Of a stretch of DNA of 64,000 nt, positions 1 to 64,000 are shown piece after piece. Below the pieces are notes generated by a model that saw only the letters and a program-made list of their open reading frames with translations, was not told the origin of the DNA and ran no database searches. The stretch covers positions 16,241 through 80,240 of the forward strand of contig JASNZL010000003.1 of the NCBI GenBank assembly GCA_048499675.1, written 5' to 3'. How positions within the stretch are numbered: position 1 is the first letter of the stretch; every line of letters begins with the position of its first letter. This stretch comes from Candidatus Zambryskiibacteriota bacterium (GTDB lineage: Bacteria; Patescibacteriota; Minisyncoccia; Phycocordibacterales; WO2-35-19). A program made the translations under genes and the position numbers.

Positions 1-384
1 GCTGTTGGGTATGTTTCAACTCCAAAGAAATCATCTGATTTTAAGTGATTAACCAATCTTTCTATATAAGGTTCGCTTGTTATCGTGTTCAAATCAACTA
101 CAAATTCTCCTCCAACAATAGAACCATCTGATACAGTGAGATTACCCGATTGTAACTTGACTGTGCCCTGCTCTTTTAATCCTGTTAAGTATTCTCCTTC
201 CCAAGATACAAAACTCTCTTCTGTATTTAGGCGATAATCACCTGCTACTAAAACAGTTGTAGCTTCCTCTGTTACTACTGATTCTTCGACAGGTGCTTCT
301 GATTTTCTACCAGAAAACACAAAAAATAGAGCTATAACTATAACGATTGCGCCCGCTATTAAATAAGAATTTTTCATACTCATA
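1..384 (-). CDS. YceI-like periplasmic/membrane-anchored protein (3' end cut by window edge)
   Basis: Unlisted minus-strand ORF with start codon at 382-384. It begins MSMKNSYLIAGAIVIV (a TM/signal segment). The remainder matches the YceI pattern (SWEG.Y..G....G.V, DLNTITS, L.SDDFF.VE.YP). Confidence 0.5.
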
Positions 385-591
385 ATTTTAAAATTAATTA
401 TAATCTGCACGGATAATGATGCTTTTTATTCTACCTTAATAGAATTAAAAAATCATTTTACATATACCGCTTTTAATGTTATCATAGTTTTACTTGATTA
501 AAAATCAAGTTTATTAGACATAACGGAAGTATAACCTCAAAGTTATCTGATTGAATACCTTACGCTTTGAAAACTTTCGTTTTATTAATTT

Positions 592-1689
592 ATGTCAAAA
601 GTATTAGATAAAGAAGTAGTAGAGCACGAATCGATAATGACTAATTATGTAAACGATTCAGTTTTGCCACCTGCAAAAAATTCAATCGTAGAGGGTGAAG
701 TTGTCTCTATTGATAAGAATTCTGTTTATGTAAACCTTCCTCCTTGGGGTACGGGTATAATATTCGGTAGAGAATACATAAACGCAAGAGATCTTATCAA
801 AAAAATAAACATTGGTGATAAAATCACCGGTAAGGTTTTGGGGACAGATAATGAAGAAGGTTATATAGAAATCTCTCTAAAAGAGGCAAAACAAGCTCTT
901 ATTTGGAGTGAAGCGGAAGAAGCTATTAGGGATAAGAAGGTGTTTGAACTCGCCGTAAATGAAGCAAATAAAGGCGGATTAATGCTTTCGTGGCAAGGTT
1001 TGTCTGGATTTTTGCCAGCTTCTCAGCTTAAAACAGAACACTACCCAAGAATTGCAGATGGTGATAAAGATAAAATACTGGATGAATTAAGAAAACTTGT
1101 TGGTCAGAAATTGTCAGTCGCTATAATTGGAGTGAACGAAAAAGAAGGCAAACTAATTTTTTCAGAAAAAGATCCAGATAGCGCTGAAAAAGTAAAAATA
1201 GTAGATAAATATGTCTTGGGTGATGAATTAGTGGGAGAAGTTACAGGAATTGTTGATTTTGGAATTTTTGTGAAAATTGAAGAAGGTTTAGAAGGGCTTG
1301 TCCACATATCGGAAATAGATTGGGGTCTTGTTGATGATCCAAACAAATTTGCAAAAGTTGGAGACAAAATAAAAGTAAAAATTATAGAAATCAAAGACGG
1401 CAAAATCTCACTCTCTATAAAGGCACTCAAAGACAATCCTTGGACAGAGGCTTCCAAAAAATACAAAAAAGACGATATGGTTACAGGTGTTGTTATTAAA
1501 TTCAATAAACATGGAGCTTTAGCTTCAATAGAAGAAGGTGTTGCTGGACTCGTCCATGTTTCCGAATTTGGTTCTGAAGAGAAGCTTCACGAAAAATTGG
1601 AGCTTGGTAGGACTTATAATTTCAAAATAACCATTTTCGATCCAAAAGAACAAAAAATGGCACTTGCATTTGTGGAAGCAAACAAGTAA
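592..1689 (+). CDS. rpsA: 30S ribosomal protein S1-like protein with four S1 RNA-binding domains
   Basis: 365 aa with repeated S1 modules (GEVVSIDKNSVYVNL, GEVTGIVDFGIFVKI..GLVHISE, GVVIKFNKHGALASI..GLVHVSE). A strong intrinsic terminator follows. Confidence 0.6.
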   Translation: MSKVLDKEVVEHESIMTNYVNDSVLPPAKNSIVEGEVVSIDKNSVYVNLPPWGTGIIFGREYINARDLIKKINIGDKITGKVLGTDNEEGYIEISLKEAKQALIWSEAEEAIRDKKVFELAVNEANKGGLMLSWQGLSGFLPASQLKTEHYPRIADGDKDKILDELRKLVGQKLSVAIIGVNEKEGKLIFSEKDPDSAEKVKIVDKYVLGDELVGEVTGIVDFGIFVKIEEGLEGLVHISEIDWGLVDDPNKFAKVGDKIKVKIIEIKDGKISLSIKALKDNPWTEASKKYKKDDMVTGVVIKFNKHGALASIEEGVAGLVHVSEFGSEEKLHEKLELGRTYNFKITIFDPKEQKMALAFVEANK

Positions 1690-1710
1690 ATCTGAGTTAT
1701 AAAGTATAAA

Positions 1711-1741
1711 GGGCCGTCACGTTAGTGACGGCCCTTTTGCT
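1711..1741 (+). terminator. Rho-independent terminator after rpsA
   Basis: gggccgtcac-gtta-gtgacggccc hairpin followed by TTTT. Confidence 0.65.
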
Positions 1742-2028
1742 TGTGTGAAGCTATGGTTAATCCTCCCCGAGTAGACCCTCAAGGTACCCATCAAGGTATT
1801 CAAGTCCCTCCTCTTGAGCGGGAAGACCCTTTTCCCCATCGTCGAACCCCCGTTGGTACTCCTCACTTTTTTGCTTTTTTGGAGACTCAATCTCCATATT
1901 CTGGCCGTGCTGATTAATGGGCAAACAACACATCTCATTTCTCCTTTTCCACTAACACAATAACACAGACTTTAATATTTTAAAATGCTATAATTATCGT
2001 ATGGTTCGTGCATCCTTCTCTGAACAAA

Positions 2029-2087
2029 AGGAGAAAAATCAAAGGGTGTACTGAGTTTGGGAAAAGGGCGCACAGGAAACTGGGCGC
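2029..2087 (+). repeat. Module 1 of the tandem hairpin repeat (gggcgcacag-GAAA-ctgggcgccc)
   Basis: Direct repeat of 2180-2238. 10-bp GC helix with an A.G mismatch and a GAAA loop. Confidence 0.6.
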
Positions 2088-2179
2088 CCACATTATAATA
2101 TTAGGAATACTACGCACGGAGTGACTATTGAAACGGAAAATATTATTTGATAATCTAAATACGCATCTCTCTCCATTTC

Positions 2180-2238
2180 GGAGAAATCCAAAGGGTGCAA
2201 TTGGGATAGGGTACGGGCGCCTTGGAAACTTGGCGCCC
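2180..2238 (+). repeat. Module 2 of the tandem hairpin repeat (gggcgcc-tt-g-GAAA-c-tt-ggcgccc), followed by a T-run
   Basis: Direct repeat of 2029-2087. GC helix with a UU/UU internal loop and a GAAA loop. Confidence 0.6.
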
Positions 2239-2243
2239 GATTT

Positions 2244-2891
2244 TTAATTGTATAGATTCATTGCCTTGTCCCTCCCCTCTTTGATTAAAACTTTTACTGC
2301 CTCAGTTACTTTTTTGAATGTATTGTCGAGCGTCTCCATTTCAGACGATTTAAATCTTCCTAGTATAAAATCCAGAACTTTTTGTTCGCCTTCTGGTTTC
2401 TTAATTTTTCCTTTTGGTGTTGCGGGGCTTATTCCAATTCTAATTCTCAAAAATTCTTTGGTTTTTAAAGTCTTAACAATAGAATCAAGTCCTCTGTGTC
2501 CGCCAGTACCTTTGTTGTATGAAATTTTCATTGTTCCAATTGCCAAATCAATGTCATCATAAATTACAATCAAATTTGGGATACCACTCTTTTTCTTTGG
2601 AGAGGTTTTGGTTGATGTAGGTTTTAAAATTGGTTTTATAAAAAATAAAAGCGCTTTACCTGAGTTATTCATAAATGTCTCTGGCAAAATCGCAGTAATT
2701 TTTTCTTTATCAATACTCCCACTCGCAATCAAGGCATTAGCTTTTTTATTAAATTCCAAATCTTCAATCTCTTTTTTGGAATCAATCAGTTTCAAATCTT
2801 TTAATAGTTTAAAAACTGCCATTCTACCAGCATTATGCCTACTATTTTCGTATTCTTTACCCGTATTACCTAGTCCAACGATGTACATCAT
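2244..2891 (-). CDS. pth: Peptidyl-tRNA hydrolase
   Basis: N-terminus MYIVGLGNTGKEYENSRHNAGRMAV and downstream GTGGHRGL are the classic Pth signature. A Lys-rich insert makes it 215 aa. Confidence 0.85.
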   Translation of the reverse strand: MMYIVGLGNTGKEYENSRHNAGRMAVFKLLKDLKLIDSKKEIEDLEFNKKANALIASGSIDKEKITAILPETFMNNSGKALLFFIKPILKPTSTKTSPKKKSGIPNLIVIYDDIDLAIGTMKISYNKGTGGHRGLDSIVKTLKTKEFLRIRIGISPATPKGKIKKPEGEQKVLDFILGRFKSSEMETLDNTFKKVTEAVKVLIKEGRDKAMNLYN

Positions 2892-2992
2892 TTTTTGTGA
2901 AATTTGTTTCTAATTAACTATAAATATACATTATATATTTGATAATTCAAAATATACTTGTGTCAAGCCATTATTTATAATACAATATTGCA

Positions 2993-3571
2993 ATGGATGA
3001 AAATAAAAATTTAGAAAATGCAGAGAAGAAAGACTCAACTTTTGGTGAATTTTTGAGGTATGCAGTAATTGCAATGCTTGTTGTCATCCCTTTCAGAATT
3101 TATATTGCTCAACCCTATATAGTAAGCGGTTCATCAATGGATCCCACATTTAAAGATGGTGATTACCTTATAGTAGATCAACTCAGCAAAAGACTATCTT
3201 TACCTGAAAGGAATTCTGTACTTATAATCAAATATCCTTTGAACACAAAGAAATTTTTTATAAAAAGACTGATCGCTTTTCCAAATGAAAAAGTTTCTAT
3301 TGAAAATGGTGTTGTTACTGTAATAAATGATCAAAATCCAGAAGGTTTTGTAGTCGATAATAGTTATGTAACTTTTGAAAAAAAAGATAATTTTTATTTA
3401 GAATTAGGAGAAAATGAATATTTTGTTATGGGCGACAACCGATCCGGAAGCTCAGACTCAAGAATATGGGGCCCTCTTCCTAAAGAAAATATCGTCGGTA
3501 AACCAATTCTTAGATTATTACCAATAAGCAAGATCGATATCAATCCTGGGAGTATAAAAATTATTGATTAA
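2993..3571 (+). CDS. lepB: Signal peptidase I
   Basis: N-terminal TM segment, then GSSMDPTFKDGDYLIVD (Ser box) and GDNRSGSSDSR (box E). Confidence 0.85.
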   Translation: MDENKNLENAEKKDSTFGEFLRYAVIAMLVVIPFRIYIAQPYIVSGSSMDPTFKDGDYLIVDQLSKRLSLPERNSVLIIKYPLNTKKFFIKRLIAFPNEKVSIENGVVTVINDQNPEGFVVDNSYVTFEKKDNFYLELGENEYFVMGDNRSGSSDSRIWGPLPKENIVGKPILRLLPISKIDINPGSIKIID

Positions 3572-3574
3572 AAT

Positions 3575-4717
3575 ATGGAAAAAAAAATACCAGAAAACAG
3601 AAAATTAGATGAAACAAATGAAATTGGCGCGGTAGCTACTTTTTTTGGTTTTACTCCAATCAAAGCTCCTCAAATTACTAAAAAAGATTTTGACCTAACC
3701 AAAAATTATAACATTAATTTTTTGGCAAAGGAAAAATCGGCTTTAACTCATATGTATTTTGAAGAAAAAATGATGGCAAGTCCTCAGCCGGTAATGTTTT
3801 ATATTGAACATCCTTTTCCAAACTCTGGTGAGAAGAAAAAAACTGCAAAACTAGAAGCGTCTTTGGTAACTATGGGTTCTACAAAAAGCGTGTCCGAGTG
3901 TATATCAATACAAACAGCAATTACGGCACTAAACAAGCTTGGTTATAAGGATTTGGTCGTTCATTTAAATTCAATTGGTGATAAAGAGTCTATTTCAGAA
4001 TTCCAAAGGAAACTAACATTATTTGTAAAGAAAAATATGAACAGTTTCCCTAGCGATTTAAGACAACTAATTAAAAAAGATATTTACGCAATATTCAAAT
4101 ATAACAAAAAAGAGTGGGAATGTTTTGGTGTTGAATGTCCAAAATCATTAGATTTCCTTTCTGAACAGAGTAGACTTCATTTTAAAGAAGTTTTAGAGTT
4201 TTTAGAAATTATGGAAGTTCCATATATCATAAACCCTAATCTTATTGGTGATTCTAATATTGGATCAGAGACAGTTTACGAAATCAGAGAGAATAATGAG
4301 GTTCTCGCAACAGGCATGAGGTTTAATAGACTAGCAAAAAAAATAGGCTACAAAAAGGATTTGGCAAGTAACATTCTGCACATTTCGGTAAAAATTAAAA
4401 AAGCTTTAAAAAAAGTAAAAATTAAAAAACAAAAACCTCAATTTTATTTAGTCCAATTTGGCCCTGAGGCAAAACTCAAAAGCTTTTTGATTTTGAGACA
4501 ATTATACAAGGCGGGTGTAAATGTTATTCACGCCATCGCAAAAGACAAATTAGGGAGTCAAATCGGAATTGCAGAAACTTCTGGAGCGCCTTATATCATC
4601 CTGATTGGTCAAAAAGAAGCTATAGAAAATAATGTCATTATTAGAAATAACACAAATAGAGCGCAAGAAATCGTTCCTATTTCTGAGCTTTATTATAGGA
4701 TTAAGGATATAAAATAG
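3575..4717 (+). CDS. Histidyl-tRNA synthetase-like class II aaRS paralog with anticodon-binding domain; catalytic motifs divergent
   Basis: LNSIGDKESISEFQRKL aligns with the HisRS LNSIG segment. The C-terminal YIILIGQKEAIENNVIIRNNTNRAQE is the class IIa anticodon-binding fold. Motif 2 (FRYERPQ.GR) is replaced by YIEHPFPNSGEKKK, and motif 1 is absent. Confidence 0.55.
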   Translation: MEKKIPENRKLDETNEIGAVATFFGFTPIKAPQITKKDFDLTKNYNINFLAKEKSALTHMYFEEKMMASPQPVMFYIEHPFPNSGEKKKTAKLEASLVTMGSTKSVSECISIQTAITALNKLGYKDLVVHLNSIGDKESISEFQRKLTLFVKKNMNSFPSDLRQLIKKDIYAIFKYNKKEWECFGVECPKSLDFLSEQSRLHFKEVLEFLEIMEVPYIINPNLIGDSNIGSETVYEIRENNEVLATGMRFNRLAKKIGYKKDLASNILHISVKIKKALKKVKIKKQKPQFYLVQFGPEAKLKSFLILRQLYKAGVNVIHAIAKDKLGSQIGIAETSGAPYIILIGQKEAIENNVIIRNNTNRAQEIVPISELYYRIKDIK

Positions 4718-4871
4718 TTTTGCAAATTTAAAAGCAATATGTTAATATATTAGACAATGTCCCGTTAGAAGTGACAACGAAGTCATGGAAATCAGAAGGC
4801 GGGATTATTATTAAATTTAATTTGGTGGAAAATTATAGTATGTAATACTGTGATTAACTACTTCTAACGGG

Positions 4872-5108
4872 ATGGCAATAAATGTAGAAGTTACAAAAAG
4901 CGGAAACGATAACAATCTAGGAATAATAAGAAAATTTACAAAAAGAGTTCAGGGCTCTGGTATTTTGCCACATCTTAGATCAAAGAGATACAGCGCAAGA
5001 AAGATGTCAGAATTTGTAAAGAAAAAAATGACCCTAAAAAAAATAGCAAAGAGAACTAAAATCAGACACTTGATAAAAATGGGTAAAATGCCCGGAACTT
5101 TGGACTAA
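4872..5108 (+). CDS. rpsU: 30S ribosomal protein S21-like
   Basis: GIIRKFTKRVQGSGILPHLRSKRYSARK resembles the bS21 core (ALRRFKR..EK.GIL.E.RRR.YYEKP). Basic C-terminal tail. Confidence 0.5.
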   Translation: MAINVEVTKSGNDNNLGIIRKFTKRVQGSGILPHLRSKRYSARKMSEFVKKKMTLKKIAKRTKIRHLIKMGKMPGTLD

Positions 5109-5531
5109 ATGATTACCTTAAAAGAAAGCAAAAGCGTTTTTTTGGGCTCTACCCTAAAAAGCGTTTTTTTGATTCCAAAAAAATTCATAAGTGCCGATTT
5201 TGATAAAATTAAGAATAGTATTTTAGGTAAAAATTATGAAGTCTCTATAATTTTGATTGGTAGTAAAAGGTCAAAAAAAATTAATTTTGATACAAGAAAA
5301 AAAGATTACCCAACCGACGTGCTATCTTTTAATATAGATAAAAATATTGGCGAAATATTTATCACTCCCGAGGTTGCAAACAAGAAATCCAAAAAATTTA
5401 AGATGAGTTTCCAAAAATATTTAATATTTTTGGTTATCCACGCACTTTTGCATTTGAAAGGCTTAAAACATGGTGCTAAAATGGAACAAGCGGAAGCGAA
5501 GTTTTTGAGTATCTTTGCAAAAGATTTTTAA
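5109..5531 (+). CDS. ybeY: Endoribonuclease YbeY-like (rRNA maturation factor)
   Basis: 140 aa with VIHALLHLKGLKHG, resembling the YbeY H..LHL.GYDH metal-binding motif. Its start abuts rpsU. Confidence 0.5.
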   Translation: MITLKESKSVFLGSTLKSVFLIPKKFISADFDKIKNSILGKNYEVSIILIGSKRSKKINFDTRKKDYPTDVLSFNIDKNIGEIFITPEVANKKSKKFKMSFQKYLIFLVIHALLHLKGLKHGAKMEQAEAKFLSIFAKDF

Positions 5532-5563
5532 CTTCACGGTACGCTCTAAATTTTTAATTTACA

Positions 5564-6736
5564 ATGAGCACACGTATAACAACGGGTATAGATGTAGGTA
5601 CTTATGAAGTGCGTGTTGTTGTATCTGAATATCAAGAAGGAAATTCTATGCCAACCATAATTGGCACAGGCAAGGCGGAATCAAAAGGTCTCCGACATGG
5701 CTATACGATAAATACCTCTGATGTTATTAGGAGTGTTAATTTAGCCGTAAAACAAGCCGAAAAATCTTCGGGCACTAGAATCAAAAAAGCCTATGTTTCA
5801 ATTGGTGGAGTTGGGCTTTCTGGTATTAATTCTCAGGGTTCAACAATGACAAGCAGAGCTGATCAAGAAATCACTGATACAGATATGGAGATGGCTATAT
5901 CCTCAGCGGAAGAATCTATACCAAAACCTCTAATTCAAAATAGAAAAATAATATATTCAATTCCGATACAATGGAAAGTTGATGGCCGACCAGTTTTGGG
6001 ACGAGTTCTTGGAACTAAAGGTGTAAAGTTAGAAACAAAAGCTTTGTTTATAAGTTGTATCGAGCCACATCTTGATGATTTAGTTTTGGCTATAGAAGAA
6101 GCTGGAATCAAAGTTATAGATGTAGTTGCCTCACCTATTGCCGCCTCGTTCGTTACTCTTTCAAAAAGCCAAAAAATTGCAGGGTGTGTGCTTGCAAATA
6201 TAGGTGCCGAAACTGTCTCAATTGTTGTTTTTGAAAATAATATACCAATTTCACTTGAAGTTTTCCCTATAGGAGGCAGTGATATTACAAACGATATTGC
6301 TCTCGGACTCAAAATTTCATTAGAAGAAGCGGAGGTAATAAAACTTGGTGGAGTTACTGCAACTAGCTACTCAAAGAAAAAACTAGAAGAGATTATTTCA
6401 GCACGACTCGGTGATATTTTTGATTTAATTGAAGTTCACCTCAAAAAAATTGGCAAATCAGGACTCTTGCCCGCAGGTATCATCATAACCGGAGGCTCAT
6501 CTTCACTTGGTCTCATAGAAGATTTGGCCAGAAGCTACCTTAGATTACCCTCAAGAATTGCCTCACTAAATATCGGTAACGGAAAATTTCAAATACAAGA
6601 CTCATCTTGGTCTGTAGCTTATGGACTTTGCATAATGGGTAATCTTTCTGACGAAGAAGAAATCATTGGCTTTCCTAAAAAAGGCAAAGATTTGCTTAAA
6701 AATATACTAAGCAATTTAAAGCAATTTTTACCCTAA
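5564..6736 (+). CDS. ftsA: Cell division protein FtsA
   Basis: Actin-like ATPase: GIDVGTYEVRVVV at the N-terminus and IITGGSSSLGLIEDLA at the C-terminus. Directly upstream of ftsZ. Confidence 0.85.
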   Translation: MSTRITTGIDVGTYEVRVVVSEYQEGNSMPTIIGTGKAESKGLRHGYTINTSDVIRSVNLAVKQAEKSSGTRIKKAYVSIGGVGLSGINSQGSTMTSRADQEITDTDMEMAISSAEESIPKPLIQNRKIIYSIPIQWKVDGRPVLGRVLGTKGVKLETKALFISCIEPHLDDLVLAIEEAGIKVIDVVASPIAASFVTLSKSQKIAGCVLANIGAETVSIVVFENNIPISLEVFPIGGSDITNDIALGLKISLEEAEVIKLGGVTATSYSKKKLEEIISARLGDIFDLIEVHLKKIGKSGLLPAGIIITGGSSSLGLIEDLARSYLRLPSRIASLNIGNGKFQIQDSSWSVAYGLCIMGNLSDEEEIIGFPKKGKDLLKNILSNLKQFLP

Positions 6737-6862
6737 AATTAAATAAAATTGCAACACAGTAAATAATTTAAACAAGTTTTGTAATTTGTCGCCTTTTTTG
6801 GTACAGTGTAGTTTACAGAACTGCAGATTTAATCAAATAAATTAACACTAAAATACAAAAAT

Positions 6863-8041
6863 ATGCCACAAATAAAACCTGAAGTTGAATCATTTGCAAG
6901 AATAAAAGTGCTCGGAGTTGGTGGATCAGGCAAAAACGCTGTTAACCATATGATTTACTCAAAAGTAAAGGGTGTTGATTTTGTTGCAGTAAACAGTGAT
7001 GCGCAAGACCTACATCATTCAGAAGCAAAAAAGAAAATTCATATAGGTAAAAATCTTACTAGAGGTCTAGGGACTGGAATGAACCCAGAAATTGGCAGAA
7101 GAGCGGTAGAAGAAACCAAAGAAGAAATACAAGAAGCTTTGAAGGGTGCTGATATGGTTTTCATTGCTTGCGGACTTGGCGGTGGTACTGGTACAGGTGC
7201 TGCTCCTGTTATTGCAAAGACCGCAAAAGAATTGGGAGCTCTTACAGTTGGAGTTGTTACAAAACCATTTTCATTTGAAGGAAATCAAAGAATGAGAATA
7301 GCAGAAGCAGGACTTGAAGAATTAAGACAATCTGTTGACGCTCTTATTGTTGTTCCAAATGATAGATTACTTGCAACTATAAGCAAGGATACATCAGCAA
7401 AAAATGCTTTTGCAATGTGCGACGACATACTAAAACAGGCAGTAGAAGGCATCTCTGACCTTATAACCACACCTGGAACCATCAACATAGACTTTGCTGA
7501 CATAAGAGCTGTTATGGAAGGTGCAGGAGGAGCTTTGATGGGTATTGGTAGAGCTTCTGGTGAAAAAAGAGCCGAAGAAGCCGCAAAACTCGCTATCAAC
7601 TCTCCTCTTCTTGAAGTTTCAATTAATGGTGCAAAAGGTGTATTGTTCTCTATTGCTGGTGGGGACGACCTTACAATGTTTGAAATACACGATTCCGCAA
7701 AACTAATTACAGAATCAGTAGATCCAAATGCAAAAATTATATTTGGTACTGTAAAAGACGACAAACTCAAAAAAGGTGAAATAAAAATTACAGTTATAGC
7801 TTCAGGTTTTCCAGAAAATGTTATGAAAAATAGCCTTTTTGGTCTAAAAGAAAAACAAGAACCAGTTGAAGAAACAAACAAAGGTAAAATATTTAACACG
7901 GTATTCGGAAAAGACAAAGAAGAGTTTATAGAAGAGGTAAAAAAAGAAGAGAAACAAGAAGAACAGAAACAAAATGTTATAGACGATGACGATGAGTGGG
8001 GTTCTGTGCCAGCATTTCTAAGACGCTCGAAGCTAAAATAG
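6863..8041 (+). CDS. ftsZ: Cell division GTPase FtsZ
   Basis: Tubulin signature GGGTGTGAAPVIA, NTDAQ-like VNSDAQDL, and an acidic C-terminal tail. Confidence 0.95.
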   Translation: MPQIKPEVESFARIKVLGVGGSGKNAVNHMIYSKVKGVDFVAVNSDAQDLHHSEAKKKIHIGKNLTRGLGTGMNPEIGRRAVEETKEEIQEALKGADMVFIACGLGGGTGTGAAPVIAKTAKELGALTVGVVTKPFSFEGNQRMRIAEAGLEELRQSVDALIVVPNDRLLATISKDTSAKNAFAMCDDILKQAVEGISDLITTPGTINIDFADIRAVMEGAGGALMGIGRASGEKRAEEAAKLAINSPLLEVSINGAKGVLFSIAGGDDLTMFEIHDSAKLITESVDPNAKIIFGTVKDDKLKKGEIKITVIASGFPENVMKNSLFGLKEKQEPVEETNKGKIFNTVFGKDKEEFIEEVKKEEKQEEQKQNVIDDDDEWGSVPAFLRRSKLK

Positions 8042-8311
8042 TTTTTGATTTAAGATTATAGATTCAGGATTTAAGAATCTATAAGGAAACCCACTGAAGC
8101 AATGTTCCATGGTTTGTCATCGATGACAAGAATCTTCATCTTTGCCTCATATATTCGTAGTTTTTTAAGGAACCAGATTCCGCTGGTTATGCAATTTCAA
8201 CTAAATTATAGCAAATATACACTATTTGTCAATTATTTAAAATTTCCACGACATCTTATATCCTGAATCTTTAATCATTAATCTAACTCAAAATTTGATA
8301 CAATAAGAGTA

Positions 8312-8701
8312 ATGGTTGAAGACAATAAAATTCAAGATTTTACTGATTTGCAAGCATGGCAGAATGCTCATAAACTAGTACTGAATGTTTATAAATTAAC
8401 AAATAAGTTTCCAAAATCAGAATCTTTTGGGCTCATATCTCAATTGCAACGAGCTTCTGTTTCAATTACCTCAAACATAGCTGAAGGTTTTGGCAGACAA
8501 ACTCTAAAAGAAAAAATCCAGTTTTACTACCAAGCACAGGGATCATTAACGGAAGTTAAAAATCAGCTTATTATCTCCAAAGATCTGGAATATATTTCCA
8601 AGGAAGAATTTAATGTTATAATGGAAATCCTTGTTGTTAGCCATAAACTACTTCAAGGTCTGCTTCGTAAAACCAAATCTTTCCTAAATCTTAAATCCTA
8701 A
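8312..8701 (+). CDS. Four-helix-bundle protein (the family often found in 23S rRNA intervening sequences)
   Basis: LQAWQNAHKLVLNVYKLTNKFPKSESFGLISQLQRASVSITSNIAEGFGR matches the TIGR02436-type pattern. No rRNA lies nearby. Confidence 0.7.
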   Translation: MVEDNKIQDFTDLQAWQNAHKLVLNVYKLTNKFPKSESFGLISQLQRASVSITSNIAEGFGRQTLKEKIQFYYQAQGSLTEVKNQLIISKDLEYISKEEFNVIMEILVVSHKLLQGLLRKTKSFLNLKS

Positions 8702-8755
8702 ACCTAGAATCTTATATCTAATTTTTATTTATTCATAAATCATAAATCTTAAATC

Positions 8756-9691
8756 ATGAATCCTAAATCGTATGACTTGATTATTATTGGTGGAGGTCCT
8801 GCGGGAACATCTGCTGGAGTTTACTCAGCCAGAAAACAAATAAAAACTGCTCTAATAGCAGAGTCTTTTGGTGGACAAAGCATTGAATCAAACGAAATCC
8901 AAAATTGGATAGGTACTATTGCTATTTCCGGAATGGACCTTGCAAAAAGCTTTAAAGAACACGTAAAATTTTATGCTGGCGAATTTGTAGATATAAAAGA
9001 GGGCGAAAGAGTAAGTAAGGTCGAGCATATAGAAAACGATGGATTTCTAGTTACTACCAATAAAGACATATACAAAACAAAAAACATATTAGTTGCAACT
9101 GGAAGTTCCCGAAAAAAACTTGATATTGAAGGCGCTAAAGAATTTGAAGGTAAAGGTATCACCTACTGCGCATCTTGTGATGGACCATTTTTTAAAAACA
9201 AAGATGTGGTTGTTATTGGTGGCGGTAATGCGGGTTTTGAATCAGCTATGCAATTACTCGCATATTGCAAGAGTGTTACACTTTTGAGCAGAGGTGATTT
9301 TAGAGCTGACCCAATAACGATAGAAAAAGCACTTGAGAACCCAAAACTAAAAGCAATACCTCACGCATTGCCGGTAAGAATAAAAGGTAGGGATTTTGTT
9401 GAGTCTATTATGTACAAAACCACATCCCCTTTTGTAGTAGATGAGGAAATAAAAACAGATGGAATTTTTGTTGAGATTGGACATATCCCTGCAACATCTT
9501 TTGTAAAAGATTTAGTAGATACAGATGAATTTGGAAGAATTATAATTGACCATAAAACACAACAAACAAGTATGAAGGGTATCTGGGCATCTGGAGATTG
9601 TACCGATGTCTTGTATCACCAAAACAATATTGCCTCGGGCGATGCAGTAAAAGCAATTGAGGATATATATATAAACCTTCGGACTAGTTAA
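8756..9691 (+). CDS. trxB: Thioredoxin-disulfide reductase
   Basis: IIIGGGPAG FAD site, redox-active CASCDG, and a second GGGNAG Rossmann motif. Confidence 0.85.
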   Translation: MNPKSYDLIIIGGGPAGTSAGVYSARKQIKTALIAESFGGQSIESNEIQNWIGTIAISGMDLAKSFKEHVKFYAGEFVDIKEGERVSKVEHIENDGFLVTTNKDIYKTKNILVATGSSRKKLDIEGAKEFEGKGITYCASCDGPFFKNKDVVVIGGGNAGFESAMQLLAYCKSVTLLSRGDFRADPITIEKALENPKLKAIPHALPVRIKGRDFVESIMYKTTSPFVVDEEIKTDGIFVEIGHIPATSFVKDLVDTDEFGRIIIDHKTQQTSMKGIWASGDCTDVLYHQNNIASGDAVKAIEDIYINLRTS

Positions 9692-9897
9692 TAGACGCTA
9701 GAATATAAGTAACAAAAAAGTACAAAAATATACTGAGCATAAGAGAGTTCAGTAGAGATTCTACTGCATTCATAAAATTTTCGTACTTATTATTTTTTCT
9801 ATTTCTAAGAAAAAATATAATCCAAAAAAATATTAAAGAAAAGATAAAGTAATACATTTGTGATACTAAATAATAATGTGTGTTCTAAGACGTTTGA

Positions 9898-10200
9898 TTA
9901 TCCAAAAATTGTCATGAGTTTTAGTACCGCTAACCATCCATATTTTAAAACCAGAATGGCAACAAAACTATATACAATAAACAAAATAGATTGTTTTAGA
10001 ATATATGCCCTTGTTTGATTTTCTTTAATTAATTTCTTTATTAATATGTACAGAAAAAGTATAAATAAAATAAGGGTATGGATAAAATAAATTGGTAAAT
10101 GGTAGCTAATATATGGTAATAAAAGAGGTAGCACAAATATATACGAAAAAAGGTGTGTGAAGAAATACATCAAAGCTAGTTTATTCGTGTAATTGCTCAT
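9898..10200 (-). CDS. Small hydrophobic protein, hypothetical
   Basis: 100-aa ORF with three predicted TM segments. AT-rich, so it could be spurious. Confidence 0.3.
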   Translation of the reverse strand: MSNYTNKLALMYFFTHLFSYIFVLPLLLPYISYHLPIYFIHTLILFILFLYILIKKLIKENQTRAYILKQSILFIVYSFVAILVLKYGWLAVLKLMTIFG

Positions 10201-10225
10201 TTTTAAAATATAAACATCATTTAAA

Positions 10226-11026
10226 TTAAGCTATATTTTTTACAGAGTAGATATCATTTCTTATTTCATTAACATACTCTTCAACTAAAGAAGAAAGAGC
10301 TACCTTTTCTTCGCTCGAGAGTTTTATGAGGCCATCTCTCTCCAAATCATCATCTGAGTATCCATCTATAGCACAAGATAAATAATCTAAAAAAGCTTTA
10401 AAATAATTAGGGTTCCATAGATACATAGTTACTAATTCATTCGCATCTTCTACAGCTCGCACAGCTCTTTGTGAAGTAGGATCTGCCACAGTGTTATAAT
10501 CTGGAACGTTTCCCCACGTTGAAAAACCTCCATTATTTTGTTCTCTTTTTTTAAAACAAAAAAGCCATAAAATTGCATAATTTGAATCTATTTGATTATT
10601 CAAAACTCTTGTATACCATGCATTTGGGTTATCTGGACTTTCTTTTTTCATTAAGTATTCTTGATAAGCATGACTAACTTCATGTAAGAATCTATACTGA
10701 TCTGTTTCGTCTGGTTTTGGGAAAAGCGCCTCTTGTGTGTCAGGATCTATGCCTAGTCGAAATATATAATACTTGTATTGTTCTGCTGGCATTTCATTTT
10801 CAGCAATATAGATTTTATTATTTTCATATTTAAAACCCCATGAATTTCTCCACACATCAATGCCACGAATTATATTTTTATCAACCAAGAAATCACCTAA
10901 TTCTATAGGTAATTTGGATTTATCCGTATTAATTCTATCTGGTAAACTTAAGTAAGCGTGTAAACTCTCTTTCAACTCTAAATTACCGAGAGTATTTTGT
11001 TGTGAGTAATTAAATCTTTCTATCAT
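10226..11026 (-). CDS. Hypothetical protein with an HExxH motif (possible metallopeptidase)
   Basis: 266-aa ORF containing FLHEVSHAYQEY. No other recognisable domain. Confidence 0.4.
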   Translation of the reverse strand: MIERFNYSQQNTLGNLELKESLHAYLSLPDRINTDKSKLPIELGDFLVDKNIIRGIDVWRNSWGFKYENNKIYIAENEMPAEQYKYYIFRLGIDPDTQEALFPKPDETDQYRFLHEVSHAYQEYLMKKESPDNPNAWYTRVLNNQIDSNYAILWLFCFKKREQNNGGFSTWGNVPDYNTVADPTSQRAVRAVEDANELVTMYLWNPNYFKAFLDYLSCAIDGYSDDDLERDGLIKLSSEEKVALSSLVEEYVNEIRNDIYSVKNIA

Positions 11027-11053
11027 TAATCTTAAATCTTTATTCTGGAAGTT

Positions 11054-11569
11054 CTATCTTGGTGTCCCAAACATTTGGACAACAAATATGGCTTCCCTGC
11101 CTTTGTATATTCCTGAAGAAGTCGCTATACCTATCTCAGTATATTTTGGATTTACAATATTTAAAAAGTGCCCTCTTGAGTTCATCCATGCTCTATGGAC
11201 TTCATCAGAATCCAAAAAATTCACAGCTAGATTTTCACCAGCGTGTTTGTAATCATATCCAGCAAGCTCCATAAAATACCAAGGCCTCTTACCATCCGGT
11301 GTGTTGTGAGCAAAATAACCTTTTTCTGCCATATCGTTTGCCTTCAATTGGGCCGCTTCTACTAAAAGTGGGTTTACCGATAATTCACTCACATTTGCCT
11401 TTATTCTATCTACGTTGGCCAAATTAACAAGAACTGAGGCATATATAGCTCCTAACGAATCTAGTACAGAATACCTAAATGAGGGCATAATACCCGCAAG
11501 CAGAACCAAAAAGACCACTATTCCTATGCCTATTTTTAACTTCATAATCTCTTTATATTTTTTAGTCAT
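11054..11569 (-). CDS. CAP/SCP (YkwD-like) domain secreted protein
   Basis: N-terminal TM segment. YFAHNTPDGKRPW...HAGENLA...AWMNSRGHFLNIVNPKYTEIGIA are CAP-domain hallmarks. Confidence 0.6.
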   Translation of the reverse strand: MTKKYKEIMKLKIGIGIVVFLVLLAGIMPSFRYSVLDSLGAIYASVLVNLANVDRIKANVSELSVNPLLVEAAQLKANDMAEKGYFAHNTPDGKRPWYFMELAGYDYKHAGENLAVNFLDSDEVHRAWMNSRGHFLNIVNPKYTEIGIATSSGIYKGREAIFVVQMFGTPR

Positions 11570-11697
11570 ACCAACAATTAATTATACCATATCTTTAATA
11601 TAATAATAACAAATTTAAAGCTTTACAATATATTTTTTGGTATAATGTATTTAGCTGATAATTTATATATCAGCAGTTTATAAGCTAATTAATTATT

Positions 11698-12597
11698 ATG
11701 AAATTTAGTAAAAGTATAGCGATTGGAACTTTGGTTGTATCTATATTTGCTATGAGTTTTGGAACAGCGGGAGCTCAGACAACTAACGAGGCTCTTATGA
11801 ATCAAATTCAAACTCTATTACAGCAAATAAAAACTTTGCAAGATCAAATTGCAAATATTGATGCTCAGCAAAATCAATTAAGAACTGAGCTTCAAGAAAA
11901 ACTCAGACTTACAAGGTCATTAAGTCTAGGTATGACCAGCGAAGAAGTAAAATTACTTCAAGAAATACTTGCTACAGATCCAGACATATATCCAGAAGGT
12001 TTAGTTACGGGATATTTCGGTCCCCTAACAGAGAAGGCAGTTAAAAAATTTCAGGCTAAATTTGGAATAGAACAAGTAGGTAACGTTGGTCCTAAAACAT
12101 TAGCAAAGTTAAATACTTTACTTACTGAAGGAGCTGGGAATTCAGGTAAAGTACCACCAGGGCTTCTTATAGCTCCAGGAATTGCTAAAAAAATGGATAT
12201 GTCGCAATATGGTGCATTACCTAATCAAAAATTGCCACCCGGAATTGCTAAGAAGTTGGATGGGACCACACCATCAAATAACCAATCAACTACAACAGAC
12301 ACAACTGCTCCTGTAATAACTGGATTTACAACCTCTAACATAACTGCTTCGACATCAAAAGTTTCTTGGTCAACAAACGAGCTATCAACATCAACTTTGT
12401 GGTTTAGCTCAACAACACCAATCACATCTGGTTATTACATCACAAAGACTGGAAGTTGGAACACGACACACATATTTGAGCTAGATAACTTAAATGCTTC
12501 TACTACATACTATGTCAAAGTAGAAGTTTCAGATTTCTCTAATAACAAAAATACAAAAGAAGGTACTTTTGAGACATTAGCAGAAACAACTCAATAG
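11698..12597 (+). CDS. Secreted protein with a PG_binding_1 (peptidoglycan-binding) domain and a Thr/Ser-rich Ig/FN3-like C-terminal domain
   Basis: Signal peptide and coiled-coil. LSLGMTSEEVKLLQEIL...TGYFGPLTEKAVKKFQAKFGI matches the PG-binding repeat. Confidence 0.55.
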   Translation: MKFSKSIAIGTLVVSIFAMSFGTAGAQTTNEALMNQIQTLLQQIKTLQDQIANIDAQQNQLRTELQEKLRLTRSLSLGMTSEEVKLLQEILATDPDIYPEGLVTGYFGPLTEKAVKKFQAKFGIEQVGNVGPKTLAKLNTLLTEGAGNSGKVPPGLLIAPGIAKKMDMSQYGALPNQKLPPGIAKKLDGTTPSNNQSTTTDTTAPVITGFTTSNITASTSKVSWSTNELSTSTLWFSSTTPITSGYYITKTGSWNTTHIFELDNLNASTTYYVKVEVSDFSNNKNTKEGTFETLAETTQ

Positions 12598-12629
12598 AAC
12601 TTATTGACAAAAGGATAAAATAAAGAAAG

Positions 12630-12660
12630 GCGCCCCGAGAGTAGACTCTCGGGGCGCTTT
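12630..12660. terminator. Bidirectional intrinsic terminator between convergent genes
   Basis: gcgccccgagagtagactctcggggcgc hairpin flanked by A/T runs on both sides. Confidence 0.6.
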
Positions 12661-12663
12661 GGC

Positions 12664-13299
12664 TTAACGTCGCTTCTTGTGATGATAGAGGCCTGTAAGA
12701 GCGAGGCCTGCACCAAGGAGCAATGATGTCATGGGCTCAGGGATGGGTTCGGGAGGGCCGTACCCATTCGGTCGAGCAATGAAGTCCGTGGTGTTCGCCG
12801 ATAACAGGTCAACAAGACCCGCGTTGTAAGCGTACGCGTTCTGTCCGTCACGGGCATACATATTGCCCCAAACTGGAGCTCTGTTGCTTGTGAAAGAGAA
12901 CGTGTAGGGAGACCCACCCGAGAAGTTGAACTTAACTCCGTAGATGTCAACGGGTTGTTCGAAGTTCGGCGGAGTGAATGCCTCGTAGGTGCGCGGACCA
13001 TCAGCTGTACCGGTGCTTTCATTGGTGATACAGAGAGGGTCATCCCCACATCCATTCGTGAACTCAAGCAAGATGTGCGAAAGATCAGAACCTTCATGAG
13101 TAAAGGTGTAGGTGTAGGTGTAGACCCCAGCCTCCTCCATGATGTTCCAACTCATCGAAGCATTACCCTCCCAGTCGCCAAAACCAGCAAGTTGAGTCGA
13201 GCCACTCATAGTGGCTGACTTACCATAGACGATTGTAGCGCCACTCGCCATTGAAACGGCGAGAAAGAGCACAATGATGACACAGAGTGCATATCGCAT
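12664..13299 (-). CDS. PEP-CTERM domain secreted protein (GC-rich, compositionally foreign)
   Basis: Signal peptide. The C-terminus PEPIPEPMTSLLLGAGLALTGLYHHKKRR is a PEP motif, a TM segment and a basic tail. Its GC content is far above the flanks. Confidence 0.7.
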   Translation of the reverse strand: MRYALCVIIVLFLAVSMASGATIVYGKSATMSGSTQLAGFGDWEGNASMSWNIMEEAGVYTYTYTFTHEGSDLSHILLEFTNGCGDDPLCITNESTGTADGPRTYEAFTPPNFEQPVDIYGVKFNFSGGSPYTFSFTSNRAPVWGNMYARDGQNAYAYNAGLVDLLSANTTDFIARPNGYGPPEPIPEPMTSLLLGAGLALTGLYHHKKRR

Positions 13300-13411
13300 G
13301 TTTTTTCTCCGATTTTATTCAGCCCCAAAATGTGCTGTCTTAGGAATTTATATCATAAAGTTCATAAATTTCAACCTTTTTTGGTTATATCATGTGAATA
13401 CTTAATCATAT

Positions 13412-13436
13412 AAAAAATCCCGTACGGGATTTTTTA
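13412..13436. terminator. Bidirectional A/T-flanked hairpin terminator downstream of the 1182-aa gene
   Basis: aaaaaatcccgtacgggatttttt. Confidence 0.5.
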
Positions 13437-13459
13437 TATGATTAATATTTAACAAAGCA

Positions 13460-16400
13460 TTAAGGAAGTTGTGGTATAGGTGTTGTTGCAAGCATCTCTG
13501 GACACTTCAAGATATTAATCCACCTCTTTGTTGTTTTGTAGACATATCCTGTTGGACCATCTGTTGGTACTCCAGCTACTGCCCATGGAATAAGAGTTCC
13601 TGCTTCTTGGTGAGCTTGGAATTTTTTAACCATTTCAAATGTAATTGGTCCATAAAATCCTGTCACAGGGTTGTCTAATTCAAAGAATTGATTTAGGAAT
13701 ATCTGAAGTTTTCTCACTTCGTCAGGATTGTTCTTTGCACCAAACTTAATGTATTCCTTCAAGTATGGTTCACACATCAATCCCTCATCATCTGTTGATG
13801 CTCCCAATACTGATCCTTGAGAAGAAAACAACCCGCTAATATCTCTCCTTCTACCTCCTGGAGGTGTTGTTCCCCCAGTGTCATCTGTGAGTGTTTGCTG
13901 GATCTGTACATCATCTTCCTCATCATTGTTATCTTTTACACATTGACCCTCAACAAACGACTCTCCTTCTTTACAAACTAACTCAGGTAAGTCAGTAGTA
14001 TTGAATATTGAGATTGCTTCATCTTCTGAATCGATCACAACAGTGCCTCTACCTGATAAATAACTCCAACCGTCTTTCATAATTTCATCAGCTTCGTAAG
14101 TTCCGTAAGGTACATTTTCAAATACCACACAACCATTCTGTCCTGTTACACCAGCAAATCCTTCGTATATGTCTACGCTAAGATTACCGGAGTTATCTCC
14201 ATAGTTATCGTCTAGAATTCTGAGTGAAAGTACTCCAGAGGTTGAAGTTGAGTGAGCATATACATGATTTGGGTTAAAGATTGAACCCCAGTCTGTGTAA
14301 GATTCATTTACTTGTATGCCTAGCCAACCTTGAACTGATAGAGGAAAATCATTTACTCTAACCCAAGGAACATAAGGCCCACCATATACAGCATCACTTG
14401 GTAATCTCAAAGAATATGCAGCATCACTAGTTGAAGCTGTTGGGTCGCTTGGTCTGTATACATATGTGCCATTTGCAAGCAGAACGTAATTACCTTGTTC
14501 TAGAGCAATAGAATTATAATTATTTCCATCTGGATAAACACTAACGCTATCTTCCAAATCTCCCAAAAGCATAAGAGTCCATCCTGACAAAGGATTTTTA
14601 CTTTCATCATATTTACACATTGTAACAGTAGATACATTTGGACATGTTTCGTTCTCTACGATTATGTATGTATTTGAATTTAGGTTAGTAAGTGAAGGGT
14701 GCGTAGTAATCAAATCGGATTCCTCTGCTTCAGTTAATGTACTTCCGACTCTATACCCAACCAATCTAAACTTACCATTCTGACATTGTGCACCAATTGG
14801 CAAGACATTACTATTTCCGCCAGTGACTTCTTCCAAATTGAATATTGCGGGGGCATTTAGTGTTTCGCTTGTGTAAGAATAAGGATTATTAAGATTAATT
14901 TGACCACTTTCGTTTTTACCTAAGTAGCTCCATGAATAATTCATAGGGAAAGAATATTCTCCTTCAGCTATTTTTCCATCCAAATACTTATACACTTTAA
15001 CTTGAAGTTTTTCTGGTTCGTGAGGATTATCACCAGGACATAGTTTAGTATCTACATATAGAGCATAAATTACTCCAGCTGGATTAGTCTCATATGTACC
15101 TCCTTCTAATGCCCAGTTATGCACTGTAATCTCAATTGTATTTTCTCCATACACCAAAGCACTAGTCACATCATAATCAACAAACGAGCTAAAATTATTT
15201 TCATTTGTTGTAGAAGCTATCTCGCTTCCATTTATTATGACCTTATAGCTATTATCAGATGCAAGAGATAGAAGCGCGTCTGTTGGTACACCAGCCACGT
15301 TAAATGTTTTTGTAAATACTTTCACTTCATCTTGTGTTGGGTTTTGTACTTGCGCATCGCTCCACATCCAAATTGCATCGCTTGTTGTTGATACCCAATT
15401 TTGGTGTGTATAAGTTTCAACAGATGTTCCTTCGCCTACGCTATGATTTTCATCCGAGTAAAAGACCTGTGTTCCATATGTACAAGGGTCAGCTGGTTCA
15501 TTTTGACAGGTCAAACTTACATTATCCAAGAATGTACCCATTGAATCCTCAAGACCTCTATCTTCAAACTGAAGCCGCATAATTTCACCATTTCCAACTA
15601 AATCTACACTGTATTCTTGCCAATTCGTTTGATTAGTATTGTTTGTTAGTGTAAACGGTGAACCTAAAACATTATTATTTCCCCAAAGAACACCTAGAAC
15701 ATTATTATTGCTTAATGTATTTGGTCTAGCAGAGAATGAGAATTTTAATTCATAATTCTGATTCTCAATTGTTTCTATATCTTGCCAAATTTTTGTTGAC
15801 GCACCACTGCCTTGATTACTTGGACCATACCAATCACCATCAAGTTCGGCGTACTGAGAACCATGATTAGCAAGCCAGCTAAATACTCCTCTATGTAATT
15901 CTAATGAAGGAGTTACTTCTGTTGAATTCATCCAATCAAATGACCATCCGGGAACTGTTTGGAATATATTCCATGAATTATCACTGAGAACCGGAGCTTC
16001 AAAGCTTCCGTTTTCAATTAAGTTTATATTCGGATCGCAAATCAATCGTTCTACTACTTCAGGGCAAGCTTTGCTACCCGACGAAGCTGTAGCAGTCCTA
16101 TTGTTGCCATCAGGTCCTTTTAGTGACCATACGAGGTTACTTCCATCAAAATCAACCTGAAAAGCACTGTCATCAAATGGTGTCCTTCCTGGTCTTCCAT
16201 CAGGATGATTTGGTACAGAGTATAAGAAACTTGTAGTTTGTCCCTGATCCATACCAACCAAACCCCCGCCTGTTATTTTATTGTCATTACCAACTGGTAT
16301 GACAACCTCCATTTCATTTTTATTTTCGTATCCAAAATGAGCTGTGTATGTTCCATCATCATTATCAACTACACACTCCAAAATTGGACTGATTTTCTGA

Positions 16401-17008
16401 TCTGCTACTTTGGCAATCTTTGTGCCAGTAATTTTTACATTATCTATAAATAACTGGTCATTTCCGTGATCTAATTTTGCTTTAAATCTAATTTGAAAAT
16501 TTGGATTATCGTTTGCTAAATTACTTAATGGACCAAAAACTTTTTTTGTCCAAATATTAGTTTCTTGTCCATCTTCAAATTCATGTAGAGTATTCCAATT
16601 TGTACCATCAAACCAATCTACTTTTACATAATCTCCACTTTCAAAACCATTTGGATTGTTTGCACCTTCCTGATGCGGCATCTTGTACTCAAATTCTAAA
16701 TACACATTTTCGTAATTACTTGTTGATATTGATTTTCTTAGAATCTTATCGTTATTAACGCCTCCCGTTGGTCCTTCTACTCTTGCATAAAAGTCACCTG
16801 CATCACTACCTTTTTGCCATTTGTTATCAGCTTGTGTCCACTTATTTAGTGGTGGATTAGATTCAAATCCATCTTCAAAAATTGTTTGTTCGAGGGTAAT
16901 AGCCCCTGCTCTTAAAGGCAAAAACACTCCAACTTGGACCAAAAGAGAGAGTATTAAAAACATAGAAGAAAACTTTCTGAAATTTTCTCCAGATAATAAA
17001 TTTTTCAT
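13460..17008 (-). CDS. Giant secreted surface protein (1182 aa) with a C-terminal peptidoglycan-binding domain
   Basis: Signal peptide MKNLLSGENFRKFSSMFLILSLLVQVGVFLPLRAGA. A lectin/DUF642-like segment (NLIENGSFEAP...GWSFDW...HGSQYAELDG). C-terminal PG_binding_1 (FYGPITFEMVKKFQAHQEAGT). Confidence 0.7.
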   Translation of the reverse strand: MKNLLSGENFRKFSSMFLILSLLVQVGVFLPLRAGAITLEQTIFEDGFESNPPLNKWTQADNKWQKGSDAGDFYARVEGPTGGVNNDKILRKSISTSNYENVYLEFEYKMPHQEGANNPNGFESGDYVKVDWFDGTNWNTLHEFEDGQETNIWTKKVFGPLSNLANDNPNFQIRFKAKLDHGNDQLFIDNVKITGTKIAKVADQKISPILECVVDNDDGTYTAHFGYENKNEMEVVIPVGNDNKITGGGLVGMDQGQTTSFLYSVPNHPDGRPGRTPFDDSAFQVDFDGSNLVWSLKGPDGNNRTATASSGSKACPEVVERLICDPNINLIENGSFEAPVLSDNSWNIFQTVPGWSFDWMNSTEVTPSLELHRGVFSWLANHGSQYAELDGDWYGPSNQGSGASTKIWQDIETIENQNYELKFSFSARPNTLSNNNVLGVLWGNNNVLGSPFTLTNNTNQTNWQEYSVDLVGNGEIMRLQFEDRGLEDSMGTFLDNVSLTCQNEPADPCTYGTQVFYSDENHSVGEGTSVETYTHQNWVSTTSDAIWMWSDAQVQNPTQDEVKVFTKTFNVAGVPTDALLSLASDNSYKVIINGSEIASTTNENNFSSFVDYDVTSALVYGENTIEITVHNWALEGGTYETNPAGVIYALYVDTKLCPGDNPHEPEKLQVKVYKYLDGKIAEGEYSFPMNYSWSYLGKNESGQINLNNPYSYTSETLNAPAIFNLEEVTGGNSNVLPIGAQCQNGKFRLVGYRVGSTLTEAEESDLITTHPSLTNLNSNTYIIVENETCPNVSTVTMCKYDESKNPLSGWTLMLLGDLEDSVSVYPDGNNYNSIALEQGNYVLLANGTYVYRPSDPTASTSDAAYSLRLPSDAVYGGPYVPWVRVNDFPLSVQGWLGIQVNESYTDWGSIFNPNHVYAHSTSTSGVLSLRILDDNYGDNSGNLSVDIYEGFAGVTGQNGCVVFENVPYGTYEADEIMKDGWSYLSGRGTVVIDSEDEAISIFNTTDLPELVCKEGESFVEGQCVKDNNDEEDDVQIQQTLTDDTGGTTPPGGRRRDISGLFSSQGSVLGASTDDEGLMCEPYLKEYIKFGAKNNPDEVRKLQIFLNQFFELDNPVTGFYGPITFEMVKKFQAHQEAGTLIPWAVAGVPTDGPTGYVYKTTKRWINILKCPEMLATTPIPQLP

Positions 17009-17162
17009 AGTAATAAATTATTAATAACGAAATCGAATAAATTTTAATAATGAATTTTGTCCGGTTTCGCCACTCTCCCCAAGCAAATGCTTTTGCCCAC
17101 TTCATAAGGCGACCAATAATAGAAGTAGACTCAATAAGGGATACAAAATAATTTATCCCCCA

Positions 17163-18158
17163 GATACCTTTGAAGTAGGACAGTTATAATTAATTTTTAG
17201 CAAAAATTAAATTTTAATTGTCATGAAAAAGAAATATTGTCATTTGTCGTTTGAAGAGAGATTTGCAATTGAAGTGATGTATCGAAAAGGCCGGAGATCT
17301 GCCCATTGCAGTTTTTGGATCGTAGTCCAAATACAGTGAGCCGAGAGATACGGAAACATAGTGTTAATGGTGCATATGAGGCCAGGAAAGCTAAGCAAAA
17401 ATCATTAGCAGAAAGATGGAGAGCAAAAGCTCAATGTCTCAAAGTAGCAATGAACAGTTTCCTTTGCGTTTTCGTTGAAGAGAAACTTCAAAACAAGTGG
17501 TCACCAAAACAAATTAGTGGGTATTTGAAGAGAGAGTACGGCATCATTTGCTCTAGCAAAGCCATATACAAATTTGCTGAGAGCCGTGGATTAGATCACT
17601 TGCTTTTCTGGGGCTGGAACAACATGAAAGCTTGTCGCAAGAGATACAAATGGAAAACACCCAAAGATGGAAGGAAATATATTGGACAAAGACCAGAAAG
17701 AAAAGAAGTTGGTCATCTAGAGATGGACTTCATTGTCTCCAAAGAAAGTTCTTGGGTTCTCTTGGTAGTAGTTGATCGTTTTGCTAAAAAAACTTGGGTG
17801 AGGAAAACACTCATTACAGAAAACGACACTATTCGTGCCTCTTATGTCCATGGGATTGTTTTAAAGTCGATCACCACGGACAATGATTCAGCTATTCAAG
17901 ATGCTGGAGTATGAGATCTCCTCAACACTGTCATATATTTTACACATCCATACCATTCTTGGGAAAAGGGATTAGTGGAGAATACTAACCGATGGATCAG
18001 ATGTTTTGTACCTAAAAGGAGAAATATCGAGTCAGTGACTGAAGAAGAATTGAAAGGGATTCACACCTTCTTTGAACGACCGACCGAGAGAATGTATTGG
18101 ATTTAGATTACCAACAAGTTATTATTATGAGTTAACATCTGTCCTACTTGAGGGGTAG
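17163..18158 (+). mobile_element. Degenerate IS30-family insertion sequence (about 1 kb) with terminal inverted repeats
   Basis: The left end ...cctttgAAGTAGGACAGtt (17172-17183) and the right end ...aaCTGTCCTACTTgagggg (18139-18150) form inverted repeats. They flank a frameshifted IS30 transposase. Confidence 0.6.
17223..18106 (+). pseudogene. IS30-family transposase, disrupted by multiple frameshifts
   Basis: Three frames carry N-terminal HTH (MKKKYCHLSFEERFAIEVMYRKG), middle (WSPKQISGYLKREYG...GHLEMDFIVSK) and C-terminal (HPYHSWEKGLVENTNRWIRCFVPKRRNIES) segments typical of IS30 DDE transposases. Confidence 0.65.
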
Positions 18159-18278
18159 CGGGAGGTATTTGTACTAGCTATAATAATAGTAGTATTGTCA
18201 AGATTGTCAAGTTGAAACTGTTCTAAAACTGTTTACAAATATATGATTTATTTTGGCAATTGTTCATCAATTATTAGC

Positions 18279-19361
18279 TTACTCTATAATGATACTTTCT
18301 CCATTTTGAAATACGTAAAATTTTATATTTGTATTTACTCTATCCATCATCAAGGTTTTAATCCTATCACTTGGAGCAAAAAATGTTTCAGTAGAAAGTT
18401 TAAAAGTTCCAAAGTGAGTACCCATCGCGGTCTTTACACCAAGCTCTTTATACATTAAGACGGCATCATCTGGAGAAGTATGCATCTCTTTCATAAAACT
18501 TCTTGGTTCATATGCTCCTATTGGAAGCAAAGCAAACCTAAACCCTTCGGGATACTTTTCTTTTATCTGATTTACAAAAGGTCCATATCCTGTGTCACCA
18601 GCAAAATATATATCACCATTATTGGTTTTAACAACAAAACCACCCCATAGTGTTTTATTTCTATCTGATATAGCTCTAGCTGAAAAATGTTGAGCTGGAA
18701 CTGAGTGAATTTTTATTTGCTCATTATATTTGATCTCATCCCACCAATCCATATCAATTACATTTTTTATTCCCCTTTTTTCTAAATATTTTTTATTTCC
18801 TAAGTGGGTATAAATTACGGGATTATACTTTTGTTCCAGTTTTTTTAAAGTATCTATATCCATATGGTCATAGTGATTGTGAGATAAGAGGACGATGTCT
18901 ATTTTTGGTAAATCGTCAAATTTTATCCCAGCCTCAGTGTACCTCTTGGGTCCAACAAAAGAAAAAGGACTAGCTCGTTTAGCCCAAACAGGGTCAGTCA
19001 AAATATTTAAACCCTCAGTTTGAATTAAAACAGTATTGTGATTTACAAAGGTAGCAACAATTGTATTACCCTCTACTATTTCTTCTGGAACAGAATATTT
19101 TTGCTCGTAGCCAGTAATTTCCCAATCTTTATTTTTTCTCATCTCTTTCCAGAAAGTAAAAAAAGATGGCCTATCTTTTGTTTTATTTTCTTCTATAATC
19201 GAAGTTTCTGATTCTTGAATATTATAAAATTTATTTCCATCAAAATTTGATTTGAGTTCTCTACCTTCGGTATCAAATGTTTTAGATGCGAGAGTGTAAT
19301 AAATTATTATTCCAACAATTACAAATAATATTAGAAATCCAAATATTAATCTCAAAATCAT
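18279..19361 (-). CDS. Metallo-beta-lactamase-fold hydrolase (NAPE-PLD-like) with an N-terminal membrane anchor
   Basis: LLSHNHYDHMD (the H.H.DH zinc motif) and a downstream GTHFGTF. An N-terminal TM helix. Confidence 0.65.
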   Translation of the reverse strand: MILRLIFGFLILFVIVGIIIYYTLASKTFDTEGRELKSNFDGNKFYNIQESETSIIEENKTKDRPSFFTFWKEMRKNKDWEITGYEQKYSVPEEIVEGNTIVATFVNHNTVLIQTEGLNILTDPVWAKRASPFSFVGPKRYTEAGIKFDDLPKIDIVLLSHNHYDHMDIDTLKKLEQKYNPVIYTHLGNKKYLEKRGIKNVIDMDWWDEIKYNEQIKIHSVPAQHFSARAISDRNKTLWGGFVVKTNNGDIYFAGDTGYGPFVNQIKEKYPEGFRFALLPIGAYEPRSFMKEMHTSPDDAVLMYKELGVKTAMGTHFGTFKLSTETFFAPSDRIKTLMMDRVNTNIKFYVFQNGESIIIE

Positions 19362-19385
19362 TGCTACATTCTATCAAACAATTTA

Positions 19386-19425
19386 TTTAAAAGAAATCCG
19401 CGTGGGAGCCGAAGCTTCCACGCGG
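19386..19425 (-). terminator. Intrinsic terminator of a PEP-CTERM gene (part of the duplicated 131-bp block)
   Basis: ccgcgtgg-gagccgaagctt-ccacgcgg hairpin, followed on the minus strand by a T-rich run. Confidence 0.5.
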
Positions 19426-19446
19426 AATGGTTTTGCAGAGTAGCCG

Positions 19447-20091
19447 TTAGCTCCTGCGGGAGGCACGCTTGTGCCTGATGTAGCCGAGGCCAAGGAGGCC
19501 AAGGCCCATGAGGGCGACTGTGGTGGGCTCGGGGACTGATTCAGCCGTGCCCGACCAAATGGCGCCGGTCGGCCCTCCACCGAGTTGGTAAACCTCCATC
19601 ACGAGAGTGTTAGTCCCCTGCTGGAGATACGGCGTGAGAAGGAGGTTCATGAACTCTCCCGGCTCACACGCGATGGGCCCGTCGGCGCAAGCCCCATCCA
19701 TTGTAAAATTGGCCGGCTTGAGGAGCGTGCCGTTGAGCCAGACCGCCATTGTGTCATCGGCCCCGAAGGTGGCCGACCCGCTGTTGACCGCGCTCGGCAG
19801 GAAAAACTGCTGAGTGAATGTCATTGTGGCAGGCCCACTGCTCCAGTTGGGTAGGACAACACCGTTGTAGCCCGTATTTGGATACGCAGAGACCCAACTC
19901 GCCCCAGCGAGCGTATCCCAGGCCGGATGAGGGGTAATGTTGTAAACATTACCCGTGTTCGACGTCGCACTTCCGTCGCCGGAAGCAAACGTCACCGTCG
20001 CGCCAATGGCGGGCATCATACAGACCACCAGAAGCAGAATCATCATCGAAACAACTTTCATTTTATCTCCTTTTCCCCTCCGTTGATCCAA
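19447..20091 (-). CDS. PEP-CTERM domain secreted protein (GC-rich)
   Basis: C-terminus VPEPTTVALMGLGLLGLGYIRHKRASRRS. The true start is probably the internal MKVVSMMILLLVV signal peptide near 20061. Confidence 0.7.
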   Translation of the reverse strand: MDQRRGKGDKMKVVSMMILLLVVCMMPAIGATVTFASGDGSATSNTGNVYNITPHPAWDTLAGASWVSAYPNTGYNGVVLPNWSSGPATMTFTQQFFLPSAVNSGSATFGADDTMAVWLNGTLLKPANFTMDGACADGPIACEPGEFMNLLLTPYLQQGTNTLVMEVYQLGGGPTGAIWSGTAESVPEPTTVALMGLGLLGLGYIRHKRASRRS

Positions 20092-20243
20092 AAGGGAGAT
20101 TTTGTGATTTCTTATAAAACAACAAAATCTCCCCTTTGGATATATAAAAAGAACTGAGATACTTTATAACATAATGTGAAATATTATGCAAGTATACTTA
20201 TAAAAAAGCATAAATTAAATAATTGTGTTTAATCTAGTCAATT

Positions 20244-20281
20244 TAAAAGAAATCCGCGTGGGAGCCGAAGCTTCCACGCGG
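20244..20281 (-). terminator. Second copy of the same terminator hairpin
   Basis: Identical sequence to 19386-19425. Confidence 0.5.
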
Positions 20282-20302
20282 AATGGTTTTGCAGAGTAGC
20301 CG

Positions 20303-21100
20303 TTAGCTCCTGCGGGAGGCACGCTTGTGCCTGATGTAGCCGAGGCCAAGGAGGCCAAGGCCCATGAGGGCCATTGTGGCAGGTTCGGGGATCGGCTCTG
20401 TTTGCCTGAAAAGAGCAAATTGATTCCCGTTGGCGAGGGAATCAAATGTTGTATCGGGATTTTGGAGCAATAATCCAAAGTTGCCGTTCGGGCTGAACTC
20501 GGCGAATGCTCCTGGCATCGCCGAACCACCGAAGAGCAAATTGAGTGTGTTTGGCGAGTTTTGTTCAAACCAATACACACTAGTTTGATCGCTCCACGCG
20601 GCGACCTCGAGAAGCAACTGCGATGAGGTGTTGCCATTACTGAAAAGGAGTACTGAGTTGTCGGCCGACGTGCCGACGCCCCAATACTCGAGGTTCGATA
20701 CAGAAATGGCAGGACTGTACGGATTCGCACCGTAGACTCCAGTCCCTGTCATAAAATATCCAATATTCCACCCATCTCCCCCATCAAAACTGGAGTTATT
20801 CCAGTATGGAGTACCGCTCGTGTTAGGCACAACCATTGGTTGCCACGAGCCCGCGCCCACGACGGACAACGATGCTCCAGTCAACGAAAATGCTGAGTCG
20901 TTATAGTCGCGATCACCTCCAGGGAGAGGGATGTCCTCAACCCCAATCCAGATCGTTCCAGCCGAAGCCGAAACAATCAAACAAAAAAACAGAACCATCA
21001 GAAGCTTCATTTTTTTCTCCATTTCTCCTCGGTTCACTAGTGTGTGTGAGGGGAAATTTGGCCACTTGTTGAAAAATGAGCAAATTTCCCCCTCCATCAA
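20303..21100 (-). CDS. PEP-CTERM domain secreted protein (GC-rich paralog)
   Basis: C-terminus IPEPATMALMGLGLLGLGYIRHKRASRRS. The likely start is the internal MKLLMVLFFCLIVSASA signal peptide. Its 3' end is 100% identical to that of the neighbouring paralog. Confidence 0.7.
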   Translation of the reverse strand: MMEGEICSFFNKWPNFPSHTLVNRGEMEKKMKLLMVLFFCLIVSASAGTIWIGVEDIPLPGGDRDYNDSAFSLTGASLSVVGAGSWQPMVVPNTSGTPYWNNSSFDGGDGWNIGYFMTGTGVYGANPYSPAISVSNLEYWGVGTSADNSVLLFSNGNTSSQLLLEVAAWSDQTSVYWFEQNSPNTLNLLFGGSAMPGAFAEFSPNGNFGLLLQNPDTTFDSLANGNQFALFRQTEPIPEPATMALMGLGLLGLGYIRHKRASRRS

Positions 21101-21326
21101 ATATTATAAAAGAGCTGGTTTTTTATTGATATACCATAATTATAATAATTTTGCAAGTATTAAAATCATAAATTTTGCTTGTATTATCCTATATTATTAA
21201 AATATTCGAGTAAATATGTTATATTTCAATCAATGCTCGCTTAGTCCCGACAATCTTGTGCAACAAGATGTCGGGATCCCGACTCCAAATTGTTACTCAA
21301 TTGGACGTCGGGACTCAGTAAATGTA

Positions 21327-21586
21327 ATGCCATATGTATATATATTACAAAATAATAAGGGTAAGTATTACATTGGCAGTACAACAAATATTGATAAGAG
21401 AATAAATCACCACAAAAAAGGTTACAGTATTTCAACTAAAAAATGGGCCATGTGGAATTAGTATTAAAACAAGAATATAATACTTTAAGCGAAGCCAGAA
21501 TTATTGAAATGAAATTGAAAAAACTAAAGAGACATGATTATATTAAGAAAATTGTAGAGAATGGGTACATTAAAATGCGCGCTTAG
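21327..21586 (+). pseudogene. Small GIY-YIG (URI-domain) nuclease family gene, apparently frameshifted at a poly-A tract, with its 3' end overlapping tRNA-Val
   Basis: MPYVYILQNNKGKYYIGSTTNIDKRINHHKKGYSISTKKW fits GIY-YIG motifs A and B. The conserved C-terminal half (ELVLKQEYNTLSEARIIEMKLKKLKRHDY) continues in the +1 frame after the aaaaaa at about 21435. The stop codon lies inside the tRNA. Confidence 0.5.
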
Positions 21587-21650
21587 CTCAGTTGGTTAGA
21601 GCGACTCATTGACGTTGAGTAGGCCGGGGATTCGAATTCCTCAGCGCGCA
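21577..21650 (+). tRNA. tRNA-Val (anticodon GAC)
   Basis: Hand-folded cloverleaf. Acceptor gcgcgct/agcgcgc, D arm gctc-agttggtta-gagc, anticodon arm actca-ttGACgt-tgagt, T arm gggga-ttcgaat-tcctc, discriminator A. CCA is not encoded. Confidence 0.85.
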
Positions 21651-21741
21651 CACTTCGACTTCTTTTGCAAAACTCGTTCGGTGTAAACAATGAAAGCTTT
21701 ATAAAAAGACAAATGGCTCACGCTTCGCGCGAGCCAAATAA

Positions 21742-22026
21742 TCACTGAAAATCACCACGACTTCTGTCGCGAGAATTTTGTGAGATTGTTCCCTTCTTGG
21801 GTTTGCCCAGAGTACTTCCTGCCCCCATGCCCGACCTGCCAATTTCTTGGCGTTGCGGTGGGCAAAAAAGAATGTTCCCAGTGGATATGGCGACATACTT
21901 TACACCGTCAATTATTCTGACCGTTTTTTGACCGTCAGTTGCAACGATTTGTTGCCTCTGAGGTCCGGGTTGGTTTAATAAATTAATACCGTTCCCAACA
22001 GATCGGTTGCCTTTTTTATCGGACAT
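21742..22026 (-). CDS. Hypothetical small protein (94 aa) in a GC-rich patch next to tRNA-Val
   Basis: Strong SD (agaggag) 7 nt upstream of the ATG. No recognisable domain. The C-terminal half is low-complexity and basic. Confidence 0.3.
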   Translation of the reverse strand: MSDKKGNRSVGNGINLLNQPGPQRQQIVATDGQKTVRIIDGVKYVAISTGNILFCPPQRQEIGRSGMGAGSTLGKPKKGTISQNSRDRSRGDFQ

Positions 22027-22120
22027 ACTACTCCTCTCTAATTAAAAGTCTTATAAAATTATTAATCATATACTAAATATTACAATCATTATTACAAATG
22101 TATTTTTATTTTAGGATAAT

Positions 22121-22951
22121 CTAATACCAACAAACATCCACTTCTTCACCTATCAAATTCTCGATGTATTTAATCCCACTTCGCATATCACCTATTTCAT
22201 CTACGAGCCCCAGCTCAAGCGCATCTCTCCCTACGAAGGTAAGACCGTTTGCAATTTTCTGCACATCCAGAATTTCTAAATTCCTATTTTCTGCAACTTC
22301 TCTCACAAAAATATTATGTATTTTTTCTAGGTCGGAAATGATTATATCCCTTTCTTCTTTTGATATAACTCTATTAGGATCACCGAGATCTTTGTATTTT
22401 GCAGAATTTAGTTCAATATATTTCAATCCCTCATCCTCATTTTTTTGTGATTCATCCAAATATGAAGCAGTAACACCAATACTACCAACATCTGAAATAT
22501 TAGAAGCAAAAATTCTTTGAGCTCCTGTACTTGCCCAGTATGCCGATGATGCTCCAATACTTCTTATAATCGCAACATTTGGCTTAGTGACACTTTTTAG
22601 AGCATTTGAAATTTCTTGTCCAGCGACACCGTCACCGCCAGAAGAATCAACCACAAGCATTACTGCTTTTATATCAGGATCTTTTTGTGCTTCCATAAGA
22701 CCATAAACAATATCTTCTGAGGAAGTTAACTCGAATTCTTCTCTAAGTTTGTCATTAGAATAAGTACTCAAATATCCTTGTATTGAAAAAGCAAGAACAT
22801 TGCAGTCAGAATTGTTGTCTGAGTCGGAAAATAAATTCTCACCAAATCCACCATAGATAGCATAAAAATATCCTAATCCGAAAACAACTAGCAAAGTAAT
22901 TAGCAAAAGAAGAACTTTTTTTATTCTTTTAAAAATTACTTCTTTCTCCAT
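22121..22951 (-). CDS. sppA: Signal peptide peptidase SppA (S49, 36K type)
   Basis: MLVVDSSGGDGVAGQEISNAL and SIGASSAYWASTGAQRIFASNISDVGSIGV are ClpP/crotonase-fold S49 motifs. The start is set at the internal MEKEVIFKR so the gene does not overlap msrA. Confidence 0.75.
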   Translation of the reverse strand: MEKEVIFKRIKKVLLLLITLLVVFGLGYFYAIYGGFGENLFSDSDNNSDCNVLAFSIQGYLSTYSNDKLREEFELTSSEDIVYGLMEAQKDPDIKAVMLVVDSSGGDGVAGQEISNALKSVTKPNVAIIRSIGASSAYWASTGAQRIFASNISDVGSIGVTASYLDESQKNEDEGLKYIELNSAKYKDLGDPNRVISKEERDIIISDLEKIHNIFVREVAENRNLEILDVQKIANGLTFVGRDALELGLVDEIGDMRSGIKYIENLIGEEVDVCWY

Positions 22952-22973
22952 ATGTTTATTGTACTCCGATTTT

Positions 22974-23465
22974 CTATTGCTCCAAATAACTATCAAAGTA
23001 AATCGCGTGGCAAGTGTAGCCATTGGGATTCTTTTGCAAATAGTCCTGATGATATTCTTCAGCTGGCCAAAACTTTGTAAACGGCTCAAGAGTTGTGACG
23101 ACCGGCGCATCCCACCTTTTTGAATCGTTCACTATTTTTATAAAATCTTTAGCCTGTTTCAGTTCTTCTTTATCTTGGTAAAAAATAGCACTCCTATAAG
23201 ACTCGCCTATATCATTCCCCTGTTGATTTAGGGTGGTTGGAATATGAACTTGAAAAAAGAAATCCAATATCTTCCAAAAGCTCGTCACCTCTGTGTCGTA
23301 TTCTATTTCTAGAGCTTCGGCATGTTTGGGATGATTTTCATAAGTTGGGTTGTCATTTTCGCCACCAGTATATCCAGCAGTAGTATTCAAAATACCGGAC
23401 TGTTTTCTAAACAACTCTTCAAGTCCCCAAAAGCACCCTCCCGCTAAATACGATTTTTTAATCAT
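22974..23465 (-). CDS. msrA: Peptide methionine-S-sulfoxide reductase
   Basis: [12 protein letters not shown] catalytic motif. Confidence 0.9.
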
Positions 23466-23856
23466 TTTTCTTTTGCCCGTCCGTAGCTTTTTGCATAGGA
23501 GGGTGAATAAATTTTAATGAAATCGAATTCACACAATGTCTTATATTTTTGTCTGTCATATTTTCTCCCTCAAATAAATGCCCCAAGTGACCACCACAAC
23601 GAGCACAAGTTATCTCTGTCCGTATTCCATCAGCGTCCTGTGTGTGTTTGACTGCTCCCTCTATCTCATCATCAAAACTCGGCCAACCACAATCACTCTC
23701 AAATTTATCTTTCGAATTATACAAAGGTGCATCACACTGCCGACACACATATACACCATGAGAAGTATTATTAACATACTCACCCACAAAAGGCGCTTCA
23801 GTCCCCTTATCAATTATCACCCTCTTCTCCTCTTCTGTTAGTTTATTCAATTCCAT
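23458..23856 (-). CDS. msrB: Peptide methionine-R-sulfoxide reductase
   Basis: CxxC...CxxC zinc site, CGWPSF, and [17 protein letters not shown] (SelR). 8-bp overlap with msrA. Confidence 0.9.
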
Positions 23857-23951
23857 AAAATAATTATAGCATCTCTGCCTTTAGCTCCAACATCTTAGAT
23901 TTAAGCTTTTATTTTTTACCTCCAACCTCCAAGCTTTTATCTCCGTTCCCT

Positions 23952-24175
23952 AATTCGTGTCATTAGTGGGTTACTTTTTAATTTAGAATTTTTAATTTAA
24001 AACTCTATCGTTACTCGTAACTCGTACTTCGTATATCCTTTCTTATTCGTGTAATAAATTGAGTGATTAGTAGGTTTTACTTTCTAACTTGCGCCTTTAT
24101 GAACTTTTTAACTAATCCCCCTCGTATCTCGTACTTCGTAACTCGTACCTCGTTTTCAAAATTGGTGTCGCGCCC
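23952..24175 (+). repeat. 224-bp element carrying two arrays of CGTAACT-type heptamer repeats; left copy of a near-identical inverted-repeat pair
   Basis: The reverse complement of 46797-47019 matches it with only about 3 mismatches over 224 bp. Confidence 0.85.
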
Positions 24176-24360
24176 ACTTTACAAACCCTCAAAACTATTG
24201 ACAAATAACGTATAATTTGCTACAATGTTTTTATCGACATTGCCTTGTGCTTGTCGGGTCGCTCGTGCGCTCTTTCTCGGAGTCATATTGCATAGAATTG
24301 GAATTTTCCGGTTTTGCAATCCATGTCGGGAGCGAGAACTTTCTACGAAAGGAAAGAAAA

Positions 24361-24813
24361 ATGAGAACGAATGATGAGTACATTGTTAACTTGGTGAAGC
24401 AAGTCGTCGGCAACTCGACGATCTCCGGATTTAAAAGTCTGAGGACCCTCCAACCGGACGCTTGGTTCCTTTTCCTGTACCACAGGATCAAAGCCAAAGT
24501 CTTGAAAATGAACGATGAGACTTTGGGAAGAATCTGTGGTTATGGGCACAACAAAAACTTCAGTGAACCGATTAATTCCTCAGTCGGGTTCATTTTCAAG
24601 ACTGGCATCGAGGAAGTACAATCGCACCCTCTGGATCTCAACCTTTCTGGTCGTGAGCTCCTCGAGGAGATCGCGATCAGGACGATTGTAGCGGTCACCT
24701 GCGACATCGTCATACAGGAAGCGTACGAAGAAATTCGCCGCACCGAGCAGGGGAATGAATACCAGTTTGATAGCGTCATGGCCAAATACCTGCATTCTGG
24801 CCGCCGGTTGTAG
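24361..24813 (+). CDS. Hypothetical protein, first gene of a GC-rich four-gene islet
   Basis: SD aaaggaaag upstream of MRTNDEYIVN. No recognisable domain. GC is roughly 50% against about 33% in the flanks. Confidence 0.4.
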   Translation: MRTNDEYIVNLVKQVVGNSTISGFKSLRTLQPDAWFLFLYHRIKAKVLKMNDETLGRICGYGHNKNFSEPINSSVGFIFKTGIEEVQSHPLDLNLSGRELLEEIAIRTIVAVTCDIVIQEAYEEIRRTEQGNEYQFDSVMAKYLHSGRRL

Positions 24814-24849
24814 AAGTTCTTTCAATATTGGGCCAACACTTGATTGGCC

Positions 24850-24890
24850 CTTCCACCAGATAAAATTTGAAAAAGTTTTATGCGGTGGGA
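24850..24890 (+). repeat. 41-bp hairpin repeat cttccaccagataaaatttgaaaaagttttatgcggtggga (copy 1)
   Basis: Exact direct repeat of 25494-25534. Forms a ccacc...ggtgg / ataaaa...ttttat stem. Sits just upstream of the next gene. Confidence 0.6.
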
Positions 24891-24985
24891 GGAAACTTCC
24901 AAATCCGGCCAGTGCGCAGGCCTTTAAAACATTTGCCACTTTTTCCGAATGTTGCAAACTCGGAATCAAAAGAAAGGAACCCCTC

Positions 24986-25456
24986 ATGATTGAGAATCTG
25001 TTCCATGCAAAGATTGTTCTTTCAAACGAGGAGTGTCAGACTCTCTCCTCAATTCACCCGATGTATAAATTGCCAAAAGAGATCGGGGTAATCACTTTCC
25101 TTGGTGTCGAGGAAGGAGAATACTATAGTTTTAACACCGTACATCTGCTGATTCGTTTTGATTCATTTGCCAAGCAAGAGAAGGCAATGATGGAAGAGGT
25201 CATCACCCGCGTATTCGGAAAAGGTCGTGGGGAGATGCTTAACAACAACAGCGAACAGCGGGAGTACTCCTACAATGCGATCATCAAAATGTCGCTAAAA
25301 TACCCCCTCCGAAACCCGAAAAAGTTAATCAAGAAGAGGGCGGGAATGTTCGCAAAAGAAATCCTGAAATGGCGACAAGAACAGATTCGTCGTCACAAGA
25401 AGGAAGAGGAACAGGACTGGCAAGAGATGAGGCGTGACATGCCCGAATGGGTATAA
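24986..25456 (+). CDS. Hypothetical protein, GC-rich islet gene 2
   Basis: SD aaaggaa upstream of MIENLFHAKIV. The hairpin agcaggagag-ttta-ctctcctgct follows. Confidence 0.4.
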   Translation: MIENLFHAKIVLSNEECQTLSSIHPMYKLPKEIGVITFLGVEEGEYYSFNTVHLLIRFDSFAKQEKAMMEEVITRVFGKGRGEMLNNNSEQREYSYNAIIKMSLKYPLRNPKKLIKKRAGMFAKEILKWRQEQIRRHKKEEEQDWQEMRRDMPEWV

Positions 25457-25493
25457 ACGGCGATGAGCCTAGCAGGAGAGTTTACTCTCCTGC

Positions 25494-25534
25494 TTCCACC
25501 AGATAAAATTTGAAAAAGTTTTATGCGGTGGGAG
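25494..25534 (+). repeat. 41-bp hairpin repeat (copy 2)
   Basis: Identical to 24850-24890. Precedes the membrane-protein gene. Confidence 0.6.
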
Positions 25535-25585
25535 TAGTCCCAAAATCCCTCCGTCAAGAGACGGAGGTTAAAAAAGGAGTTCTTT

Positions 25586-25912
25586 GTGAAAAAGTTGCGA
25601 GAATTTTTTCAAGCAATAAGCCAATGGACTCAGTTGGTTGGCTTGATTGTGTACATCGTGATTATGTTTGCCTTGATTCTGAAGATTTTGGAACCGATGT
25701 CTTCGGCCATCACCTTCATGATTGCGGCCATACTCACGATTCACACTTTCGATCGTAAGCTTCTGACCATCGGGGCGTTCGTGGGAATCTTTCTCTACAT
25801 CTTGTCCTGGCCAATCACCGGCGAGTACGGGTTGTACTTCGGACTCTCCGTCTGGGCCACTGGGTTCTTCCTTTGGTTTTGGGCGGTTTGCCAATCGTTC
25901 AAACCAATCTGA
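25586..25912 (+). CDS. Small integral membrane protein (three TM segments; holin-like topology)
   Basis: GTG start with a perfect AAGGAG SD. Hydrophobic segments LVGLIVYIVIMFALIL, AITFMIAAILTI and FVGIFLYILSWPI...FFLWFWAV. Confidence 0.5.
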   Translation: MKKLREFFQAISQWTQLVGLIVYIVIMFALILKILEPMSSAITFMIAAILTIHTFDRKLLTIGAFVGIFLYILSWPITGEYGLYFGLSVWATGFFLWFWAVCQSFKPI

Positions 25913-25920
25913 AGGAGAAT

Positions 25921-26151
25921 ATGATGACAGGGATCCATTTTTTTCATGGTGATTACGGACGAGGCGGTAAAGACGGCTTCGTCCATGTTGTAGACAAATG
26001 GTGTGTGCAAACTCCGCAAGGAAAAAAACACATCACCAAAGAAAAGACTGATAGAAGAGATTACAGGATGACCGATTGCGACGGCTCCTGCGAACCGAAG
26101 CAGGAAGCGTTACCGGTCGACATCGCCAACATCGCGAGCACGGTTAAGTAG
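25921..26151 (+). CDS. Hypothetical small protein, GC-rich islet gene 4
   Basis: AAGGAG SD then MMTGIHFFHGDYGRGGKDGF. Cys-containing. Confidence 0.35.
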   Translation: MMTGIHFFHGDYGRGGKDGFVHVVDKWCVQTPQGKKHITKEKTDRRDYRMTDCDGSCEPKQEALPVDIANIASTVK

Positions 26152-26503
26152 TCGCGTGGTGCGCCGATAATCAAGCGTGTATACAAACCGCCCCTGAGAG
26201 CCGTTGCTCCCCGGGCGGCTCTTTTTTATAACAATCTCCTCTTTACCAAGCTTCTAGCTTCCAGCTTATTGCTCTTCGCCCCCTGTCTTATTTAGAATAA
26301 TTACTTGTCCCCGCGTAGTTTTAACGAAGTGGGAGGTCAATTAGTGCAATTAGTATAATTCTGTTATCTTACCTCCAACCTTCTTTCTCCTAGTTTCCAA
26401 CTTCTTTTTTTAGGTCAATTAGAGAAATTAGAACAATTAGGTTAATTTCCTTCTTTTATATTATCTTATCTCTAAGCTTCAAGCTTTAAGCTCTTCGCTT
26501 CCA

Positions 26504-26827
26504 CTAAATCAATTTAAAATCAATCATTTTTACAATGGTATCAGGATTAACTTTCTCTCCATAGTATCTTCGATATGTCTCATACATTTTCTCCTCACTT
26601 TCATATTTTTCGTGCCCTTCAAAATCACCGTCTTGTAGATCTTTGAGTTTTTTCTCTCTGACTTTGGTTATCAGCGCTTTAGCAAATTGCTCCTCCGTAT
26701 CCTTATTAACCAAAACGAGTTCATCACCCACGCACAAATCTTTATCGTCAAACAATCTCCATGTTGAAGTCTTTTCCCCATCAAGAACCATCGAAACCAA
26801 ATGTGGCATAAATTTTAATGTTTTCAT
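26504..26827 (-). CDS. ASCH (PUA-like) domain protein
   Basis: LKFMPHLVSMVLDGEKTSTWRLFDD...GDELVLV fits the ASCH N-terminal pattern. Last gene of the five-gene minus-strand operon. Confidence 0.55.
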   Translation of the reverse strand: MKTLKFMPHLVSMVLDGEKTSTWRLFDDKDLCVGDELVLVNKDTEEQFAKALITKVREKKLKDLQDGDFEGHEKYESEEKMYETYRRYYGEKVNPDTIVKMIDFKLI

Positions 26828-26848
26828 ACGTTTATTCTCAAATCAATC

Positions 26849-27346
26849 TCAAAAAAATCCAAACTTTTTGTAATTCTCTATAAGTTCAAGGGCTGTTTCG
26901 TAATCAATATCTCCCTCTTTTGATTGCGCCCATTCTTCAGCTTCTTCTATACTATCATGAGCAAGCAAAAACATTGTCCGAGTCAAAATATTTGGATTGT
27001 TGCCTTGATATTCCAAAGCTTTTTGCGAATACTCCTTCATTTTTTCCTTATCTTTTTTCCAATTTGCGCAACTTATCGCATGATGATACCAAAACCAAAG
27101 AATATCATCTCTCCATTCCCTTTCATCCTCTGTTAATTCAGGTTCATTCACATTTTCCAAAATATACTTTACTTTATTTTGAATTTGGTCAGGATTATCA
27201 TAATCCCACTCCTCTGTGACAAATAATTTGTTTTCTTGTTCTGAATATAAATTAGACAACTCTAAAGGGGTAGTCGCGCCCATCAAATCATAAGCCTCCC
27301 TCATAGGACTTTTTTCTTTATCAAACTTTTGCGGTTCTGATTCCAT
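26849..27346 (-). CDS. Hypothetical acidic protein
   Basis: 165 aa. No recognisable domain. Co-oriented with its neighbours and tightly spaced. Confidence 0.4.
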   Translation of the reverse strand: MESEPQKFDKEKSPMREAYDLMGATTPLELSNLYSEQENKLFVTEEWDYDNPDQIQNKVKYILENVNEPELTEDEREWRDDILWFWYHHAISCANWKKDKEKMKEYSQKALEYQGNNPNILTRTMFLLAHDSIEEAEEWAQSKEGDIDYETALELIENYKKFGFF

Positions 27347-27397
27347 GTGTTTATTTGTAGTGATTTATTATGAGCCGTGTCAAATAAGTTTATCGAA

Positions 27398-28087
27398 CTA
27401 TTTTAATCTTTGTTCCCGTACCTTGTCTAGCTTCTCTTTATCAATTTTTGTTCTTTCCCAATCAGTAGGTATTACATTTAATACTTTCTTATTTGGAATA
27501 TCTACATCAAAAACCATATCTTTCATTTTCCAATTCCTCCGCAAACCAATCTGCTCATATTTTTGTTGTATTTCATTTACAATTTCTTGAGCTTGCTTGA
27601 GTAAATCTTGTTTATCTGATTCGGTGAGATTTGCCTCATGTATAGGTCTCATTCCATCATTCGTCCAGCGAATACCTAGAATCTTTTGCATAACTATAAG
27701 ATGTTCGTTATTTCGTTTTATTTTTGCTACAGGAATAGGGGCTGGTAAACCAAATTCTCTAGCAATTTCCATTATTGAATATTCATAAAACGGATCACCA
27801 GATTTTCCAACTTGAGATTTTTCAGTGTTTACTTTCTTGCCCACAGTCTGCAATTCTAATCCTTCTGAGTTGCGCCAGACAGGCAGATCTTTGGTACAAG
27901 TCGGGTCTTCTTTTACTACACCTTGCTCATCATATTGAATTTCTCCAGACTTAATATTTCTTCCTTCTCTTTCAAAATATCCAAAAGGATCAGATTTAAA
28001 TTCTTCCGGCACAAAAGCTTCAAAATCTTTCTCAATTTTTATCTCTGCAATTGGAATATTTTCAATCCGATTTGGTTGCTCTTCCAT
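27398..28087 (-). CDS. Hypothetical protein (229 aa)
   Basis: No clear domain. A weak kinase-like C-terminal segment (LIVMQKILGIRW...KDMVFDVD) is speculative. Confidence 0.4.
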   Translation of the reverse strand: MEEQPNRIENIPIAEIKIEKDFEAFVPEEFKSDPFGYFEREGRNIKSGEIQYDEQGVVKEDPTCTKDLPVWRNSEGLELQTVGKKVNTEKSQVGKSGDPFYEYSIMEIAREFGLPAPIPVAKIKRNNEHLIVMQKILGIRWTNDGMRPIHEANLTESDKQDLLKQAQEIVNEIQQKYEQIGLRRNWKMKDMVFDVDIPNKKVLNVIPTDWERTKIDKEKLDKVREQRLK

Positions 28088-28091
28088 AGGT

Positions 28092-28391
28092 TTATTTTAA
28101 TTTAATTATCTTTTTGACCACCGAATCAACAAACAATCTAAAAGCTGGTCTCTTTTCTTTTTCATAAACAATTTTTACACCCAGTATATGTCCTTTTGGA
28201 CAAGCAAGGTATTTAGGTGTTGCTACAGGCACTTTAGGATCTGATATTCTATCCAAATACATTCTACGAAGAATCCCCGGACCATCTTTTTGATAGTGAC
28301 AAACTAAAGATTCACACTTCTCGCAAAAAATTCTCAACATACGACTATACCCTCCCCGCACCTTCTTATATTTATCATTCTTAAATTTCAT
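28092..28391 (-). CDS. Hypothetical zinc-ribbon protein
   Basis: CEKCESLVCH...CPKGH, a four-ligand Cys/His arrangement. 99 aa. Confidence 0.4.
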   Translation of the reverse strand: MKFKNDKYKKVRGGYSRMLRIFCEKCESLVCHYQKDGPGILRRMYLDRISDPKVPVATPKYLACPKGHILGVKIVYEKEKRPAFRLFVDSVVKKIIKLK

Positions 28392-28395
28392 AGGT

Positions 28396-28809
28396 TTATT
28401 TCCTATTTATCATATCCGAATAATGTTCAAGCATAAAATCATGATAAAACTTGTTATCGGAAAGCATTTTGAAAACATTTGCCTCGGCAACCTTTGGTTC
28501 ATTGGTAAATTCAGCACACAAATCATCAATTTCTTGCTCATTCTCTAATGAAAGTTCATATTCCCTAACACTACCATCTTTAAATTTAAATATAAAAATT
28601 ATTTCTTTTTCTCCTATCACATCATTCCAAAACCCTGCTTCTAATTTAGTTTTTATAATTTCTCTATACTCCCCTAACTTCTCTTCCGGTATTTTAATCG
28701 CCCTGTCCCCATCCTCATCCTTTTCTTCAATACTCACACCCAAATCCACCAACTCCTCGTCTTTTATTTTCTTCCCACCCATCAAATAACTTAAACAAAT
28801 ATTTTTCAT
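28396..28809 (-). CDS. Hypothetical protein, first gene of the five-gene operon
   Basis: 137 aa, acidic. A TAGAATAATTAG leader motif lies immediately upstream. Confidence 0.4.
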   Translation of the reverse strand: MKNICLSYLMGGKKIKDEELVDLGVSIEEKDEDGDRAIKIPEEKLGEYREIIKTKLEAGFWNDVIGEKEIIFIFKFKDGSVREYELSLENEQEIDDLCAEFTNEPKVAEANVFKMLSDNKFYHDFMLEHYSDMINRK

Positions 28810-29021
28810 GATTTTTTAGAATAATTAGTGCAATTAGGTTAATTAGGTTAATTTCCTCTTATCTCTTCTTCCAATCCTTAATCTTCAGCATCTTAGCTGA
28901 CATCTCCTCAATCGAAATCTTCTGCCTCTCCTTCCACCCTATAAACTATAACCCTCTGTCTTTCACCACATTTCAATTTATAAAAGCAAACTTATACATA
29001 GGATTATGTATACAAGAATTT

Positions 29022-32000
29022 TTATGCAACCAATTCATTGACGCTTTCGTACACATACCCAAAAATTTTTGAGGTTTTTGATTCGATCAAGCCTTCATCA
29101 TACGGCTCAGGTAGTTCATCATACAAAACATCTTTTATAGTTACCAAAACCTTTGCTCTACCCTGTTGAGTTTTTCTCCAATCAAGAACAAAAGCTGTTT
29201 GTCTCAATTTCTGTAACAAATCTTTTGCAACTTTCTTGATCTCCTTAATTTCATTTTCTTTCAAGTCTTCTTTATAAAGCAAATCAAAAATCGCAAGCTC
29301 TTCTTCAGTCAGCTCTTCTCTCACCCCTCTTTTTTCTTCATCGTTTAAAGATTCTGCAAATTTCATCAAAGCCTCAAAAAAATCTTCAATATTTTTTGAG
29401 CCAGAATTATATTCTGAAAGTAATTTTTCAAATTGCTCTACTAGTTTTTGTCTTGTTGGATTAAGTCGCACCAATTCTTCAAGTTTTTCTTTCAAAGATT
29501 GCTTCAATTTTTCTGCTTCTTTTCTTTTATTTTTTTCAAAATACTTTCGCAATTTCTCAAAATCAATCTTACTCAAATCATACGGCTTATAATCTTCAGA
29601 AATCACATACCCTTCAGCAGTGATTGCATTATCAAGAAGCTCTTCAATAGCGTCTGCAACGTCTTCTACATTCACATCTTTTCGGGTCAAGATTCGCACA
29701 CGCTCTGCCAGAACTCGATACAATTTTACTACATTAAAAAATTCACTCGCACTTGGATCAGGCATAATAGCCCCCAAAAGACTTGTCGCGCGATTACTCA
29801 TCATCAAAAATTCGTTCTTGGATTCCTCATTAGTCAAAATGGCATCCACAGCACCATCAATCAAAGCTAGTTTTTCAAAATCAACAGATTTTTCTATATC
29901 TAAAATATCAATAGAATGTTCATTACAATATTTATCAAGCTCACACAAAACTCCTCGTAATTCATTTACCAGTTCTGTTTTTGGTTTTATGGGCTTTGCA
30001 TCTTCATCACCTCGCGCTCCATAAATAGCCAAAGCTTTTTTCAGACTTCGAAATACTCCGATATAGTCCACAATCAATCCATTTGTCTTTGCGCCCCAAA
30101 CACGGTTTGCACGAGCAATCGTTTGCATCAATGTGTGATTTTTCATCGGCTTATCCAGATACACCGTCGAAATAATCGGTGCATCAAATCCAGTCAGCCA
30201 CATATTGCAGACAATCACAATTTTCAAAGGATCATTTACATCTTTGAATTTCTTTTCCAAATCCTCATTTATCATTCTTCGGCGATGAGTTTCTATATCA
30301 AGCCCAAGCTTTCGGAAATCATCCACTTCGTTTTGAGCCGAACTCATAACTACCGCAATATCAGGACAGTTTGGCTGCGCCTTCATTTTGTCATACATTT
30401 TCACCGCAGTTGGTCGATCTATCGCCACAAACAACGCCTTACCATCATTCCCTTGGCTGTTAAAATGTTCAATCACATCACGGGCAATAGTGTTCAATCG
30501 TTCTTCTCTCGTGATCAAATGATATTCAGTATTAAATTCTCGTTCAAGCTTTTTCTCTTGATCATCATCAAGCTCAAAAGTTTCAAGCACTGTTCCCAAA
30601 TCCTGCCCTAAACTCTCCAAATCAATCTGCAGCTCTGGAATACGGTTCTCGTAATACAAAGGCACTGTCGCCTTGTCATCCACAGACTGCTTGAAATCAT
30701 AAATACTGACATAGTCTCCAAAAGTATTCTTGGTTTGTTCTTCTTCGCCAGAAATAAGCGGAGTTCCTGTAAATCCGATAAATGAAGCATTCGGTAAAGC
30801 CCGACGCATATTGAGCGCCAGAGTGTCATACTGGCTTCGGTGAGCCTCGTCAGTCATCACGATAATATCGCTTCTATCTGAAAGCTTTGGAAACTCTTTT
30901 TCTGCTTCTTGCAATTGGAATTTGTGAATCAAGGTAAAAATATTGCGATGGTCTTCGGTCAAAAGCATTCTCAAATGATCAACACTTTTTGCTCTCACCA
31001 TTTCTTCAGGCTCAAGCACCGCACCCACACCCGCAAAGTTTGCATAAATCTGCTTGTCGAGTTCCTGCCTATCTGTCACCACAAGAAAAGTATAGTTCCC
31101 TTCATATTTTCGAAAAATCTTTTGAGCGAAAAATACCATAGAATAACTCTTTCCTCCTCCTTGTGTATGCCAAAAGACCCCAATTCGTCCATTGTTTTCT
31201 TCTCGCTTTTCAAAAGATTTAATCGCATTATTTACTCCTAAATACTGATGATTTTTACCAATCAATTTTATCGTTCCCTTGCTCGTCTCTTGAAACAATA
31301 CAAAGTTTTCAATAATATCAAGCAGGCGCGTTCTGTCGCAGATACCACGAAGCAGGGTTTCCAAATCCACCTTTCCTTTTTCTTCTTCATCACTAATTCT
31401 TTTCCAATCAGAAAAATGTTCAAACCCGCTCGTAATAGAACCCATCTTTGCATCAAGTCCATTTGAAATAATCAAAAGCTGGTTGTACCAAAATATCTGC
31501 GGAATTGTGTCTTTATAGTCTCGAATATTTCCATCAAATGCATCTCGCAAGTTTTTGTGCGCAGCTTTGAGCTCGACAAACACTAACGGCAACCCATTCA
31601 CAAAACCCACCAAGTCCGCTCGGCGTTTATACATATCACCCGAAATCCACATCTGTGACACCAAAGTAAAATGATTGTTCTCTGGATTATCAAAATCAAT
31701 CACACGCACCGTTTCCACATCACGAGTTCCGTCATCACTCACCACATCCACCTTGACCCCGTTTTTCAAAAGCTCATAGATTTCTTTGTTCGCTTTGACC
31801 ATACTCATTTTTGAGCGGTCTTTAATGATTTCTTCTATTGCTTCATCAATAGCACTTTTTGCGATGTTTGGATTTAATTTCTCCAAAGCAGTCCGAAGAC
31901 GAGAAAACAAGACAACCTGACCCTGATGTTCCCTCCCAAGCCTTGCATCACCTTCGTCAGTATAGGCATTCACAAAATCCATTTCGCCATCTTTTCCAGC

Positions 32001-32066
32001 CCAAAGTTCCGACAAAAGCCGGATTGCAGGTTGTTCTATGAGATTGTCTTCGTTAAAGGGGTTCAT
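29022..32066 (-). CDS. hsdR: Type I restriction enzyme R subunit
   Basis: 1014 aa with an HsdR N-terminal domain, SF2 helicase motifs (Walker A, then DEAHRS) and a long coiled C-terminus. Confidence 0.9.
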
Positions 32067-32075
32067 ATTATTATA

Positions 32076-33551
32076 TTAAAGCATTTTTTCTATTTTTTTT
32101 CTAAATTTTTCTACCTCAGTATTATTATTGTGAATCCAAAGTTTCCACACATGACTAGCATTTCTCCCCCAAAATTTTTTTTGACTACTATACCATTTCT
32201 TTAATTTTTCTCTTAATTTACTTTTATCTAACTCACCATCAAGTACTGATAATTCCTTAAAGCAAAATGGTTTGTTATAGCCTGCTTGTTTTTTCCAAAA
32301 AACATCACCAGCATCTACAGTTTTAAGAAAATCATACATCAACCTGTCTGGCCCCTTTGATCCAGGTAAACAAATTACATTGGAAACACTGGTAACATTT
32401 GAATCGCCATCCAAAACAATAATGGATTTTTGAAAATCTGGGATCTTCTTTTTTGCCAAATCATTTAAAACTTTATATCCAAGTTTTGTTGATATTATGT
32501 TTACCCTGTCTTTTTGTTCTGTTGTTAAAATATTTTTTAACAAATCAACAGCTTCGTCGTCTTCGCAATATAAATACTTTTTGTTTTTTTGAATTTTAAA
32601 ACCATCTGGCCCTAAAACTAGTAAACTACTTCGTATTGCATTAAAGTCCAAGTCATATAAAACATTAATTTCACCATGTGACTTATCTAAGAAAATAATT
32701 TTTGAATCACTCAACTCCTTAACCTTTTCTAACACTTCCAAAGAATGTGTAGTGAAGAATATTTGCAAATTGAGTTGTTTTGAAACTTTGTCTAAATAAT
32801 TTATTAATCGTATTTGAGCCGCAGGAAACAAACTTGCATCTATTTCATCAATTAATAAAACTCCTCCATTGTATTTATCACCTAATTCTTTTTGCAATCT
32901 CTTATAAGAAATAATTACGGTAATGATGTGACCTAAATTATCTTGTCCAGCTGAATTTCCCAAATGATTGTAGTCTTTAGTAGTTGGAGCATAAAATTTT
33001 TTATTTGTTGATCTTACTGATTCGGGAATAATTTTTTCATCAATTATTAAAATATCGTTATGAATTTCTTCATAATATTTAATTTCTTGTTGTGTAAGTT
33101 CAGAAATTTCACTTTTAATTTCAGCCTCAATATTCAAAGGAAATAATCTACCCATACCTAAATATTGCACTGGAAAATTTAATTTACCTTCATCTTTAGC
33201 ACTCTTTCCAACCCTTATTCTTATTGTTTTTTGCTTACCTTTTTCTATGCGATCATAAGACAAAGCTTTTATATTTTTATTGTCATCAAAATATGTTATC
33301 CACTCATGAGTTCCAGATTTATCAAATTCAGGATATGCAAATTTAAAAATATCAGAAAATTCTGTAGAGAAATTTTTACCTGTAAGATTTTTGTAAGAAT
33401 TATCAAAATTAAAAATATGCCCTATTAAACCTAGTATTGTAGTTTTTATTGTTCCATTTTGGCCAGCAATTGCATTTAATCTTGACGCAAAATTTACCTC
33501 TAAATTAGAGACTTTTCTAAATTTTAATATTTCTAATTTAGTAATTTTCAT
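32076..33551 (-). CDS. Restriction-linked ATPase (RloA/RloB-like): ABC/AAA_21-type ATPase with a C-terminal Toprim/DUF4435 (OLD-like) domain
   Basis: N-terminal AGQNGTIKTTILGL (atypical Walker A), Walker B VLLIDEIDASLF, and an H-loop TTHS. The C-terminal segment with IIVLDGDS is Toprim-like. It sits between hsdR and hsdS. Confidence 0.6.
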   Translation of the reverse strand: MKITKLEILKFRKVSNLEVNFASRLNAIAGQNGTIKTTILGLIGHIFNFDNSYKNLTGKNFSTEFSDIFKFAYPEFDKSGTHEWITYFDDNKNIKALSYDRIEKGKQKTIRIRVGKSAKDEGKLNFPVQYLGMGRLFPLNIEAEIKSEISELTQQEIKYYEEIHNDILIIDEKIIPESVRSTNKKFYAPTTKDYNHLGNSAGQDNLGHIITVIISYKRLQKELGDKYNGGVLLIDEIDASLFPAAQIRLINYLDKVSKQLNLQIFFTTHSLEVLEKVKELSDSKIIFLDKSHGEINVLYDLDFNAIRSSLLVLGPDGFKIQKNKKYLYCEDDEAVDLLKNILTTEQKDRVNIISTKLGYKVLNDLAKKKIPDFQKSIIVLDGDSNVTSVSNVICLPGSKGPDRLMYDFLKTVDAGDVFWKKQAGYNKPFCFKELSVLDGELDKSKLREKLKKWYSSQKKFWGRNASHVWKLWIHNNNTEVEKFRKKIEKML

Positions 33552-33556
33552 AAAAT

Positions 33557-34762
33557 TTATTTAACCTCCACTCGCCCACCGACTAACTGCGGAATGAGGA
33601 TGTCTCTTGTTTTTTGTAAGTTTTGGTTTTGTTTTTTTAAATTTAAAACCTGAATAAAAACATCGTTTAATTTTTCATTTATATTATTTAATGCTTCTTC
33701 AGCAGGTATAATAATTTCAAAATCTTTAATTGCTGAGCTTGCATGCATAATTGTTGTACCTTTTGCATGTTCTTTGATTTTATTTTGAATATCTTCAGAA
33801 TTCATATAGCAATATAAAAATCCGTCAGAAAAAATTTCTGATTTTATTTTTCTTATTCCTGATGAGTATGCGCCATTAAAACCGAATCTAACTAAGCCAA
33901 CGGAACCATCAAAACTTACCAAAACATCATTCTCTTCACATATTTTTCCTTTACATAAATTTATATCTACAAAAATATTTTGCTCTTTGTTTAGATCAGA
34001 AACTCTAATAAATTTTACAAAATTGTTTATTTGAATCTCTGAATAACTAGAAGAACCAGGCTCAACACCTCTCTCAAAAGAAATTATTTCTTCTGCTTTC
34101 TTCACCTCCCACCCATTAGGTAATCCATCTTTTACAGGTTTTACAAACCATTCTTTGTAGAGGGTTTGGGCGAGGGTTTCGAGGGTTTTTATTTTCTTTT
34201 GATTCACCTCAATCAAATCATCATATGCCGAAAGCACCTCCGCAATTTTCTTTTGTTTGGAGAGAGGAGGAAGCAAAAACTCAAACTCTTTTAAAACTGG
34301 AGCATTCGCGTGCGGTTGAGCAGCGCCGCCCGCATTTTGAACTACGAAACTTTTAAAAATATCAGATTCTATTAAAGAACCAAGGAAAAAATTATCTAAA
34401 TCTTGAGTTTTAGGTTTGATTCTTATTAAGTACGAAGCAAAAACAGAATTTATAGGAGGGTCTTTTCTAAAAAGTTTTGCATATCCAGCGGTCGCGCCAG
34501 TTCTAGCAACAACAATATCCCCTTTTTTTAATAAAAATTGATTTAGTTTATTTTCTTCTATTTTACAAAATGGAACATTATTCCAATCTATCAATTGAGG
34601 TACGATATCTGTGATTCTAATTAACTTTACACCCGTATCTTTGTTTTCAGCAGAAGCAGTAAAGCCATAAGAAAAATCGCAAACCTCACCCAACTTCACC
34701 CTCTTCCACTCCGTCTTGCGAGTTTTCTCCCTACTATTCTTTTGTGTCGTTTGTGTAGGCAT
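33557..34762 (-). CDS. hsdS: Type I restriction enzyme specificity subunit
   Basis: Two target-recognition domains separated by the conserved central helix (KQKKIAEVLSAYDDLIEVNQKKIKTLETLAQTLYKEWF). Confidence 0.85.
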   Translation of the reverse strand: MPTQTTQKNSREKTRKTEWKRVKLGEVCDFSYGFTASAENKDTGVKLIRITDIVPQLIDWNNVPFCKIEENKLNQFLLKKGDIVVARTGATAGYAKLFRKDPPINSVFASYLIRIKPKTQDLDNFFLGSLIESDIFKSFVVQNAGGAAQPHANAPVLKEFEFLLPPLSKQKKIAEVLSAYDDLIEVNQKKIKTLETLAQTLYKEWFVKPVKDGLPNGWEVKKAEEIISFERGVEPGSSSYSEIQINNFVKFIRVSDLNKEQNIFVDINLCKGKICEENDVLVSFDGSVGLVRFGFNGAYSSGIRKIKSEIFSDGFLYCYMNSEDIQNKIKEHAKGTTIMHASSAIKDFEIIIPAEEALNNINEKLNDVFIQVLNLKKQNQNLQKTRDILIPQLVGGRVEVK

Positions 34763-34873
34763 CCCAGTACTAAAATTTTAAATTAAAACTAATAATTTTA
34801 TCAGCGTATATCTCCTTATTCTTTTGTGTATTTTTATTTAACATAATCAAAAATTTAGTACCGGACAAGTATA

Positions 34874-36145
34874 TTATTTCAATAAATCATCAAGCTCAGC
34901 ATTCAGAAGTGCCGACTTGGTCAAGACGATCTGTTCACTTCTCACTAAATTATCTGCAGTCATACGAACAATTTTTGTTCTAATTTCATCAGTCATTACT
35001 TCCCGATTTGTCTTTGCAAGATAGTTTTCAACCTTTTCATAGAAAAGTGTTGTATATTGCATAATCTTATCTCCTGAAAATCTTTCCCTATCTTCTACAG
35101 AAATATATTTTTCAAGGTCTGTATTTATCGCTGTTGGAATATTTCCATCACTAAATTCCATCCAGTAGTCGCTGATGGTGAAAATAAATCTTACACGGTT
35201 ATTTTCTGTGGTTTTGTAATAGTAAATAAACGAATAATTATCAGATCGAAAATCCTGATGTAGGCGAATCATTTCTAGTTCTGTTACTTGATAAATCGGG
35301 TATTGTTTAAGTAAATGCATATAGGTTGAAAGCCAGTTTTGAAGCCAGTTATCAATATAGCGAGTTTCAGTAAAAAGTGGTTTCAAATCTTGTTCGAGAT
35401 TCTTTTGGTTAACTTCGTTCATTTTGAAGGTTAGTTTATCAAATAGTTCCTGAAGATTTTTTACATTGATATTTTTTGCTTTAAGATAGTCCAAATCCGG
35501 AATTATTCTTTTGTTCATATACCAAAGCAAGTCATAAATATCTCGTCCTTTTTCACCAAAAATATCTTGTCCGACATTTCTTTCACCACGGAGGAAAATT
35601 GCAGCGATTTTACTCGCCATGAGGTTTGACATATTGTATGTTTTGATAACAAAAGAAAGCTGATTACGGTTGATTGGGATGCGTTCAGTGGTTGTTTTTG
35701 GTGCAGAGAAAAAGTTTAAATCTACTTTTACATGCACCTGGTCCGATGTGTGACCCAAACCAAGACCTTCACCAACATGGAAGTTGAGTCGGAGCCCGCG
35801 AGAACCTACTATTTTTATAGAAAGAAATTCGTCTTCGGTGCTGTATGTTTTTTTGAAATAGTCATTCATATCGTTTTTGAGTTTTTCGAGAAGGTCTGGT
35901 GTTGGTTCAATATCAATTTCAAAATCCAAATCAACAGACATTCTATCAAGTCCGTGACAAATACGAAGCGCAGAACCACCATACATGGTCCACTCACTGT
36001 ATTCTGGATGATGATAAATACAATCGAGAATATAAAACTGCAACTCTTCTTTGAGAGCGTTTCTCTTTGCTTCAATATCAACACTACCTATTGCATTTAT
36101 TTCATCAAGTCTACTTTTTAGTTTTAGAAAAATTTGATTATTCAT
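34874..36145 (-). CDS. AbiEii-type nucleotidyltransferase toxin (DUF1814)
   Basis: MYGGSALRICHGLDRMSVDLDFE matches the GG[ST]AL...R.S.DLDF signature of AbiEii/type IV TA nucleotidyltransferases. Confidence 0.6.
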   Translation of the reverse strand: MNNQIFLKLKSRLDEINAIGSVDIEAKRNALKEELQFYILDCIYHHPEYSEWTMYGGSALRICHGLDRMSVDLDFEIDIEPTPDLLEKLKNDMNDYFKKTYSTEDEFLSIKIVGSRGLRLNFHVGEGLGLGHTSDQVHVKVDLNFFSAPKTTTERIPINRNQLSFVIKTYNMSNLMASKIAAIFLRGERNVGQDIFGEKGRDIYDLLWYMNKRIIPDLDYLKAKNINVKNLQELFDKLTFKMNEVNQKNLEQDLKPLFTETRYIDNWLQNWLSTYMHLLKQYPIYQVTELEMIRLHQDFRSDNYSFIYYYKTTENNRVRFIFTISDYWMEFSDGNIPTAINTDLEKYISVEDRERFSGDKIMQYTTLFYEKVENYLAKTNREVMTDEIRTKIVRMTADNLVRSEQIVLTKSALLNAELDDLLK

Positions 36146-36149
36146 ATGA

Positions 36150-36764
36150 TTATTTTAAATATTCTTTTACCATTGCGTAAAACACATTTTTATCTTCTTC
36201 TGCCATTTCTTCAATATCAATACGCAAACTTTCTACTAATGAATCAATTTGTTCGAAAGAAATCCCTCGAAACTGATTTGTTTTGAAATACAATAGATCA
36301 AACAAAGCTTTGGCTGGTGTTGCAATGTAATATTCAAAATCTTCTTTTTTGAGAATAAAATCTTTAAAAAGTTTTTTATTTATTGAGTGATATGAAAATG
36401 TCCCAATTTTTGTTTCGTAATCACGAGTTATTTTTTCTGACACACAAGTGATTGTATTGATTGCTTCTGTAGTAAGTCCGTAATACTGAAGAGCAGTCCA
36501 AGAGCTGATATATGAAGGCGTACGGAGAATGTTTGCAAGATAAAAAAGATACGAAATTTTATCTTTGTTTTTCTCGTAAAAGTCTGTTGTGATGTATAAA
36601 CCGTTTTTCAATAAAATAATTTCTTTATTTGCAACAGATCGAGAAAGATATGAATTTACAGTTGCATCTAATACAGAAAATTCCTTTGCTAAACCAGAAA
36701 AAGCCTTTTTAGTAAAAAAGGGTTCTTTTTTAAGATTTTCAATTATATTCGTTCGGTATTTCAC
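36150..36764 (-). CDS. AbiEi-type antitoxin / transcriptional regulator
   Basis: N-terminal MKYRTNIIENLKKEPFFTKKAFSGLA...LKNGLYIT resembles the AbiEi N-terminal wHTH domain. Immediately upstream of, and 4 bp from, the AbiEii gene. Confidence 0.55.
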   Translation of the reverse strand: MKYRTNIIENLKKEPFFTKKAFSGLAKEFSVLDATVNSYLSRSVANKEIILLKNGLYITTDFYEKNKDKISYLFYLANILRTPSYISSWTALQYYGLTTEAINTITCVSEKITRDYETKIGTFSYHSINKKLFKDFILKKEDFEYYIATPAKALFDLLYFKTNQFRGISFEQIDSLVESLRIDIEEMAEEDKNVFYAMVKEYLK

Positions 36765-36876
36765 TTTTTATATGATATCATATAAATTCTGAAAAGCAAA
36801 CAAAAATGTGTATAATTATACATAAACTATACACATTTTATACATATTCTGATTTTTGCTTGTAAAATAAGGCTTT

Positions 36877-38439
36877 TTACAGTATTTTCTTGAGGTTTTC
36901 CTTGATTTTCTTCTCTAAAACTGCTGATTCTTTAAATAGATTCTCTAGATCATTTGAAAGATTTTGGACTTTTTCATGAAAATCCTCTTCAGATTCTTCA
37001 ATTACTTCAGTCCCCACATATCGCCCTGGGTTGAGCGAATATCCTGCTTCAGCGACTTCTTGCAATGTTGCAACCTTACACAGTCCTTTTACATCTTCGT
37101 ATTTCCCTGCCCCACTTTCGCCACGATACACACGGACAATATTTGCAATTTGATCTATTTGCTCTGGAGTAAACTTTTTCTTATTTCTTTGTTCAGTGTC
37201 TTCATCTATTGTAAAAATTTGACGCGCGTCAATAAATAAAATTTTATCTTTTCTATCAGAATTTATTTTTCCTTTATCAAAAAACCAAAGTGTGCATGAA
37301 AGTGCAACTGTGTAAAAGAAATTATCTCCAACAGAAATCATTACATCCACGGCTCCAGAATCTATAATTTTTTTACGAATCTCTTTTTCTGCCCCACCAG
37401 CATCACTCGCTGCGTTAGACATAACAAAACCCGCTCTCCCTTTTTCATTTAAAGAAGAGAGGAAAAGTTGTATCCAAATATAATTTCCGTTTCCTATTTC
37501 ATCCTTTCCAGTAAGAGGTAGACCGAAAGGAAATCGTCTCGCTGGATTTATCACTCTTTCTCTATCTATTTTTCCAGTCTTTTTTCCCCCAACATTAAAT
37601 GGTGGGTTAGCCATTACAAAATCAAATTTACCAGTTGAATTGTAAGGATCTTCATAATAAGCATTTGCGGATGTCACCACACCAGAAAGTCCATGCACAG
37701 CAAGGTTCATCTTGCAAAGATTAGTTGTTTCTCCCAGCTTCTCTGATCCATACACAGAAATTACATCTTGATTTGTTTTCTTGTGCTTTTTTACAAAATT
37801 TGCACTTTGCACAAACATACCCCCCGATCCACAAGCAGGATCATAGACTTTTCCTTTGTACGGTTCGAGGATTTCTACAATTAATTTTACAAGAGAGGTT
37901 GGAGTAAAGAATTCTCCTCCACCCTGTCCTTCTTTCATGGCAAAACTTGAAAGAAAGAATTCATAAATCTTTCCGAACACATCACCCTCAACATCCATAG
38001 GAATTTCACTGAAAGTTTTTAGAAGACCAAACAGGGTTTTACTATCAAGCTTAGTATATGTTTTTGGTAAAATACCTCTTAAATCTGAATTATATTCCTC
38101 AATTTCTTTCATCGCATCATTGATTGCTTTTCCAATATTTGCGCTCTCTTTTAAATTAAGAAGATATGAAAAGCGAGCAATTTCAGGAATATACATAATT
38201 CCTTTTGCTTGGTATTCTTCAGGACCAATCCTTCTTTCACGAACCACAGAAGCTCCGGATTTTTTAACATTTTTTAATTCATCATTTGCGTGTTCGAATT
38301 TAAATTCAGCAAATCGCAAGAAAATAAGTCCAAGGACAGGTTGAGAATACTGATGCACGCTCAAATCAGATTCTGTTCTAAAAGATTCTGCAGCATTCCA
38401 TAATCGCTCTTCAATTTTCTTAAGACTTTCTTTTACCAT
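36877..38439 (-). CDS. hsdM: Type I restriction-modification N6-adenine DNA methyltransferase
   Basis: HsdM N-terminal domain, SAM motif I (DPACGSGGMF) and catalytic VMANPPFN. Confidence 0.9.
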   Translation of the reverse strand: MVKESLKKIEERLWNAAESFRTESDLSVHQYSQPVLGLIFLRFAEFKFEHANDELKNVKKSGASVVRERRIGPEEYQAKGIMYIPEIARFSYLLNLKESANIGKAINDAMKEIEEYNSDLRGILPKTYTKLDSKTLFGLLKTFSEIPMDVEGDVFGKIYEFFLSSFAMKEGQGGGEFFTPTSLVKLIVEILEPYKGKVYDPACGSGGMFVQSANFVKKHKKTNQDVISVYGSEKLGETTNLCKMNLAVHGLSGVVTSANAYYEDPYNSTGKFDFVMANPPFNVGGKKTGKIDRERVINPARRFPFGLPLTGKDEIGNGNYIWIQLFLSSLNEKGRAGFVMSNAASDAGGAEKEIRKKIIDSGAVDVMISVGDNFFYTVALSCTLWFFDKGKINSDRKDKILFIDARQIFTIDEDTEQRNKKKFTPEQIDQIANIVRVYRGESGAGKYEDVKGLCKVATLQEVAEAGYSLNPGRYVGTEVIEESEEDFHEKVQNLSNDLENLFKESAVLEKKIKENLKKIL

Positions 38440-38448
38440 ATTGTTTAT

Positions 38449-39126
38449 TTATAACATTTTTTCTTTCCTAAAACTATAAAAGCTTTTTGAAGTTATTATC
38501 ACATGATCCTCTATTTCTATCCCTAAAATCTCTGCGGACTGCTTGAGCCTTTTTGTAACTTCTTTGTCTTCTGGTGAAGGATCCAAGCTTCCGGACGGAT
38601 GATTGTGTGCCAGGATAATACTTCCGGCGTTAAGCCTTATCGCATGTTCAAAGACTTCTCGAGGATGCACAAGCGAGGCGTCTAAAATACCAATAGAAAT
38701 AATTTGTCTTTCGATAAGATTTTTCTGCGAATCAATATAAAAAGCTATGAAGTGTTCTTTCTTAGAATCTTTAATATCTGTGCAGAGTTGCCATATATCT
38801 TTTGGCGAAAGTATTTCTATTTTTTCATTGCTTGAAAACCTGTTTCCAAGTTCAAGGAGTGCAAGAATTTGCAAGGCTTTTGCTTTTCCCAATCCTTTTA
38901 TTTCAAGCAAATCTTCAAGTGTAATATTTTGCAAACCTTTCTTTTTTGTTTTCTGTAAAACTTTTTTAGAAAGTTCAAGTACATTTAAACCTTTAATTCC
39001 CGAACCAAGCAAAATTGCAAGGAGTTCAAAATCTTTTAATTTCTTAGAACCATACTTTTCCAATTTTTCACGAGGCAAATCTACTCTTGGAAGATTTTTT
39101 AATTTCATATTACAAATTATTTTCAT
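38449..39126 (-). CDS. radC: RadC-like JAB/MPN domain protein
   Basis: Helix-hairpin-helix N-terminus and the JAMM motif HNHPSGSLDPSPED. Confidence 0.85.
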   Translation of the reverse strand: MKIICNMKLKNLPRVDLPREKLEKYGSKKLKDFELLAILLGSGIKGLNVLELSKKVLQKTKKKGLQNITLEDLLEIKGLGKAKALQILALLELGNRFSSNEKIEILSPKDIWQLCTDIKDSKKEHFIAFYIDSQKNLIERQIISIGILDASLVHPREVFEHAIRLNAGSIILAHNHPSGSLDPSPEDKEVTKRLKQSAEILGIEIEDHVIITSKSFYSFRKEKML

Positions 39127-39676
39127 CCATTAATTCACGAATGGTTTTTCCTTTATATGTCCAAAAAATTGTGCCTTGTACGGCTTTCCATTTTTTATTA
39201 AACTTATCTTTCAAAACTTTCTGCGCAGATTTCGAAAGAGATGTATTATCGCCATTAAAGATAATAATATTACCTTTTCCAACTACTGCGGTAATATCTT
39301 GGTAAATATCATCTCCTTCTTTAAATTTAAGAATATCTCCCTCTTTTATACCAATTTTTGCAAATTTACCCTTAAGCTCGGAATCTTTTTCAAACGAAAT
39401 ATTTTTGTTATCTGAAATAAAATCACAAATCCTTTCTGGATGAACCTTTAAGAATTCTCTTTTTCTATTAATCCTCTGTTTTGCAAAATGTTGTAATATT
39501 TTTTGCTCTAATAATTCAACATTCTTCAAATCAAATCTTTCATATAATTGAAATCTTGTAGGTGTTGAGGTCTTGTTATTTAAGCTTTTTAACCTTTTAT
39601 CAATATCTCCAGTTATTCCAACTTTGCATATATTCGGCATAGAGATATTAGTAATAATATACAAAAAGTTTTTCAT
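39110..39676 (-). CDS. T5orf172 (GIY-YIG-like) domain protein
   Basis: FLYIITNISMPNICKVGITGDIDKRLKSLN matches the T5orf172/GIY-YIG-like N-terminal pattern. C-terminal region is uncharacterised. Confidence 0.5.
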   Translation of the reverse strand: MKNFLYIITNISMPNICKVGITGDIDKRLKSLNNKTSTPTRFQLYERFDLKNVELLEQKILQHFAKQRINRKREFLKVHPERICDFISDNKNISFEKDSELKGKFAKIGIKEGDILKFKEGDDIYQDITAVVGKGNIIIFNGDNTSLSKSAQKVLKDKFNKKWKAVQGTIFWTYKGKTIRELMDENNL

Positions 39677-39680
39677 ATAT

Positions 39681-40451
39681 TTAATTTATTATCACCTGTT
39701 TATCTGTTGTGTTGTCCCAAATTTCCCATTTTGAGAAATCAGGAATCATGTAAAAGGTTTCGCTTTCTTTGCCGCCAGAGTTTGCAACAGTTACATTTAT
39801 ATACATCACCTCCTTACCTCTAAGTGGAATTCCGGTACCCATATATACAAAAGTAGAGCCAGTAGTATTTTCAAGATTATATAAAATTGGCTTAGACCCA
39901 GTTGAATTTATTACTTCTAATCTCTGTATTGAACCAACCTTTCTAGTGTCATTTACAGTTGATTCTTTTATATTAAAAACAGCTTTTTTAATTACTATAT
40001 CGCGCGATGTATTAAATGGGAAAGTTATTTTGTTTGTATTTAAAATATAAGAAAAATTAAAATCAGAGAATTCATTATTTAGGTTTTCATTATTAAACTC
40101 ATTAGTTTTATTTGCTTTACAAATATCAAGACTAGAACTTAATGAATTTACTTTTTCCTTAAGTGAAGCATTTTCTTGAAAAAGAGTATTTATTTGTTTT
40201 TGTAATTCAGGATTATCAACAACTATTGTTTTTTCTATAATTTTTTCTTTAATAACCTCTTCTGTTTCTAATAATTTCCCACTATTATCAAAATTATTGT
40301 CATCCACATTGTCAATATTGTTGTTAGTTTCTTGAATAAAATTAGCACTATTTCTTTCAAACCACGAAAACGGATTCCACCAAGAGGCAAGTACTATGTG
40401 GGGCACAATAAACATCAATAAAAATACAACAATATATAATTTATTTCTCAT
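39681..40451 (-). CDS. Hypothetical secreted/membrane-anchored protein with a coiled-coil
   Basis: N-terminal TM helix, an Asn-rich linker, the coiled segment LQKQINTLFQENASLKEKVNSL, and a beta-rich C-terminus. Confidence 0.4.
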   Translation of the reverse strand: MRNKLYIVVFLLMFIVPHIVLASWWNPFSWFERNSANFIQETNNNIDNVDDNNFDNSGKLLETEEVIKEKIIEKTIVVDNPELQKQINTLFQENASLKEKVNSLSSSLDICKANKTNEFNNENLNNEFSDFNFSYILNTNKITFPFNTSRDIVIKKAVFNIKESTVNDTRKVGSIQRLEVINSTGSKPILYNLENTTGSTFVYMGTGIPLRGKEVMYINVTVANSGGKESETFYMIPDFSKWEIWDNTTDKQVIIN

Positions 40452-40731
40452 ATCATTTTATAATACTTAATACCCCCAGTATCCCACAATTTCCTTCAAA
40501 AATCCACATAACAAAATCATTCCACCGTGCCGTGGAATGATTGATTATCCCCGCCAATAACAGGTTGGGCATTCCCAATATTCATCAAATTTATAGGCCT
40601 TGGACTACTTTTTCATAACATTAAATTCCCTCTCCTTTTTCAATTCCAAAACCACACACAGGGTAGCCCTGTGCAATATCACCTTTCAATCTCTTCCCTA
40701 ATCATTCTCCCTTTTTGGAGAATGATTAATT

Positions 40732-41241
40732 TTATCCCAAAACCTCATTAATAAATTCGATTTTTTTGCGATAGTATTCTCGGTAATTTAGGCCGGCACA
40801 ACCATCTTTTAATTGCTTGTATCGTTCGAGTGCTTCTTTGTTTACCAATAGATATTTAAAAAAATTATCATTATCAATCCAGCTTTGGTGATATTTATTG
40901 GTGAGCATTATTTCAATTTTTGTTCCATCTATTTCTGCTAAAAATTTTGTTCGTTCAAGCGGGTAGACACTTTTTGGCTTGCCAAAAACTGCTTCCATTT
41001 TGGGTGTGTATTCCGCAATCTCATTTGGAGTAAGTGGGATGTATACATCAATCTCTCTCTGCCCTGAAATACCCAAACCCGAAGCACCTCTGTGGAGTAC
41101 TGTGACATCGCCGAGGACTGCTTGGATTTGTGATTTTATTTGTTCAAATTTTTTTGGAGCTTTTTCGTCATAAGGAAAAATCTCCACCACACCATCTGTA
41201 TTCAAATGATTAACCCATTTTTTTTGTTCTGGAGTAAGCAT
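40732..41241 (-). CDS. GrpB-family (nucleotidyltransferase-fold) protein
   Basis: GASGLGISGQREIDVYIPL and the C-terminal region fit GrpB/DUF (PF04229)-like proteins. Confidence 0.55.
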   Translation of the reverse strand: MLTPEQKKWVNHLNTDGVVEIFPYDEKAPKKFEQIKSQIQAVLGDVTVLHRGASGLGISGQREIDVYIPLTPNEIAEYTPKMEAVFGKPKSVYPLERTKFLAEIDGTKIEIMLTNKYHQSWIDNDNFFKYLLVNKEALERYKQLKDGCAGLNYREYYRKKIEFINEVLG

Positions 41242-41265
41242 AATATGAACTATATTTAAAAAGAT

Positions 41266-41889
41266 TTACTTATCACTACGAACAATCCATACCCTACCAA
41301 ATTTGGACCATCTTTTTATGACAATAGATTTGGGTAATTTCATATAATACCTGTCGCTGTCTAGAGCTTTCTCGTATTCCAAATCGGGGGCTTGGTGGCT
41401 ATCAAAAACATAAAAATTCGATTCGTCATATCCATAAACAAACATTACATGATCTAGAAGCCCTCCCATACCCAAAGAAATATCTACTCCTGTTGCGTAT
41501 CCGCGGTCTACCGATTGTTCAATCTCTTTTATTTTATTTTCTACATTTGAAATATTTGGTATGAATAATGCAAGAATAAAACTGAAGAAAGAATTTATAT
41601 CTCTATTATTAATAGTCAGTTTTAGTTTTAAACTTGAAAGGAGCTTTGGTAAATATAAAAATTGTAGCCCTGTCCACATGAGCCACTCTGGAACTCTAGG
41701 CCCCAATACTTTGTTTTTCTCTAATTGCACCGCGTTTAGAGCGTTCCCGTTGTAACTTTCGGGATAATAGTAATTGAGAGCGTAATAAATAAAATCTCTT
41801 CCACATCGATTTTTTACCAATTTTCCATCTATTCCAATTTCTCTTTGCACAAAACTAAACTCGTCTATGTTTCTATTTAGTGTTTTCAT
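41266..41889 (-). CDS. Hypothetical protein (possible papain/C39-like peptidase fold)
   Basis: 207 aa with Cys/His candidates (RCGRDFIYYA...HVMFVYGYDESNFYVFDSHQ). Weak call. Confidence 0.3.
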   Translation of the reverse strand: MKTLNRNIDEFSFVQREIGIDGKLVKNRCGRDFIYYALNYYYPESYNGNALNAVQLEKNKVLGPRVPEWLMWTGLQFLYLPKLLSSLKLKLTINNRDINSFFSFILALFIPNISNVENKIKEIEQSVDRGYATGVDISLGMGGLLDHVMFVYGYDESNFYVFDSHQAPDLEYEKALDSDRYYMKLPKSIVIKRWSKFGRVWIVRSDK

Positions 41890-41908
41890 TTTTTATTCCA
41901 ATTTTGAA

Positions 41909-42682
41909 TTATAGTTTCTTTCCAATGTAGAATACATATCCGTAAAATTCTTTGTATTTATTATACAGTTTCGCTTCTTTCTTTTCATTGGCGACTAAGT
42001 CTTCTGCAGTTTTGTTGTCTTTATATTTTTTTAAAAACTTTTGTTGCGCAATGATTTGAGGTTTGTAAAAATTATCTATCCAACAATACTCAGGCAGAAT
42101 AAAAGTGGCAACTGGAACATAACCAACTTTTTGCATAATAGAAACTTTGTTTGCAATAGTGTCAATTTGCGGATAAGCACTATTCCAAAAATCGTCAATT
42201 TCTTTTGGTCGTTTTTCGGTAAACCACGATGCCTCAGAGATTGCGACGTACCCACCCTTCTTTAGAAATCTTTTCCATTTTTCTAAACCTTTTTGAAAAC
42301 CAATGTTATAAATTGAACCTTCGGACCAAATTAAATCTAGTTCCTTGTTTTTGAAAGGTAAATTATCCATTGAGCCAACAATTCCCTTAACTCTTTTTTG
42401 GAGTCCAAGTTTTTTTGCATTGGAGTTTAACTTTTCTATAAACTCAGGAAACAAATCAATCGCCGTTATTTGTCCTTTCGTGTTTTTTGCCAGCGTCATT
42501 GTTGGTGCACCAGTTCCACACCCGATATCAGCAATTTTTGATTTGTTATTTAGTCCGTCAATAAAACTTAATGCCTTGAGGGTGGTCTCGGGGCTCCCTG
42601 GTCCTTGTTGCTTTACACCACAAAAATACTCACATATAAGTTTAAAATCAAAGTCGTGTATTGTTTTATCTTCTTCAGACAT
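41909..42682 (-). CDS. Class I SAM-dependent methyltransferase
   Basis: Motif [17 protein letters not shown] and motif post-[12 protein letters not shown]. Confidence 0.75.
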
Positions 42683-42712
42683 ATTTATTTTATATCTTGA
42701 TTATTAATTCTG

Positions 42713-42731
42713 GCGGAGGGTAAGAGATTCG
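42713..42731 (-). repeat. Degenerate partial copy of the tRNA-Ser 3' end (acceptor 3' strand ...CTTACCCTCCGCCA), probable att-site scar
   Basis: On the minus strand it reads accgaatctcttaccctccgcca. It shares 18 of 19 nt with the copy at 42866-42884 (one C/T difference). Confidence 0.5.
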
Positions 42732-42865
42732 GTCACACATAATTTACTGCTGAAAATTTGTGCTACCCCGCCTCGCGCCGTCGCGCTCCGGCCTTCTCAT
42801 CTCTTCTTCCTCACGCAATGATGGTCCACGCGAATAGCTATTCAAAGCTATCCTTGCGGATCATT

Positions 42866-42884
42866 GCGGAGGGTAAGAAATTCG
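42866..42884 (-). repeat. Partial duplicate of the tRNA-Ser T-arm and acceptor 3' half
   Basis: On the minus strand it reads caagagttcgaatttcttaccctccgcaatg, against tRNA-Ser gcaggttcgaatcctgtctcctccgcaatg. It lies immediately 3' of the intact tRNA. Confidence 0.5.
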
Positions 42885-42928
42885 AACTCTTGGTGGGTTT
42901 CCCCACGGCCACTTTCTCCCGCACATTG

Positions 42929-43013
42929 CGGAGGAGACAGGATTCGAACCTGCGGTACCTTGCGGTACACCCGCTTTCCAAGCGAGCGCATTCGACCGCT
43001 CTGCCACTCCTCC
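42929..43013 (-). tRNA. tRNA-Ser (anticodon GGA), type II with long variable arm
   Basis: Hand-folded. Acceptor ggaggag/ctcctcc, 3-bp D stem, anticodon arm ctcgc-ttGGAaa-gcggg, variable hairpin tacc-gcaa-ggta, T arm gcagg-ttcgaat-cctgt, discriminator G. Confidence 0.85.
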
Positions 43014-43142
43014 GTAATATGAGGGATTGCAATTTACATTACAATCACTTCGCTCTTGTGTAAATTGGGAACAATCTCCCGCACTATAACCCTACCTGAC
43101 GGCAGGCAGGGCTATGCGAACCCTCCATTATAAACCAAAACT

Positions 43143-44021
43143 TTAAGCCATCCCTCGAAGCCTCTTTATCCTTTCTTCTGTCGGTGGATGTGTACTCCAA
43201 AGATTGCTCATCTTTTTTGTTGCACCAAATGGACTTGCGATAAACATATGAGCGGTAGCATTGTGAGCATTTCGGAGCGGCGACTGATAAGAAGAAATTT
43301 TTTCAAGAGCGCCTGCCAAACCTTCTGGGTATCGTGTGAGGAGGGCAGCGGAAGCGTCTGCCAAATATTCTCTTCTTCTAGAAATTGCTAGTTTTATAAA
43401 TGTCGCAATAATTGGGGAGAGTATAACAAGAACAATACCGACTATCATTATGATTCCACCTGCTTTTCCATCTCTTCTACCTCCTCCAAGTGAGCTTCTC
43501 AAAAAGAAATCTGCCATTATAGCAACGAGTCCAACAAGCACAACAACAACACTCATTAGCAAAATGTCTCTGTTGCCTATATGAGCCAATTCATGCGCAA
43601 CAACTCCTTCGAGTTCCGCCCTGTCTAATCTCTCCAAAAGTCCAGTTGTCACCGCCACAACGGCATGGTTTTTGTCTCGTCCTGTTGCAAATGCGTTCGG
43701 TGCCGGATCATCAATTACATATATTTTTGGCATTGGAAGACCGGATGCGATAGATAAGTTTTCTGTTAAAGTATAAAAATCAAAATATTCTTCCCTCTTT
43801 GCTTCTCGAGCTTTTGCAATACTCAAAACTATTTTGTCAGAATGCCAATAACTAACAAAATTCATTACTAGACTCAAAATTATTGCAAAATAAAAAATAT
43901 TCGCATTCCCATAATACATAGAAAAGAAATACCCAAGAGCTCCAACCAAAACAAAAAAGACGCTCATAAGAGCATATGTTTTCCAGACATTCTCGCTTTG
44001 ATGCGTATACATTGTTGCCAT
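43143..44021 (-). CDS. htpX: Zinc metalloprotease HtpX (M48)
   Basis: Two TM helices, then HELAHIGNRD (HExxH) and the downstream E of the M48 family. Confidence 0.85.
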   Translation of the reverse strand: MATMYTHQSENVWKTYALMSVFFVLVGALGYFFSMYYGNANIFYFAIILSLVMNFVSYWHSDKIVLSIAKAREAKREEYFDFYTLTENLSIASGLPMPKIYVIDDPAPNAFATGRDKNHAVVAVTTGLLERLDRAELEGVVAHELAHIGNRDILLMSVVVVLVGLVAIMADFFLRSSLGGGRRDGKAGGIIMIVGIVLVILSPIIATFIKLAISRRREYLADASAALLTRYPEGLAGALEKISSYQSPLRNAHNATAHMFIASPFGATKKMSNLWSTHPPTEERIKRLRGMA

Positions 44022-44154
44022 AACAAAACTATATCATATAAAAAAACTTTTATAAACTATTATTTTAAGGCGTTTTTTACAAATACACAGCTTATCAAGT
44101 ATTTTAATTTTTAGACTTTTTGTTGCTATACTATTATTTGCATATATAAATAAT

Positions 44155-45549
44155 ATGAATGAACAAAAGAAAAGCCACATAAGAGTTCCTCCCCACAATA
44201 CAGAAGCAGAAAGAGCGTTGCTTGGATCCATAATGCTTAGACCAGAGGTTTTGTTTGAGGTATCAGATATCGTATTTCCGCAATCCTTTTATTCTGAAAA
44301 ACACAAAATAATTTTCGAGACAATGATTGACTTGTTTTCTAGAAGGAATCCAACTGACATGCTTTCTGTTTCTGCAAAACTCAAAGACAAGAAAGTAAGC
44401 GATGGGACGATGCTAGATGAAATTGGTGGAAACACCTATTTAAGTGAGCTTGTAAACTCAGTTCCCAGTGCATCAAACGCACAGTACTACGCCCAAATAA
44501 TTCAAAAGAAATTTATTGCCAGAAATTTGATTAGTGCATCTGATTTTATTTCGTCTATTGGCTATGATGAGACCCAAGAATTAGAAGAGATTTTGGATCA
44601 GGCCCAAAAAAGAATTTACGAAGTTACAAATATATCAAGTATTCACAAATTTGTTGATCTAAAAGATGAGCTCACCGAAGCGTGGGAAAGACTCGACAAA
44701 CTCCACAATTCTGGAGATGGTCTCAGGGGAGTTCCTTCTGGTTTTGCAGATATAGACAACAAATTATCTGGCTTTCAAAAATCTGATTTGATTATACTTG
44801 CCGCTCGGCCTTCTGTTGGTAAGACTGCATTTGCTCTTGATATTGCAAGACAAGCTGCCGTAGAACACAATGTTCCTGTTGGAATTTTTTCTCTTGAAAT
44901 GAGTTCACAACAATTGGTAGACAGAATGCTTGCTTCTCAGGCAAGTGTTGATGCCTGGAAACTGCGTACTGGTAGAGGCATCAAGGAAGATGATTTTACT
45001 GCCATCAGGCAATCGCTAGATGTCCTGTCAAAAGCACCAATTTTTATTGACGACCAACCCGGAAATAACATATTAAAAATGCGTTCAGTTGCAAGACGAC
45101 TAAAAAATGAGAAGGGTCTAGGCCTTATCATTGTTGATTACTTGCAACTAATGACCACGACCAAGAATTATGATTCTATGGTTAACCAAGTGACCGAGAT
45201 TTCTAGATCGCTCAAAAATTTGGCACGTGAGCTTGAGGTACCAGTACTTGCTCTTTCTCAGTTGTCTCGTGCTGTTGAACAAAGAGGTGGAAAACCAAAA
45301 CTTTCTGACCTAAGGGATTCTGGTTCTATCGAACAGGATGCTGATGTTGTTATGTTTATTCACAGAGAAGACAAATCAAAAGGTGTAGAAGAGGCTGAAA
45401 AGACAAACATTGCAGAGATTTTGATTGAGAAACATCGAAATGGCGCAACTGGCAAGGTAGAACTCTTCTTTAACGAAAAGAAGGCAACATTTCAGTCATT
45501 AGAAAAAGCTGAGTTTAGTGGCGCAGAGGCCGAGTTTCGCGACTTTTAA
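44155..45549 (+). CDS. dnaB: Replicative DNA helicase
   Basis: DnaB N-terminal domain (PPHNTEAERALLGSIM) and a RecA-like C-terminal domain with Walker A AARPSVGKTAF, Walker B LIIVDYLQL and an arginine finger. Confidence 0.95.
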   Translation: MNEQKKSHIRVPPHNTEAERALLGSIMLRPEVLFEVSDIVFPQSFYSEKHKIIFETMIDLFSRRNPTDMLSVSAKLKDKKVSDGTMLDEIGGNTYLSELVNSVPSASNAQYYAQIIQKKFIARNLISASDFISSIGYDETQELEEILDQAQKRIYEVTNISSIHKFVDLKDELTEAWERLDKLHNSGDGLRGVPSGFADIDNKLSGFQKSDLIILAARPSVGKTAFALDIARQAAVEHNVPVGIFSLEMSSQQLVDRMLASQASVDAWKLRTGRGIKEDDFTAIRQSLDVLSKAPIFIDDQPGNNILKMRSVARRLKNEKGLGLIIVDYLQLMTTTKNYDSMVNQVTEISRSLKNLARELEVPVLALSQLSRAVEQRGGKPKLSDLRDSGSIEQDADVVMFIHREDKSKGVEEAEKTNIAEILIEKHRNGATGKVELFFNEKKATFQSLEKAEFSGAEAEFRDF

Positions 45550-45624
45550 GATACGAAGTAACGAATGAGCTGCGAATAGCTACGAAAATACGAAGTAAAA
45601 AAGGGATTCAAATTATATAAATAG

Positions 45625-46026
45625 TTGATATTAATGGAAACAAAAAAAGGACAGAGGGTAAGCAGAAAAGTTATTTATCCTGATCTTTCTTATATTATTG
45701 TGGGAATACTTTTTGAAGTCCACAAGGAACTGGGGGAATACGCTAGAGAGAAGCAGTACGGTGATTTGATTGAAATGAAATTAAAAGAAAAAAATATTTT
45801 GTATATTCGCGAATTATCGATTGGAGGCACTGGAAATATTTTAGATTTTTTAATTGAAGATAAGATTATTTTAGAATTAAAATCTGTCAGAGAAATTAAT
45901 AAGGAATATTACCGTCAATTACAGAATTATCTCCAGCAAACAAATAAAAAATTAGGATTGTTGGTCAATTTCCGCACGTCTCACTTACGACCAATAAGAG
46001 TCTTAAAAATAGACAGTAAAAAATGA
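45625..46026 (+). CDS. GxxExxY family protein (PD-(D/E)xK-like)
   Basis: [24 protein letters not shown]...[15 protein letters not shown]...LGLLVNF matches the GxxExxY family consensus. Confidence 0.65.
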
Positions 46027-46166
46027 GCTTGTATTTTATGCTTTTTTGGAAGAAATCAAAAAGAAAGCACGCTTATATTTTTTACTTTTTATGATTTATA
46101 AGTTAGATTTTATACATTCGAATTATTATTTGTAGTCATTCGTAACCTATTCGTTATTTCGTATAT

Positions 46167-46796
46167 ATGAATTCTATAGAAAAATTAACACAAATATTTT
46201 CGGAGTTTCCAGGGATTGGACCAAGGCAGGCCAGAAGGTTTGTCTATTATCTACTTACCCGAAACACAGGAATTTTGGAGGAACTCTCAAAAAATATTCT
46301 AGATTTAAAAAAACAAGTTGCAGTTTGCGCCGAGTGTATGAGTTTTTATGAAAAAAAGCACGATAAGAGTAATACTTGCAAAGTCTGTAGTGACCACACC
46401 AGAGAACGAGCTACAGTAATGATTGTTCAAAGAGATGTTGATATGACATCAATAGAAAAAAATGGCAATTTTAATGGAGTGTATTTTGTGTTAGGTGGCT
46501 CAGTGCCAATACTAGAGAAAGAGCCAGAAAAGAAGATTAGACTTTTGGAATTTAAGAATTTTATTTTGAATAAAAATAAAGAAGGGTTAAGTGAAGTAAT
46601 CCTCGGAATGAACTGGAATCCTGAGGGTGAGAATACAGCGCAATTTATTGAGAATTTTTTGAATAAAACATTAGAAAAAGAAATTCAATCTAAAAAAGTT
46701 AAAATCTCACATTTAGGCAAAGGTCTTTCGATGGGCACGGAGATTGAGTATATTGATCCGGATACTTTAAGAAATGCACTAAAGAATAGAAATTAG
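46167..46796 (+). CDS. recR: Recombination protein RecR
   Basis: N-terminal HhH (FPGIGPRQARRFVYYLL), a C4 zinc finger (CAEC...CKVC), and a Toprim domain. Confidence 0.9.
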   Translation: MNSIEKLTQIFSEFPGIGPRQARRFVYYLLTRNTGILEELSKNILDLKKQVAVCAECMSFYEKKHDKSNTCKVCSDHTRERATVMIVQRDVDMTSIEKNGNFNGVYFVLGGSVPILEKEPEKKIRLLEFKNFILNKNKEGLSEVILGMNWNPEGENTAQFIENFLNKTLEKEIQSKKVKISHLGKGLSMGTEIEYIDPDTLRNALKNRN

Positions 46797-47019
46797 AACG
46801 CGACACCAATTTTGAAAACGAGGTACGAGTTACGAAGTACGAGATACGAGGGGGATTAGTTAAAAAGTTCATAAAGACGCAAGTTAGAAAGTAAAACCTA
46901 CTAATCACTCAATTTATTACACGAATAAGAAAGGATATACGAAGTACGAGTTACGAGTAACGATAGAGTTTTAAATTAAAAATTCTAAATTAAAAAGTAA
47001 CCCACTAATGACACGAATT
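46797..47019 (-). repeat. Right copy of the near-identical 224-bp inverted repeat (heptamer-array element)
   Basis: The reverse complement matches 23952-24175 with about 3 mismatches. It starts at the first base after the recR stop codon. Confidence 0.85.
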
Positions 47020-47146
47020 TGAAAACGAAGTATGAGAACGAAGTACGAGGTACATCAAAATTCTAAATTAAAAATTCTAAATTATAAATTTTAATTAGGC
47101 ATGGTGATTATTAGAATAATTAGTATAATTAGAGTAATTAGAAATT

Positions 47147-47737
47147 ATGAAAGTATATCCTTATATCCTAATAATTGGCTCGGCAATCGGTCTAATTGCA
47201 TCGTTTGGTTTGATGCTGGACACAATCAAATTGTTTGAGAACCCTGACGCAATTTTGCTATGCAATGTAAATCCTTTTATAAGCTGTAGTTCTGTAATTG
47301 ACACCTGGCAAGGCTATGTTTTTGGATTCCCTAATCCTCTCCTTGGAATCATCGCTTTTTCAATGTTACTTGCTGTAGGAGTTATGCTTTTTTCAGGTGG
47401 AAGAGCCAAAAAACCACTTTGGCTTTTGGTAAATCTAGGCACTTTGGCTTCTGTATTTTTTGTAGTCTGGTTTATATACGAAAGTATTTGGAACTTAGGC
47501 ACAATTTGTCTCTATTGTTTAACTACGTGGATTGTAACGTGGCCAATTTTTCTCTATACAACAGTTTGGAATTACAGAGAGAATCATTTTAAATTTGAAA
47601 AACTAAAATCAAAATGCCAAGGCAAAATTGATACAATAGGTAAAAATATTTCTGACAATCATATACACTATCTTTCTGCTTGGTACTTTTTAATTATCGT
47701 CTTGATATTGTTTAAATTTAAAGAATACATTTTCTAA
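47147..47737 (+). CDS. Vitamin K epoxide reductase (VKOR)-family membrane protein
   Basis: Multi-pass membrane protein with the CxxC active site (CLYC), an upstream Cys pair (CNVNPFISC) and a TWIVTW segment, as in VKOR homologs. Confidence 0.55.
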   Translation: MKVYPYILIIGSAIGLIASFGLMLDTIKLFENPDAILLCNVNPFISCSSVIDTWQGYVFGFPNPLLGIIAFSMLLAVGVMLFSGGRAKKPLWLLVNLGTLASVFFVVWFIYESIWNLGTICLYCLTTWIVTWPIFLYTTVWNYRENHFKFEKLKSKCQGKIDTIGKNISDNHIHYLSAWYFLIIVLILFKFKEYIF

Positions 47738-47745
47738 TTCTAAAC

Positions 47746-47770
47746 AAAAAACTCCTTATGGAGTTTTTTG
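47746..47770. terminator. Bidirectional terminator between the VKOR gene and rplU
   Basis: aaaaaactcc-ttat-ggagtttttt. Confidence 0.55.
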
Positions 47771-47771
47771 T

Positions 47772-48209
47772 TTAGCTTATTTTGTCAATTTTTACTTTAA
47801 AAAATGGTTGCCTGTGTCCGTTCTTTTTGAAATATCTGCTTTTTTGTTTGTATTTTATTACTGTAACTTTTGGATTTCTTCCTATTTCTTCCAACACCCC
47901 GACAACTTTTGAACCTTCTAGGTAGGGAGTTCCAACTTCTGTTAAATCTTTACCATTGTCAAACAAAACTACTTTATCAAATGTTACCAAATCTCCCTCT
48001 TTAAGTTCTTGTGTTGTGGATTTGATTTTTTCTATTTTTATTGAGTCACCAACAGAAACTTTGTATTGTTTTCCACCAGTTTCAATCACAGCAAATTCCC
48101 CGCTTTTTGGAGCATCTTTAGATTCTTTCTTTTTTGGTGCCTTTTTCGCTGTTTTTGTGGTTTTTTCCATAACAGGTATTACTTTACAGGATTTCGCCTT
48201 TTTTTGCAA
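47772..48209 (-). CDS. rplU: 50S ribosomal protein L21 with a Lys-rich N-terminal extension
   Basis: FAVIETGGKQYKVSVGDSIKIEKI...GDLVTFDKVVLF...KVTVIKYKQKSRYFKKNGHRQPFFKVKI matches the bL21 core. Confidence 0.75.
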   Translation of the reverse strand: MQKKAKSCKVIPVMEKTTKTAKKAPKKKESKDAPKSGEFAVIETGGKQYKVSVGDSIKIEKIKSTTQELKEGDLVTFDKVVLFDNGKDLTEVGTPYLEGSKVVGVLEEIGRNPKVTVIKYKQKSRYFKKNGHRQPFFKVKIDKIS

Positions 48210-48213
48210 TAGG

Positions 48214-48241
48214 TTGACACATCCCCTTTTAAATGTATACT
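48214..48241 (+). promoter_or_regulatory. Sigma70-like promoter (TTGACA-16-TATACT) reading away from rplU
   Basis: -35 at 48214-48219 and -10 at 48236-48241. Confidence 0.4.
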
Positions 48242-48247
48242 CAAAAT

Positions 48248-48595
48248 AGGAATCAGCTCGTTGAGTTCAAGAGATTTGAGAAGGATATCCCGTGTTTTAC
48301 GCGGAATCAGGTATTTTTCTCAAATGAACAGCAGGTTAGGATTTAGTCCTGACAAATGCCCCGTACCCGGGCCGTCTTGAATTGTTCCAGTACAATTCTT
48401 GAATGAAGCTCGCCTCAAAAGCGAGAAAACCACCAAAATACTGGGTCTTGACCACCCTCTCCAAGGTTGGGTGGTGGGGTACAGCAGTCTTGCCCGAGCT
48501 TGTCTTTCTGTCAGGTCTTGACCACCTTCTCAAAGGTTGGGACGGAATAACCGTCTTGAATGAAAGTTCAGGCGGTTTTTTGTTTAGTTTATTTT
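48248..48595 (+). ncRNA. Candidate about 340-nt GC-rich structured RNA of unknown class, containing a twice-repeated gtcttgaccacc.tct..aaggttggg module
   Basis: Promoter upstream and a T6 run at 48587-48592. GC-rich in an AT-rich genome. Antisense-oriented to both flanking genes. The only ORF is a spurious 65-aa one. Five copies of the gtcttg motif. Confidence 0.35.
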
Positions 48596-48612
48596 ATAAA
48601 TGATATGGTTTT

Positions 48613-49647
48613 CTATTCTAACTCCGGCTTGTTTACACTTTCTGTATCTATTCCAATACTTTCACCTGTAATTCTCAAAACATCTTTATCTATTTTTGAT
48701 AATTCTTTTGAGCCGGTGTTGTAGTGATTTACAACTGTACCAAGGGAAGTGCCGAGTTTTTTGTAATACTCTTCGTATGATTTTATATGGCGTGATAGAT
48801 TTTCTACATTTTTTATAATATCTTTTGCCGTTTCCTCTATTTGCATCGCTTTGAGGCCCTGTAGGACTGTCTGGAGGTATGCCAAAAATGAGGTTGGGGA
48901 GACAATAATTACTTTATATTTACCTGCAGATCTTTGAATCAGATTTTCAGTATCTTCAGTCACCGCACCGATTTTGTTTATAAGCAAATCGTAATAAATC
49001 GCCTCGTGCGGTATAAACATAAAGGCGAAATCCATAGTTCCCTCGCTTGGTCTTATGTACTTAGCGGTTTCGGTGATACGAAGTTTCAAATCATTTACAA
49101 AAAGTTTTTCCAGTCTGTCTTTTTCAGACGGATCTTTGGCTTCAGTCAGACGATTATAATTTTCAAGAGAAAACTTGGAATCAATCGGAATTATTTTATC
49201 TTTGACGAAAACTACTGCGTCCACAATCTCCCCATTTTGGAAAGCGTATTGCATTTGATATTGAGCTGGCGCTAAAACATTTTTGAGTAATGTCTCCAAA
49301 TAATATTCCCCCAAAATCCCCCGTTGTTTCGGATTTTTTAAAATATCTTGGAGGTTTTGAAGCTGGTCAGCAAATGATACTACTTGTTTATTGGTTTCGT
49401 CGAGTTTAGTCAAACCTTCTGTAACGTCTCGTATGAGCTTTGCTGATTCACCAAGCTGAGTTCTTACCGATTCACTCATTTGTTTGCTACTTTCACCTAT
49501 TTTAGCATCTACTGTCCGATTGAGTTCATTAATCTGCTGAAGAATGAGTTTTAGCCCAGTATCATCAGTATTCTGTTTTGGTCTTAGCAAATACACCAAA
49601 ATCCCACCAACAACAAGCCCAATTAAAATATAAAGCATAGTATCCAT
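48613..49647 (-). CDS. rmuC: DNA recombination protein RmuC
   Basis: N-terminal TM helix, long coiled-coil, and the C-terminal RmuC nuclease-like domain (FAFMFIPHEAIYYDL...IIVSPTSFLAYLQTV). Confidence 0.85.
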   Translation of the reverse strand: MDTMLYILIGLVVGGILVYLLRPKQNTDDTGLKLILQQINELNRTVDAKIGESSKQMSESVRTQLGESAKLIRDVTEGLTKLDETNKQVVSFADQLQNLQDILKNPKQRGILGEYYLETLLKNVLAPAQYQMQYAFQNGEIVDAVVFVKDKIIPIDSKFSLENYNRLTEAKDPSEKDRLEKLFVNDLKLRITETAKYIRPSEGTMDFAFMFIPHEAIYYDLLINKIGAVTEDTENLIQRSAGKYKVIIVSPTSFLAYLQTVLQGLKAMQIEETAKDIIKNVENLSRHIKSYEEYYKKLGTSLGTVVNHYNTGSKELSKIDKDVLRITGESIGIDTESVNKPELE

Positions 49648-49791
49648 ATCTTCATTATACTAAGAATCTAAGAAATGTGGTAATATGATGGAAATTAAAA
49701 ATTCACCCTGTGAAATACAAACAAATTTTGTACACGCTTCGCGCGATTTCACAGGGTTAAAATTAAAAATTAAAAATTTAGGATAATTACC

Positions 49792-50268
49792 ATGGATTTA
49801 CATCAACAAATTCAAAACCAAATACCAGATGCAATGCGGACAAAGGATTCTGTAAGACTAACAACACTTCGTGGTGTTTTGTCTAGTTTTACAAATGAGG
49901 CAATGAATCTCGGTAAAAAACCCCAAGATAAACTTACAGATGAAGAAGCAATTGTAGTTATAAAAAGGTTGGTCAAACAAAGGAAGGATTCTATTGAACA
50001 ATTTAAGAAAGGTGGAAGGATGGACTTGGTAGAGAATGAAGAAGCTGAATTAAAAGTTTTGGAAGAATTTTTACCTGCTCAGATGTCGGAAGAAGAAATT
50101 AGAAAAATTGTAAGATTGAAGATTGAAGATTTAAAGATTAACTCCGACGCTGCGGTCGGAGCGATTAAGCCTAATATGGGCTTAATCGTAGGAGCGGTAA
50201 TGAAGGAAACTGGTGGCAACGCCGACGGCGCACTCGTTAAAAAAATAGTTGATGAAATTCTTTCATAA
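49792..50268 (+). CDS. GatB/YqeY domain protein
   Basis: MDLHQQIQNQIPDAMRTKDSVRLTTLRGVLS...EFLPAQMSEEEIRKIV, typical of YqeY. Confidence 0.8.
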   Translation: MDLHQQIQNQIPDAMRTKDSVRLTTLRGVLSSFTNEAMNLGKKPQDKLTDEEAIVVIKRLVKQRKDSIEQFKKGGRMDLVENEEAELKVLEEFLPAQMSEEEIRKIVRLKIEDLKINSDAAVGAIKPNMGLIVGAVMKETGGNADGALVKKIVDEILS

Positions 50269-50355
50269 ATTATTCTAATTTCTAATTACACTAATTAGCC
50301 TAAAAAATTCCCAATCAGATTAGAACAATTAGAGTACTCAGAATAATTAGGTTAA

Positions 50356-51492
50356 TTATTTAATCACCTTTGCTATCTTATCAGCCAAACCTTTTTCAAA
50401 AGGACTTGGGATTATTTTTTCTGTAGAAATTTTACCCGTAGCTTTTGCAAGCGCTTCCCCCGCTTTTATAAACATTTTATCATTAAACTGTTTAATTTTG
50501 TTTTGGAGAGCGCCTTTGAAAATCCCTGGGAAGGCGAGAGCATTGTTGACTTGATTTGGGAAATCACTTCTACCCGTAGCCACAATAAAAGCTCCTGCTT
50601 TTTTGGCTAAATCGGGCATTATCTCTGGTTCTGGGTTTGCAAGAGCGAATATTATTGGTTTAGGATTCATCATCCTTATCATTTTTTCTGTTAAAACTTT
50701 TGCTTTACTGACTCCAATAAAAATATCTCTGTTTTTTATAACTTCTTCCAAGTTACCTTTTATTTTTTCTTTGTTTGTCTCTTTTGCAATTTCTTGTTTT
50801 TCCTCATTCAAATCTTCTCTTCCTTCATAAATTGCACCTTTACTATCTAATACTATTATATTTTTAAATCCGTATATCAAAAGCAGATCAACAATAGCAA
50901 GTCCTGCCGAGCCAGCACCATTTACTAAAATTTTCACATCTTTCACTTTGCTTTTTCGGAGTTTTAATGAGTTTATAAGCCCCGCCAAAACCACGACCGC
51001 CGTGCCATGTTGATCATCATGCATTACAGGAATATCCAATTCCTTTCTCAATCTTTTTTCAATGTTGAAGCATCTGGGTGCACTTATGTCCTCCAAATTT
51101 ATTGCCCCAAAAACCGGAGAAATATTTTTGACGATTTCCACTATCTCATCTTCATTTTGAGTATTAAGACAAATCGGAAATGCATCTATGTCTGCAAATT
51201 TTTTGAAAAGTGCCGACTTGCCTTCCATTACAGGAATAGACGCATGAGCTCCTAAATTCCCCAAACCCAAAATCGCACTGCCATCACTTACCACTGCAAC
51301 CATATTACTTTTTGATGTATATTCAAAAACCTTCTTGGGATTTTTGGCAATCTGCCTACTTGCCTCTGCCACCCCCGGTGAATAAGCCAAAGACAAATCA
51401 TTTTTGTCTCTGAGAGGCACTTTTGAAACAACTGCTATCTTGCCCCTATGTTTTTTATGTAATTCGAGTGATTTTTTGTATACCTCTTTCAT
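50356..51492 (-). CDS. NAD(P)-dependent malic enzyme (short form)
   Basis: ACT-less 378-aa malic enzyme with LAYSPGVAE, DDQHGTAVVVLAGL, and the NAD-binding VNGAGSAGLAIVDLL. Confidence 0.85.
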   Translation of the reverse strand: MKEVYKKSLELHKKHRGKIAVVSKVPLRDKNDLSLAYSPGVAEASRQIAKNPKKVFEYTSKSNMVAVVSDGSAILGLGNLGAHASIPVMEGKSALFKKFADIDAFPICLNTQNEDEIVEIVKNISPVFGAINLEDISAPRCFNIEKRLRKELDIPVMHDDQHGTAVVVLAGLINSLKLRKSKVKDVKILVNGAGSAGLAIVDLLLIYGFKNIIVLDSKGAIYEGREDLNEEKQEIAKETNKEKIKGNLEEVIKNRDIFIGVSKAKVLTEKMIRMMNPKPIIFALANPEPEIMPDLAKKAGAFIVATGRSDFPNQVNNALAFPGIFKGALQNKIKQFNDKMFIKAGEALAKATGKISTEKIIPSPFEKGLADKIAKVIK

Positions 51493-51590
51493 ATTAGAAT
51501 AATTAGTTAATTAGAAATGAGATTAATTCACTTTACAAACTTTCTTGCTCACCTATTCGTTATGATTCGTGTAAATTAGTTTGATTAATA

Positions 51591-51690
51591 GGTTTTACTT
51601 TCTAACTTGCGCCTTTATGAACTTTTTAACTAATCCCCTTCGTACCTCGTACTTCGTAACTCGTACCTCGTTTTACAAATTCGTGTCCCG
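51591..51690 (+). repeat. Third, partial (about 100 bp, about 95% identity) copy of the heptamer-array element, in the same orientation as the 23952 copy
   Basis: ggttttactttctaacttgcgcctttatgaactttttaactaatcccc.tcgta.ctcgtacttcgtaactcgtacctcgtttt aligns to 24076-24160. Confidence 0.65.
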
Positions 51691-51691
51691 T

Positions 51692-52456
51692 CTACTTTTC
51701 ACTTCCTATTATATCAAACTCGCCGACTTTTGTTCTTTTGATTGAAAGGACTACCGCACCCACTCCTAGAGTGTTGCCCATATCGTTTACCAAGCTCCTT
51801 ATATACGTCCCACTTGATACTTTTGCTCTCCATCTGGCAAGCAAAATAGGGTGATTATACGAATCAAGAAGTTTTTTCCATAGAACCAAAATTTCGTGCT
51901 GTCTAAAATCACCTTTGACTTTTGAAATATCCATAAGTAGACGACCAAAAAATTCTTTTGAAGATAGGGGAGTGAGTCCTTCAAATTTTAGATCATAAAT
52001 TTCTATATCATTTGTCGGTAAATCATCTTCATCCAATACACCTTGCCTTGCTAGCTCGTGAAGTTGTTTTTTGTTGCCTCCTTTTGAAATAGTTTTAGAA
52101 GAATAAAATGGATACTTCTGTTCCCTTTTGCCTTTGTAAATTTCTGCGAGTTTTATTAGTTCTAATTCGTTTATATTCTCTACTTTTTCTACTCTTACAA
52201 TCTTTCCCATAACATCAAATGTATCAGTAGCAAATCCAAATACAGAAATAAACTCATACTCCTTGTCCAAATTCAAAAACTCCTCTTTTCTGTGCACATC
52301 CTCGCCACTTGCTACCAAAAGAACCCCTTCGGCCAAAGGATCAAGCCGTCCGAGGTATGTAAATTTTTCATTTTTAAGCTCTATGTGCGCGTCTCTGTAT
52401 CTCTGAATACATTCAAGCGGTGTTTCGCCTCTATTTTTATATAAATTTAGAATCAT
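51692..52456 (-). CDS. truB: tRNA pseudouridine synthase, TruB-like
   Basis: YLGRLDPLAEGVLLVASGE (the catalytic Asp motif of the TruB family). 254 aa without a PUA extension. Confidence 0.6.
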   Translation of the reverse strand: MILNLYKNRGETPLECIQRYRDAHIELKNEKFTYLGRLDPLAEGVLLVASGEDVHRKEEFLNLDKEYEFISVFGFATDTFDVMGKIVRVEKVENINELELIKLAEIYKGKREQKYPFYSSKTISKGGNKKQLHELARQGVLDEDDLPTNDIEIYDLKFEGLTPLSSKEFFGRLLMDISKVKGDFRQHEILVLWKKLLDSYNHPILLARWRAKVSSGTYIRSLVNDMGNTLGVGAVVLSIKRTKVGEFDIIGSEK

Positions 52457-52516
52457 CTTATTTTAAGGCATATTTTACTACACACTCCCACAGAAAGCAA
52501 AAACTCTACAAACCAC

Positions 52517-52544
52517 TTGACAATTTCTCTAAATTTGCTATAAT
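52517..52544 (+). promoter_or_regulatory. Consensus sigma70 promoter TTGACA-16 nt-TATAAT
   Basis: -35 at 52517-52522 and -10 at 52539-52544, both perfect hexamers. The TSS is predicted near 52552. Confidence 0.5.
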
Positions 52545-52551
52545 TAGTACA

Positions 52552-52886
52552 GATATACTGGAGGGAAATATTGTCTGGCTATTTACCCTTGCGGTATTTC
52601 TCTGGCCCAAAAGCCAGTGTGTGTTCCAGACCGGATGGAGAGATGTTCCTTGGATCTCTTATGCATCCGCAATCACAGGGATAGGCTACTTAAACGCAAA
52701 CCCGGTAATTAGGTAGCCGAAAACGACCGGTAAGGCGAACCCCCGTAGGGATAAGAACCTGCGCAGAAAACGCCGACATGTCCCCACACTTCCGGCTTAT
52801 GTGGGATAAGACATTTGAAAGCCGTCGGGCCCGCTTCGTCTTCACTCGTATTGAGTTGAGATGAGAAAAGCGGGCCCTTTCGTTTG
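52552..52886 (+). ncRNA. Candidate about 335-nt GC-rich structured RNA gene bracketed by a consensus promoter and an intrinsic terminator. Identity unresolved; weak RNase P RNA-like features, not established
   Basis: No credible ORF. GC-rich. Hairpins ctggc-ccaaaag-gccag and ggctac...gtagcc. An ACACUUCCGGCUUAU segment resembles the RNase P P4 3' strand and could pair with the upstream AGACCGGA. The terminator is gggcccgctt...aagcgggccc plus tttcgttt at 52827-52886. Confidence 0.45.
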
Positions 52887-53051
52887 TATAATTATTTCCC
52901 TGTCTTTCTTCTACTTCCCGCAAACCTTTCCCCATTAGTAAGATTCGCGAACATTAGTAATTAGTGGGTTATCTATTTCGAGACCCCGTAAAAAGTTGCG
53001 TTCGAAATCCAACTTAACGAGTCCTAAGGAAAATATATTCATTTACATTTA

Positions 53052-55673
53052 TTATTTTCCTAAGACCTTCTTCAAATATTTACCTGTATAAGAATTTTTA
53101 TTGTTTGCAACTTCCTCCGGTGTTCCTTTTGCAACAATTTTTCCTCCGCCCACTCCTCCTTCAGGACCAATATCAATAATATAGTCGGAAGATTTTATGA
53201 TATCCATATTATGCTCAATTACTAAGACAGTATTTCCTTTGTCCACCAGTTTTTGCAAAATACCGATCAATCTTTTTACATCATCATAATGAAGTCCTAT
53301 TGTTGGTTCATCTAAAATGTAAATGGTTTTTTGAATATGAGGTCTGTATAGTTCACTTGAGATTTTTACCCTTTGCGCTTCACCTCCAGAGAGTGTTGTT
53401 GCAGATTGTCCGAGTTCCAAGTATCCCAAACCTACATCATTGAGTGTTTTTATTCTGTCGTGAATTGCAGGAATATCTTCAAAAAATGTAAGTGCTTCTT
53501 CTACGGTCATTTTGAGTATTTCGTATATATTTTTCTTTTTGAATTTGACTTCAAGAGTTTCTTTCATAAATCTCTTGCCACCACACACATCACAAGGGAC
53601 ATAAACCGTTGGTAAAAAGTGCATCTCTACAGCAATCATTCCATTACCTTCACATGTCTCACATCTACCTCCAGCTCGGTTGAACGAAAATCGTCCGGGT
53701 CCCCACCCTCTCACTCTAGCTTCACTTGTTTCTGCAAACATATCTCTAATATGTGTCCAAGCACCGGTGTAAGTTGCCGGATTTGACCTTGGTGTTCTAC
53801 CTATAGGTGATTGGTCTATTAGAATACTTCGTCCTAAATATTCACTACCTTTGAAAGATGCACAGCTGAATGTTTCGTTACTCCTATATTTTCTTTCAAA
53901 TCTTGCTTGCAAATTTTTGTATAAAATTTCATAAACAAGCGAAGATTTTCCGCTTCCGGAAACTCCCGTCACACAGACGAGACGGCCGAGCGGAATATCC
54001 ACATCCATATTTTTTATGTTGAATATATTTCCATTTCTTATTTGGATTTTGCCTTTGTCTTGATCCCGCCTTTCATCTGGTATTTCAATATAATCCTCTC
54101 CACGCAAATATGAAAGCGTTCTTGAATTAGAATCATTTTTCTTTGCAGTTAACAAATCATCTAAATATCCACTTACTACAATTTCCCCCCCGTGTACTCC
54201 AGCACCCGGACCAATATCTACAATATAATCGGAAGCAAAAATCGTATCTTCGTCGTGTTCTACAATCAAAATAGTATTTCCCAGATCTCTAAGCTCAAGC
54301 AGTGTTTTAATCAATCTATCATTATCTCGCGAATGGAGACCTATTGTTGGCTCATCTAAAACATAAAGAGCGCCGACAAGACCACTTCCTAGTTGGCTTG
54401 CCAAACGAATTCTTTGAGCCTCGCCACCCGAGAGAGTATGTGCCCTTCTGTTTAACGAAAGATACTCAATACCCACGTTTAACATAAATCGTAATCGTGA
54501 TTCTATTTCTCTAATTACCACTTTTGAAATATTCTTTTCTCTTTCAGTTAGTTTTGTATTATCTAAAAACTCAAAGGCGTCCTGTATAGACATATTTACA
54601 AAATCAACAATATTTTTACCTCCAACAAGAACATGTAGCGCCTCCGGTCTCAACCTTGCACCATTACAAACTGGACAAACTTCGTCTCCAAAGAAGTGTT
54701 TTGTACCGAGCCCATTACATTCAGGACAAGCGCCATAAGGTGAGTTAAAAGAAAATAATCTTGGTTCAATTTCAGGATAAGAATACCCATCCTTAGGACA
54801 AGCAAACTTATTTGAAATTATGGCTCTATCACTTTGGTTATCCTTATTGTCTTTGGATTTTTTGACATCTTGGTTCAAGTCCCTAAATGAAAATTCCAAA
54901 AGTCCTTCTGCCTCATCTAGCGCTTTTTCTAAAGATTCACTCAACCTTTCCTCGGCATCTTTTTTATTTTCTACAAAATCTTTTATATTAATAGAATCAA
55001 CTTAGAAGTATGCTAATATCGTGCCTTTTATTTTTTGATAGCTCTATTCTTTCTCTTAAACTCTGTCTTTTGTTGTCTATGATTAGCACTATATCCTTTG
55101 CCAAACATATCGTAGAGAGAAGTTGGTAATATTCCCCTTTTCTACACACTCTCACAACCAGCGCAAACAATTCTAGATATACCGGAAAATCAGGTACACA
55201 CTATTTTTACGACCGTAAGAATAGTGTAATTTCTAGGATTAGGTTTTTTTATTTCATTATTTGATAGTTTTGAATTTCATCTCCACAAAGCCAAGCAATG
55301 AGGTCTAAAACCAATTCTGGGAATATATAAAACACGTAGGTAAGTCATATATTTCTGTAATAGTTGCCACTGTCGAGCGTGGATTGTTTGAGCGGGATTT
55401 TTTGATCGATTATTGCGGGAGAAGGCCAATCTCGTCCACATCTGGCTTCTGCATCTGTCTCAAGAATTGGCGGGCATAAGACGAGAGTGATTCTATGTAT
55501 CGTCTTTGTCCTTCTGCAAAAATAGTATCAAACGCCAAAGAAGACTTGCCACTTCCGGAAAGTCCTGTAAAAGCTATCATTTTGTTGCGAGGCATCTCTA
55601 CGGTAATATTCTTCAGGTTGTGAGTCCTAGCCCCTCTCACTATTAATAAATCTTCTTTGCTTTCTTTTTTCAT
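53052..55673 (-). pseudogene. uvrA: Excinuclease ABC subunit A, disrupted: intact N-terminal 87 codons and C-terminal about 630 codons, separated by about 460 bp carrying an in-frame TAA and at least three frameshifts
   Basis: 55410-55673 encodes the UvrA N-terminus with Walker [10 protein letters not shown]. Three frames of 55005-55410 read SIKKSRSNNPRSTVATITEIYD / YLRVLYIPRIGFRPHC / ...IVLIIDNKRQSLRERIELS. These align with UvrA residues about 90-250 but are interrupted. 53052-55000 encodes an intact zinc finger, signature II and ATPase II. Confidence 0.75.
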
Positions 55674-55811
55674 ATGCGAAGTAACGAATAGATTAACGAA
55701 TGACTACGAATAAAAATCAAAACCCACCCGTGGTTTGCCCATAGGGTGATACTGTAATAAGAACATTATAACACAAAATACGTAAATATAACAAAGCGCC
55801 CCAAGTCCATA

Positions 55812-56039
55812 CTACACGGACTCGGGGTCACAAGGAATCGCAACGAGTGCGTTTGATATATGGAGTGGTATCTCCTCTGAATAACAAATGATAACTACTT
55901 TTTTTCCACCTCTTATTGTTCTACCAATTTCCCTATATCTACCTTTGCCACCATTTCGAAAACATATGTCAATACTATTGTTTTCGATTTCTTGTGTGGG
56001 TAAGTTAAAAAACCCACCACCATAAACCTGGACTATCAT
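55812..56039 (-). CDS. Hypothetical small protein between uvrA and uvrB
   Basis: 75-aa ORF with its own downstream hairpin terminator (ccccaagtccatactacacggactcgggg at 55799-55828 plus a T-rich tail). Confidence 0.3.
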   Translation of the reverse strand: MIVQVYGGGFFNLPTQEIENNSIDICFRNGGKGRYREIGRTIRGGKKVVIICYSEEIPLHISNALVAIPCDPESV

Positions 56040-56116
56040 AAAAAAATCCTCCTATATTTATTATATATCCTAATTATTATTTTTTTTGAATAATGTTGAT
56101 AACTACCTTGCAAGCA

Positions 56117-56163
56117 TTTTCTCCAACTCCTTAATCTCGTCTCGTAAAATAGCCGCTGTTTCG
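56117..56163 (-). repeat. 47-bp duplicate of the uvrB 3' coding end (3 mismatches) lying about 75 bp downstream of uvrB
   Basis: ttttctccaactccttaatctcgtctcgtaaaatagccgctgtttcg against 56237-56282 inside uvrB. Confidence 0.55.
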
Positions 56164-56221
56164 CCCCAGAAGTACAACAAGTTGACTACAGGACTTCGAC
56201 TCGTTTTTACATATCTTGATT

Positions 56222-58258
56222 TTACTTACTTAATATTTTCTCCAACTCCTTAATCTCATCTCGTAAAATAGCCGCCGTCTCGAAATCCAAAATTTTGACT
56301 GAGGCGTTCATTTGTTTTTCTTTTTGTTTTATAAGTTTAGAAATATTTTTTACTCCTTTTATATCAATAGAAAGCAGAGTACTTACGGCTTTCTTGTGTT
56401 CTCTCTGTAATTGTTCGGTTATATCTTTTATTTCTTTTTTAATTGTTTTTGGAGTGATGCCGTGTTTTTTGTTATATTCTATTTGTATATTTCTCCTTCT
56501 GTTAGTTTCGTTTATGGCTCGCTCCATTGAACCAGTCATTTTATCAGCATAAAGAATAACTCTGCCATCTATATTTCTAGCAGCCCTTCCTATTATTTGT
56601 ATTAATGAGGTCTCACTTCGTAGAAACCCTTCTTTATCAGCATCAAATATTCCAATGAGAGTGACTTCTGGCAAATCAAGACCTTCTCTAAGTAAGTTTA
56701 CACCAACCAAAATATCAAACTCTCCTTTTCTAAATCTGGTAAGAATCTCGATCCTTTCTATTGTTTTGATGTCGCTGTGAAGATATTCAGCTTTAATTTT
56801 CTTTCCTTTACCTAAACCACTTTTTGTTTCTTTGAGATACTCTGATAAATCCTCTGCCATCTTTTTTGTAAGTGTCGTCGCTATCACTCTACCACCCTTG
56901 TTTACATCTTTAAGTGCTTCTTCTATAAAATCCTTGATTTGTCCTTTATAGTTTTTGCTAGCTATTATTGGTTTTATGGAAACCACCGGATCAATAAGGC
57001 CTGTCGGTCTTATAACTTGTTCTACAACCTGCTCCGATTTTTCCTTCTCATATTTGGCTGGTGTAGCTGTTGTATATATGACCTGACCAACTCTTTTTTC
57101 GAACTCATCAAATTTGAGTGGCCTATTATCTTTTGCGCTCGGTAATCTAAAACCATGTTCGACTAGGGTATTCTTTCTTGATGCATCTCCTGCAAACATT
57201 CCACCAATTTGAGGGATGGTCACGTGTGATTCGTCGATTACTGTTAGAAAATCTGGTTTACCATCTTTTGTTTTTGGAAAGTATGAAAGAAGAGTTGAGG
57301 CCGGCTCCCCTGCTTTGCGTCCATCAAAATTACGAGAATAATTTTCTATACCATTACAATACCCAACTTCTTTTATCATTGCGAGATCATAGCTCGTTCT
57401 TCTTTTTATTCTATCTGCTTCTAACAACTTACCCTCTTTTTGAAATTTTTTTATTTGTTCTTTTAACTCTTTTTTTATTTCTTTGATTGCTCTATTTTTG
57501 TCTTCTTCTGCGGTAATAAAATGTTTTGCAGGGAAAAGATAAAATACTTCTATTTCTTCTATAACCTCTCTTGTTATTGAATCAATCTTTTTTATGTTGT
57601 TTATTCCTCCATCTAAAATTTCAATTCTAAAAATCACTTTTTCAGAAACTGGCATTATTTCCACAACATTACCAATTGCTCTAAATGTGCCCGGGGTCAA
57701 ATCAGCGTTTGTTCTTTCATAATGAATATGAATCAGCTGTTTTAAAAAATCATTTCTTAAAAATTTTCCACCCTTTTCGATTTTCATATTTACTTTTTCA
57801 TATTCGTCAGGTGAACCGAGTCCATAAATACAGGAAACTGAAGCAACAATAATTACATCTTTTCTTGTGAGAAGCGCTTGAGTTGAAGCGTGGCGGAGTC
57901 TTTCTATTTCCTCGTTAATCATTGCCTCCTTTTCGATATAAGTATCAGTGATTGGCATATATGCTTCGGGCTGATAAAAATCGTAGTAAGAAACAAAATA
58001 ATGCACCGCATTGTCGGGGAAAAATTCTTTGTACTCTTGAGCAAGTTGAGCAGCGAGAGTTTTGTTGTGTGCTATTACAAGTGTTGGTTTGCCAATTTTT
58101 TCTATAACATTTGCCACGGTAAAGGTTTTACCACTTCCTGTTACACCCAAAAGAGTCTGGTGGTTCAAACCTTTTTTGATACCCGAAACAAGCGCCTCAA
58201 TCGCCTTCGGTTGGTCTCCTGCCGGAGCAAATTTACTTTTTAGTTTAAATGTATTCAT
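56222..58258 (-). CDS. uvrB: Excinuclease ABC subunit B
   Basis: 678 aa with Walker A GVTGSGKTFT, helicase motifs, the beta-hairpin region and the C-terminal UVR domain (AAILRDEIKELEK). Confidence 0.95.
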   Translation of the reverse strand: MNTFKLKSKFAPAGDQPKAIEALVSGIKKGLNHQTLLGVTGSGKTFTVANVIEKIGKPTLVIAHNKTLAAQLAQEYKEFFPDNAVHYFVSYYDFYQPEAYMPITDTYIEKEAMINEEIERLRHASTQALLTRKDVIIVASVSCIYGLGSPDEYEKVNMKIEKGGKFLRNDFLKQLIHIHYERTNADLTPGTFRAIGNVVEIMPVSEKVIFRIEILDGGINNIKKIDSITREVIEEIEVFYLFPAKHFITAEEDKNRAIKEIKKELKEQIKKFQKEGKLLEADRIKRRTSYDLAMIKEVGYCNGIENYSRNFDGRKAGEPASTLLSYFPKTKDGKPDFLTVIDESHVTIPQIGGMFAGDASRKNTLVEHGFRLPSAKDNRPLKFDEFEKRVGQVIYTTATPAKYEKEKSEQVVEQVIRPTGLIDPVVSIKPIIASKNYKGQIKDFIEEALKDVNKGGRVIATTLTKKMAEDLSEYLKETKSGLGKGKKIKAEYLHSDIKTIERIEILTRFRKGEFDILVGVNLLREGLDLPEVTLIGIFDADKEGFLRSETSLIQIIGRAARNIDGRVILYADKMTGSMERAINETNRRRNIQIEYNKKHGITPKTIKKEIKDITEQLQREHKKAVSTLLSIDIKGVKNISKLIKQKEKQMNASVKILDFETAAILRDEIKELEKILSK

Positions 58259-58375
58259 AAATTAGGCAGACTTAATATGCCACTTCTCGCCCCGTGATGA
58301 GCCTGTCCCGTGAAGCTTTGCTTTTTACGGGACGGAGCGAATTAAATATTTTAAAAAGAGTAATAATTATAACAC

Positions 58376-58403
58376 AAAAATGGCGCGTACAGAAGCACGC
58401 GCC
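58376..58403 (-). terminator. Intrinsic terminator downstream of the 2OG-oxygenase-like gene
   Basis: ggcgcgt-acagaagc-acgcgcc hairpin with a T-run on the minus strand. Confidence 0.5.
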
Positions 58404-58417
58404 ATAGTTCCCCTAAG

Positions 58418-59224
58418 TTAAGGGAAAATATCCAAATTCTCTTGTTTCGCCCAGTTCTCTTGTGTGTGACCTCGTCTCTTAATGAAGCGAGCACACTCGG
58501 GATGCGGTATGAATGCGCTTACACAAATACCTCCCCTTTCGTAATCACCCAAAACCTCCCTGTGTACAAATGGATTAACTTTGCCTCCACTCGCCTCAAA
58601 AATCTGAAAACCCGGAAAAGCAATAATTTCGTTAGGCCCCTTCTTGAGCTTCTCCCAACTAACACCATTCCACTTTTCTGTTGTCACATTTCTAGTAAAG
58701 AGAACAACAGAGAGAAGACCGACATCAAAGTGTGGTCTTGAAGTGACGGCAGAGATGTTGTCGTTATATCTAACAAACCGTAGGGTCGTAAACTTTGAAT
58801 AGTCTTCGAGCTCATACCTCCTAAAACCAATTTCCTCATGCAAGGAAGCAATAATATCTGCGATTCTCTTACATAAAGATCTTGCTCTCGAGAAAAAGGC
58901 CTTTGCTTCTGGAAACTGCTTCAATAGATGATACTTTGAACCAGCAAGCAAAAACAATTCATTGGCCAAGTTGTAGTGGTAGACGATTCTTGGCATGGAA
59001 GTCCTGTCCTTTTGAAAAAAACCAGGATCCAGCCACGGGCTTCCAAATTCACTCAAATTGAAATCAACGAGTGAATTTACCTTCAGTTGCGAAAATGTCC
59101 TCCAAGCATCGAGAGCGTTTTCAACACTCTCAATCATTCTTGGATCCATTCTCACCCTTACTATTGGTTGTTCCGCAAGTCTGTGATGCAACATTAAATA
59201 ACCTCCTTCGGTACAATAACACAA
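58418..59224 (-). CDS. 2OG-Fe(II) oxygenase superfamily protein (GC-rich, likely acquired)
   Basis: RPHFDVGLLSVVLF (the H.D...L..L facial-triad segment), distal NPFVHREV (HRV-type) and RGGICVSAF (R.S). Confidence 0.5.
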   Translation of the reverse strand: MCYCTEGGYLMLHHRLAEQPIVRVRMDPRMIESVENALDAWRTFSQLKVNSLVDFNLSEFGSPWLDPGFFQKDRTSMPRIVYHYNLANELFLLAGSKYHLLKQFPEAKAFFSRARSLCKRIADIIASLHEEIGFRRYELEDYSKFTTLRFVRYNDNISAVTSRPHFDVGLLSVVLFTRNVTTEKWNGVSWEKLKKGPNEIIAFPGFQIFEASGGKVNPFVHREVLGDYERGGICVSAFIPHPECARFIKRRGHTQENWAKQENLDIFP

Positions 59225-59245
59225 TTATTTGAATTTTCAACTATT

Positions 59246-59299
59246 TAAAAAAGGATACACCCGCTGTTCATATGACTTTTGAACAGCGGGTGTTTTTTG
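59246..59299. terminator. Bidirectional intrinsic terminator
   Basis: aaaaaagg-atacacccgctgttca-tatgactt-ttgaacagcgggtgt-tttttg. Confidence 0.55.
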
Positions 59300-59304
59300 T
59301 GGAA

Positions 59305-59721
59305 TCAGGATTCGTAGTGAGAGGGGTCTGGAGGGACTCCATGCATAAAATCCCAATATGGAAGAGCAGTTCTTGACAAGAGCAACACGCGCCATTGGTC
59401 ACTCGTGACCAATATTGTACTAAAAAAGTAAGGGGATCGAGATATCTCAATATCCTCAATTCTACCTTTGGGACATACAGAAGAGAGAGATTGGAGGATA
59501 TCAATTTCTGAATATGGTGCACATCTCAACCAAACTTCGCCATTTTTTGCTATGACCAGTGTAGCCCCCAAACTATCATCATGCCACTTACCCCAAACAT
59601 CTTTTTTAAAATGTACAGATCTTTGTTTATCACCGGCTTTGTAAGGAAATCCGGTAATATGAATGAAACCGTGTTGCCTCAAATTCGAGACTTCGGCATC
59701 ACTAAGTGTTGTTATGTACAT
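59305..59721 (-). CDS. Hypothetical protein (138 aa) in the GC-rich patch
   Basis: No recognisable motif. Its own terminator follows. Confidence 0.35.
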   Translation of the reverse strand: MYITTLSDAEVSNLRQHGFIHITGFPYKAGDKQRSVHFKKDVWGKWHDDSLGATLVIAKNGEVWLRCAPYSEIDILQSLSSVCPKGRIEDIEISRSPYFFSTILVTSDQWRVLLLSRTALPYWDFMHGVPPDPSHYES

Positions 59722-59769
59722 GTTTTACTCCTGTAGACATTCTTCATACAAACACCAAAATGTCAATGC

Positions 59770-61474
<1,705 letters not shown>

Positions 61475-61551
61475 TTTTAATTAGTATATATACTATTAAT
61501 ATTTAAAATATATCACATTGCTATATTATTTAAAACAATTAAAATATACTT

Positions 61552-62658
61552 ATGACAGATCAAAACAATAGAGAGAAAGAACCAAGAACTTTATTAGAAA
61601 TTAAAGAGGTTTCAGAAAAAAGAGTTGCCGTAATAACAAACGAGTTTAAAAACGGCTTCGAGTTCATTAAAAACTACCCAAGGTCCGTTACTTTTTTTGG
61701 TTCAGCTAGAACAAAAGAAGGAGACGAATCCTATGAAAAAGCCAGGAGAATAGCGGGGAGAATTGTAACAGAACTTAGATATTCGGTACTAACAGGAGGT
61801 GGTCCCGGAATAATGGAAGCAGGAAATAGAGGAGCCTTTGAAGCAGGCGGTAATTCACTTGGTCTTAATATTGAATTACCAAATGAACAAGTTTCAAATC
61901 CCTATCTAACACATTCAATTGATTTTCATTATTTTTTTAGTAGAAAGGTTTGTCTCTCATACTCCGCTGAAGCTTATCTATTTTTCCCAGGAGGGTTTGG
62001 AACGTTGGACGAATTTTTGGAAATACTCACGCTAGTTCAAACAAACAAAATCCCAAAGACACCAATCATACTTGTGGGTGAAGAGTATTGGAATCCCCTC
62101 GCAGACTACTTCCAAAGTATGCTTTTGCAAAAGAACTTAATTAGTAATGATGATATAAATTTATACACAATTACTAATAATGAAGATCTGATACTAGACA
62201 TTGTCAAAAATGCTCCTGTGAGAATTGGTCTTGGTTTTAATGATTCAAAAAATCATTCAACAAATGACCCCCAAAAAGAGTCTACAAAAAATAATATTGT
62301 AGAAGGTCCTCTTTCTACCTTATCACAAAAACACTGTGTACCTTGTGAAGGAAAAATCCCGGCTCTGTCAAAAGAAAAAACCAACGAATTCCTGAAGGAG
62401 ATAGATAACAATTGGGAAATAAATGAAGATAAAGAGATTTTCAAAACTTATGAATTTTTTGATTTTAAAGAAGCGATGAACTTTATGAATGCAATCGGTA
62501 TACTATCAGAAAAAGAAGGACATCATCCAGATTTGAAAATACACGATTACAAAAAAGTAACAGTCCGAATATCTACACACGCAATAAACGGACTTACCGA
62601 AAATGATTTTATTTTAGCATCTAAAATTGATGCGATTCTACGTGACCGACAGTTTTAG
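61552..62658 (+). CDS. Fusion protein: LOG-family (TIGR00730) nucleotide-binding domain fused to a pterin-4a-carbinolamine dehydratase (PCD/DCoH) domain
   Basis: N-terminal VTFFGSARTKEGDESYEKARRIAGRIV...TGGGPGIMEAGNRGAFEAGG...PGGFGTLDEF is the LOG motif. C-terminal EGHHPDLKIHDYKKVTVRISTHA is the PCD signature. Confidence 0.7.
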   Translation: MTDQNNREKEPRTLLEIKEVSEKRVAVITNEFKNGFEFIKNYPRSVTFFGSARTKEGDESYEKARRIAGRIVTELRYSVLTGGGPGIMEAGNRGAFEAGGNSLGLNIELPNEQVSNPYLTHSIDFHYFFSRKVCLSYSAEAYLFFPGGFGTLDEFLEILTLVQTNKIPKTPIILVGEEYWNPLADYFQSMLLQKNLISNDDINLYTITNNEDLILDIVKNAPVRIGLGFNDSKNHSTNDPQKESTKNNIVEGPLSTLSQKHCVPCEGKIPALSKEKTNEFLKEIDNNWEINEDKEIFKTYEFFDFKEAMNFMNAIGILSEKEGHHPDLKIHDYKKVTVRISTHAINGLTENDFILASKIDAILRDRQF

Positions 62659-62820
62659 GTTTGGTTAAAATAAATTTCTACAAATAAAAACTATCTGCAC
62701 AGAATAGTGGGTTTGATGTTGTGACATAAACCTTAAATAAAAGGTTCAAATTCAATACTTTTTTATCCACACAAATGCTTGCAATTATTCTGTATTGTGG
62801 TATAATTAATTTAGAAAGGT

Positions 62821-63075
62821 ATGAGAATGGGCAAAAAACCCCCACTACCACTAGTGAGATTTGCTATGCTTATTGGTGATTCCGGTTCGCTCTCACGTAT
62901 GGGAACGGCCGGTACAATACGCAAAGAAGAACTCAAAGAACTCGACAAAAAGAGAAAAGCAAAAGAAGAAGAAAGAAGTCGAGCCAAGAAACTGGACAGA
63001 AAAACGTTTAAAAGACTTGCTGGCTCATGGAGCATGGCAAGACAAGCGAACGAACATATTTGTCCCATCGATTAA
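62821..63075 (+). CDS. Hypothetical Lys/Arg-rich small protein
   Basis: 84 aa. A terminator hairpin follows directly at 63075-63108. Confidence 0.35.
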   Translation: MRMGKKPPLPLVRFAMLIGDSGSLSRMGTAGTIRKEELKELDKKRKAKEEERSRAKKLDRKTFKRLAGSWSMARQANEHICPID

Positions 63076-63108
63076 GGAAAGACCAGAGCATACTTTCCTT
63101 TTTTGTTG
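63075..63108 (+). terminator. Intrinsic terminator
   Basis: aaggaaag-accagagcatac-tttcctt plus TTTTG. Confidence 0.5.
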
Positions 63109-63261
63109 TTAAAGGTGAGATATTATGGAAACTGAAGAACATTATCAAGACAGAAGAATTTGCTACTATAAATTAGTAGTATTTATAACCCGAACACATA
63201 CCACGATTTCCTCTCAAAAATAATTTTATATTCGCTTCAAAAATAGCAGATTAACAAGATA

Positions 63262-63486
63262 TTAGTGGTAATCGTTCTTCCTATATTTTATTGAATCAGC
63301 AATTCTTTTAGCTTCTTCAGGCTTAATCTGATTATTTTTAAGTAAGTAAATAAGCTGATTTAAGCTTGGTATTTCACTATCATTTGCACCCATTTGGTTC
63401 ACTTCTTGTTTAACTAATTCTATATGATCTACCGCCATTTTTACCTCTGGGCTAATTGTATTTTTTAAACGATTTATATTATCCAT
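63262..63486 (-). CDS. Hypothetical small protein
   Basis: 74 aa. No recognisable motif. Confidence 0.3.
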   Translation of the reverse strand: MDNINRLKNTISPEVKMAVDHIELVKQEVNQMGANDSEIPSLNQLIYLLKNNQIKPEEAKRIADSIKYRKNDYH

Positions 63487-63518
63487 ATTTATAATTTATA
63501 TCTCTTAAACTACGAAAA

Positions 63519-64000
63519 TCAAACCTTGAATTTCTCCATTATGATTTTTTCAACTTCTTCTTTTGGCTTTGCATATTTCATATACGACAACTCTTTTAGC
63601 AAATCTACTTTTTGATTGTCCCCTTGTGGAGGTGGTGGAACTTCTATATTGAATGGTTTTGCTGGTTTACCATTAACCAAAAGTCTTAAGTAAGCATTTC
63701 TGTTGTCTACATTCATCAAATCACTTGATGTAAAAGTTGGCGCAAAATGCTTTTCTAGATATTCACTATCTTCGGCACCAACTCTAAAAGCACAGAGAGA
63801 CCCAACGTTACCAAATACCGCATCTCTAATCCCCTCTTCTAGTTGTGCAATGAATTGATGTGCAATGGTTAGAGAAAGTTTATACTTGCGAGCTTCGGAA
63901 AGAATTGTAGAAATTGAATCTGTTGTAATATTTTGAAATTCGTCTATGTAGAGATAAAAAGGTGGTAAGTCTTTACCAAATGAATCCGTTCTAGAGAGAG
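63519..64000 (-). CDS. Partial (C-terminal part only, runs off the window) TraG/VirD4/TrwB-like or HerA/DUF87-like ATPase
   Basis: The open frame continues to the window edge. It reads ...DLPPFYLYIDEFQNITTDSISTILSEARKYKLSLTIAHQFIAQLEEGIRDAVFGNVGSLCAFRVGAEDSEYLEKHF, i.e. Walker B (hhhhDEFQN), then an RKY..SL..A.Q segment typical of coupling-protein/FtsK-HerA ATPases. Confidence 0.45.
   Translation of the reverse strand, partial: LSRTDSFGKDLPPFYLYIDEFQNITTDSISTILSEARKYKLSLTIAHQFIAQLEEGIRDAVFGNVGSLCAFRVGAEDSEYLEKHFAPTFTSSDLMNVDNRNAYLRLLVNGKPAKPFNIEVPPPPQGDNQKVDLLKELSYMKYAKPKEEVEKIIMEKFKV

Follow-up and report, generated by a model that had tools for sequence, protein, structure and literature searches.

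In the 64,000-nt stretch of DNA analysed here (hereafter the window), which belongs to a Patescibacteria (CPR) bacterium, three minus-strand genes encode small signal-peptide proteins whose C-termini consist of a PEP motif, a hydrophobic helix and basic residues. The first, g1 (12664–13299), encodes 211 aa with the tail IPEP...HHKKRR; g2 (19447–20061) encodes 204 aa, with a jelly-roll (CBM35/GH2-N-like) domain ahead of its PEP-CTERM tail; and g3 (20303–21010) encodes 235 aa, with a PEP-CTERM tail behind a beta-rich body and the DUF4114-like motif GGDRDYND on the N-terminal side. The g3 open reading frame itself reaches 21100, and public annotation gives the protein 264 aa. An earlier note on this DNA had recognized three PEP-CTERM proteins, and their C-termini score 17.6 (g1), 24.7 (g2) and 21.9 bits (g3) against TIGR02595, all above the cut-off of 16 bits. 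The Pfam model PF07589 (cut-off 20.7) also accepts g2 (30.9) and g3 (31.2), but not g1 (13.7). The motif is well conserved in the family alignments: P187 and P189 are invariant and E188 is kept in at least 90% of sequences in A9 (g1), P177, E178 and P179 are each kept in at least 90% in A1, and P208 and E209 are invariant in A5. Judged by these sequence models, the PEP-CTERM assignment of all three is correct.

The bodies ahead of the tails differ. An AlphaFold2 model of g2 (pLDDT 86.5) retrieves CBM35 and GH2 sugar-binding domains in Foldseek searches (E 3e-5 to 1e-3), and the body is a CBM35/GH2-N-like jelly roll, hence probably a glycan-binding adhesin. In g3, the DUF4114-type motif sits on a probable beta-sandwich; the g3 model has low confidence (pLDDT 69.7) and its fold search gave no significant match. 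The g1 body is beta-rich.

The three genes lie among neighbours that the earlier note had listed correctly. Between g1 and g2 are found the gene for an 1182-aa secreted surface protein (13460–17008, minus strand; DUF642/choice-of-anchor C, GH2_N-like jelly roll, SpaA and PG_binding_1 domains), which has host composition and is syntenic in the related loci L011 and L015; a decayed IS30 element (17157–18165, plus strand) with 27-nt terminal inverted repeats and a stop inside the transposase frame, missing from L015; and an MBL-fold hydrolase of host composition with an N-terminal TM segment (18279–19361, minus strand). Beyond g3 follow a GIY-YIG gene broken by a premature stop or a frameshift (21329–21576, plus strand) and tRNA-Val(GAC) (21577–21651, plus strand), the start of a segment of about 21 kb that is absent from one related genome (L011 and L012). 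This segment, a defence island (21.7–43.0 kb), runs from tRNA-Val to tRNA-Ser and encodes Type I R-M, AbiEii, AAA_15, RadC and T5orf172. A bAvd-like/23S-IVP protein is encoded at 8312–8701, and its gene is syntenic in L011.

The region from 12.6 to 21.1 kb had been taken for an accessory island, a view that does not hold, since the order from the CAP gene to g3 (CAP gene, PG-binding gene, g1, large surface protein, MBL gene, g3) is collinear with L011 in blastn alignments. The syntenic g1 orthologue lies at L011 16604–17239 and that of g3 at L011 10001–10711, the latter with 79% amino acid identity. On these alignments, three pieces vary: the g2 unit, the IS30 remnant and the defence island.

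Each of g1, g2 and g3 is one monocistronic cassette. The g1 cassette ends in an intrinsic terminator (12630–12657, minus strand) with a 12-bp GC-rich stem and a T-run, kept in L011. On the same strand, g2 is preceded by a 5' leader hairpin (20086–20141), after which comes a purine-rich Shine–Dalgarno region (GGAGGGGAAAAGGAG), and g3 by a leader hairpin at 21048–21095 (GGAGGGGGAAATTTG...CAAATTTCCCCTC). The structure of the g2 leader hairpin is kept across CPR homologues, with compensatory changes in 9–11 of 22 pairs. Further upstream of g2 is a putative promoter motif that it has in common with g3 (ATACTTGCA-N17-TATAAA; 20165–20195, minus strand), the second copy of this shared motif lying upstream of g3 (21130–21160, minus strand). 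A promoter scan showed no enrichment over shuffled sequence, and we regard the promoters and transcription start of the cassettes as predictions from their sequence. The leader and putative promoter regions of all three genes are AT-rich and common to other CPR copies. We propose that each gene is a self-contained expression cassette from which a Parcubacteria-like CPR bacterium makes a small cell-surface protein. In order, a cassette would comprise an AT-rich sigma-70-like promoter, a leader hairpin, a strong purine-rich Shine–Dalgarno sequence, the Sec signal peptide, a GC-rich body, the PEP-CTERM tail (PEP, TM helix, basic residues) and a GC-rich intrinsic terminator.

The 3' ends of g2 (copy B, 19385–19535, minus strand) and g3 (copy A, 20241–20391, minus strand) are 97% identical over 151 nt, and the longest exact block, 19385–19515 and 20241–20371, is the 131-nt identity that had been reported earlier. 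It holds the last 22 sense codons (66 nt coding) and the stop codon, then 62 nt of 3' UTR that include a terminator hairpin, whose 13-bp stem is capped by a UUCG loop and accompanied by a T-run. The window contains exactly two copies of this hairpin, against none expected from shuffles, and the hairpin is kept in L015 with a compensatory change. Between the two copies of tail and terminator lies a g2 unit of 856 bp, made up of leader, body, tail and terminator; the MBL gene is immediately downstream of it. The site next to that gene holds only g3 in L011 and L012 and only g2 in L015, the MBL gene coming directly after g3 in L012 and directly after g2 in L015; in 3'-end alignments, the DNA downstream of the g3 terminator in L012 is that found downstream of the g2 terminator in the window. 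On the 5' side, window 20057–20174, upstream of g2, matches L011 9887–10005, upstream of g3 (blastn), and the region upstream of the window's g3 resembles that of the g3 homologue in L013. In L007, g2, g3 and a third PEP-CTERM gene stand in tandem, all GC-rich.

These comparisons of tail, terminator and leader with L011, L012, L013 and L015, added to the 131-nt block, uphold the earlier suggestion of recombination at the 3' end. Leader, body and tail plus terminator are exchanged between cassettes, with 5' leaders swapped between g2-type and g3-type bodies, and the 131-nt identity probably arose when conserved cassette ends underwent homologous recombination or gene conversion. A hairpin, albeit imperfect, at the end of each cassette and varying content at one site would also fit a site-specific cassette system (integron attC-like) or the target of a diversity-generating retroelement (DGR), for which the bAvd-like/23S-IVP protein might be cited. 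We consider this very improbable: 66 nt of the shared block are coding and its terminator is a canonical stem with a T-run, the two copies are 100% identical whereas a DGR should leave mismatches specific to adenines, neither integrase nor reverse transcriptase was found among those ORFs of the window that were annotated, and the 23S-IVP gene is syntenic in L011. If homologous exchange is responsible, a small recombining cassette array would vary the surface-protein repertoire.

The cassettes also stand out in composition, as the earlier note had observed. GC content is 0.52 in g1, 0.60 in g2 and 0.52 in g3 against 0.359 for the window, and GC3 is 0.56, 0.71 and 0.58 against 0.18–0.41 (mostly 0.2–0.35) in other genes. 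At the gene borders, a 200-bp GC profile steps from 0.24 to 0.64, and four-fold sites (A.15, C.34, G.25, T.25) depart from those of host genes (A.41, C.12, G.09, T.39). A separate GC-rich patch of three ORFs (GC3 0.52–0.66) lies at 24.2–25.9 kb. Taken alone, the contrast could mean that assembly joined GC-rich reads from a second organism to an AT-rich contig, a chimera that the earlier note had kept in view. This is for practical purposes excluded: the same junctions recur in independent assemblies, with a Logan contig 100% identical over 1134 bp spanning both g1 junctions and the same arrangement in JGI and Logan contigs of other samples, and the borders of the three separate GC-rich segments coincide with start codons and terminators.

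The earlier note had concluded from this composition that the genes were acquired horizontally. The foreign compositional signature stands, but the conclusion is too simple, as the families are GC-rich in AT-rich CPR relatives too, in at least 10 other CPR genomic contexts, and simple recent gene transfer does not explain this. Recent arrival of a GC-rich accessory island, still unameliorated, from a GC-rich donor would account for the sharp GC and GC3 contrast, the distant relatives in GC-rich genomes, the IS30 remnant, tRNA-Val and defence island close by, and the highest GC3 coinciding with presence/absence polymorphism in g2. Several observations nonetheless make it improbable. g1 and g3 are equally GC-rich at the same syntenic positions in L011 and L012, where synonymous sites of housekeeping genes are near saturation; the syntenic g2 orthologue in L015 has diverged as much as host genes, with GC4 of about 0.70 in both copies; host-composition genes, themselves syntenic in relatives, separate the three; and their AT-rich leaders and promoters are shared with other CPR copies.

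Persistence of high GC can be put in numbers from 60–230 four-fold sites in each comparison, with a two-state model and orthology taken to be vertical. Host four-fold sites are 0.78–0.94 saturated for strong/weak base class (window against L011 or L015). With g2 itself at 0.90 saturation and GC4 of 0.72 in the window and 0.69 in L015, their common ancestor would have needed GC4 above 1 had it evolved under the mutation bias of the host. Every pairwise comparison of g2 and g3 homologues is saturated, yet GC4 stays at 0.5–0.75. In the comparison with L011, g1 and g3 may yet be compatible with a very GC-rich ancestor (GC4 about 0.94), and GC3 of 0.43 in the L010 copy indicates that decay towards host composition is possible. 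High GC in these families is not a sign of recent arrival, and some force maintains it; candidates are mRNA selection, GC-biased conversion at recombination-prone cassettes and fast cassette exchange among CPR populations.

All close homologues (at least 45% identity) for which flanking DNA was available sat on AT-rich CPR contigs (Zambryskibacteria, 'Patescibacteria group' and Saccharibacteria), where they are GC-rich too, and none was on a viral contig; their loci carry FtsZ/FtsA, DnaB, HtpX and GroEL. GC-rich bacteria supplied distant relatives (24–40% identity). In a metagenome scan, relatives at 24–38% identity had gene GC equal to flank GC (0.54–0.65), whereas CPR-type copies had gene GC of 0.58–0.60 in flanks of 0.37–0.46. 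The g2 profile gathered 83 clusters at E<=1e-30, of which the organism-named one is Bryobacteraceae, and the most distant g1 relative comes from Desulfobacca. As distant relatives occur there at matching composition, we suggest that the families arose in GC-rich, exosortase-bearing diderm bacteria and entered CPR long ago, to be found now across several CPR lineages, typically adjoining a surface-structure neighbourhood (TasA/camelysin-like proteins, SipW-like peptidase, LTD, CAP). The pattern of composition thus points to an ancient foreign origin, followed by an unexplained maintenance of high GC.

The prevailing view that CPR bacteria have no outer membrane bears on the fate of the tag. We found no exosortase or archaeosortase in about 190 kb of related CPR flanks, nor in the window, as the earlier note had stated; the only window ORFs with at least four hydrophobic segments are VKOR (47147–47737) and HtpX (43143–44021). 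The PEP-CTERM region might then be a relic, a mere C-terminal membrane anchor (TM helix and basic stop-transfer) in a presumably monoderm host, in line with a literature search that found no link between exosortases and Patescibacteria and with Haft et al. (2006; PMC1569441), who found PEP-CTERM solely where an outer membrane is present. We think this possible but the less probable fate, because P-E-P is (nearly) invariant in three families diverged to 45–50% identity within CPR, which is unexpected of a mere anchor, and because exosortase genes usually lie remote from their substrates, so that absence from the flanks says little. Strict conservation across diverged copies suggests instead that the tag is still recognized; an exosortase-like enzyme, with its gene in another part of the genome, would then process it. 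As a whole, recombining GC-rich cassettes of ancient foreign origin, with GC maintained since, are probably the best explanation of the locus.

The cassettes resemble the PEP-CTERM/exosortase system (EpsH, XrtA; Haft et al., 2006; PMC1569441) in the PEP motif, TM helix, basic cluster and signal peptide, in several copies per genome with diverse small beta-rich bodies, and in single-gene operons behind long intergenic regions with a shared upstream element. That element appears here to be a transcribed hairpin behind a sigma-70-like promoter, unlike the sigma-54/PrsR site of proteobacterial PEP-CTERM genes. Other differences are the compositional strangeness of the genes in their own genome, the missing exosortase in window and flanks, and a CPR/Patescibacteria host generally held to be without an outer membrane. 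The NCBIfam subfamilies PepA flocculation (NF033554), THxN (NF038125), QFxxD (NF038120) and EDSAP-1 (NF041538) match weakly (E 1e-7 to 1e-6), mostly over the C-terminal tag, and membership of the g1–g3 bodies was rejected at about 30 bits against curated cut-offs of 80–100.

The g2 model superposes on CBM35 (target-normalized TM about 0.55, E about 1e-4) and the protein recalls GH2_N in its motif GADDT...V.LNG and a weak NCBIfam LacZ match, but sequence identity is 10–20%, and the domain stands alone on a membrane tag, outside any enzyme. Under the amelioration model of Lawrence and Ochman, atypical GC and codon usage are said to mark foreign origin and to decay towards the host; g1–g3 carry the mark, but the decay is absent despite saturated synonymous divergence among CPR copies.

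Gene conversion or cassette exchange among surface-protein paralogues is known from pilE/pilS of Neisseria and vls of Borrelia, where, as here, conserved ends surround variable bodies and recombination homogenizes the ends and changes the repertoire. The present cassettes differ in being complete, presumably expressed genes with no silent donors, and in bodies of unrelated folds, so that whole modules (leader, body, tail) rather than variable segments would be exchanged.

Three minus-strand genes of the window encode proteins that end in the PEP-CTERM signal, and the earlier note's call on all three holds. The ORFs g1 (12664-13299), g2 (19447-20061, starting at the ATG downstream of a GGAGGGGAAAAGGAG Shine-Dalgarno sequence) and g3 (20303-21010, in an ORF reaching to 21100 and with a public gene call of 264 aa) close in translation with Pro-Glu-Pro, then a hydrophobic transmembrane (TM) helix and then a basic tail; by eye, each protein also has a hydrophobic N-terminal segment and an AxA-like site (SGA/T, IGA/T, ASA/G), together forming putative signal peptides. 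At the extreme C-terminus, g1, g2 and g3 score 17.6, 24.7 and 21.9 bits with TIGR02595 (cut-off 16), the model on which that call had been made to depend, and g2 and g3 pass the Pfam model PF07589 (30.9 and 31.2 bits; cut-off 20.7), with g1 falling below it at 13.7 bits. Whole-protein matches to the named PEP-CTERM subfamilies (PepA, THxN, QFxxD, EDSAP-1, XDP1 and others) fail, the best reaching 30-32 bits against cut-offs of 80-125. Genes of this class occur in several copies per genome, as single-gene operons with long intergenic regions upstream (PMC1569441); in keeping with this, the window has three copies within 8.4 kb, and none shares its upstream region or its terminator with another. 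In alignments of three families from the Candidate Phyla Radiation (CPR; A1, A5 and A9) the PEP residues are invariant or at least 90% conserved, and this near-invariance argues that the tag is still recognised in these bacteria. A further CPR family bears a variant tag (VPES/VPEP, TM helix, KYLRW...) in two GC-rich genes, one at 10760-11422 of a Zambryskibacteria contig (L001) and the other at 11977-12717 of a Saccharibacteria MAG (L007), the latter with no match to the Pfam PEP-CTERM model.

No exosortase-like ORF occurs in the 64-kb window, again as first described, and only VKOR and HtpX have at least four hydrophobic segments. Nor was an exosortase found in the approximately 190 kb of flanks from 11 CPR loci; the candidates in related loci were instead identified as YibE/F, UbiA and a Na/Ca exchanger. 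The window contains no EPS locus. CPR bacteria are generally described as being without an outer membrane. In the literature that we searched, no paper links exosortase or PEP-CTERM to Patescibacteria. PEP-CTERM has been reported only in outer-membrane bacteria with EPS genes, always alongside EpsH (Haft et al., 2006; PMC1569441). An assembly chimera, which would place foreign genes artificially in this contig, is very unlikely, since the junctions recur in independent assemblies: a Logan contig is 100% identical to 12298-13431, spanning both g1 junctions, and the junctions of g3 and of g2 with the neighbouring MBL-fold hydrolase gene (MBL) recur in JGI and Logan contigs assembled from other samples.

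For g2, AlphaFold2 gives a confident model (pLDDT 86.5), a beta jelly roll followed by a C-terminal helix at residues 179-203. In the PDB it best matches CBM35 modules and the N-terminal sugar-binding domains of GH2 glycosidases (E 3e-5 to 1e-3), and on these matches g2 is probably a glycan-binding domain on a membrane tag. The g3 protein bears a DUF4114-like GGDRDYND motif, and its model, of low confidence, drew no significant match in a fold search; g1 has no Pfam or NCBIfam family match beyond the tag. In many CPR loci, PEP-CTERM genes adjoin TasA/camelysin-like proteins, a SipW-like peptidase, and LTD, PurAcPhosph_N and CAP proteins, which looks like a surface-structure neighbourhood. Near the Zambryskibacteria PEP-CTERM genes there is also a defence cluster (L001/L002, 14379-20654) with an AEP-TOTE helicase, Fic, and a CBASS-like pair of SMODS and SAVED genes.

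A word-indexed search of 5.8 billion proteins returned 18 matches for g2, 16 for g3 and 19 for g1, and all matches of at least 45% identity with retrievable flanks lie on AT-rich contigs with CPR hallmarks. The names in the titles of these records are Candidatus Zambryskibacteria, 'Patescibacteria group bacterium' and a Saccharibacteria MAG. Judging from these CPR relatives and from collinearity with them, we infer that the host of the window is a Parcubacteria-like CPR bacterium. A profile search without the word index shows g2 to belong to a large family, with 83 clusters at E<=1e-30 and 729 at E<=1e-10, and the closest matches in that search are CPR copies; the sole named organism among the 20 matches looked up is a member of the Bryobacteraceae (Acidobacteriota), whose PEP-CTERM protein is 40% identical. 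Scanning metagenomes with the g3 family gave 61 loci, in which the CPR-type copies have a GC of 0.58-0.60 within flanks of 0.37-0.46. The g3 relatives at 24-38% identity are nearly all in contigs of 0.54-0.65 GC, where gene GC equals flank GC, and in these the DUF4114-like motif stands beside the tag rather than N-terminally. The most distant relative of g1 is from Desulfobacca acetoxidans. Taken together, the Bryobacteraceae match, the composition-matched distant relatives of g3 and the Desulfobacca relative of g1 suggest that the genes probably came from GC-rich diderm bacteria that bear exosortases. A scan of viral contigs with the g2 family gave no match and so lends no support to a phage vector.

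The surroundings are those given in the earlier note, namely a decayed IS30, MBL, a 1182-aa surface protein, an interrupted GIY-YIG gene and tRNA-Val, and its reading of this stretch as an accessory island does not survive comparison with relatives. Two JGI contigs, L011 and L012, are collinear with the window (amino acid identity 98% for DnaB, 93% for TrxB, 94% for CAP and 85% for HtpX). The order in L011 is HtpX, two ORFs (102 and 518 aa) with tRNA-Val, g3, MBL fragments, pieces of the large surface protein, g1, a PG-binding protein, CAP, TrxB and FtsZ, which matches that of the window; g1, g3 and their neighbours are therefore no fresh island. The L011 copies of g3 and g1 are 79-80% identical to those of the window and equally GC-rich (GC at third codon positions, GC3, of 0.55 and 0.61). 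Between FtsZ and TrxB, at 8312-8701 (+), lies a gene for a four-helix protein resembling 23S-rRNA-intervening-sequence and bAvd proteins, a fragment of which also occurs in L011; no reverse transcriptase was seen near it.

What varies between the window and its relatives is the g2 unit, the IS30 remnant and approximately 21 kb at 21.7-43.0 kb. This last segment (21700-43060), between tRNA-Val and tRNA-Ser, is absent from L011 and L012 and is a defence island, the truly variable part of the region. Its Type I restriction-modification genes (HsdR 29022-32066, HsdS 33557-34762, HsdM 36877-38439) are interleaved with an AAA_15 ATPase (32076-33551) and AbiEii (34874-36145), and it also carries SppA, MsrA, MsrB, RadC, a T5orf172/GIY-YIG protein, GrpB and a methyltransferase. 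Within it, at 24200-26400, is a second GC-rich patch (GC 0.44-0.53) with no long clean ORF; the ORFs at 24217-24813, 24755-25456 and 25586-25912 have a GC3 of 0.52-0.66 and no Pfam or NCBIfam match, and the last of them encodes three TM segments. The patch may represent decayed foreign DNA or else an element that is not yet recognised. At the border of the defence island, tRNA-Val (window 21577-21651; L011 7908-7987) is inverted relative to its neighbours in the comparison with L011 and L012, and the adjoining small GC-rich ORF at 21742-22026 (-) keeps its collinear orientation nonetheless; this 94-aa ORF (GC ~0.47, good RBS) is kept in L011 (7536-7844) and has no family match. The GIY-YIG gene at 21329-21576 (+; UPF0213-like) stops after 44 codons and resumes in another frame, reflecting either a pseudogene or a sequencing frameshift.

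The three genes stand out in composition just as had been noticed: their GC is 0.52-0.60 in a window of 0.359, and their GC3 is 0.56-0.71 against 0.18-0.41 (mostly 0.2-0.35) in other window genes, the exception being the ORF patch at 24.2-25.9 kb (0.52-0.66). A 200-bp GC profile shifts at the gene borders, and at 4-fold sites of g1-g3 G and C are each raised approximately threefold. The earlier note took this composition to imply horizontal acquisition. Either each lineage imported its copy recently, or high GC is actively maintained. We compared these through amelioration at 4-fold sites, using a two-state model (strong versus weak bases) that is simple, draws on few sites and assumes orthology, and under which host genes of the window and L011 are approximately 0.8 saturated, g1 and g3 have a GC at 4-fold sites (GC4) of 0.50-0.57, and the ancestor would have needed a GC4 of approximately 0.94, which is barely possible. 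Between the window and the related locus L015, host genes are 0.86-0.94 saturated; the two g2 copies, themselves 0.90 saturated, have GC4 values of 0.72 and 0.69, and their common ancestor would under host bias require a GC4 above 1. All pairs of g2 and g3 homologues (seven and five contexts) give 4-fold saturations of 0.75-1.2 at a GC4 of 0.5-0.75, compared with a GC4 of 0.18-0.49, mostly 0.2-0.35, for CAP and TrxB, and only the copy on L010 (GC3 0.43) approaches host composition. Against recent import, then, the syntenic orthologues are as diverged as host genes, and no GC-rich reservoir of close homologues was found. Given saturated synonymous sites in orthologues that are still GC-rich, the composition is more probably an ancient foreign signature than a mark of recent arrival. 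If high GC is actively maintained, the candidate forces would be selection on mRNA (hairpins at both the 5' and 3' ends would suit a long-lived message), GC-biased conversion at recombination-prone cassettes, or rapid exchange among CPR populations. On the Zambryskibacteria contig L001, an isolated gene unrelated to PEP-CTERM (12919-13995) is also GC-rich (0.53 versus 0.40), and GC-rich islands of about the size of one gene may be more widespread in CPR genomes.

The identical 3' end that had been noted on g2 and g3 is exact: 19385-19515 equals 20241-20371, the longest exact block being 131 nt within 151 nt of 97% identity. Inside it are 22 codons with their stop codon, then a hairpin (13 bp, UUCG loop) and a T-run. 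Two copies of this hairpin, and no more, are present in the window and none in shuffled sequences, and its stem has a compensatory change in L015. PEP-CTERM genes here and in related loci have an AT-rich region upstream and a strong GC-rich terminator downstream, and across these loci the DNA of the tail is more conserved than the gene bodies. The cassettes (sigma-70-like promoter, leader hairpin, putative signal peptide, GC-rich body, tag, terminator) are arranged differently among relatives. In L012 the g3 tail and hairpin run straight into the sequence that follows the g2 hairpin in the window and leads into MBL; L015 has the order g2, MBL, large protein, with no g3 immediately upstream and no IS30; and the Saccharibacteria MAG has homologues of g2 and g3 and a third PEP-CTERM gene in tandem. 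The sequence preceding window g2 (20057-20174) has its homologue upstream of L011 g3 (9887-10005), and the window g3 leader resembles that of the g3 homologue on L013. Read from these sequences, modules are shuffled between cassettes, and their junctions fall at the RBS/ATG and the PEP tail. The window g3 tail has about a dozen differences from that of L011 g3, yet is identical to that of window g2, and a protein record for a g3 variant at 95% identity (P0019) already bears the RHKRASRRS tail. Given swapped leaders, conserved tails and the presence or absence of the g2 unit, the 131-nt identity most plausibly reflects homologous recombination or gene conversion acting on the conserved ends of cassettes, in keeping with the gene conversion or duplication first proposed. 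The 856-bp g2 unit could have been inserted or retained between duplicated ends, or the g2 and g3 tails could have been homogenised afterwards. Integron gene cassettes were rejected, as the hairpin has a T-run and sits in a block that includes coding sequence, with no integrase among the annotated ORFs, and so were targets of a diversity-generating retroelement, as the copies are 100% identical over 131 nt and the annotated ORFs include no reverse transcriptase.

The 5' ends are structured as well. Genes of the g2 and g3 types are preceded by a hairpin of 20-25 bp (core GGGAAAUUU...AAAUUUCCC) that lies between a sigma-70-like promoter and a purine-rich Shine-Dalgarno sequence (window 20086-20141 and 21048-21095; L011 9930-9990; also L013, L015, L016 and L017), and 9-11 of its 22 pairs have compensatory changes (seven leaders, five contigs). 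It matches no known riboswitch or leader family: Rfam at the gathering threshold gave only two tRNAs, and the E-value search only spurious miRNA matches on the g2 leader hairpin. A role as mRNA stabiliser or translational regulator is possible. When several of the leaders are folded as single sequences, pyrimidine-rich sequence upstream of the hairpin is paired with the Shine-Dalgarno region. This sequestering outer helix finds no support in the consensus fold, and we claim the central hairpin alone. Several leaders have, in our reading, a 'AGTTCTTT'-like box approximately 10-15 nt upstream of the hairpin. A sigma-54 promoter was rejected by inspection, there being no GG-N10-GC element upstream of the TTGCA box.

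The observation in the earlier note is confirmed and its interpretation supported in part. Tentatively, and as something we regard as possible rather than likely, we suggest that CPR bacteria have exosortase-type or functionally equivalent C-terminal sorting of lectin-like surface proteins, and that a gene-specific force holds the genes at approximately 55-60% GC in genomes of 35-40% GC. This force could be selection for highly structured, long-lived mRNA bracketed by 5' and 3' hairpins, or GC-biased conversion at a recombining array, and the GC-rich state would not be a leftover of recent transfer. If so, PEP-CTERM sorting would reach the CPR, which no searched paper connects with it, and these bacteria would have an unrecognised exosortase-like enzyme, or the tag would work differently there. 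The proteins would be plausible glycan-binding adhesins on an episymbiont surface, and hence candidates for host attachment. The genes would provide a clean natural case of atypical GC outlasting saturated synonymous divergence, challenging the routine equation of GC-atypical with recently transferred, and a tractable bacterial system in which GC-biased gene conversion could be tested against selection for mRNA composition. In relation to known systems, the proteins are new members of the PEP-CTERM group, and what is new is their setting: a CPR host in which no exosortase was seen, and cassettes whose modules recombine and whose high GC persists on an evolutionary time scale.

Follow-up and report, generated by a model that had tools for sequence, protein, structure and literature searches.

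A near-identical inverted repeat pair in a Patescibacteria genome belongs to a small intergenic repeat family, probably homogenised by ectopic gene conversion

Background

The genomes of Patescibacteria (CPR) are small, and repeats are generally considered scarce in them. The window considered here, a 64-kb stretch of DNA from a Parcubacteria-type Patescibacterium, nevertheless contains two inverted, almost identical intergenic sequences that enclose dnaB, recR and a set of defence genes. Do these arms delimit a module that moves or inverts, or does their identity have another source? The original prediction pointed to recent duplication or ongoing gene conversion, suggested that the pair could invert the segment between its arms, and set aside a composite transposon. 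We believe that the arms are probably members of a small clade-specific non-coding intergenic family, homogenised by ectopic gene conversion from an ancestral copy in the recR-VKOR spacer; this opinion is formed at the level of sequence comparison.

Results

The inverted pair

A repeat search of the window gave arms at 23941-24172 and 46799-47030, each of 232 nt, 98% complementary and 22,626 nt apart (BLAST E-value ~1e-110). Compared base by base, 23941-24172 has five mismatches with its partner: four within the first 11 nt and one at 24094, where the left arm has C and the right arm T (position 46877). The block 23952-24172 (221 nt) thus contains a single mismatch, and the pair is as close to identical as had been claimed; the estimate of about three differences in 23952-24175 is exact (24094, 24173 and 24174). 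A 21-mer of the arm occurs in the window at two sites only, one in each arm, with 0 expected in shuffles. The flanks diverge, again as predicted: over 100 nt outside each arm end the identity is 27% and 32%, which is the background, and local alignments of the flanks are no better than those of shuffled sequences (p 0.34-0.93). One detail requires correction. The right copy was placed at the first nucleotide after the recR stop codon; the stop occupies 46794-46796, and the identical block starts at 46799.

Other copies in the window

The arms are not alone. The family in the window comprises the following features.

23941-24172, + strand: left copy L; tandem units A (about 23952-24042) and B (about 24043-24157), then the terminal motif ATTGGTGTCGCG
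46799-47030, - strand: right copy R; recR-VKOR spacer, begins 2 nt past the recR stop codon
47035-47088, - strand: extra degenerate tandem unit adjoining R; AT-rich octamers and TCGTANN heptads
about 51552-51692, + strand: third copy C3; unit B and terminal motif ATTCGTGTCCCG, malic enzyme-truB spacer
52941-52975, + strand: family remnant ATTCGCGAACATTAGTAATTAGTGGGTTATC; truB-uvrA spacer, read from the sequence
24120-24153, + strand: heptad array CTCGTAN, about 5 copies, inside unit B (Tandem Repeats Finder)
24008-24026, 46818-46851, 46945-46963 and 51640-51671: matching heptad arrays (Tandem Repeats Finder and TCGTA word count)

Model R1 scores 24032-24174 in L at 107.7 bits, R at 104.2 bits and C3 at 107.8 bits. 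C3, which the view of a lone pair had missed, aligns with the pair at 51554-51701, where it is 87% identical over 150 nt, and ends 1 nt before the truB stop codon. The extra unit is 78% identical to part of unit A. Almost all intergenic TCGTA words of the window lie inside family copies. Since three copies, the unit and the remnant are spread over several spacers within 64 kb, and copies occur in three related genomes, the pair is largely accounted for by a dispersed intergenic repeat family, which argues against its being a special bracket. The three or four copies seen per genome refer to a view made up of 64 kb of the window genome and short contigs of its relatives.

Structure of the element

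The basic order of the element is ATTCGTGT..GATTAGTGGGTTTTAC..TTTCTAACTT..ACTTTTTAACTAATC..ATTGGTGTCGCG, built of tandem units of about 100 nt with TCGTANN heptads. All copies have the end motif ATT(G/C)GTGTC(G/C)CG. The last motif of the element lies 1-5 nt from the stop codon of the converging gene, and such placement is found at three independent loci: recR, truB and, in the relative L119, uvrA. The middle varies: a TCGTANN heptad array in the window genome, expanded compared with the copies of L122 and L118, and a GC-rich hairpin in L118, the only variant that has one. L, C3 and the copy of L117 have an identical 35-nt core, ACTTTCTAACTTGCGCCTTTATGAACTTTTTAACT; in R one position of it is changed.

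The element is non-coding: the only ORF common to the copies (MNFLTNP...) has no ribosome-binding site, and every difference between copies in it is non-synonymous. A search of Rfam gave no match. Folding of the two strands of the window element gave z-scores of -1.0 and +0.5, that is, no significant fold against shuffles, and no promoter-like or terminator-like sites were called inside it. Its ends are the direct repeats ATTCGTGTC and ATTGGTGTC; no inverted repeat links them, and no duplicated bases are present in the flanks of L, R and C3.

Relatives and junctions

Scores of model R1 range from 52 to 108 bits in the window and in L117, L118 and L119; in 1.09 Mb from more distant relatives they do not exceed 18 bits. 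Exact searches with 21- and 23-mers of the core found nothing in the viral collection, and the 23-mer was also absent from the genome and metagenome collections. There are two family copies in L118 and two family-related stretches in each of L117 and L119, one of which R1 scores in each case. L117 and L118 come from one metagenome assembly; since their nucleotide identity to the window differs (~90% vs ~84%), they may be two organisms.

In the closer relatives the copies occupy the same spacers as in the window, 1-5 nt after stop codons. In L118 and L122, recR is directly followed by TAG-GA-CGCGACACCAAT, and the middles differ. L119-121 are without the element there; their spacer is 121 nt long, and its 76 nt beside VKOR are 93% identical to the window. 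In the truB-uvrA spacer, L119 has a fuller copy than the window remnant (16206-16306, 65.3 bits by R1). At the left site, L117 carries AATTCGTGTC-ATTCGAGTACATTAGTATATTAGTATCGCGTACAG-CTTTACAAAC in place of the window's 213 nt, within a flank 98% identical to the window. This stretch measures 35 nt, or about 48 nt if the shared end motifs are counted, and has the same ends but another middle; the 25-nt middle is not found in L, and this site is therefore not a simple deletion derivative of L.

Both junctions of the pair agree with the relatives. Downstream sequence was sufficient at 69 related loci: the gene after recR is VKOR at 25 and L21 at 40, 65 in all, and msrA/B is near recR at none. On the left, msrB faces the same cassette promoter in L117 (~90% nucleotide identity to the window). 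The inverted arrangement, which the original prediction proposed to look for in related genomes, was thus not found among these loci, and no inversion is fixed in the window genome.

The segment between the arms

The 22.6-kb segment has the gene content described earlier: hsdR/S/M, AbiEii/AbiEi, tRNA-Ser(gga), htpX, dnaB, PDDEXK_3 (the GxxExxY gene) and recR. Two kinds of DNA are combined in it: an island between tRNA-Val and tRNA-Ser that varies, and the htpX-dnaB-recR backbone, which is conserved. Such a mixture is not a mobile unit. The idea that the pair brackets a unit fails on this ground and on the membership of the arms in a dispersed family; recent copying or conversion and the exclusion of a composite transposon are the parts of the earlier interpretation that hold.

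A composite transposon was rejected since the 232-nt arms have no conserved ORF and the Pfam scans, which took in most segment ORFs (hsdR/S/M and the methyltransferase were identified from translations and the Logan Pfam listing), show no transposase or recombinase domain. Only one transposase is present in the window, an IS30-like pseudogene that lies outside the segment (about 17.2-18.3 kb) and has no similarity to the element. Neither is the segment a tRNA-targeted island with att repeats: the arms are inverted, neither lies in a tRNA gene, htpX, dnaB and recR are included, and no integrase was found in the segment ORFs scanned by Pfam. Separate att-like tRNA fragments are observed at 42711-42900. 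A site-specific invertase switch was rejected as well, as no recombinase gene was found in or beside the segment: none of the ORFs scanned from about 11.7 to 59.2 kb (a few segment ORFs by translation only) has a resolvase, invertase or tyrosine recombinase domain.

Discussion

Probable homogenisation of the family

Within a genome the copies are 84-86% identical (85% for R and C3 of the window, 84% for the two copies of L118), whereas same-locus pairs of the window and L118 are only 58% and 53% identical. In these alignments copies of one genome are far more alike than copies of one locus in different genomes, which agrees with the earlier suggestion of recent copying or gene conversion. We infer that this likeness reflects homogenisation by ectopic homologous recombination (gene conversion). 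As orthologous family copies follow recR in L118 and L122, R is the ancestral copy at the recR-VKOR locus.

On this view L would be recent: R-type sequence would have overwritten a short, older member of the family that lay upstream of msrB. If the converted tract stopped at the end motifs of the element itself, AATTCGTGTCATT and GTCGCG, a block of 221 nt with sharp edges and only one mismatch would result. L does not repeat R letter for letter, since the C of L at 24094 is shared with C3 and the L117 copy, while R has T. As recA is absent from the 64-kb window, the recombination machinery is assumed.

Two counterpoints should be mentioned. The same identity matrix would arise if a mobile variant specific to each genome had repeatedly invaded the same spacers. 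In addition, the tight placement at stop codons is not accounted for by conversion alone and hints at function or targeted insertion.

Alternative explanations

It is tempting to consider a non-autonomous mobile element that is mobilised in trans and inserts just past stop codons, with L as a recent insertion and not a product of conversion. Such an element would account for the sharp block boundaries, the end motif present in all copies, the position of the end at recR, truB and the uvrA of L119, and the variable presence between close relatives. We consider this possibility doubtful. The element lacks terminal inverted repeats and target-site duplication, and the window offers no intact transposase, only the dissimilar IS30-like pseudogene. 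Moreover, a short member of the family, with the same ends, already occupies the L site in L117, and same-locus copies persist across genomes, yet their middles differ strongly.

Rather improbable, in our opinion, is that the copies are kept alike by purifying selection and not by conversion, the element being a cis-acting gene-end signal; candidates are a 3'-end/termination signal, an antisense insulator, or an upstream regulatory module of the redox genes msrB, VKOR and malic enzyme. The fixed orientation and stop-codon-proximal site at several loci of several genomes, the invariance of the core in L, C3 and the L117 copy, and the fact that all three downstream genes in the window encode redox enzymes agree with a function. 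Selection, however, does not explain one mismatch in 221 nt against 53-58% same-locus identity between genomes. Nor is a signal favoured by the lack of a significant fold and of called promoter-like or terminator-like sites; the distance to the downstream start codon ranges from about 80 to 220 nt, and in relatives the downstream genes include truB and a gene with an SLFN/AlbA_2 domain, which are not redox enzymes.

A broader proposal seems equally improbable to us: the family might be a gene-end signal of the Paceibacteria clade (3'-end formation or antisense insulator) or a new non-autonomous element targeting the bases after stop codons, and either way its inverted copies could drive reversible inversion of the dnaB/recR/restriction-abortive-infection segment. 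The setting of the gene-end reading is organisms with few canonical terminators, in which the orientation of the element is locked and its start lies 1-5 nt after stop codons.

Inversion deserves separate consideration. The arms form a substrate of the RecA type, 221 nt in inverted orientation with one mismatch, and a crossover between them would invert the segment; inversion within the population is possible on this basis. That they actually serve as sites of reversible inversion, with the 22.6 kb including the defence island, dnaB and recR flipping in the population by RecA-mediated crossover or a dedicated recombinase, we consider very unlikely. The homology is ample, an interaction of the two sites follows from the proposed conversion between L and R, and the gene map indicates that the gene-element-gene layout at both junctions would stay unchanged. 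Against this, both junctions match the relatives, and no recombinase, invertase or integrase domain was detected in or next to the segment (Pfam, most ORFs); the family has other copies that are not paired as inverted repeats, and most segment genes share the strand of the flanking genes.

Finally, it is hardly credible that L is an assembly artefact, either a repeat-induced mis-join or a chimeric insertion of recR-VKOR spacer sequence, even though the window is probably from a metagenome-assembled contig and no independent contig across the L junction was retrieved: at 24094 L differs from R and agrees with C3 and the L117 copy, its boundaries coincide with end motifs that the L117 site already has, and the homology of an L117-type site to R, just 13 nt and 5 nt, would be too short for a graph mis-join. 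Bearing on the origin of the contig, the closest RecR hit, P0004 (100% identical by local alignment), is recorded for a 98-kb NCBI contig, although a look-up of it by exact sequence gave no match. In an inverted pair, if one junction is correct the other is correct too, and the recR-VKOR junction is backed by 65 of the 69 relatives. The independent Logan assembly also bears on this point. Its contig from SRR21762701, 100% identical to the window, ends at 51618, which is k-1 = 30 nt past the last C3-specific base (51588), as expected of a k=31 graph that should break on reaching the shared core. The core is thus multi-copy in the reads; the ends of the Logan contigs fit a k=31 graph, and the repeats are not spanned.

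Implications

If conversion is the correct reading, the concerted evolution of a dispersed intergenic element implies that ectopic homologous recombination is active in Patescibacteria (CPR), and the family may serve as a marker for following it. The repeat pair should not be taken as the boundary of a mobile or invertible module; the defence genes lie in a hotspot of variation, delimited by tRNA-Val and tRNA-Ser, that has no relation to the repeats. At these repeats of 150-230 nt, assemblies of the clade are liable to breaks or wrong orientation. Should the stop-codon-proximal placement prove functional, it would suggest a gene-end signal not yet described in CPR bacteria.

Comparison with known repeat systems

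MITEs, such as the Correia elements of Neisseria and ERIC, resemble the family in their size class (100-250 nt), intergenic position and presence/absence variation. This assignment was rejected; terminal inverted repeats and target-site duplications, both defining, are absent from the window element.

REP/BIME of enterobacteria are short non-coding dispersed intergenic repeats directly after stop codons; they are mosaic and modular, their copy content varies by locus, and they are substrates of ectopic recombination. Judging from these descriptions, the window element is similar: short, non-coding, dispersed, intergenic, modular and just past stop codons. REP units, however, are imperfect palindromes of 20-40 nt which adopt stable hairpin structures and are associated with RAYT transposases. 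In the window element no palindrome is present, either terminal or internal, and its folding is not significantly better than that of shuffles; no RAYT-like or IS200/IS605-like gene was seen. Palindromic repeats (REP/BIME, BOX and ERIC) were rejected on the same z-scores.

BOX elements of Streptococcus pneumoniae are modular intergenic repeats with conserved ends and a variable middle module. The family shares this design, with conserved ends, ATTCGTGT... and ...ATTGGTGTCGCG, around a middle that may be made of heptads, form a hairpin or be missing. It differs from BOX elements, which have a predicted stable fold and number above 100 per genome, in its 3-4 copies in 64 kb, the lack of a significant fold and its confinement to a narrow clade of Patescibacteria.

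Inverted repeats such as rrn operons, IS copies and prophages drive chromosomal inversions by homologous recombination. In contrast to these, both junctions of the window match the relatives, and no alternative orientation was seen in the relatives compared. Like them, the window pair is near-identical, inverted and above 200 nt, and is thus a sufficient substrate; conversion without crossover and inversion with crossover are two outcomes of one recombination intermediate.

Results

The repeat copies

A repeat search of the window recovered the inverted pair of the original prediction: the arms, 23941-24172 and 46799-47030, are 232 nt long, 98% complementary and 22,626 nt apart (BLAST E-value about 1e-110). 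Base-by-base comparison of 23952-24175 with the right copy gives exactly three mismatches, as had been claimed; within 23952-24172 there is one, C at 24094 versus T at 46877. The right copy had been said to begin at the first nucleotide after the recR stop codon (46794-46796), which is slightly off, the identical block beginning 2 nt past the stop. In the 100 nt outside each end of the block identity is 27% and 32%, and local alignments of the flanks are no better than shuffles. Copies and traces of the family in the window are as follows.

23941-24172, plus strand: left copy (L), upstream of msrB
46799-47030, minus strand: right copy (R), recR-VKOR spacer
47035-47088: extra degenerate unit, adjoining R
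51554-51701, oriented as L: third copy (C3), malic enzyme-truB spacer, 87% identical over 150 nt
52941-52975: short family remnant, truB-uvrA spacer

C3, found by sensitive self-BLAST, matches the second half of the L/R repeat. The element is modular and built of direct repeats, with two units of about 100 nt each; a unit starts with ATTCGTGT..TTAGT(G/A)GGTT(TT)AC and continues with an AT-rich stretch and then a TCGTANN heptad array, and the overall terminus is ATTGGTGTCGCG. The window element has neither terminal inverted repeats nor a target-site duplication. A sequence model of the family built from eight copies scores 52-108 bits on the copies in the window and relatives, and at most 18 bits over 1.09 Mb of more distant relatives. 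Searches of the viral collection for the core 21- and 23-mers gave no exact match; the genome and metagenome collections likewise gave none for the 23-mer.

The element in relatives

The ENA contig L117 was found through its homologue (94% identity) of isl2, the second ORF (24986-25456) of the GC-rich cassette adjoining L. It is about 90% nucleotide-identical to the window and shares tRNA-Val, S49 peptidase, msrA, msrB, the spacer and the cassette. At the L site it has 35 nt in place of the window's 213 nt, with a left flank 98% identical, and reads ..CTAATTCGTGTC-ATTCGAGTACATTAGTATATTAGTATCGCGTACAG-CTTTACAAACCC... This short version retains AATTCGTGTCATT and TCGCG, the end motifs of the element. 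Its 25-nt middle is missing from L, so the L117 version did not arise from L by deletion.

Directly after recR, a family copy (TAG-GA-CGCGACACCAAT) is found in L118 (RecR 89% identical) and L122 (94%); the middles differ, the former having a GC-rich hairpin and the latter one or two heptads. In L119-L121 (RecR 86%) the recR-VKOR locus has no element, and the spacer is 121 nt, of which the 76 nt adjoining VKOR are 93% identical to the window. Further copies lie in the malic enzyme-truB spacer of L118, in the truB-uvrA spacer of L119 (where the window retains the remnant), and in L117 between an S49 paralogue and a SLFN/AlbA_2-domain gene.

The two L118 copies (4950-5010 and 9480-9540) have one GC-rich hairpin in common, about 58 nt long (CCGCCTGCCAGCGCC...GGCGGGCAGG) and inserted between ATTCGTGTCATTCG and ATTGGTGTCGCG. 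Owing to G-U pairs, the strand antisense to the flanking genes gives the better fold (z = -2.5).

Authenticity of the left copy

At 24094 L differs from R and agrees with C3 and the L117 copy, and the boundaries of L fall on motifs already at that site in L117. The left junction agrees with a relative, since the msrB-cassette junction is common to the window and L117. In an inverted pair, moreover, a correct junction at one arm implies a correct one at the other, and the R junction is strongly supported by relatives. A contig from an independent Logan assembly of SRR21762701, 100% identical to the window, terminates at 51618, exactly 30 nt beyond the last C3-specific base (51588), which is where a k=31 graph should stop on reaching a core present in several copies. 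No independent contigs were found across the L or R junction, the retrieved Logan contigs ending before both, and exact-protein look-ups of RecR, MsrB, VKOR and isl2 returned none on record.

Probable gene conversion

Identities were taken from the eight-copy alignment for two genomes, the window and L118. Within a genome, R and C3 are 85% identical in the window, and the recR-VKOR and malic-truB copies 84% in L118; between the genomes, copies at the same locus are 58% (recR-VKOR) and 53% (malic-truB) identical, with flanking genes at 82-86%. Greater likeness within a genome than at the same locus is, as read from these alignments, the signature of homogenisation inside a genome, and the gene conversion originally proposed gains support from it. 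We presume that ectopic gene conversion would have let the R sequence overwrite a short family member already present beside msrB, yielding L, with a tract terminating at the element's own ends. Conversion from R to L fits because R has same-locus counterparts, L differs at 1 of 221 positions, and the L117 site holds a different short member. The copies are most likely kept alike by ectopic recombination, in which conversion is what we infer rather than observe. The idea that the tract lies within an older duplication of greater length was also considered; it was dropped, the flank alignments being insignificant, and the L117 comparison took its place.

Gene order and possible inversion

RecR-based searches put the window among Parcubacteria/Paceibacteria of the Zambryskibacteria-Taylorbacteria type (Patescibacteria), the closest species representatives having 67% RecR identity. 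The order conserved across RecR loci is htpX(-), dnaB, recR, VKOR, L21(-), rmuC(-), yqeY, [malic enzyme(-)], truB(-), uvrA-like ABC(-). Where the sequence runs on for 1.5 kb or more past recR (69 loci), the next gene is VKOR in 25/69 and L21 in 40/69, and msrA or msrB is near recR in 0/69; the recR-VKOR junction holding R thus agrees with relatives.

From tRNA-Val(gac) to tRNA-Ser(gga) the window has 21.3 kb versus 3.5-4 kb in relatives (L011, L025), and PEP-CTERM and metallo-beta-lactamase genes, at 18-21 kb in the window, lie about 3 kb from htpX in L119/L120. By this spacing and order, the segment between the arms divides into a variable hotspot on the left (19 kb) and conserved backbone on the right (4 kb). 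To judge from gene order, the 22.6 kb does not hang together as one unit.

The arms suffice as a substrate for homologous recombination, and L and R presumably interact, since we infer conversion between them. A Pfam scan of most ORFs of the segment found no recombinase domain in or beside it. GC skew as a test of inversion is confounded by coding-strand bias. Both junctions agree with relatives. Inversion is thus possible but without support, and the idea of a bracketed, invertible module is not supported either.

Nature of the element

Rfam gave nothing relevant to the element, either at the gathering threshold on the whole window or at E up to 10 on 23850-24400, and in folding neither strand beats shuffles; on these grounds a structured RNA or a member of a known RNA family was rejected. 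Inside the element neither a promoter-like nor a terminator-like site was called, and both were rejected as features of it; the strong promoter at 24198-24226 belongs to the neighbouring cassette, outside the identical block. The element has no credible ORF; a small protein or type I toxin was rejected, as the sole ORF common to the copies is non-hydrophobic and without sign of purifying selection. A TIGR-Tas array, a lead from the literature, was set aside as improbable (mismatched period, no box C/D motifs by eye, no Nop-domain match in scanned ORFs).

The end motif lies 1-5 nt from the stop codon at three independent loci, recR, truB and uvrA (L119), where the gene converges on the element in constant relative orientation. 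Possible reasons for such placement are a role at gene ends, limits on the sites at which the element is tolerated, and targeted insertion. TAG, 23% of window stop codons, adjoins the element at these three genes and at the S49 paralogue (L117); TAG as part of the element is uninformative, since recR of L119 ends in TAG with no element there. In the window each of the three genes downstream of copies (msrB, VKOR, malic enzyme) codes for a redox enzyme, a pattern that breaks in relatives, where the downstream genes include truB and the SLFN/AlbA_2-domain gene.

Other features of the window

The cassette (24176-26225, about 2 kb) starts directly after L and has about 45% GC versus about 33% nearby. 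Its promoter has near-consensus TTGACA, a 17-nt spacer, TACAAT and an upstream TG; its end (about 26190-26225), read by eye, is a terminator-like hairpin followed by a T-run. It holds two perfect 42-nt hairpin-forming repeats (24850-24891 and 25493-25534), and its four ORFs have no Pfam, PHROG or NCBIfam match and no viral relatives. The L117 cassette, at the same site, has an unrelated first gene and lacks the last two ORFs.

The hotspot between the tRNAs (21577-43013) contains S49-msrA-msrB, the cassette, type I restriction-modification, AbiEii/AbiEi, an AAA_15 ATPase, RadC and a T5orf172 gene; L119/L120 have about 3 kb of different genes instead. In L118 a 532-aa large serine recombinase adjoins htpX. 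Two direct 19-mer copies resembling a tRNA 3' end (GCGGAGGGTAAGA[G/A]ATTCG), at 42711-42735 and 42864-42900, 153 nt apart, precede the genuine tRNA-Ser (42928-43013) by a short distance on its left. At this right edge of the variable island they have the look of a tRNA pseudogene or of leftover att sites.

An IS30-like transposase pseudogene (17216-18270), stop-interrupted and outside the segment, was recognised by eye in translation, where FTHPYHSWEKGLVENTNRWIR stands towards the C terminus and a helix-turn-helix region at the N terminus; it has no sequence in common with the repeat. A 151-nt direct repeat (19385-19535 and 20241-20391, 97% identical, region about 47% GC) joins adjacent PEP-CTERM-domain genes (19447-20091 and 20303-21100).

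Two GC-richer spacers, 48210-48612 and 52457-52900, each have on the plus strand, opposite to the flanking genes, a terminator-like hairpin and a strong promoter-like site (at about 48214, TTGACA..TATACT; at about 52527, TTGACA..TATAAT). We regard both as candidate genes for non-coding RNAs, about 320-340 nt in length; Rfam matches neither, even with E allowed up to 1.

Arrays of 6-9-nt period, mostly intergenic, are about 8 times commoner in the whole window than in shuffled sequence (23 versus 1-4), for example at 8685-8769, 26249-26492, 28832-28853, 47057-47143 and 50103-50141; their density is similar in the closest relatives (2.4-5 per 10 kb), with few in more distant ones. (AATTAGNN)n arrays at 47110-47143, 51493-51515 and 28812-28857 immediately precede the start codons of, respectively, VKOR, the malic enzyme gene and the gene at 28396-28809. 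The VKOR array is conserved in L005 (10666-10701; RecR 64% identical), so it may act as an upstream promoter element or a -10-like one in repeated form.

The uvrA-like gene (53052-55673) appears as two ORFs, 630 aa and 87 aa (55410-55673), with a 465-nt gap; L119 has ORFs of 871 and 88 aa, and other relatives gaps of about 420 nt (tblastn). Either an intervening sequence or a linker of low conservation could account for the split. The leaders of recR (46122-46166) and the 87-aa ORF (55672-55717) are 87% alike, with ATTCGT words about 10 nt apart directly upstream of ATG.

Discussion

A MITE, a composite transposon, an invertase switch and an att-bounded island each miss a defining feature here. 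REP/BIME and BOX elements are modular intergenic repeats close to stop codons, defined by palindromic structure. They are the closest known kinds for the window element, being likewise modular, intergenic and stop-codon-proximal; their palindromic structure was tested for and is missing in the window copies. The near-identical inverted pair is part of a family restricted to its clade, which adds a new member to the class of dispersed intergenic repeats.

Follow-up and report, generated by a model that had tools for sequence, protein, structure and literature searches.

The locus analysed here raises the question of whether defence genes lying between the subunit genes of a type I restriction-modification (R-M) operon are working parts of that operon or exchangeable cargo. 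Within the window (the whole stretch of DNA analysed, 64,000 nucleotides), six minus-strand ORFs run in one orientation in the order hsdM, abiEi, abiEii, hsdS, a 491-aa ABC-ATPase/Toprim-like gene and hsdR, each found where the original prediction had placed it. Our best explanation, to which we assign a probability of about 0.72 as a whole, is a small, layered defence island with exchangeable cargo, built on a radC-hsdM-hsdS-hsdR type I operon in a tiny Paceibacterota/CPR genome. Its observed part comprises the gene identities, the conserved catalytic residues, the variability of the cargo and the ORF-precise boundaries.

Gene content of the operon and its inserts

The coding features are as follows.

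29022..32066, minus strand: hsdR, restriction/translocase subunit, 1014 aa (NCBIfam TIGR00348, 8e-166)
32076..33551, minus strand: OLD-family protein of 491 aa, an ABC ATPase joined to a Toprim-like nuclease domain (AAA_15, 5e-17; AAA_21, 1e-10)
33557..34762, minus strand: hsdS, specificity subunit, 401 aa, two target-recognition domains (Methylase_S, 2.2e-32, two stretches)
34874..36145, minus strand: abiEii, long-form DUF1814 nucleotidyltransferase toxin, 423 aa (Pfam AbiEii, 1.5e-24, residues 39-262)
36150..36764, minus strand: abiEi, 204-aa antitoxin with a GTG start, putative autorepressor (PADLOC AbiEi, 1.7e-35)
36877..38439, minus strand: hsdM, methyltransferase subunit, 520 aa (N6_Mtase, 7.5e-84; HsdM_N, 2.4e-18; PADLOC MTase_I, 8.5e-200)
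38449..39126, minus strand: radC-like gene with a JAB domain, 9 nt upstream of hsdM (Pfam RadC, 2.1e-40; UPF0758_N)
39110..39676, minus strand: T5orf172/GIY-YIG-like gene, PDC-S57-like PADLOC defence candidate (Pfam MUG113, T5orf172; PADLOC PDC-S57, 2.9e-37)

The type I genes are intact. The HsdM translation shows the DPACGSGG and NPPF motifs and that of HsdR the VELK and DEAH motifs; HsdR carries the Pfam domains HSDR_N, SWI2_SNF2, T1R_D3-like and T1RH-like_C, and its nearest solved structure is HsdR of the type IC enzyme EcoR124I (4e-35). RadC also immediately precedes hsdM in loci L081, L164, L143, L145, L149 and L128 and is, judged by gene order, a conserved leader of the type I operon among CPR relatives. 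Together, the ORFs and family assignments bear out the proposal of a type I operon whose hsdM-hsdS and hsdS-hsdR junctions each enclose a defence module, the two being unrelated.

The 204/423-aa pair at the first junction is, by its sequence, a genuine AbiE module, as had been proposed, and is of the long form; besides the profile matches listed above, AbiEii keeps all four motifs, which are invariant in alignment A2 (G56-G57, R68, D72/D74, K179..R186 and R201-D202..D205; motifs I-IV as defined by Dy et al. 2014). In 74 of 74 metagenome loci with a detected abiEi ORF, this gene lies directly 5' of abiEii. Against NCBIfam TAA_AbiEi the 204-aa protein scores 4.7e-8, under the model cut-off, and a Pfam profile search, AbiEi models included, returned no match to it. 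AbiEii has 1715 homologues, for the most part in Patescibacteria. The AbiEii of S. agalactiae and the MenT proteins measure ~290 aa, the toxin here being about 130 residues longer; the ~145-aa extension at its C-terminus (residues 280-423) is strongly conserved and has no Pfam or PDB match.

At the second junction, profiles and a structural model identify the 491-aa protein as a predicted fused OLD-family ATPase-nuclease, whose nearest HMMs are those of the retron I-B effector and HEC-04 and whose nearest structures are OLD, GajA and Eco8. Its PADLOC matches are ATPase-Toprim_I-B, the retron I-B effector (8.6e-22, residues 1-399), and, remotely, HEC-04 (1e-20, 72 bits, residues 4-409). The AF2 model (pLDDT 86.4) finds its best full-length Foldseek matches in the Eco8 effector (9lpa_B), Ts OLD (6p74) and GajA (8x5i), whereas the isolated C-terminal domain gave nothing significant (Bp OLD, 6nk8, ranked 13 with E=0.14), and an hhalign comparison with P2 Old aligned the Walker B region alone. 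The earlier description of an ATPase with AAA_21 and a Toprim/DUF4435 C-terminus thus holds for AAA_21 and, from evidence such as the whole-model matches, for a Toprim-like domain. The RloA/RloB-like, DUF4435 label was rejected, since the Pfam Toprim, DUF4435 and RloB models match neither the whole protein nor, at E<=5, its C-terminal domain by itself. Further multi-cargo type I loci (L008, L018 and L035) contain the same OLD family. Against an independent action of the OLD-like protein, the frequent linkage of this family to methyltransferase modules could reflect a functional tie to methylation-based immunity.

Variable cargo and the spacers around it

Comparison with related operons shows that both inserts are variable cargo and not core neighbours of hsdMSR, an outcome that lets the original prediction stand, conservation in all relatives having been named as its refutation. 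The hsdR DNA of L164, L165 and L081 is 91-93% identical to that of the window. L081 has the same cargo arrangement, L164 reads hsdM-[AAA_14][NYN]-hsdS-[Shedu]-hsdR, and L165 reads AbiEii-hsdS-[406 aa][151 aa]-hsdR, so that the two slots can hold other modules where hsdR DNA is at least 91% identical. Against these three loci, only the 5' end, centre and 3' end of hsdS are conserved (92-98%), while its target-recognition domains diverge. The cargo edges are precise to the ORF, homology extending up to the hsdS stop codon and resuming ~10-20 nt before the hsdR ATG. Operons orthologous at greater distance (46-56% aa identity) differ as well: L001 contains the OLD-like gene and lacks AbiE, and in L143, L145 and L149 AbiE lies upstream of radC, with no OLD-like gene. 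L164 keeps, ahead of its different cargo, remnants of the abiEi promoter and initial codons, and has two copies of the hsdS 5' segment; both would be footprints of recombination. The hsdM-hsdS and hsdS-hsdR junctions are cargo slots of the type I operon. Upstream of radC, the T5orf172/GIY-YIG-like gene belongs to a third variable spot: L081, otherwise ~91% identical, lacks segment 39110-40558 of the window, and L164 carries CBASS genes in place of that gene. Homologues of either cargo lie mostly outside R-M loci, with 65 of 80 AbiE loci examined showing the pair alone and 74 of 80 OLD-family loci having no Hsd neighbour (close homologues adjoin polA, holA and similar genes).

Three noncoding features lie in the spacers around the AbiE pair.

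36803..36839, minus strand: 15-bp hairpin (AAAAUGUGUAUAGUU / AAUUAUACACAUUUU) with a U-rich tail after it, hsdM-abiEi spacer (RNA fold)
36767..36800, minus strand: candidate proximal abiE promoter/operator, TTTGCT...TATGATATCATA palindrome just 5' of the GTG start (common to L083 and L090)
34763..34873, minus strand: abiEii-hsdS spacer whose two ends carry complementary arms (CCGGTACTAAA / TTTAGTACTGG) (RNA fold)

The 112-nt hsdM-abiEi spacer folds at -23.1 kcal/mol (z = -3.54), and its hairpin is identical in every base in L081 and L164, the latter with other cargo, and is absent upstream of abiE in L083 and L090, the nearest abiE relatives. It is probably a terminator or attenuator belonging to the hsdM flank, an operator being the alternative. 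The adjacent promoter/palindrome is shared with L083 and L090, whose AbiE (74% identity) lies outside any R-M locus, and the palindrome has decayed in L164, whose AbiE has given way to other cargo; by analogy with AbiEi autoregulation (Dy et al. 2014), it is a candidate abiE promoter/operator. The abiEii-hsdS spacer folds at -20.4 kcal/mol (z = -3.23) and is 95% conserved in L165. Promoter and terminator assignments were made from consensus and fold, and in a generic scan sites were no more frequent than by chance. Co-regulation with the R-M system, as first suggested for both inserts, is plausible for the OLD-like gene alone, which lies 5 nt from hsdS and 9 nt from hsdR, whereas AbiE appears to be insulated by the terminator-like hairpin and to have its own predicted promoter.

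Alternative readings: partnership, Walker A and addiction

The same tight spacing would also suit an integration of the PrrC type, in which the HsdMSR complex, or methyltransferase partners generally, holds the OLD-like nuclease latent until a phage anti-restriction protein releases it, making the nuclease a dedicated guard of methylation-based immunity and not a system in its own right. We consider this unlikely. The OLD-like gene does sit between hsdS and hsdR, just where the EcoprrI locus has prrC, a methyltransferase-based module adjoins 46 of 80 family loci (5 type I and 41 PD-Lambda-5-like, A-OLD-B orders included), and related ABC-ATPase systems are known to be set off by anti-restriction proteins (Payne, Hughes, Fineran & Jackson 2024, bioRxiv 10.1101/2024.01.29.577857). 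However, the nearest non-R-M homologues (L002-L012, 39-57% identity) stand alone next to housekeeping genes, so that Hsd proteins cannot be obligatory partners for the family, and Shedu or an unrelated gene pair fills the same slot where hsdR is near-identical, favouring a generic landing site over a specific partnership.

A second alternative concerns the Walker A motif, confirmed in the translation as GQNGTIKT with Ile before Lys, from which the original prediction suggested a possibly regulatory, non-hydrolysing ATPase. Gly is missing at this position in most relatives too (128 of 186 OLD-like family members, 69%), and the deviation is nearly universal in the methyltransferase-linked clade (40 of 41 loci); by sequence, the Ile is thus a family trait and not peculiar to this protein. 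Against loss of hydrolysis, the canonical Gly persists in 58 of 186 members of the same family, and the Walker A Lys is required for defence in the related HEC-04 (Payne et al. 2024). Furthermore, across 31 diverse members K36, S200/G202/D204 of the SAGQD signature, Walker B D235, the catalytic E236 and the Toprim residues E330-D331 and D381xD383 are invariant, and T/S at 37 and the H-loop H269 are (near-)invariant, the pattern expected of an active site under selection. Because the substitution is family-wide and the other catalytic residues are invariant, the non-hydrolysing reading is unsupported and, in our estimate, quite improbable.

Least credible is that the AbiE pair mainly keeps the island by post-segregational killing upon loss of the R-M locus, with no anti-phage role here: plasmid stabilisation by AbiE is known (Dy et al. 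2014), and the pair is mobile, occurs in many contexts and is embedded such that losing it means deleting part of the operon, but its slot turns over readily among close strains, so that the pair fails to prevent its own replacement, AbiE systems are anti-phage by experiment (Dy et al. 2014), and one role does not preclude the other.

A proposed layered defence and known systems

In the preferred reading of a layered island, the inferred part covers triggers, targets, transcription pattern and recombination route. The present allele would hold an AbiE type IV toxin-antitoxin/abortive-infection pair in the hsdM-hsdS slot and a single-gene OLD-family ATPase-nuclease resembling HEC-04 in the hsdS-hsdR slot, and, given their genomic autonomy, HsdMSR, AbiE and the OLD-like protein would most likely act as independent layers. 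HsdMSR would methylate self DNA and cut unmodified incoming DNA. In the OLD-like protein, ATP binding or hydrolysis by the ABC head may license a metal-dependent Toprim nuclease upon a phage cue; the precedents of P2 Old, Gabija, PARIS and PrrC point to an anti-RecBCD or anti-restriction factor as a possible cue. AbiEi would normally neutralise AbiEii, which would stop growth by nucleotidyl transfer, probably to tRNA, as the analogous MenT toxins suggest. The OLD-like gene would be transcribed together with hsdS-hsdR and AbiE as a self-regulated unit, and related operons may swap cargo through recombination at conserved gene ends (hsdM 3', hsdS 5' and 3', hsdR 5').

The locus is a clear example of an arrangement already known, not a new kind of system. 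Defence systems are frequently embedded in type I R-M loci and also occur within BREX, DISARM and Hma loci (Payne et al. 2024), lying, as here, between subunits of a methylation-based system. HEC-04, a validated anti-phage ATPase-TOPRIM fusion with required E/D/D residues (Payne et al. 2024), resembles the 491-aa protein through the HMM alignment given above; however, this match is remote and equalled in score by the retron I-B effector model, leaving membership of the same family unproven, the host operon there is Hma and here type I R-M in a CPR bacterium, and the Walker A glycine is degenerate in the family found here.

The E. coli prr locus (EcoprrI, a type IC R-M system that houses the anticodon nuclease PrrC) shares the hsdM-hsdS-cargo-hsdR order and an N-terminal ABC-type NTPase in the cargo, and the HsdR found here has its nearest solved relative in the type IC enzyme EcoR124I. 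PrrC differs in having a HEPN anticodon nuclease where the present cargo has a Toprim-like domain, and is almost exclusively R-M-embedded (Payne et al. 2024), whereas the OLD-like family lies mostly outside type I loci. With the OLD nucleases (P2 Old and Ts/Bp OLD, class 1; GajA, class 2; retron Eco8, class 3), the protein shares an ABC ATPase head and a C-terminal Toprim-like domain and, like stand-alone class 1, has no helicase, retron or AriB partner. It is, however, about 90 to 250 residues shorter than these enzymes (586 aa for P2 Old to roughly 740 aa), its sequence likeness is limited to ATPase motifs, its Toprim domain is missed by Pfam and its P-loop is deviant.

The AbiE pair matches known type IV systems (Dy et al. 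2014; MenT toxins) in its bicistronic abiEi-abiEii order, motifs I-IV and predicted palindrome-bearing promoter region, and differs in the conserved toxin extension with no recognisable domain and in an antitoxin that escapes the Pfam AbiEi models. Further parallels are the Campylobacter jejuni rlo genes (R-linked ORFs; Miller et al. 2005) and V. cholerae TgvAB, which lies inside a T1RM operon; both are accessory genes that vary among strains and sit between the hsd genes of type I loci conserved in other respects. Their cargo families are different, the Pfam RloB and DUF4435 models failing on the 491-aa protein, and here two slots vary independently among strains whose hsdR is at least 91% identical.

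A type I restriction-modification operon with two cargo slots

The ORF listing recovered six open reading frames (ORFs) running in the same direction on the minus strand, at exactly the coordinates of the original prediction. Together with the family matches described below, they bear out its architecture, i.e., a type I restriction-modification (R-M) locus with two nested defence modules.

Gene junctions of the locus (window 29022–38439, minus strand)
RadC-like JAB-domain gene (38449–39126) to hsdM: gene end 9 nt upstream of hsdM
hsdM to abiEi (204 aa): gap of 112 nt
abiEi to abiEii (423 aa): gap of 4 nt
abiEii to hsdS: gap of 111 nt
hsdS to the OLD-like gene (491 aa): gap of 5 nt
OLD-like gene to hsdR: gap of 9 nt

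HsdM is an N6-adenine methyltransferase (MTase) by Pfam (N6_Mtase, 7.5e-84, together with HsdM_N), and its translation contains the catalytic motifs DPACGSGG and NPPF. HsdS matches Methylase_S (Pfam) in two stretches, corresponding to two target-recognition domains (TRDs); the 5′, central, and 3′ segments of hsdS are 92–98% identical to relatives, with variable TRDs in between. All four expected domains are found in HsdR (HSDR_N, SWI2_SNF2/ResIII, T1R_D3-like, and T1RH-like_C; Pfam), which matches NCBIfam TIGR00348 at 8e-166, has the type IC enzyme EcoR124I as its closest solved relative (4e-35), and falls in a cluster at 90% identity that includes Candidatus Paceibacterota proteins. With the MTase motifs of HsdM, a two-TRD HsdS, and an HsdR comprising nuclease, SF2 motor, and C-terminal helical domain, HsdMSR is by sequence a type I R-M system, predicted to methylate and restrict a bipartite target.

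The RadC-like gene also lies directly upstream of hsdM in five homologous loci (L081, L143, L145, L149, and L164), and in another (L128) it lies directly upstream of hsdR-hsdM instead. The distance to hsdM is only a few nucleotides, or the genes overlap, in some of the operons. Since several type I operons in CPR, from different families, have RadC as a neighbour, a conserved functional tie of RadC to type I R-M is suggested for this group.

Comparison of homologous loci indicates that the nested genes are cargo, the strongest result of the analysis. The hsdR DNA of the near relatives L164, L165, and L081 is 91–93% identical to the window, and the slot genes differ in L164 and L165; strains with near-identical hsdR thus hold other genes in the same slots, in line with the expectation that the nested genes are variable and not core neighbours. 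Among these near relatives, DNA homology continues up to the stop codon of hsdS and starts again ~10–20 nt before the hsdR ATG.

Gene arrangements in homologous loci
L164 (Candidatus Paceibacterota MAG): CBASS…radC-hsdM-[AAA_14/PDC-S01-like]-[NYN]-hsdS-[Shedu SduA]-hsdR
L165 (near relative): …abiEii-hsdS-[406 aa][151 aa]-hsdR
L081 (metagenome-assembled contig): arrangement as in the window
L001 (distant orthologous operon, 46–56% amino acid identity): radC-[NYN]-hsdM-hsdS-[OLD]-hsdR; AbiE absent
L143, L145 (46–56% amino acid identity): [abiEi-abiEii]-radC-hsdM-hsdS-hsdR; OLD absent
L149 (46–56% amino acid identity): as L143 and L145, but hsdM apparently fused to a partial hsdS
L008 (multi-cargo type I locus): hsdM-NYN-hsdS-OLD-hsdR
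L018 (multi-cargo type I locus): hsdM-OLD-hsdS-[302 aa + Panacea antitoxin]-hsdR
L035 (multi-cargo type I locus): hsdS-[DUF4917/SIR2-like]-[Abi_C]-[82-aa ORF, opposite strand]-OLD-hsdR

No Hsd neighbour is present in 74 of the 80 OLD-family loci, close OLD homologues adjoin polA, holA, or radical-SAM genes, and 65/80 AbiE loci carry only the pair; both cargos thus occur mainly in other settings. Type I loci with at least two cargos are a recurrent finding for this OLD family (L008, L018, and L035). L164 keeps, as a relic upstream of its unrelated AAA_14 (PDC-S01-like) cargo, the hsdM-abiEi spacer of the window together with the GTG start and the initial abiEi codons (L164:5114–5346), and in it the first ~70 nt of hsdS are present twice, on either side of the NYN gene (L164:6821–6894 and 7719–7784). 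We interpret the relic and the hsdS 5′ duplication as footprints of cassette replacement by recombination; no convincing direct repeats bounding the cargo, as footprints of transposition, were found.

The locus can be regarded as a clean natural example of defence-island diversification, in which unrelated anti-phage genes are taken up at two intra-operon junctions, with boundaries precise to the ORF, and the slots re-assort independently among strains with >91% identical hsdR. The locus comes from a Patescibacteria genome; CPR/Patescibacteria genomes are ~1 Mb in size, and to our knowledge their immune repertoires have been little studied. The slots could be used for guilt-by-embedding discovery, both for the C-terminal domain of the long-form AbiEii and for the 406-aa and 151-aa pair in the hsdS-hsdR slot of L165 (L165:1695–3367; hsdR DNA 92.6% identical). 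The latter pair, which has no Pfam or PADLOC match, is by this logic a candidate new defence module.

On the flanks, window 39110–40558, upstream of radC, encodes a T5orf172/GIY-YIG-like gene (PADLOC PDC-S57, 2.9e-37) and a predicted membrane protein of 256 aa, neither of which is present in L081, elsewhere ~91% identical. This third variable spot holds CBASS (CD-NTase and Cap15) in L164 and an AbiE pair in L143, L145, and L149. Downstream of hsdR, window 27360–28387 contains 99-aa and 229-aa ORFs without a Pfam or PADLOC match, in place of which L081 has a NUDIX gene together with a 78-aa ORF; both loci have the 137-aa, 165-aa, and ASCH genes that flank this stretch. Two GC-rich patches (window 19001–21000 and 24001–26000; 0.44–0.47 versus ~0.34 in the rest of the window) have no Rfam match, and the tRNAs of the whole window are two only, Val-GAC (21577–21651) and Ser-GGA (42928–43013; Rfam).

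The AbiE pair and the intergenic spacers

The predicted AbiE families are recovered, AbiEii by Pfam (PF08843, 1.5e-24) and AbiEi by PADLOC (1.7e-35); AbiEi has no match in Pfam and scores below the cut-off in NCBIfam. Motifs I–IV of AbiEii, defined as hG[GS], R..DhD, KLxAaxxR, and +DxxD (Dy et al. 2014), are intact, with G56, G57, S58, R68, D72, D74, K179, A182, R186, R201, D202, and D205 invariant in the subfamily alignment (A2). In all 74 metagenome loci with a detected abiEi ORF, it lies directly upstream of abiEii. By its motifs and the position of the antitoxin gene, the 204/423-aa pair is an AbiE bicistron, for which toxicity, neutralisation, and phage resistance are predicted.

AbiEii is of a long form (423 aa), whose subfamily has >1,700 members, mainly in Patescibacteria. 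The extension of ~145 aa (residues 280–423, window 34877–35308) has a mean column identity of 73%, with D302, Y310, T312, D326, K371, E373, K391, and R394, among others, invariant. No Pfam or PDB-sequence match was obtained for residues 280–423, and a search of PDB sequences with AbiEii detected no solved relative. When the isolated C-terminal regions of AbiEii, AbiEi, and the OLD-like protein were compared with Pfam at E ≤ 5, only noise was returned.

Co-regulation of the nested genes with the R-M system had been proposed, and this is plausible for the OLD-like gene, which is tightly packed between hsdS and hsdR and presumably co-transcribed with them, but not for AbiE, which is preceded by a terminator-like hairpin and has its own candidate promoter. 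The hairpin, located in the hsdM-abiEi spacer (window 36803–36839), consists of 15 bp followed by a U-run (z = −3.5, RNA fold). Because it is kept in L164 despite the other cargo and is missing upstream of the closest AbiE relatives, it is most likely part of the hsdM flank, where it would terminate or attenuate transcription. For the same reasons, we largely reject the reading of a 12-nt inverted repeat in this spacer as the AbiEi operator. Before the abiEi start codon, a palindrome, TATGATATCATA, is shared with L083 and L090, the closest AbiE relatives, which lie outside any R-M locus. These relatives share the proximal TTTGCT…TATGATATCATA element (window ~36767–36800), a likely candidate for the abiE promoter/operator, to which AbiEi is predicted to bind; other loci of the subfamily mostly have a TTGACA-N17-TACACT promoter bracketed by TGACA/TGTCA instead. 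A generic scan for sigma-70 promoters and terminators gave counts no higher than in shuffled sequence. At either end of the abiEii-hsdS spacer (window 34763–34873) lie complementary 11-nt arms, CCGGTACTAAA and TTTAGTACTGG, and the spacer has a better fold than shuffled controls do (z = −3.2).

The OLD-like ATPase and its methyltransferase link

The 491-aa protein is an ABC-type ATPase by Pfam (AAA_15, 5e-17; AAA_21, 1e-10; also SMC_N). Its family has at least 593 homologues and is conserved over the full length; with one genome scanned for each species, 358 stretches across bacterial and archaeal phyla encode a relative. In an alignment of 31 sequences, K36 (Walker A), S200/G202/D204 (SAGQD signature), D235-E236 (Walker B and catalytic Glu), E330-D331, and D381xD383 are invariant, and H269 (TTHS H-loop) nearly so, i.e., the Walker A/B, signature, and H-loop elements that characterise the ABC ATPase of an OLD-family nuclease are present. 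The best defence HMM is that of the retron type I-B ATPase-Toprim effector (PADLOC, 8.6e-22, residues 1–399), which scores slightly higher than HEC-04 (1e-20, 71.8 bits, residues 4–409 against profile positions 28–404 of 494), a model without a curated threshold.

The Walker A sequence GQNGTIKT (window 33443–33466) was confirmed. Across 186 unique family members, the position preceding the Walker A Lys is occupied by G in 58, S in 45, C in 32, and Q in 29, and more rarely H (7), M (7), A (3), I (3), or L (2), so that 128/186 (69%) are non-Gly. By these counts, lack of the Gly is common in the family and not a peculiarity of this protein. Since all other catalytic residues are invariant, the ATPase site looks functional, and the proposal of a non-hydrolysing regulatory variant is not supported.

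For the C-terminal domain, structure prediction, intended to confirm a Toprim fold, gave a divided answer. The AlphaFold model of the full-length protein (pLDDT 86.4) has as its best PDB matches the retron Eco8 effector, Thermus scotoductus OLD, and GajA (Foldseek, E ~1e-11 to 1e-12), besides structural matches to Rad50, SMC, PtuA, and OLD heads. In the model, the E (E330-D331) follows strand 325–329 and the DxD (D381xD383) follows strand 377–380, the first and third strands, respectively, of a β-α-β-α-β-β domain. The alignment to the ATPase-Toprim HMM extends as far as residue 399, also in favour of Toprim. The isolated domain model (pLDDT 87.8), on the other hand, returned only non-significant Foldseek matches, with generic CheY- and RecJ-like α/β folds ranked first and Bp OLD (6nk8) at rank 13 (E = 0.14). 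The domain matches none of Pfam Toprim, OLD-like_TOPRIM, DUF4435, or RloB, its profile has no match among PDB sequences, and when the family was aligned with phage P2 Old by hhalign, the Walker B region alone was covered (54% probability), which says nothing on Toprim. A Toprim-like C-terminal domain is probable. As modelled, the C-terminal part consists of an α/β Toprim-like fold and a helical bundle.

OLD proteins are classified by their partners, a UvrD-like helicase in class 2, a retron RT and ncRNA in class 3, and a separate AriB in class 4. No UvrD-like helicase, retron, or AriB partner neighbours the gene in the window, where Rfam reports only the two tRNAs; by exclusion, the protein is therefore class-1-like (stand-alone).

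Distant OLD-like members (32–38% identity) adjoin PD-Lambda-5-like modules among loci L013–L080. Of the 80 OLD loci, 41 have a D12-class adenine MTase (PD-Lambda-5_B, 1e-113) and 25 a PD-Lambda-5_A-like protein, the gene orders including OLD-A-B (15), OLD-B (16), A-OLD-B (2), and A-B-OLD (2); examples are L022:2622–6303, L025:3763–7527, and L062:8580–12397. OLD and PD-Lambda-5-like genes may form an unrecognised three-gene arrangement. In L001–L080, counted with kinship ignored, the residue before the Walker A Lys is non-Gly in 40/41 MTase-linked loci (Q 25, S 12, C 2, L 1) and Gly in 26/35 of the others. That the ~490-aa family is a dedicated companion of methylation-based immunity, its degenerate P-loop reflecting a nucleotide cycle gated by an MTase or R-M partner, is an idea we consider unlikely. 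If it were true, OLD would be an integral third gene of the PD-Lambda-5-like modules (OLD-A-B, sometimes A-OLD-B), and in the window the OLD-like protein would guard HsdMSR against anti-restriction proteins, as PrrC guards EcoprrI.

Comparison with known defence systems

A close counterpart in design is HEC-04, a validated anti-phage ATPase-TOPRIM fusion in which the Walker A Lys and the E/D/D triad are essential (Payne et al. 2024). HEC-04 is a single ABC ATPase-TOPRIM fusion of ~490 aa embedded in methylase-containing defence loci, and the 491-aa protein, a possible member of its family, matches it in architecture and embedding. RloA/RloB, AbiL, and PARIS consist of an ATPase and a separate DUF4435/Toprim protein, whereas the 491-aa protein is a fusion; PADLOC aligns the AriAB model with residues 1–67 only, and the AriA and AbiLi models with the ATPase part only. 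Given the fused architecture and the lack of a Pfam RloB or DUF4435 match, we reject membership of this group, and the original RloB/DUF4435 label is not supported. PrrC carries a C-terminal HEPN anticodon nuclease; the protein here has no PrrC or HEPN match and a Toprim-like fold instead. MADS membership is rejected on scores of 48.8, 15.1, and 60.6 bits for MAD2, MAD3, and MAD5 against NCBIfam cut-offs of 720, 420, and 400.

Published accessory genes in type I loci include PrrC (type IC prr locus), the rlo genes of Campylobacter, and TgvAB of V. cholerae, and an ATPase-TOPRIM fusion is among the systems in a systematic guilt-by-embedding survey that covered type I R-M, BREX, DISARM, and Hma loci (Payne et al. 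2024). Because such genes have been described many times, the locus is an example of a known phenomenon and not a new kind, and none of these results overturns current concepts. What it adds is incremental: the independent re-assortment of two slots among near-identical CPR operons, an OLD-like subfamily whose P-loop is degenerate and which is often linked to PD-Lambda-5-like methyltransferase modules, and the long-form AbiEii.
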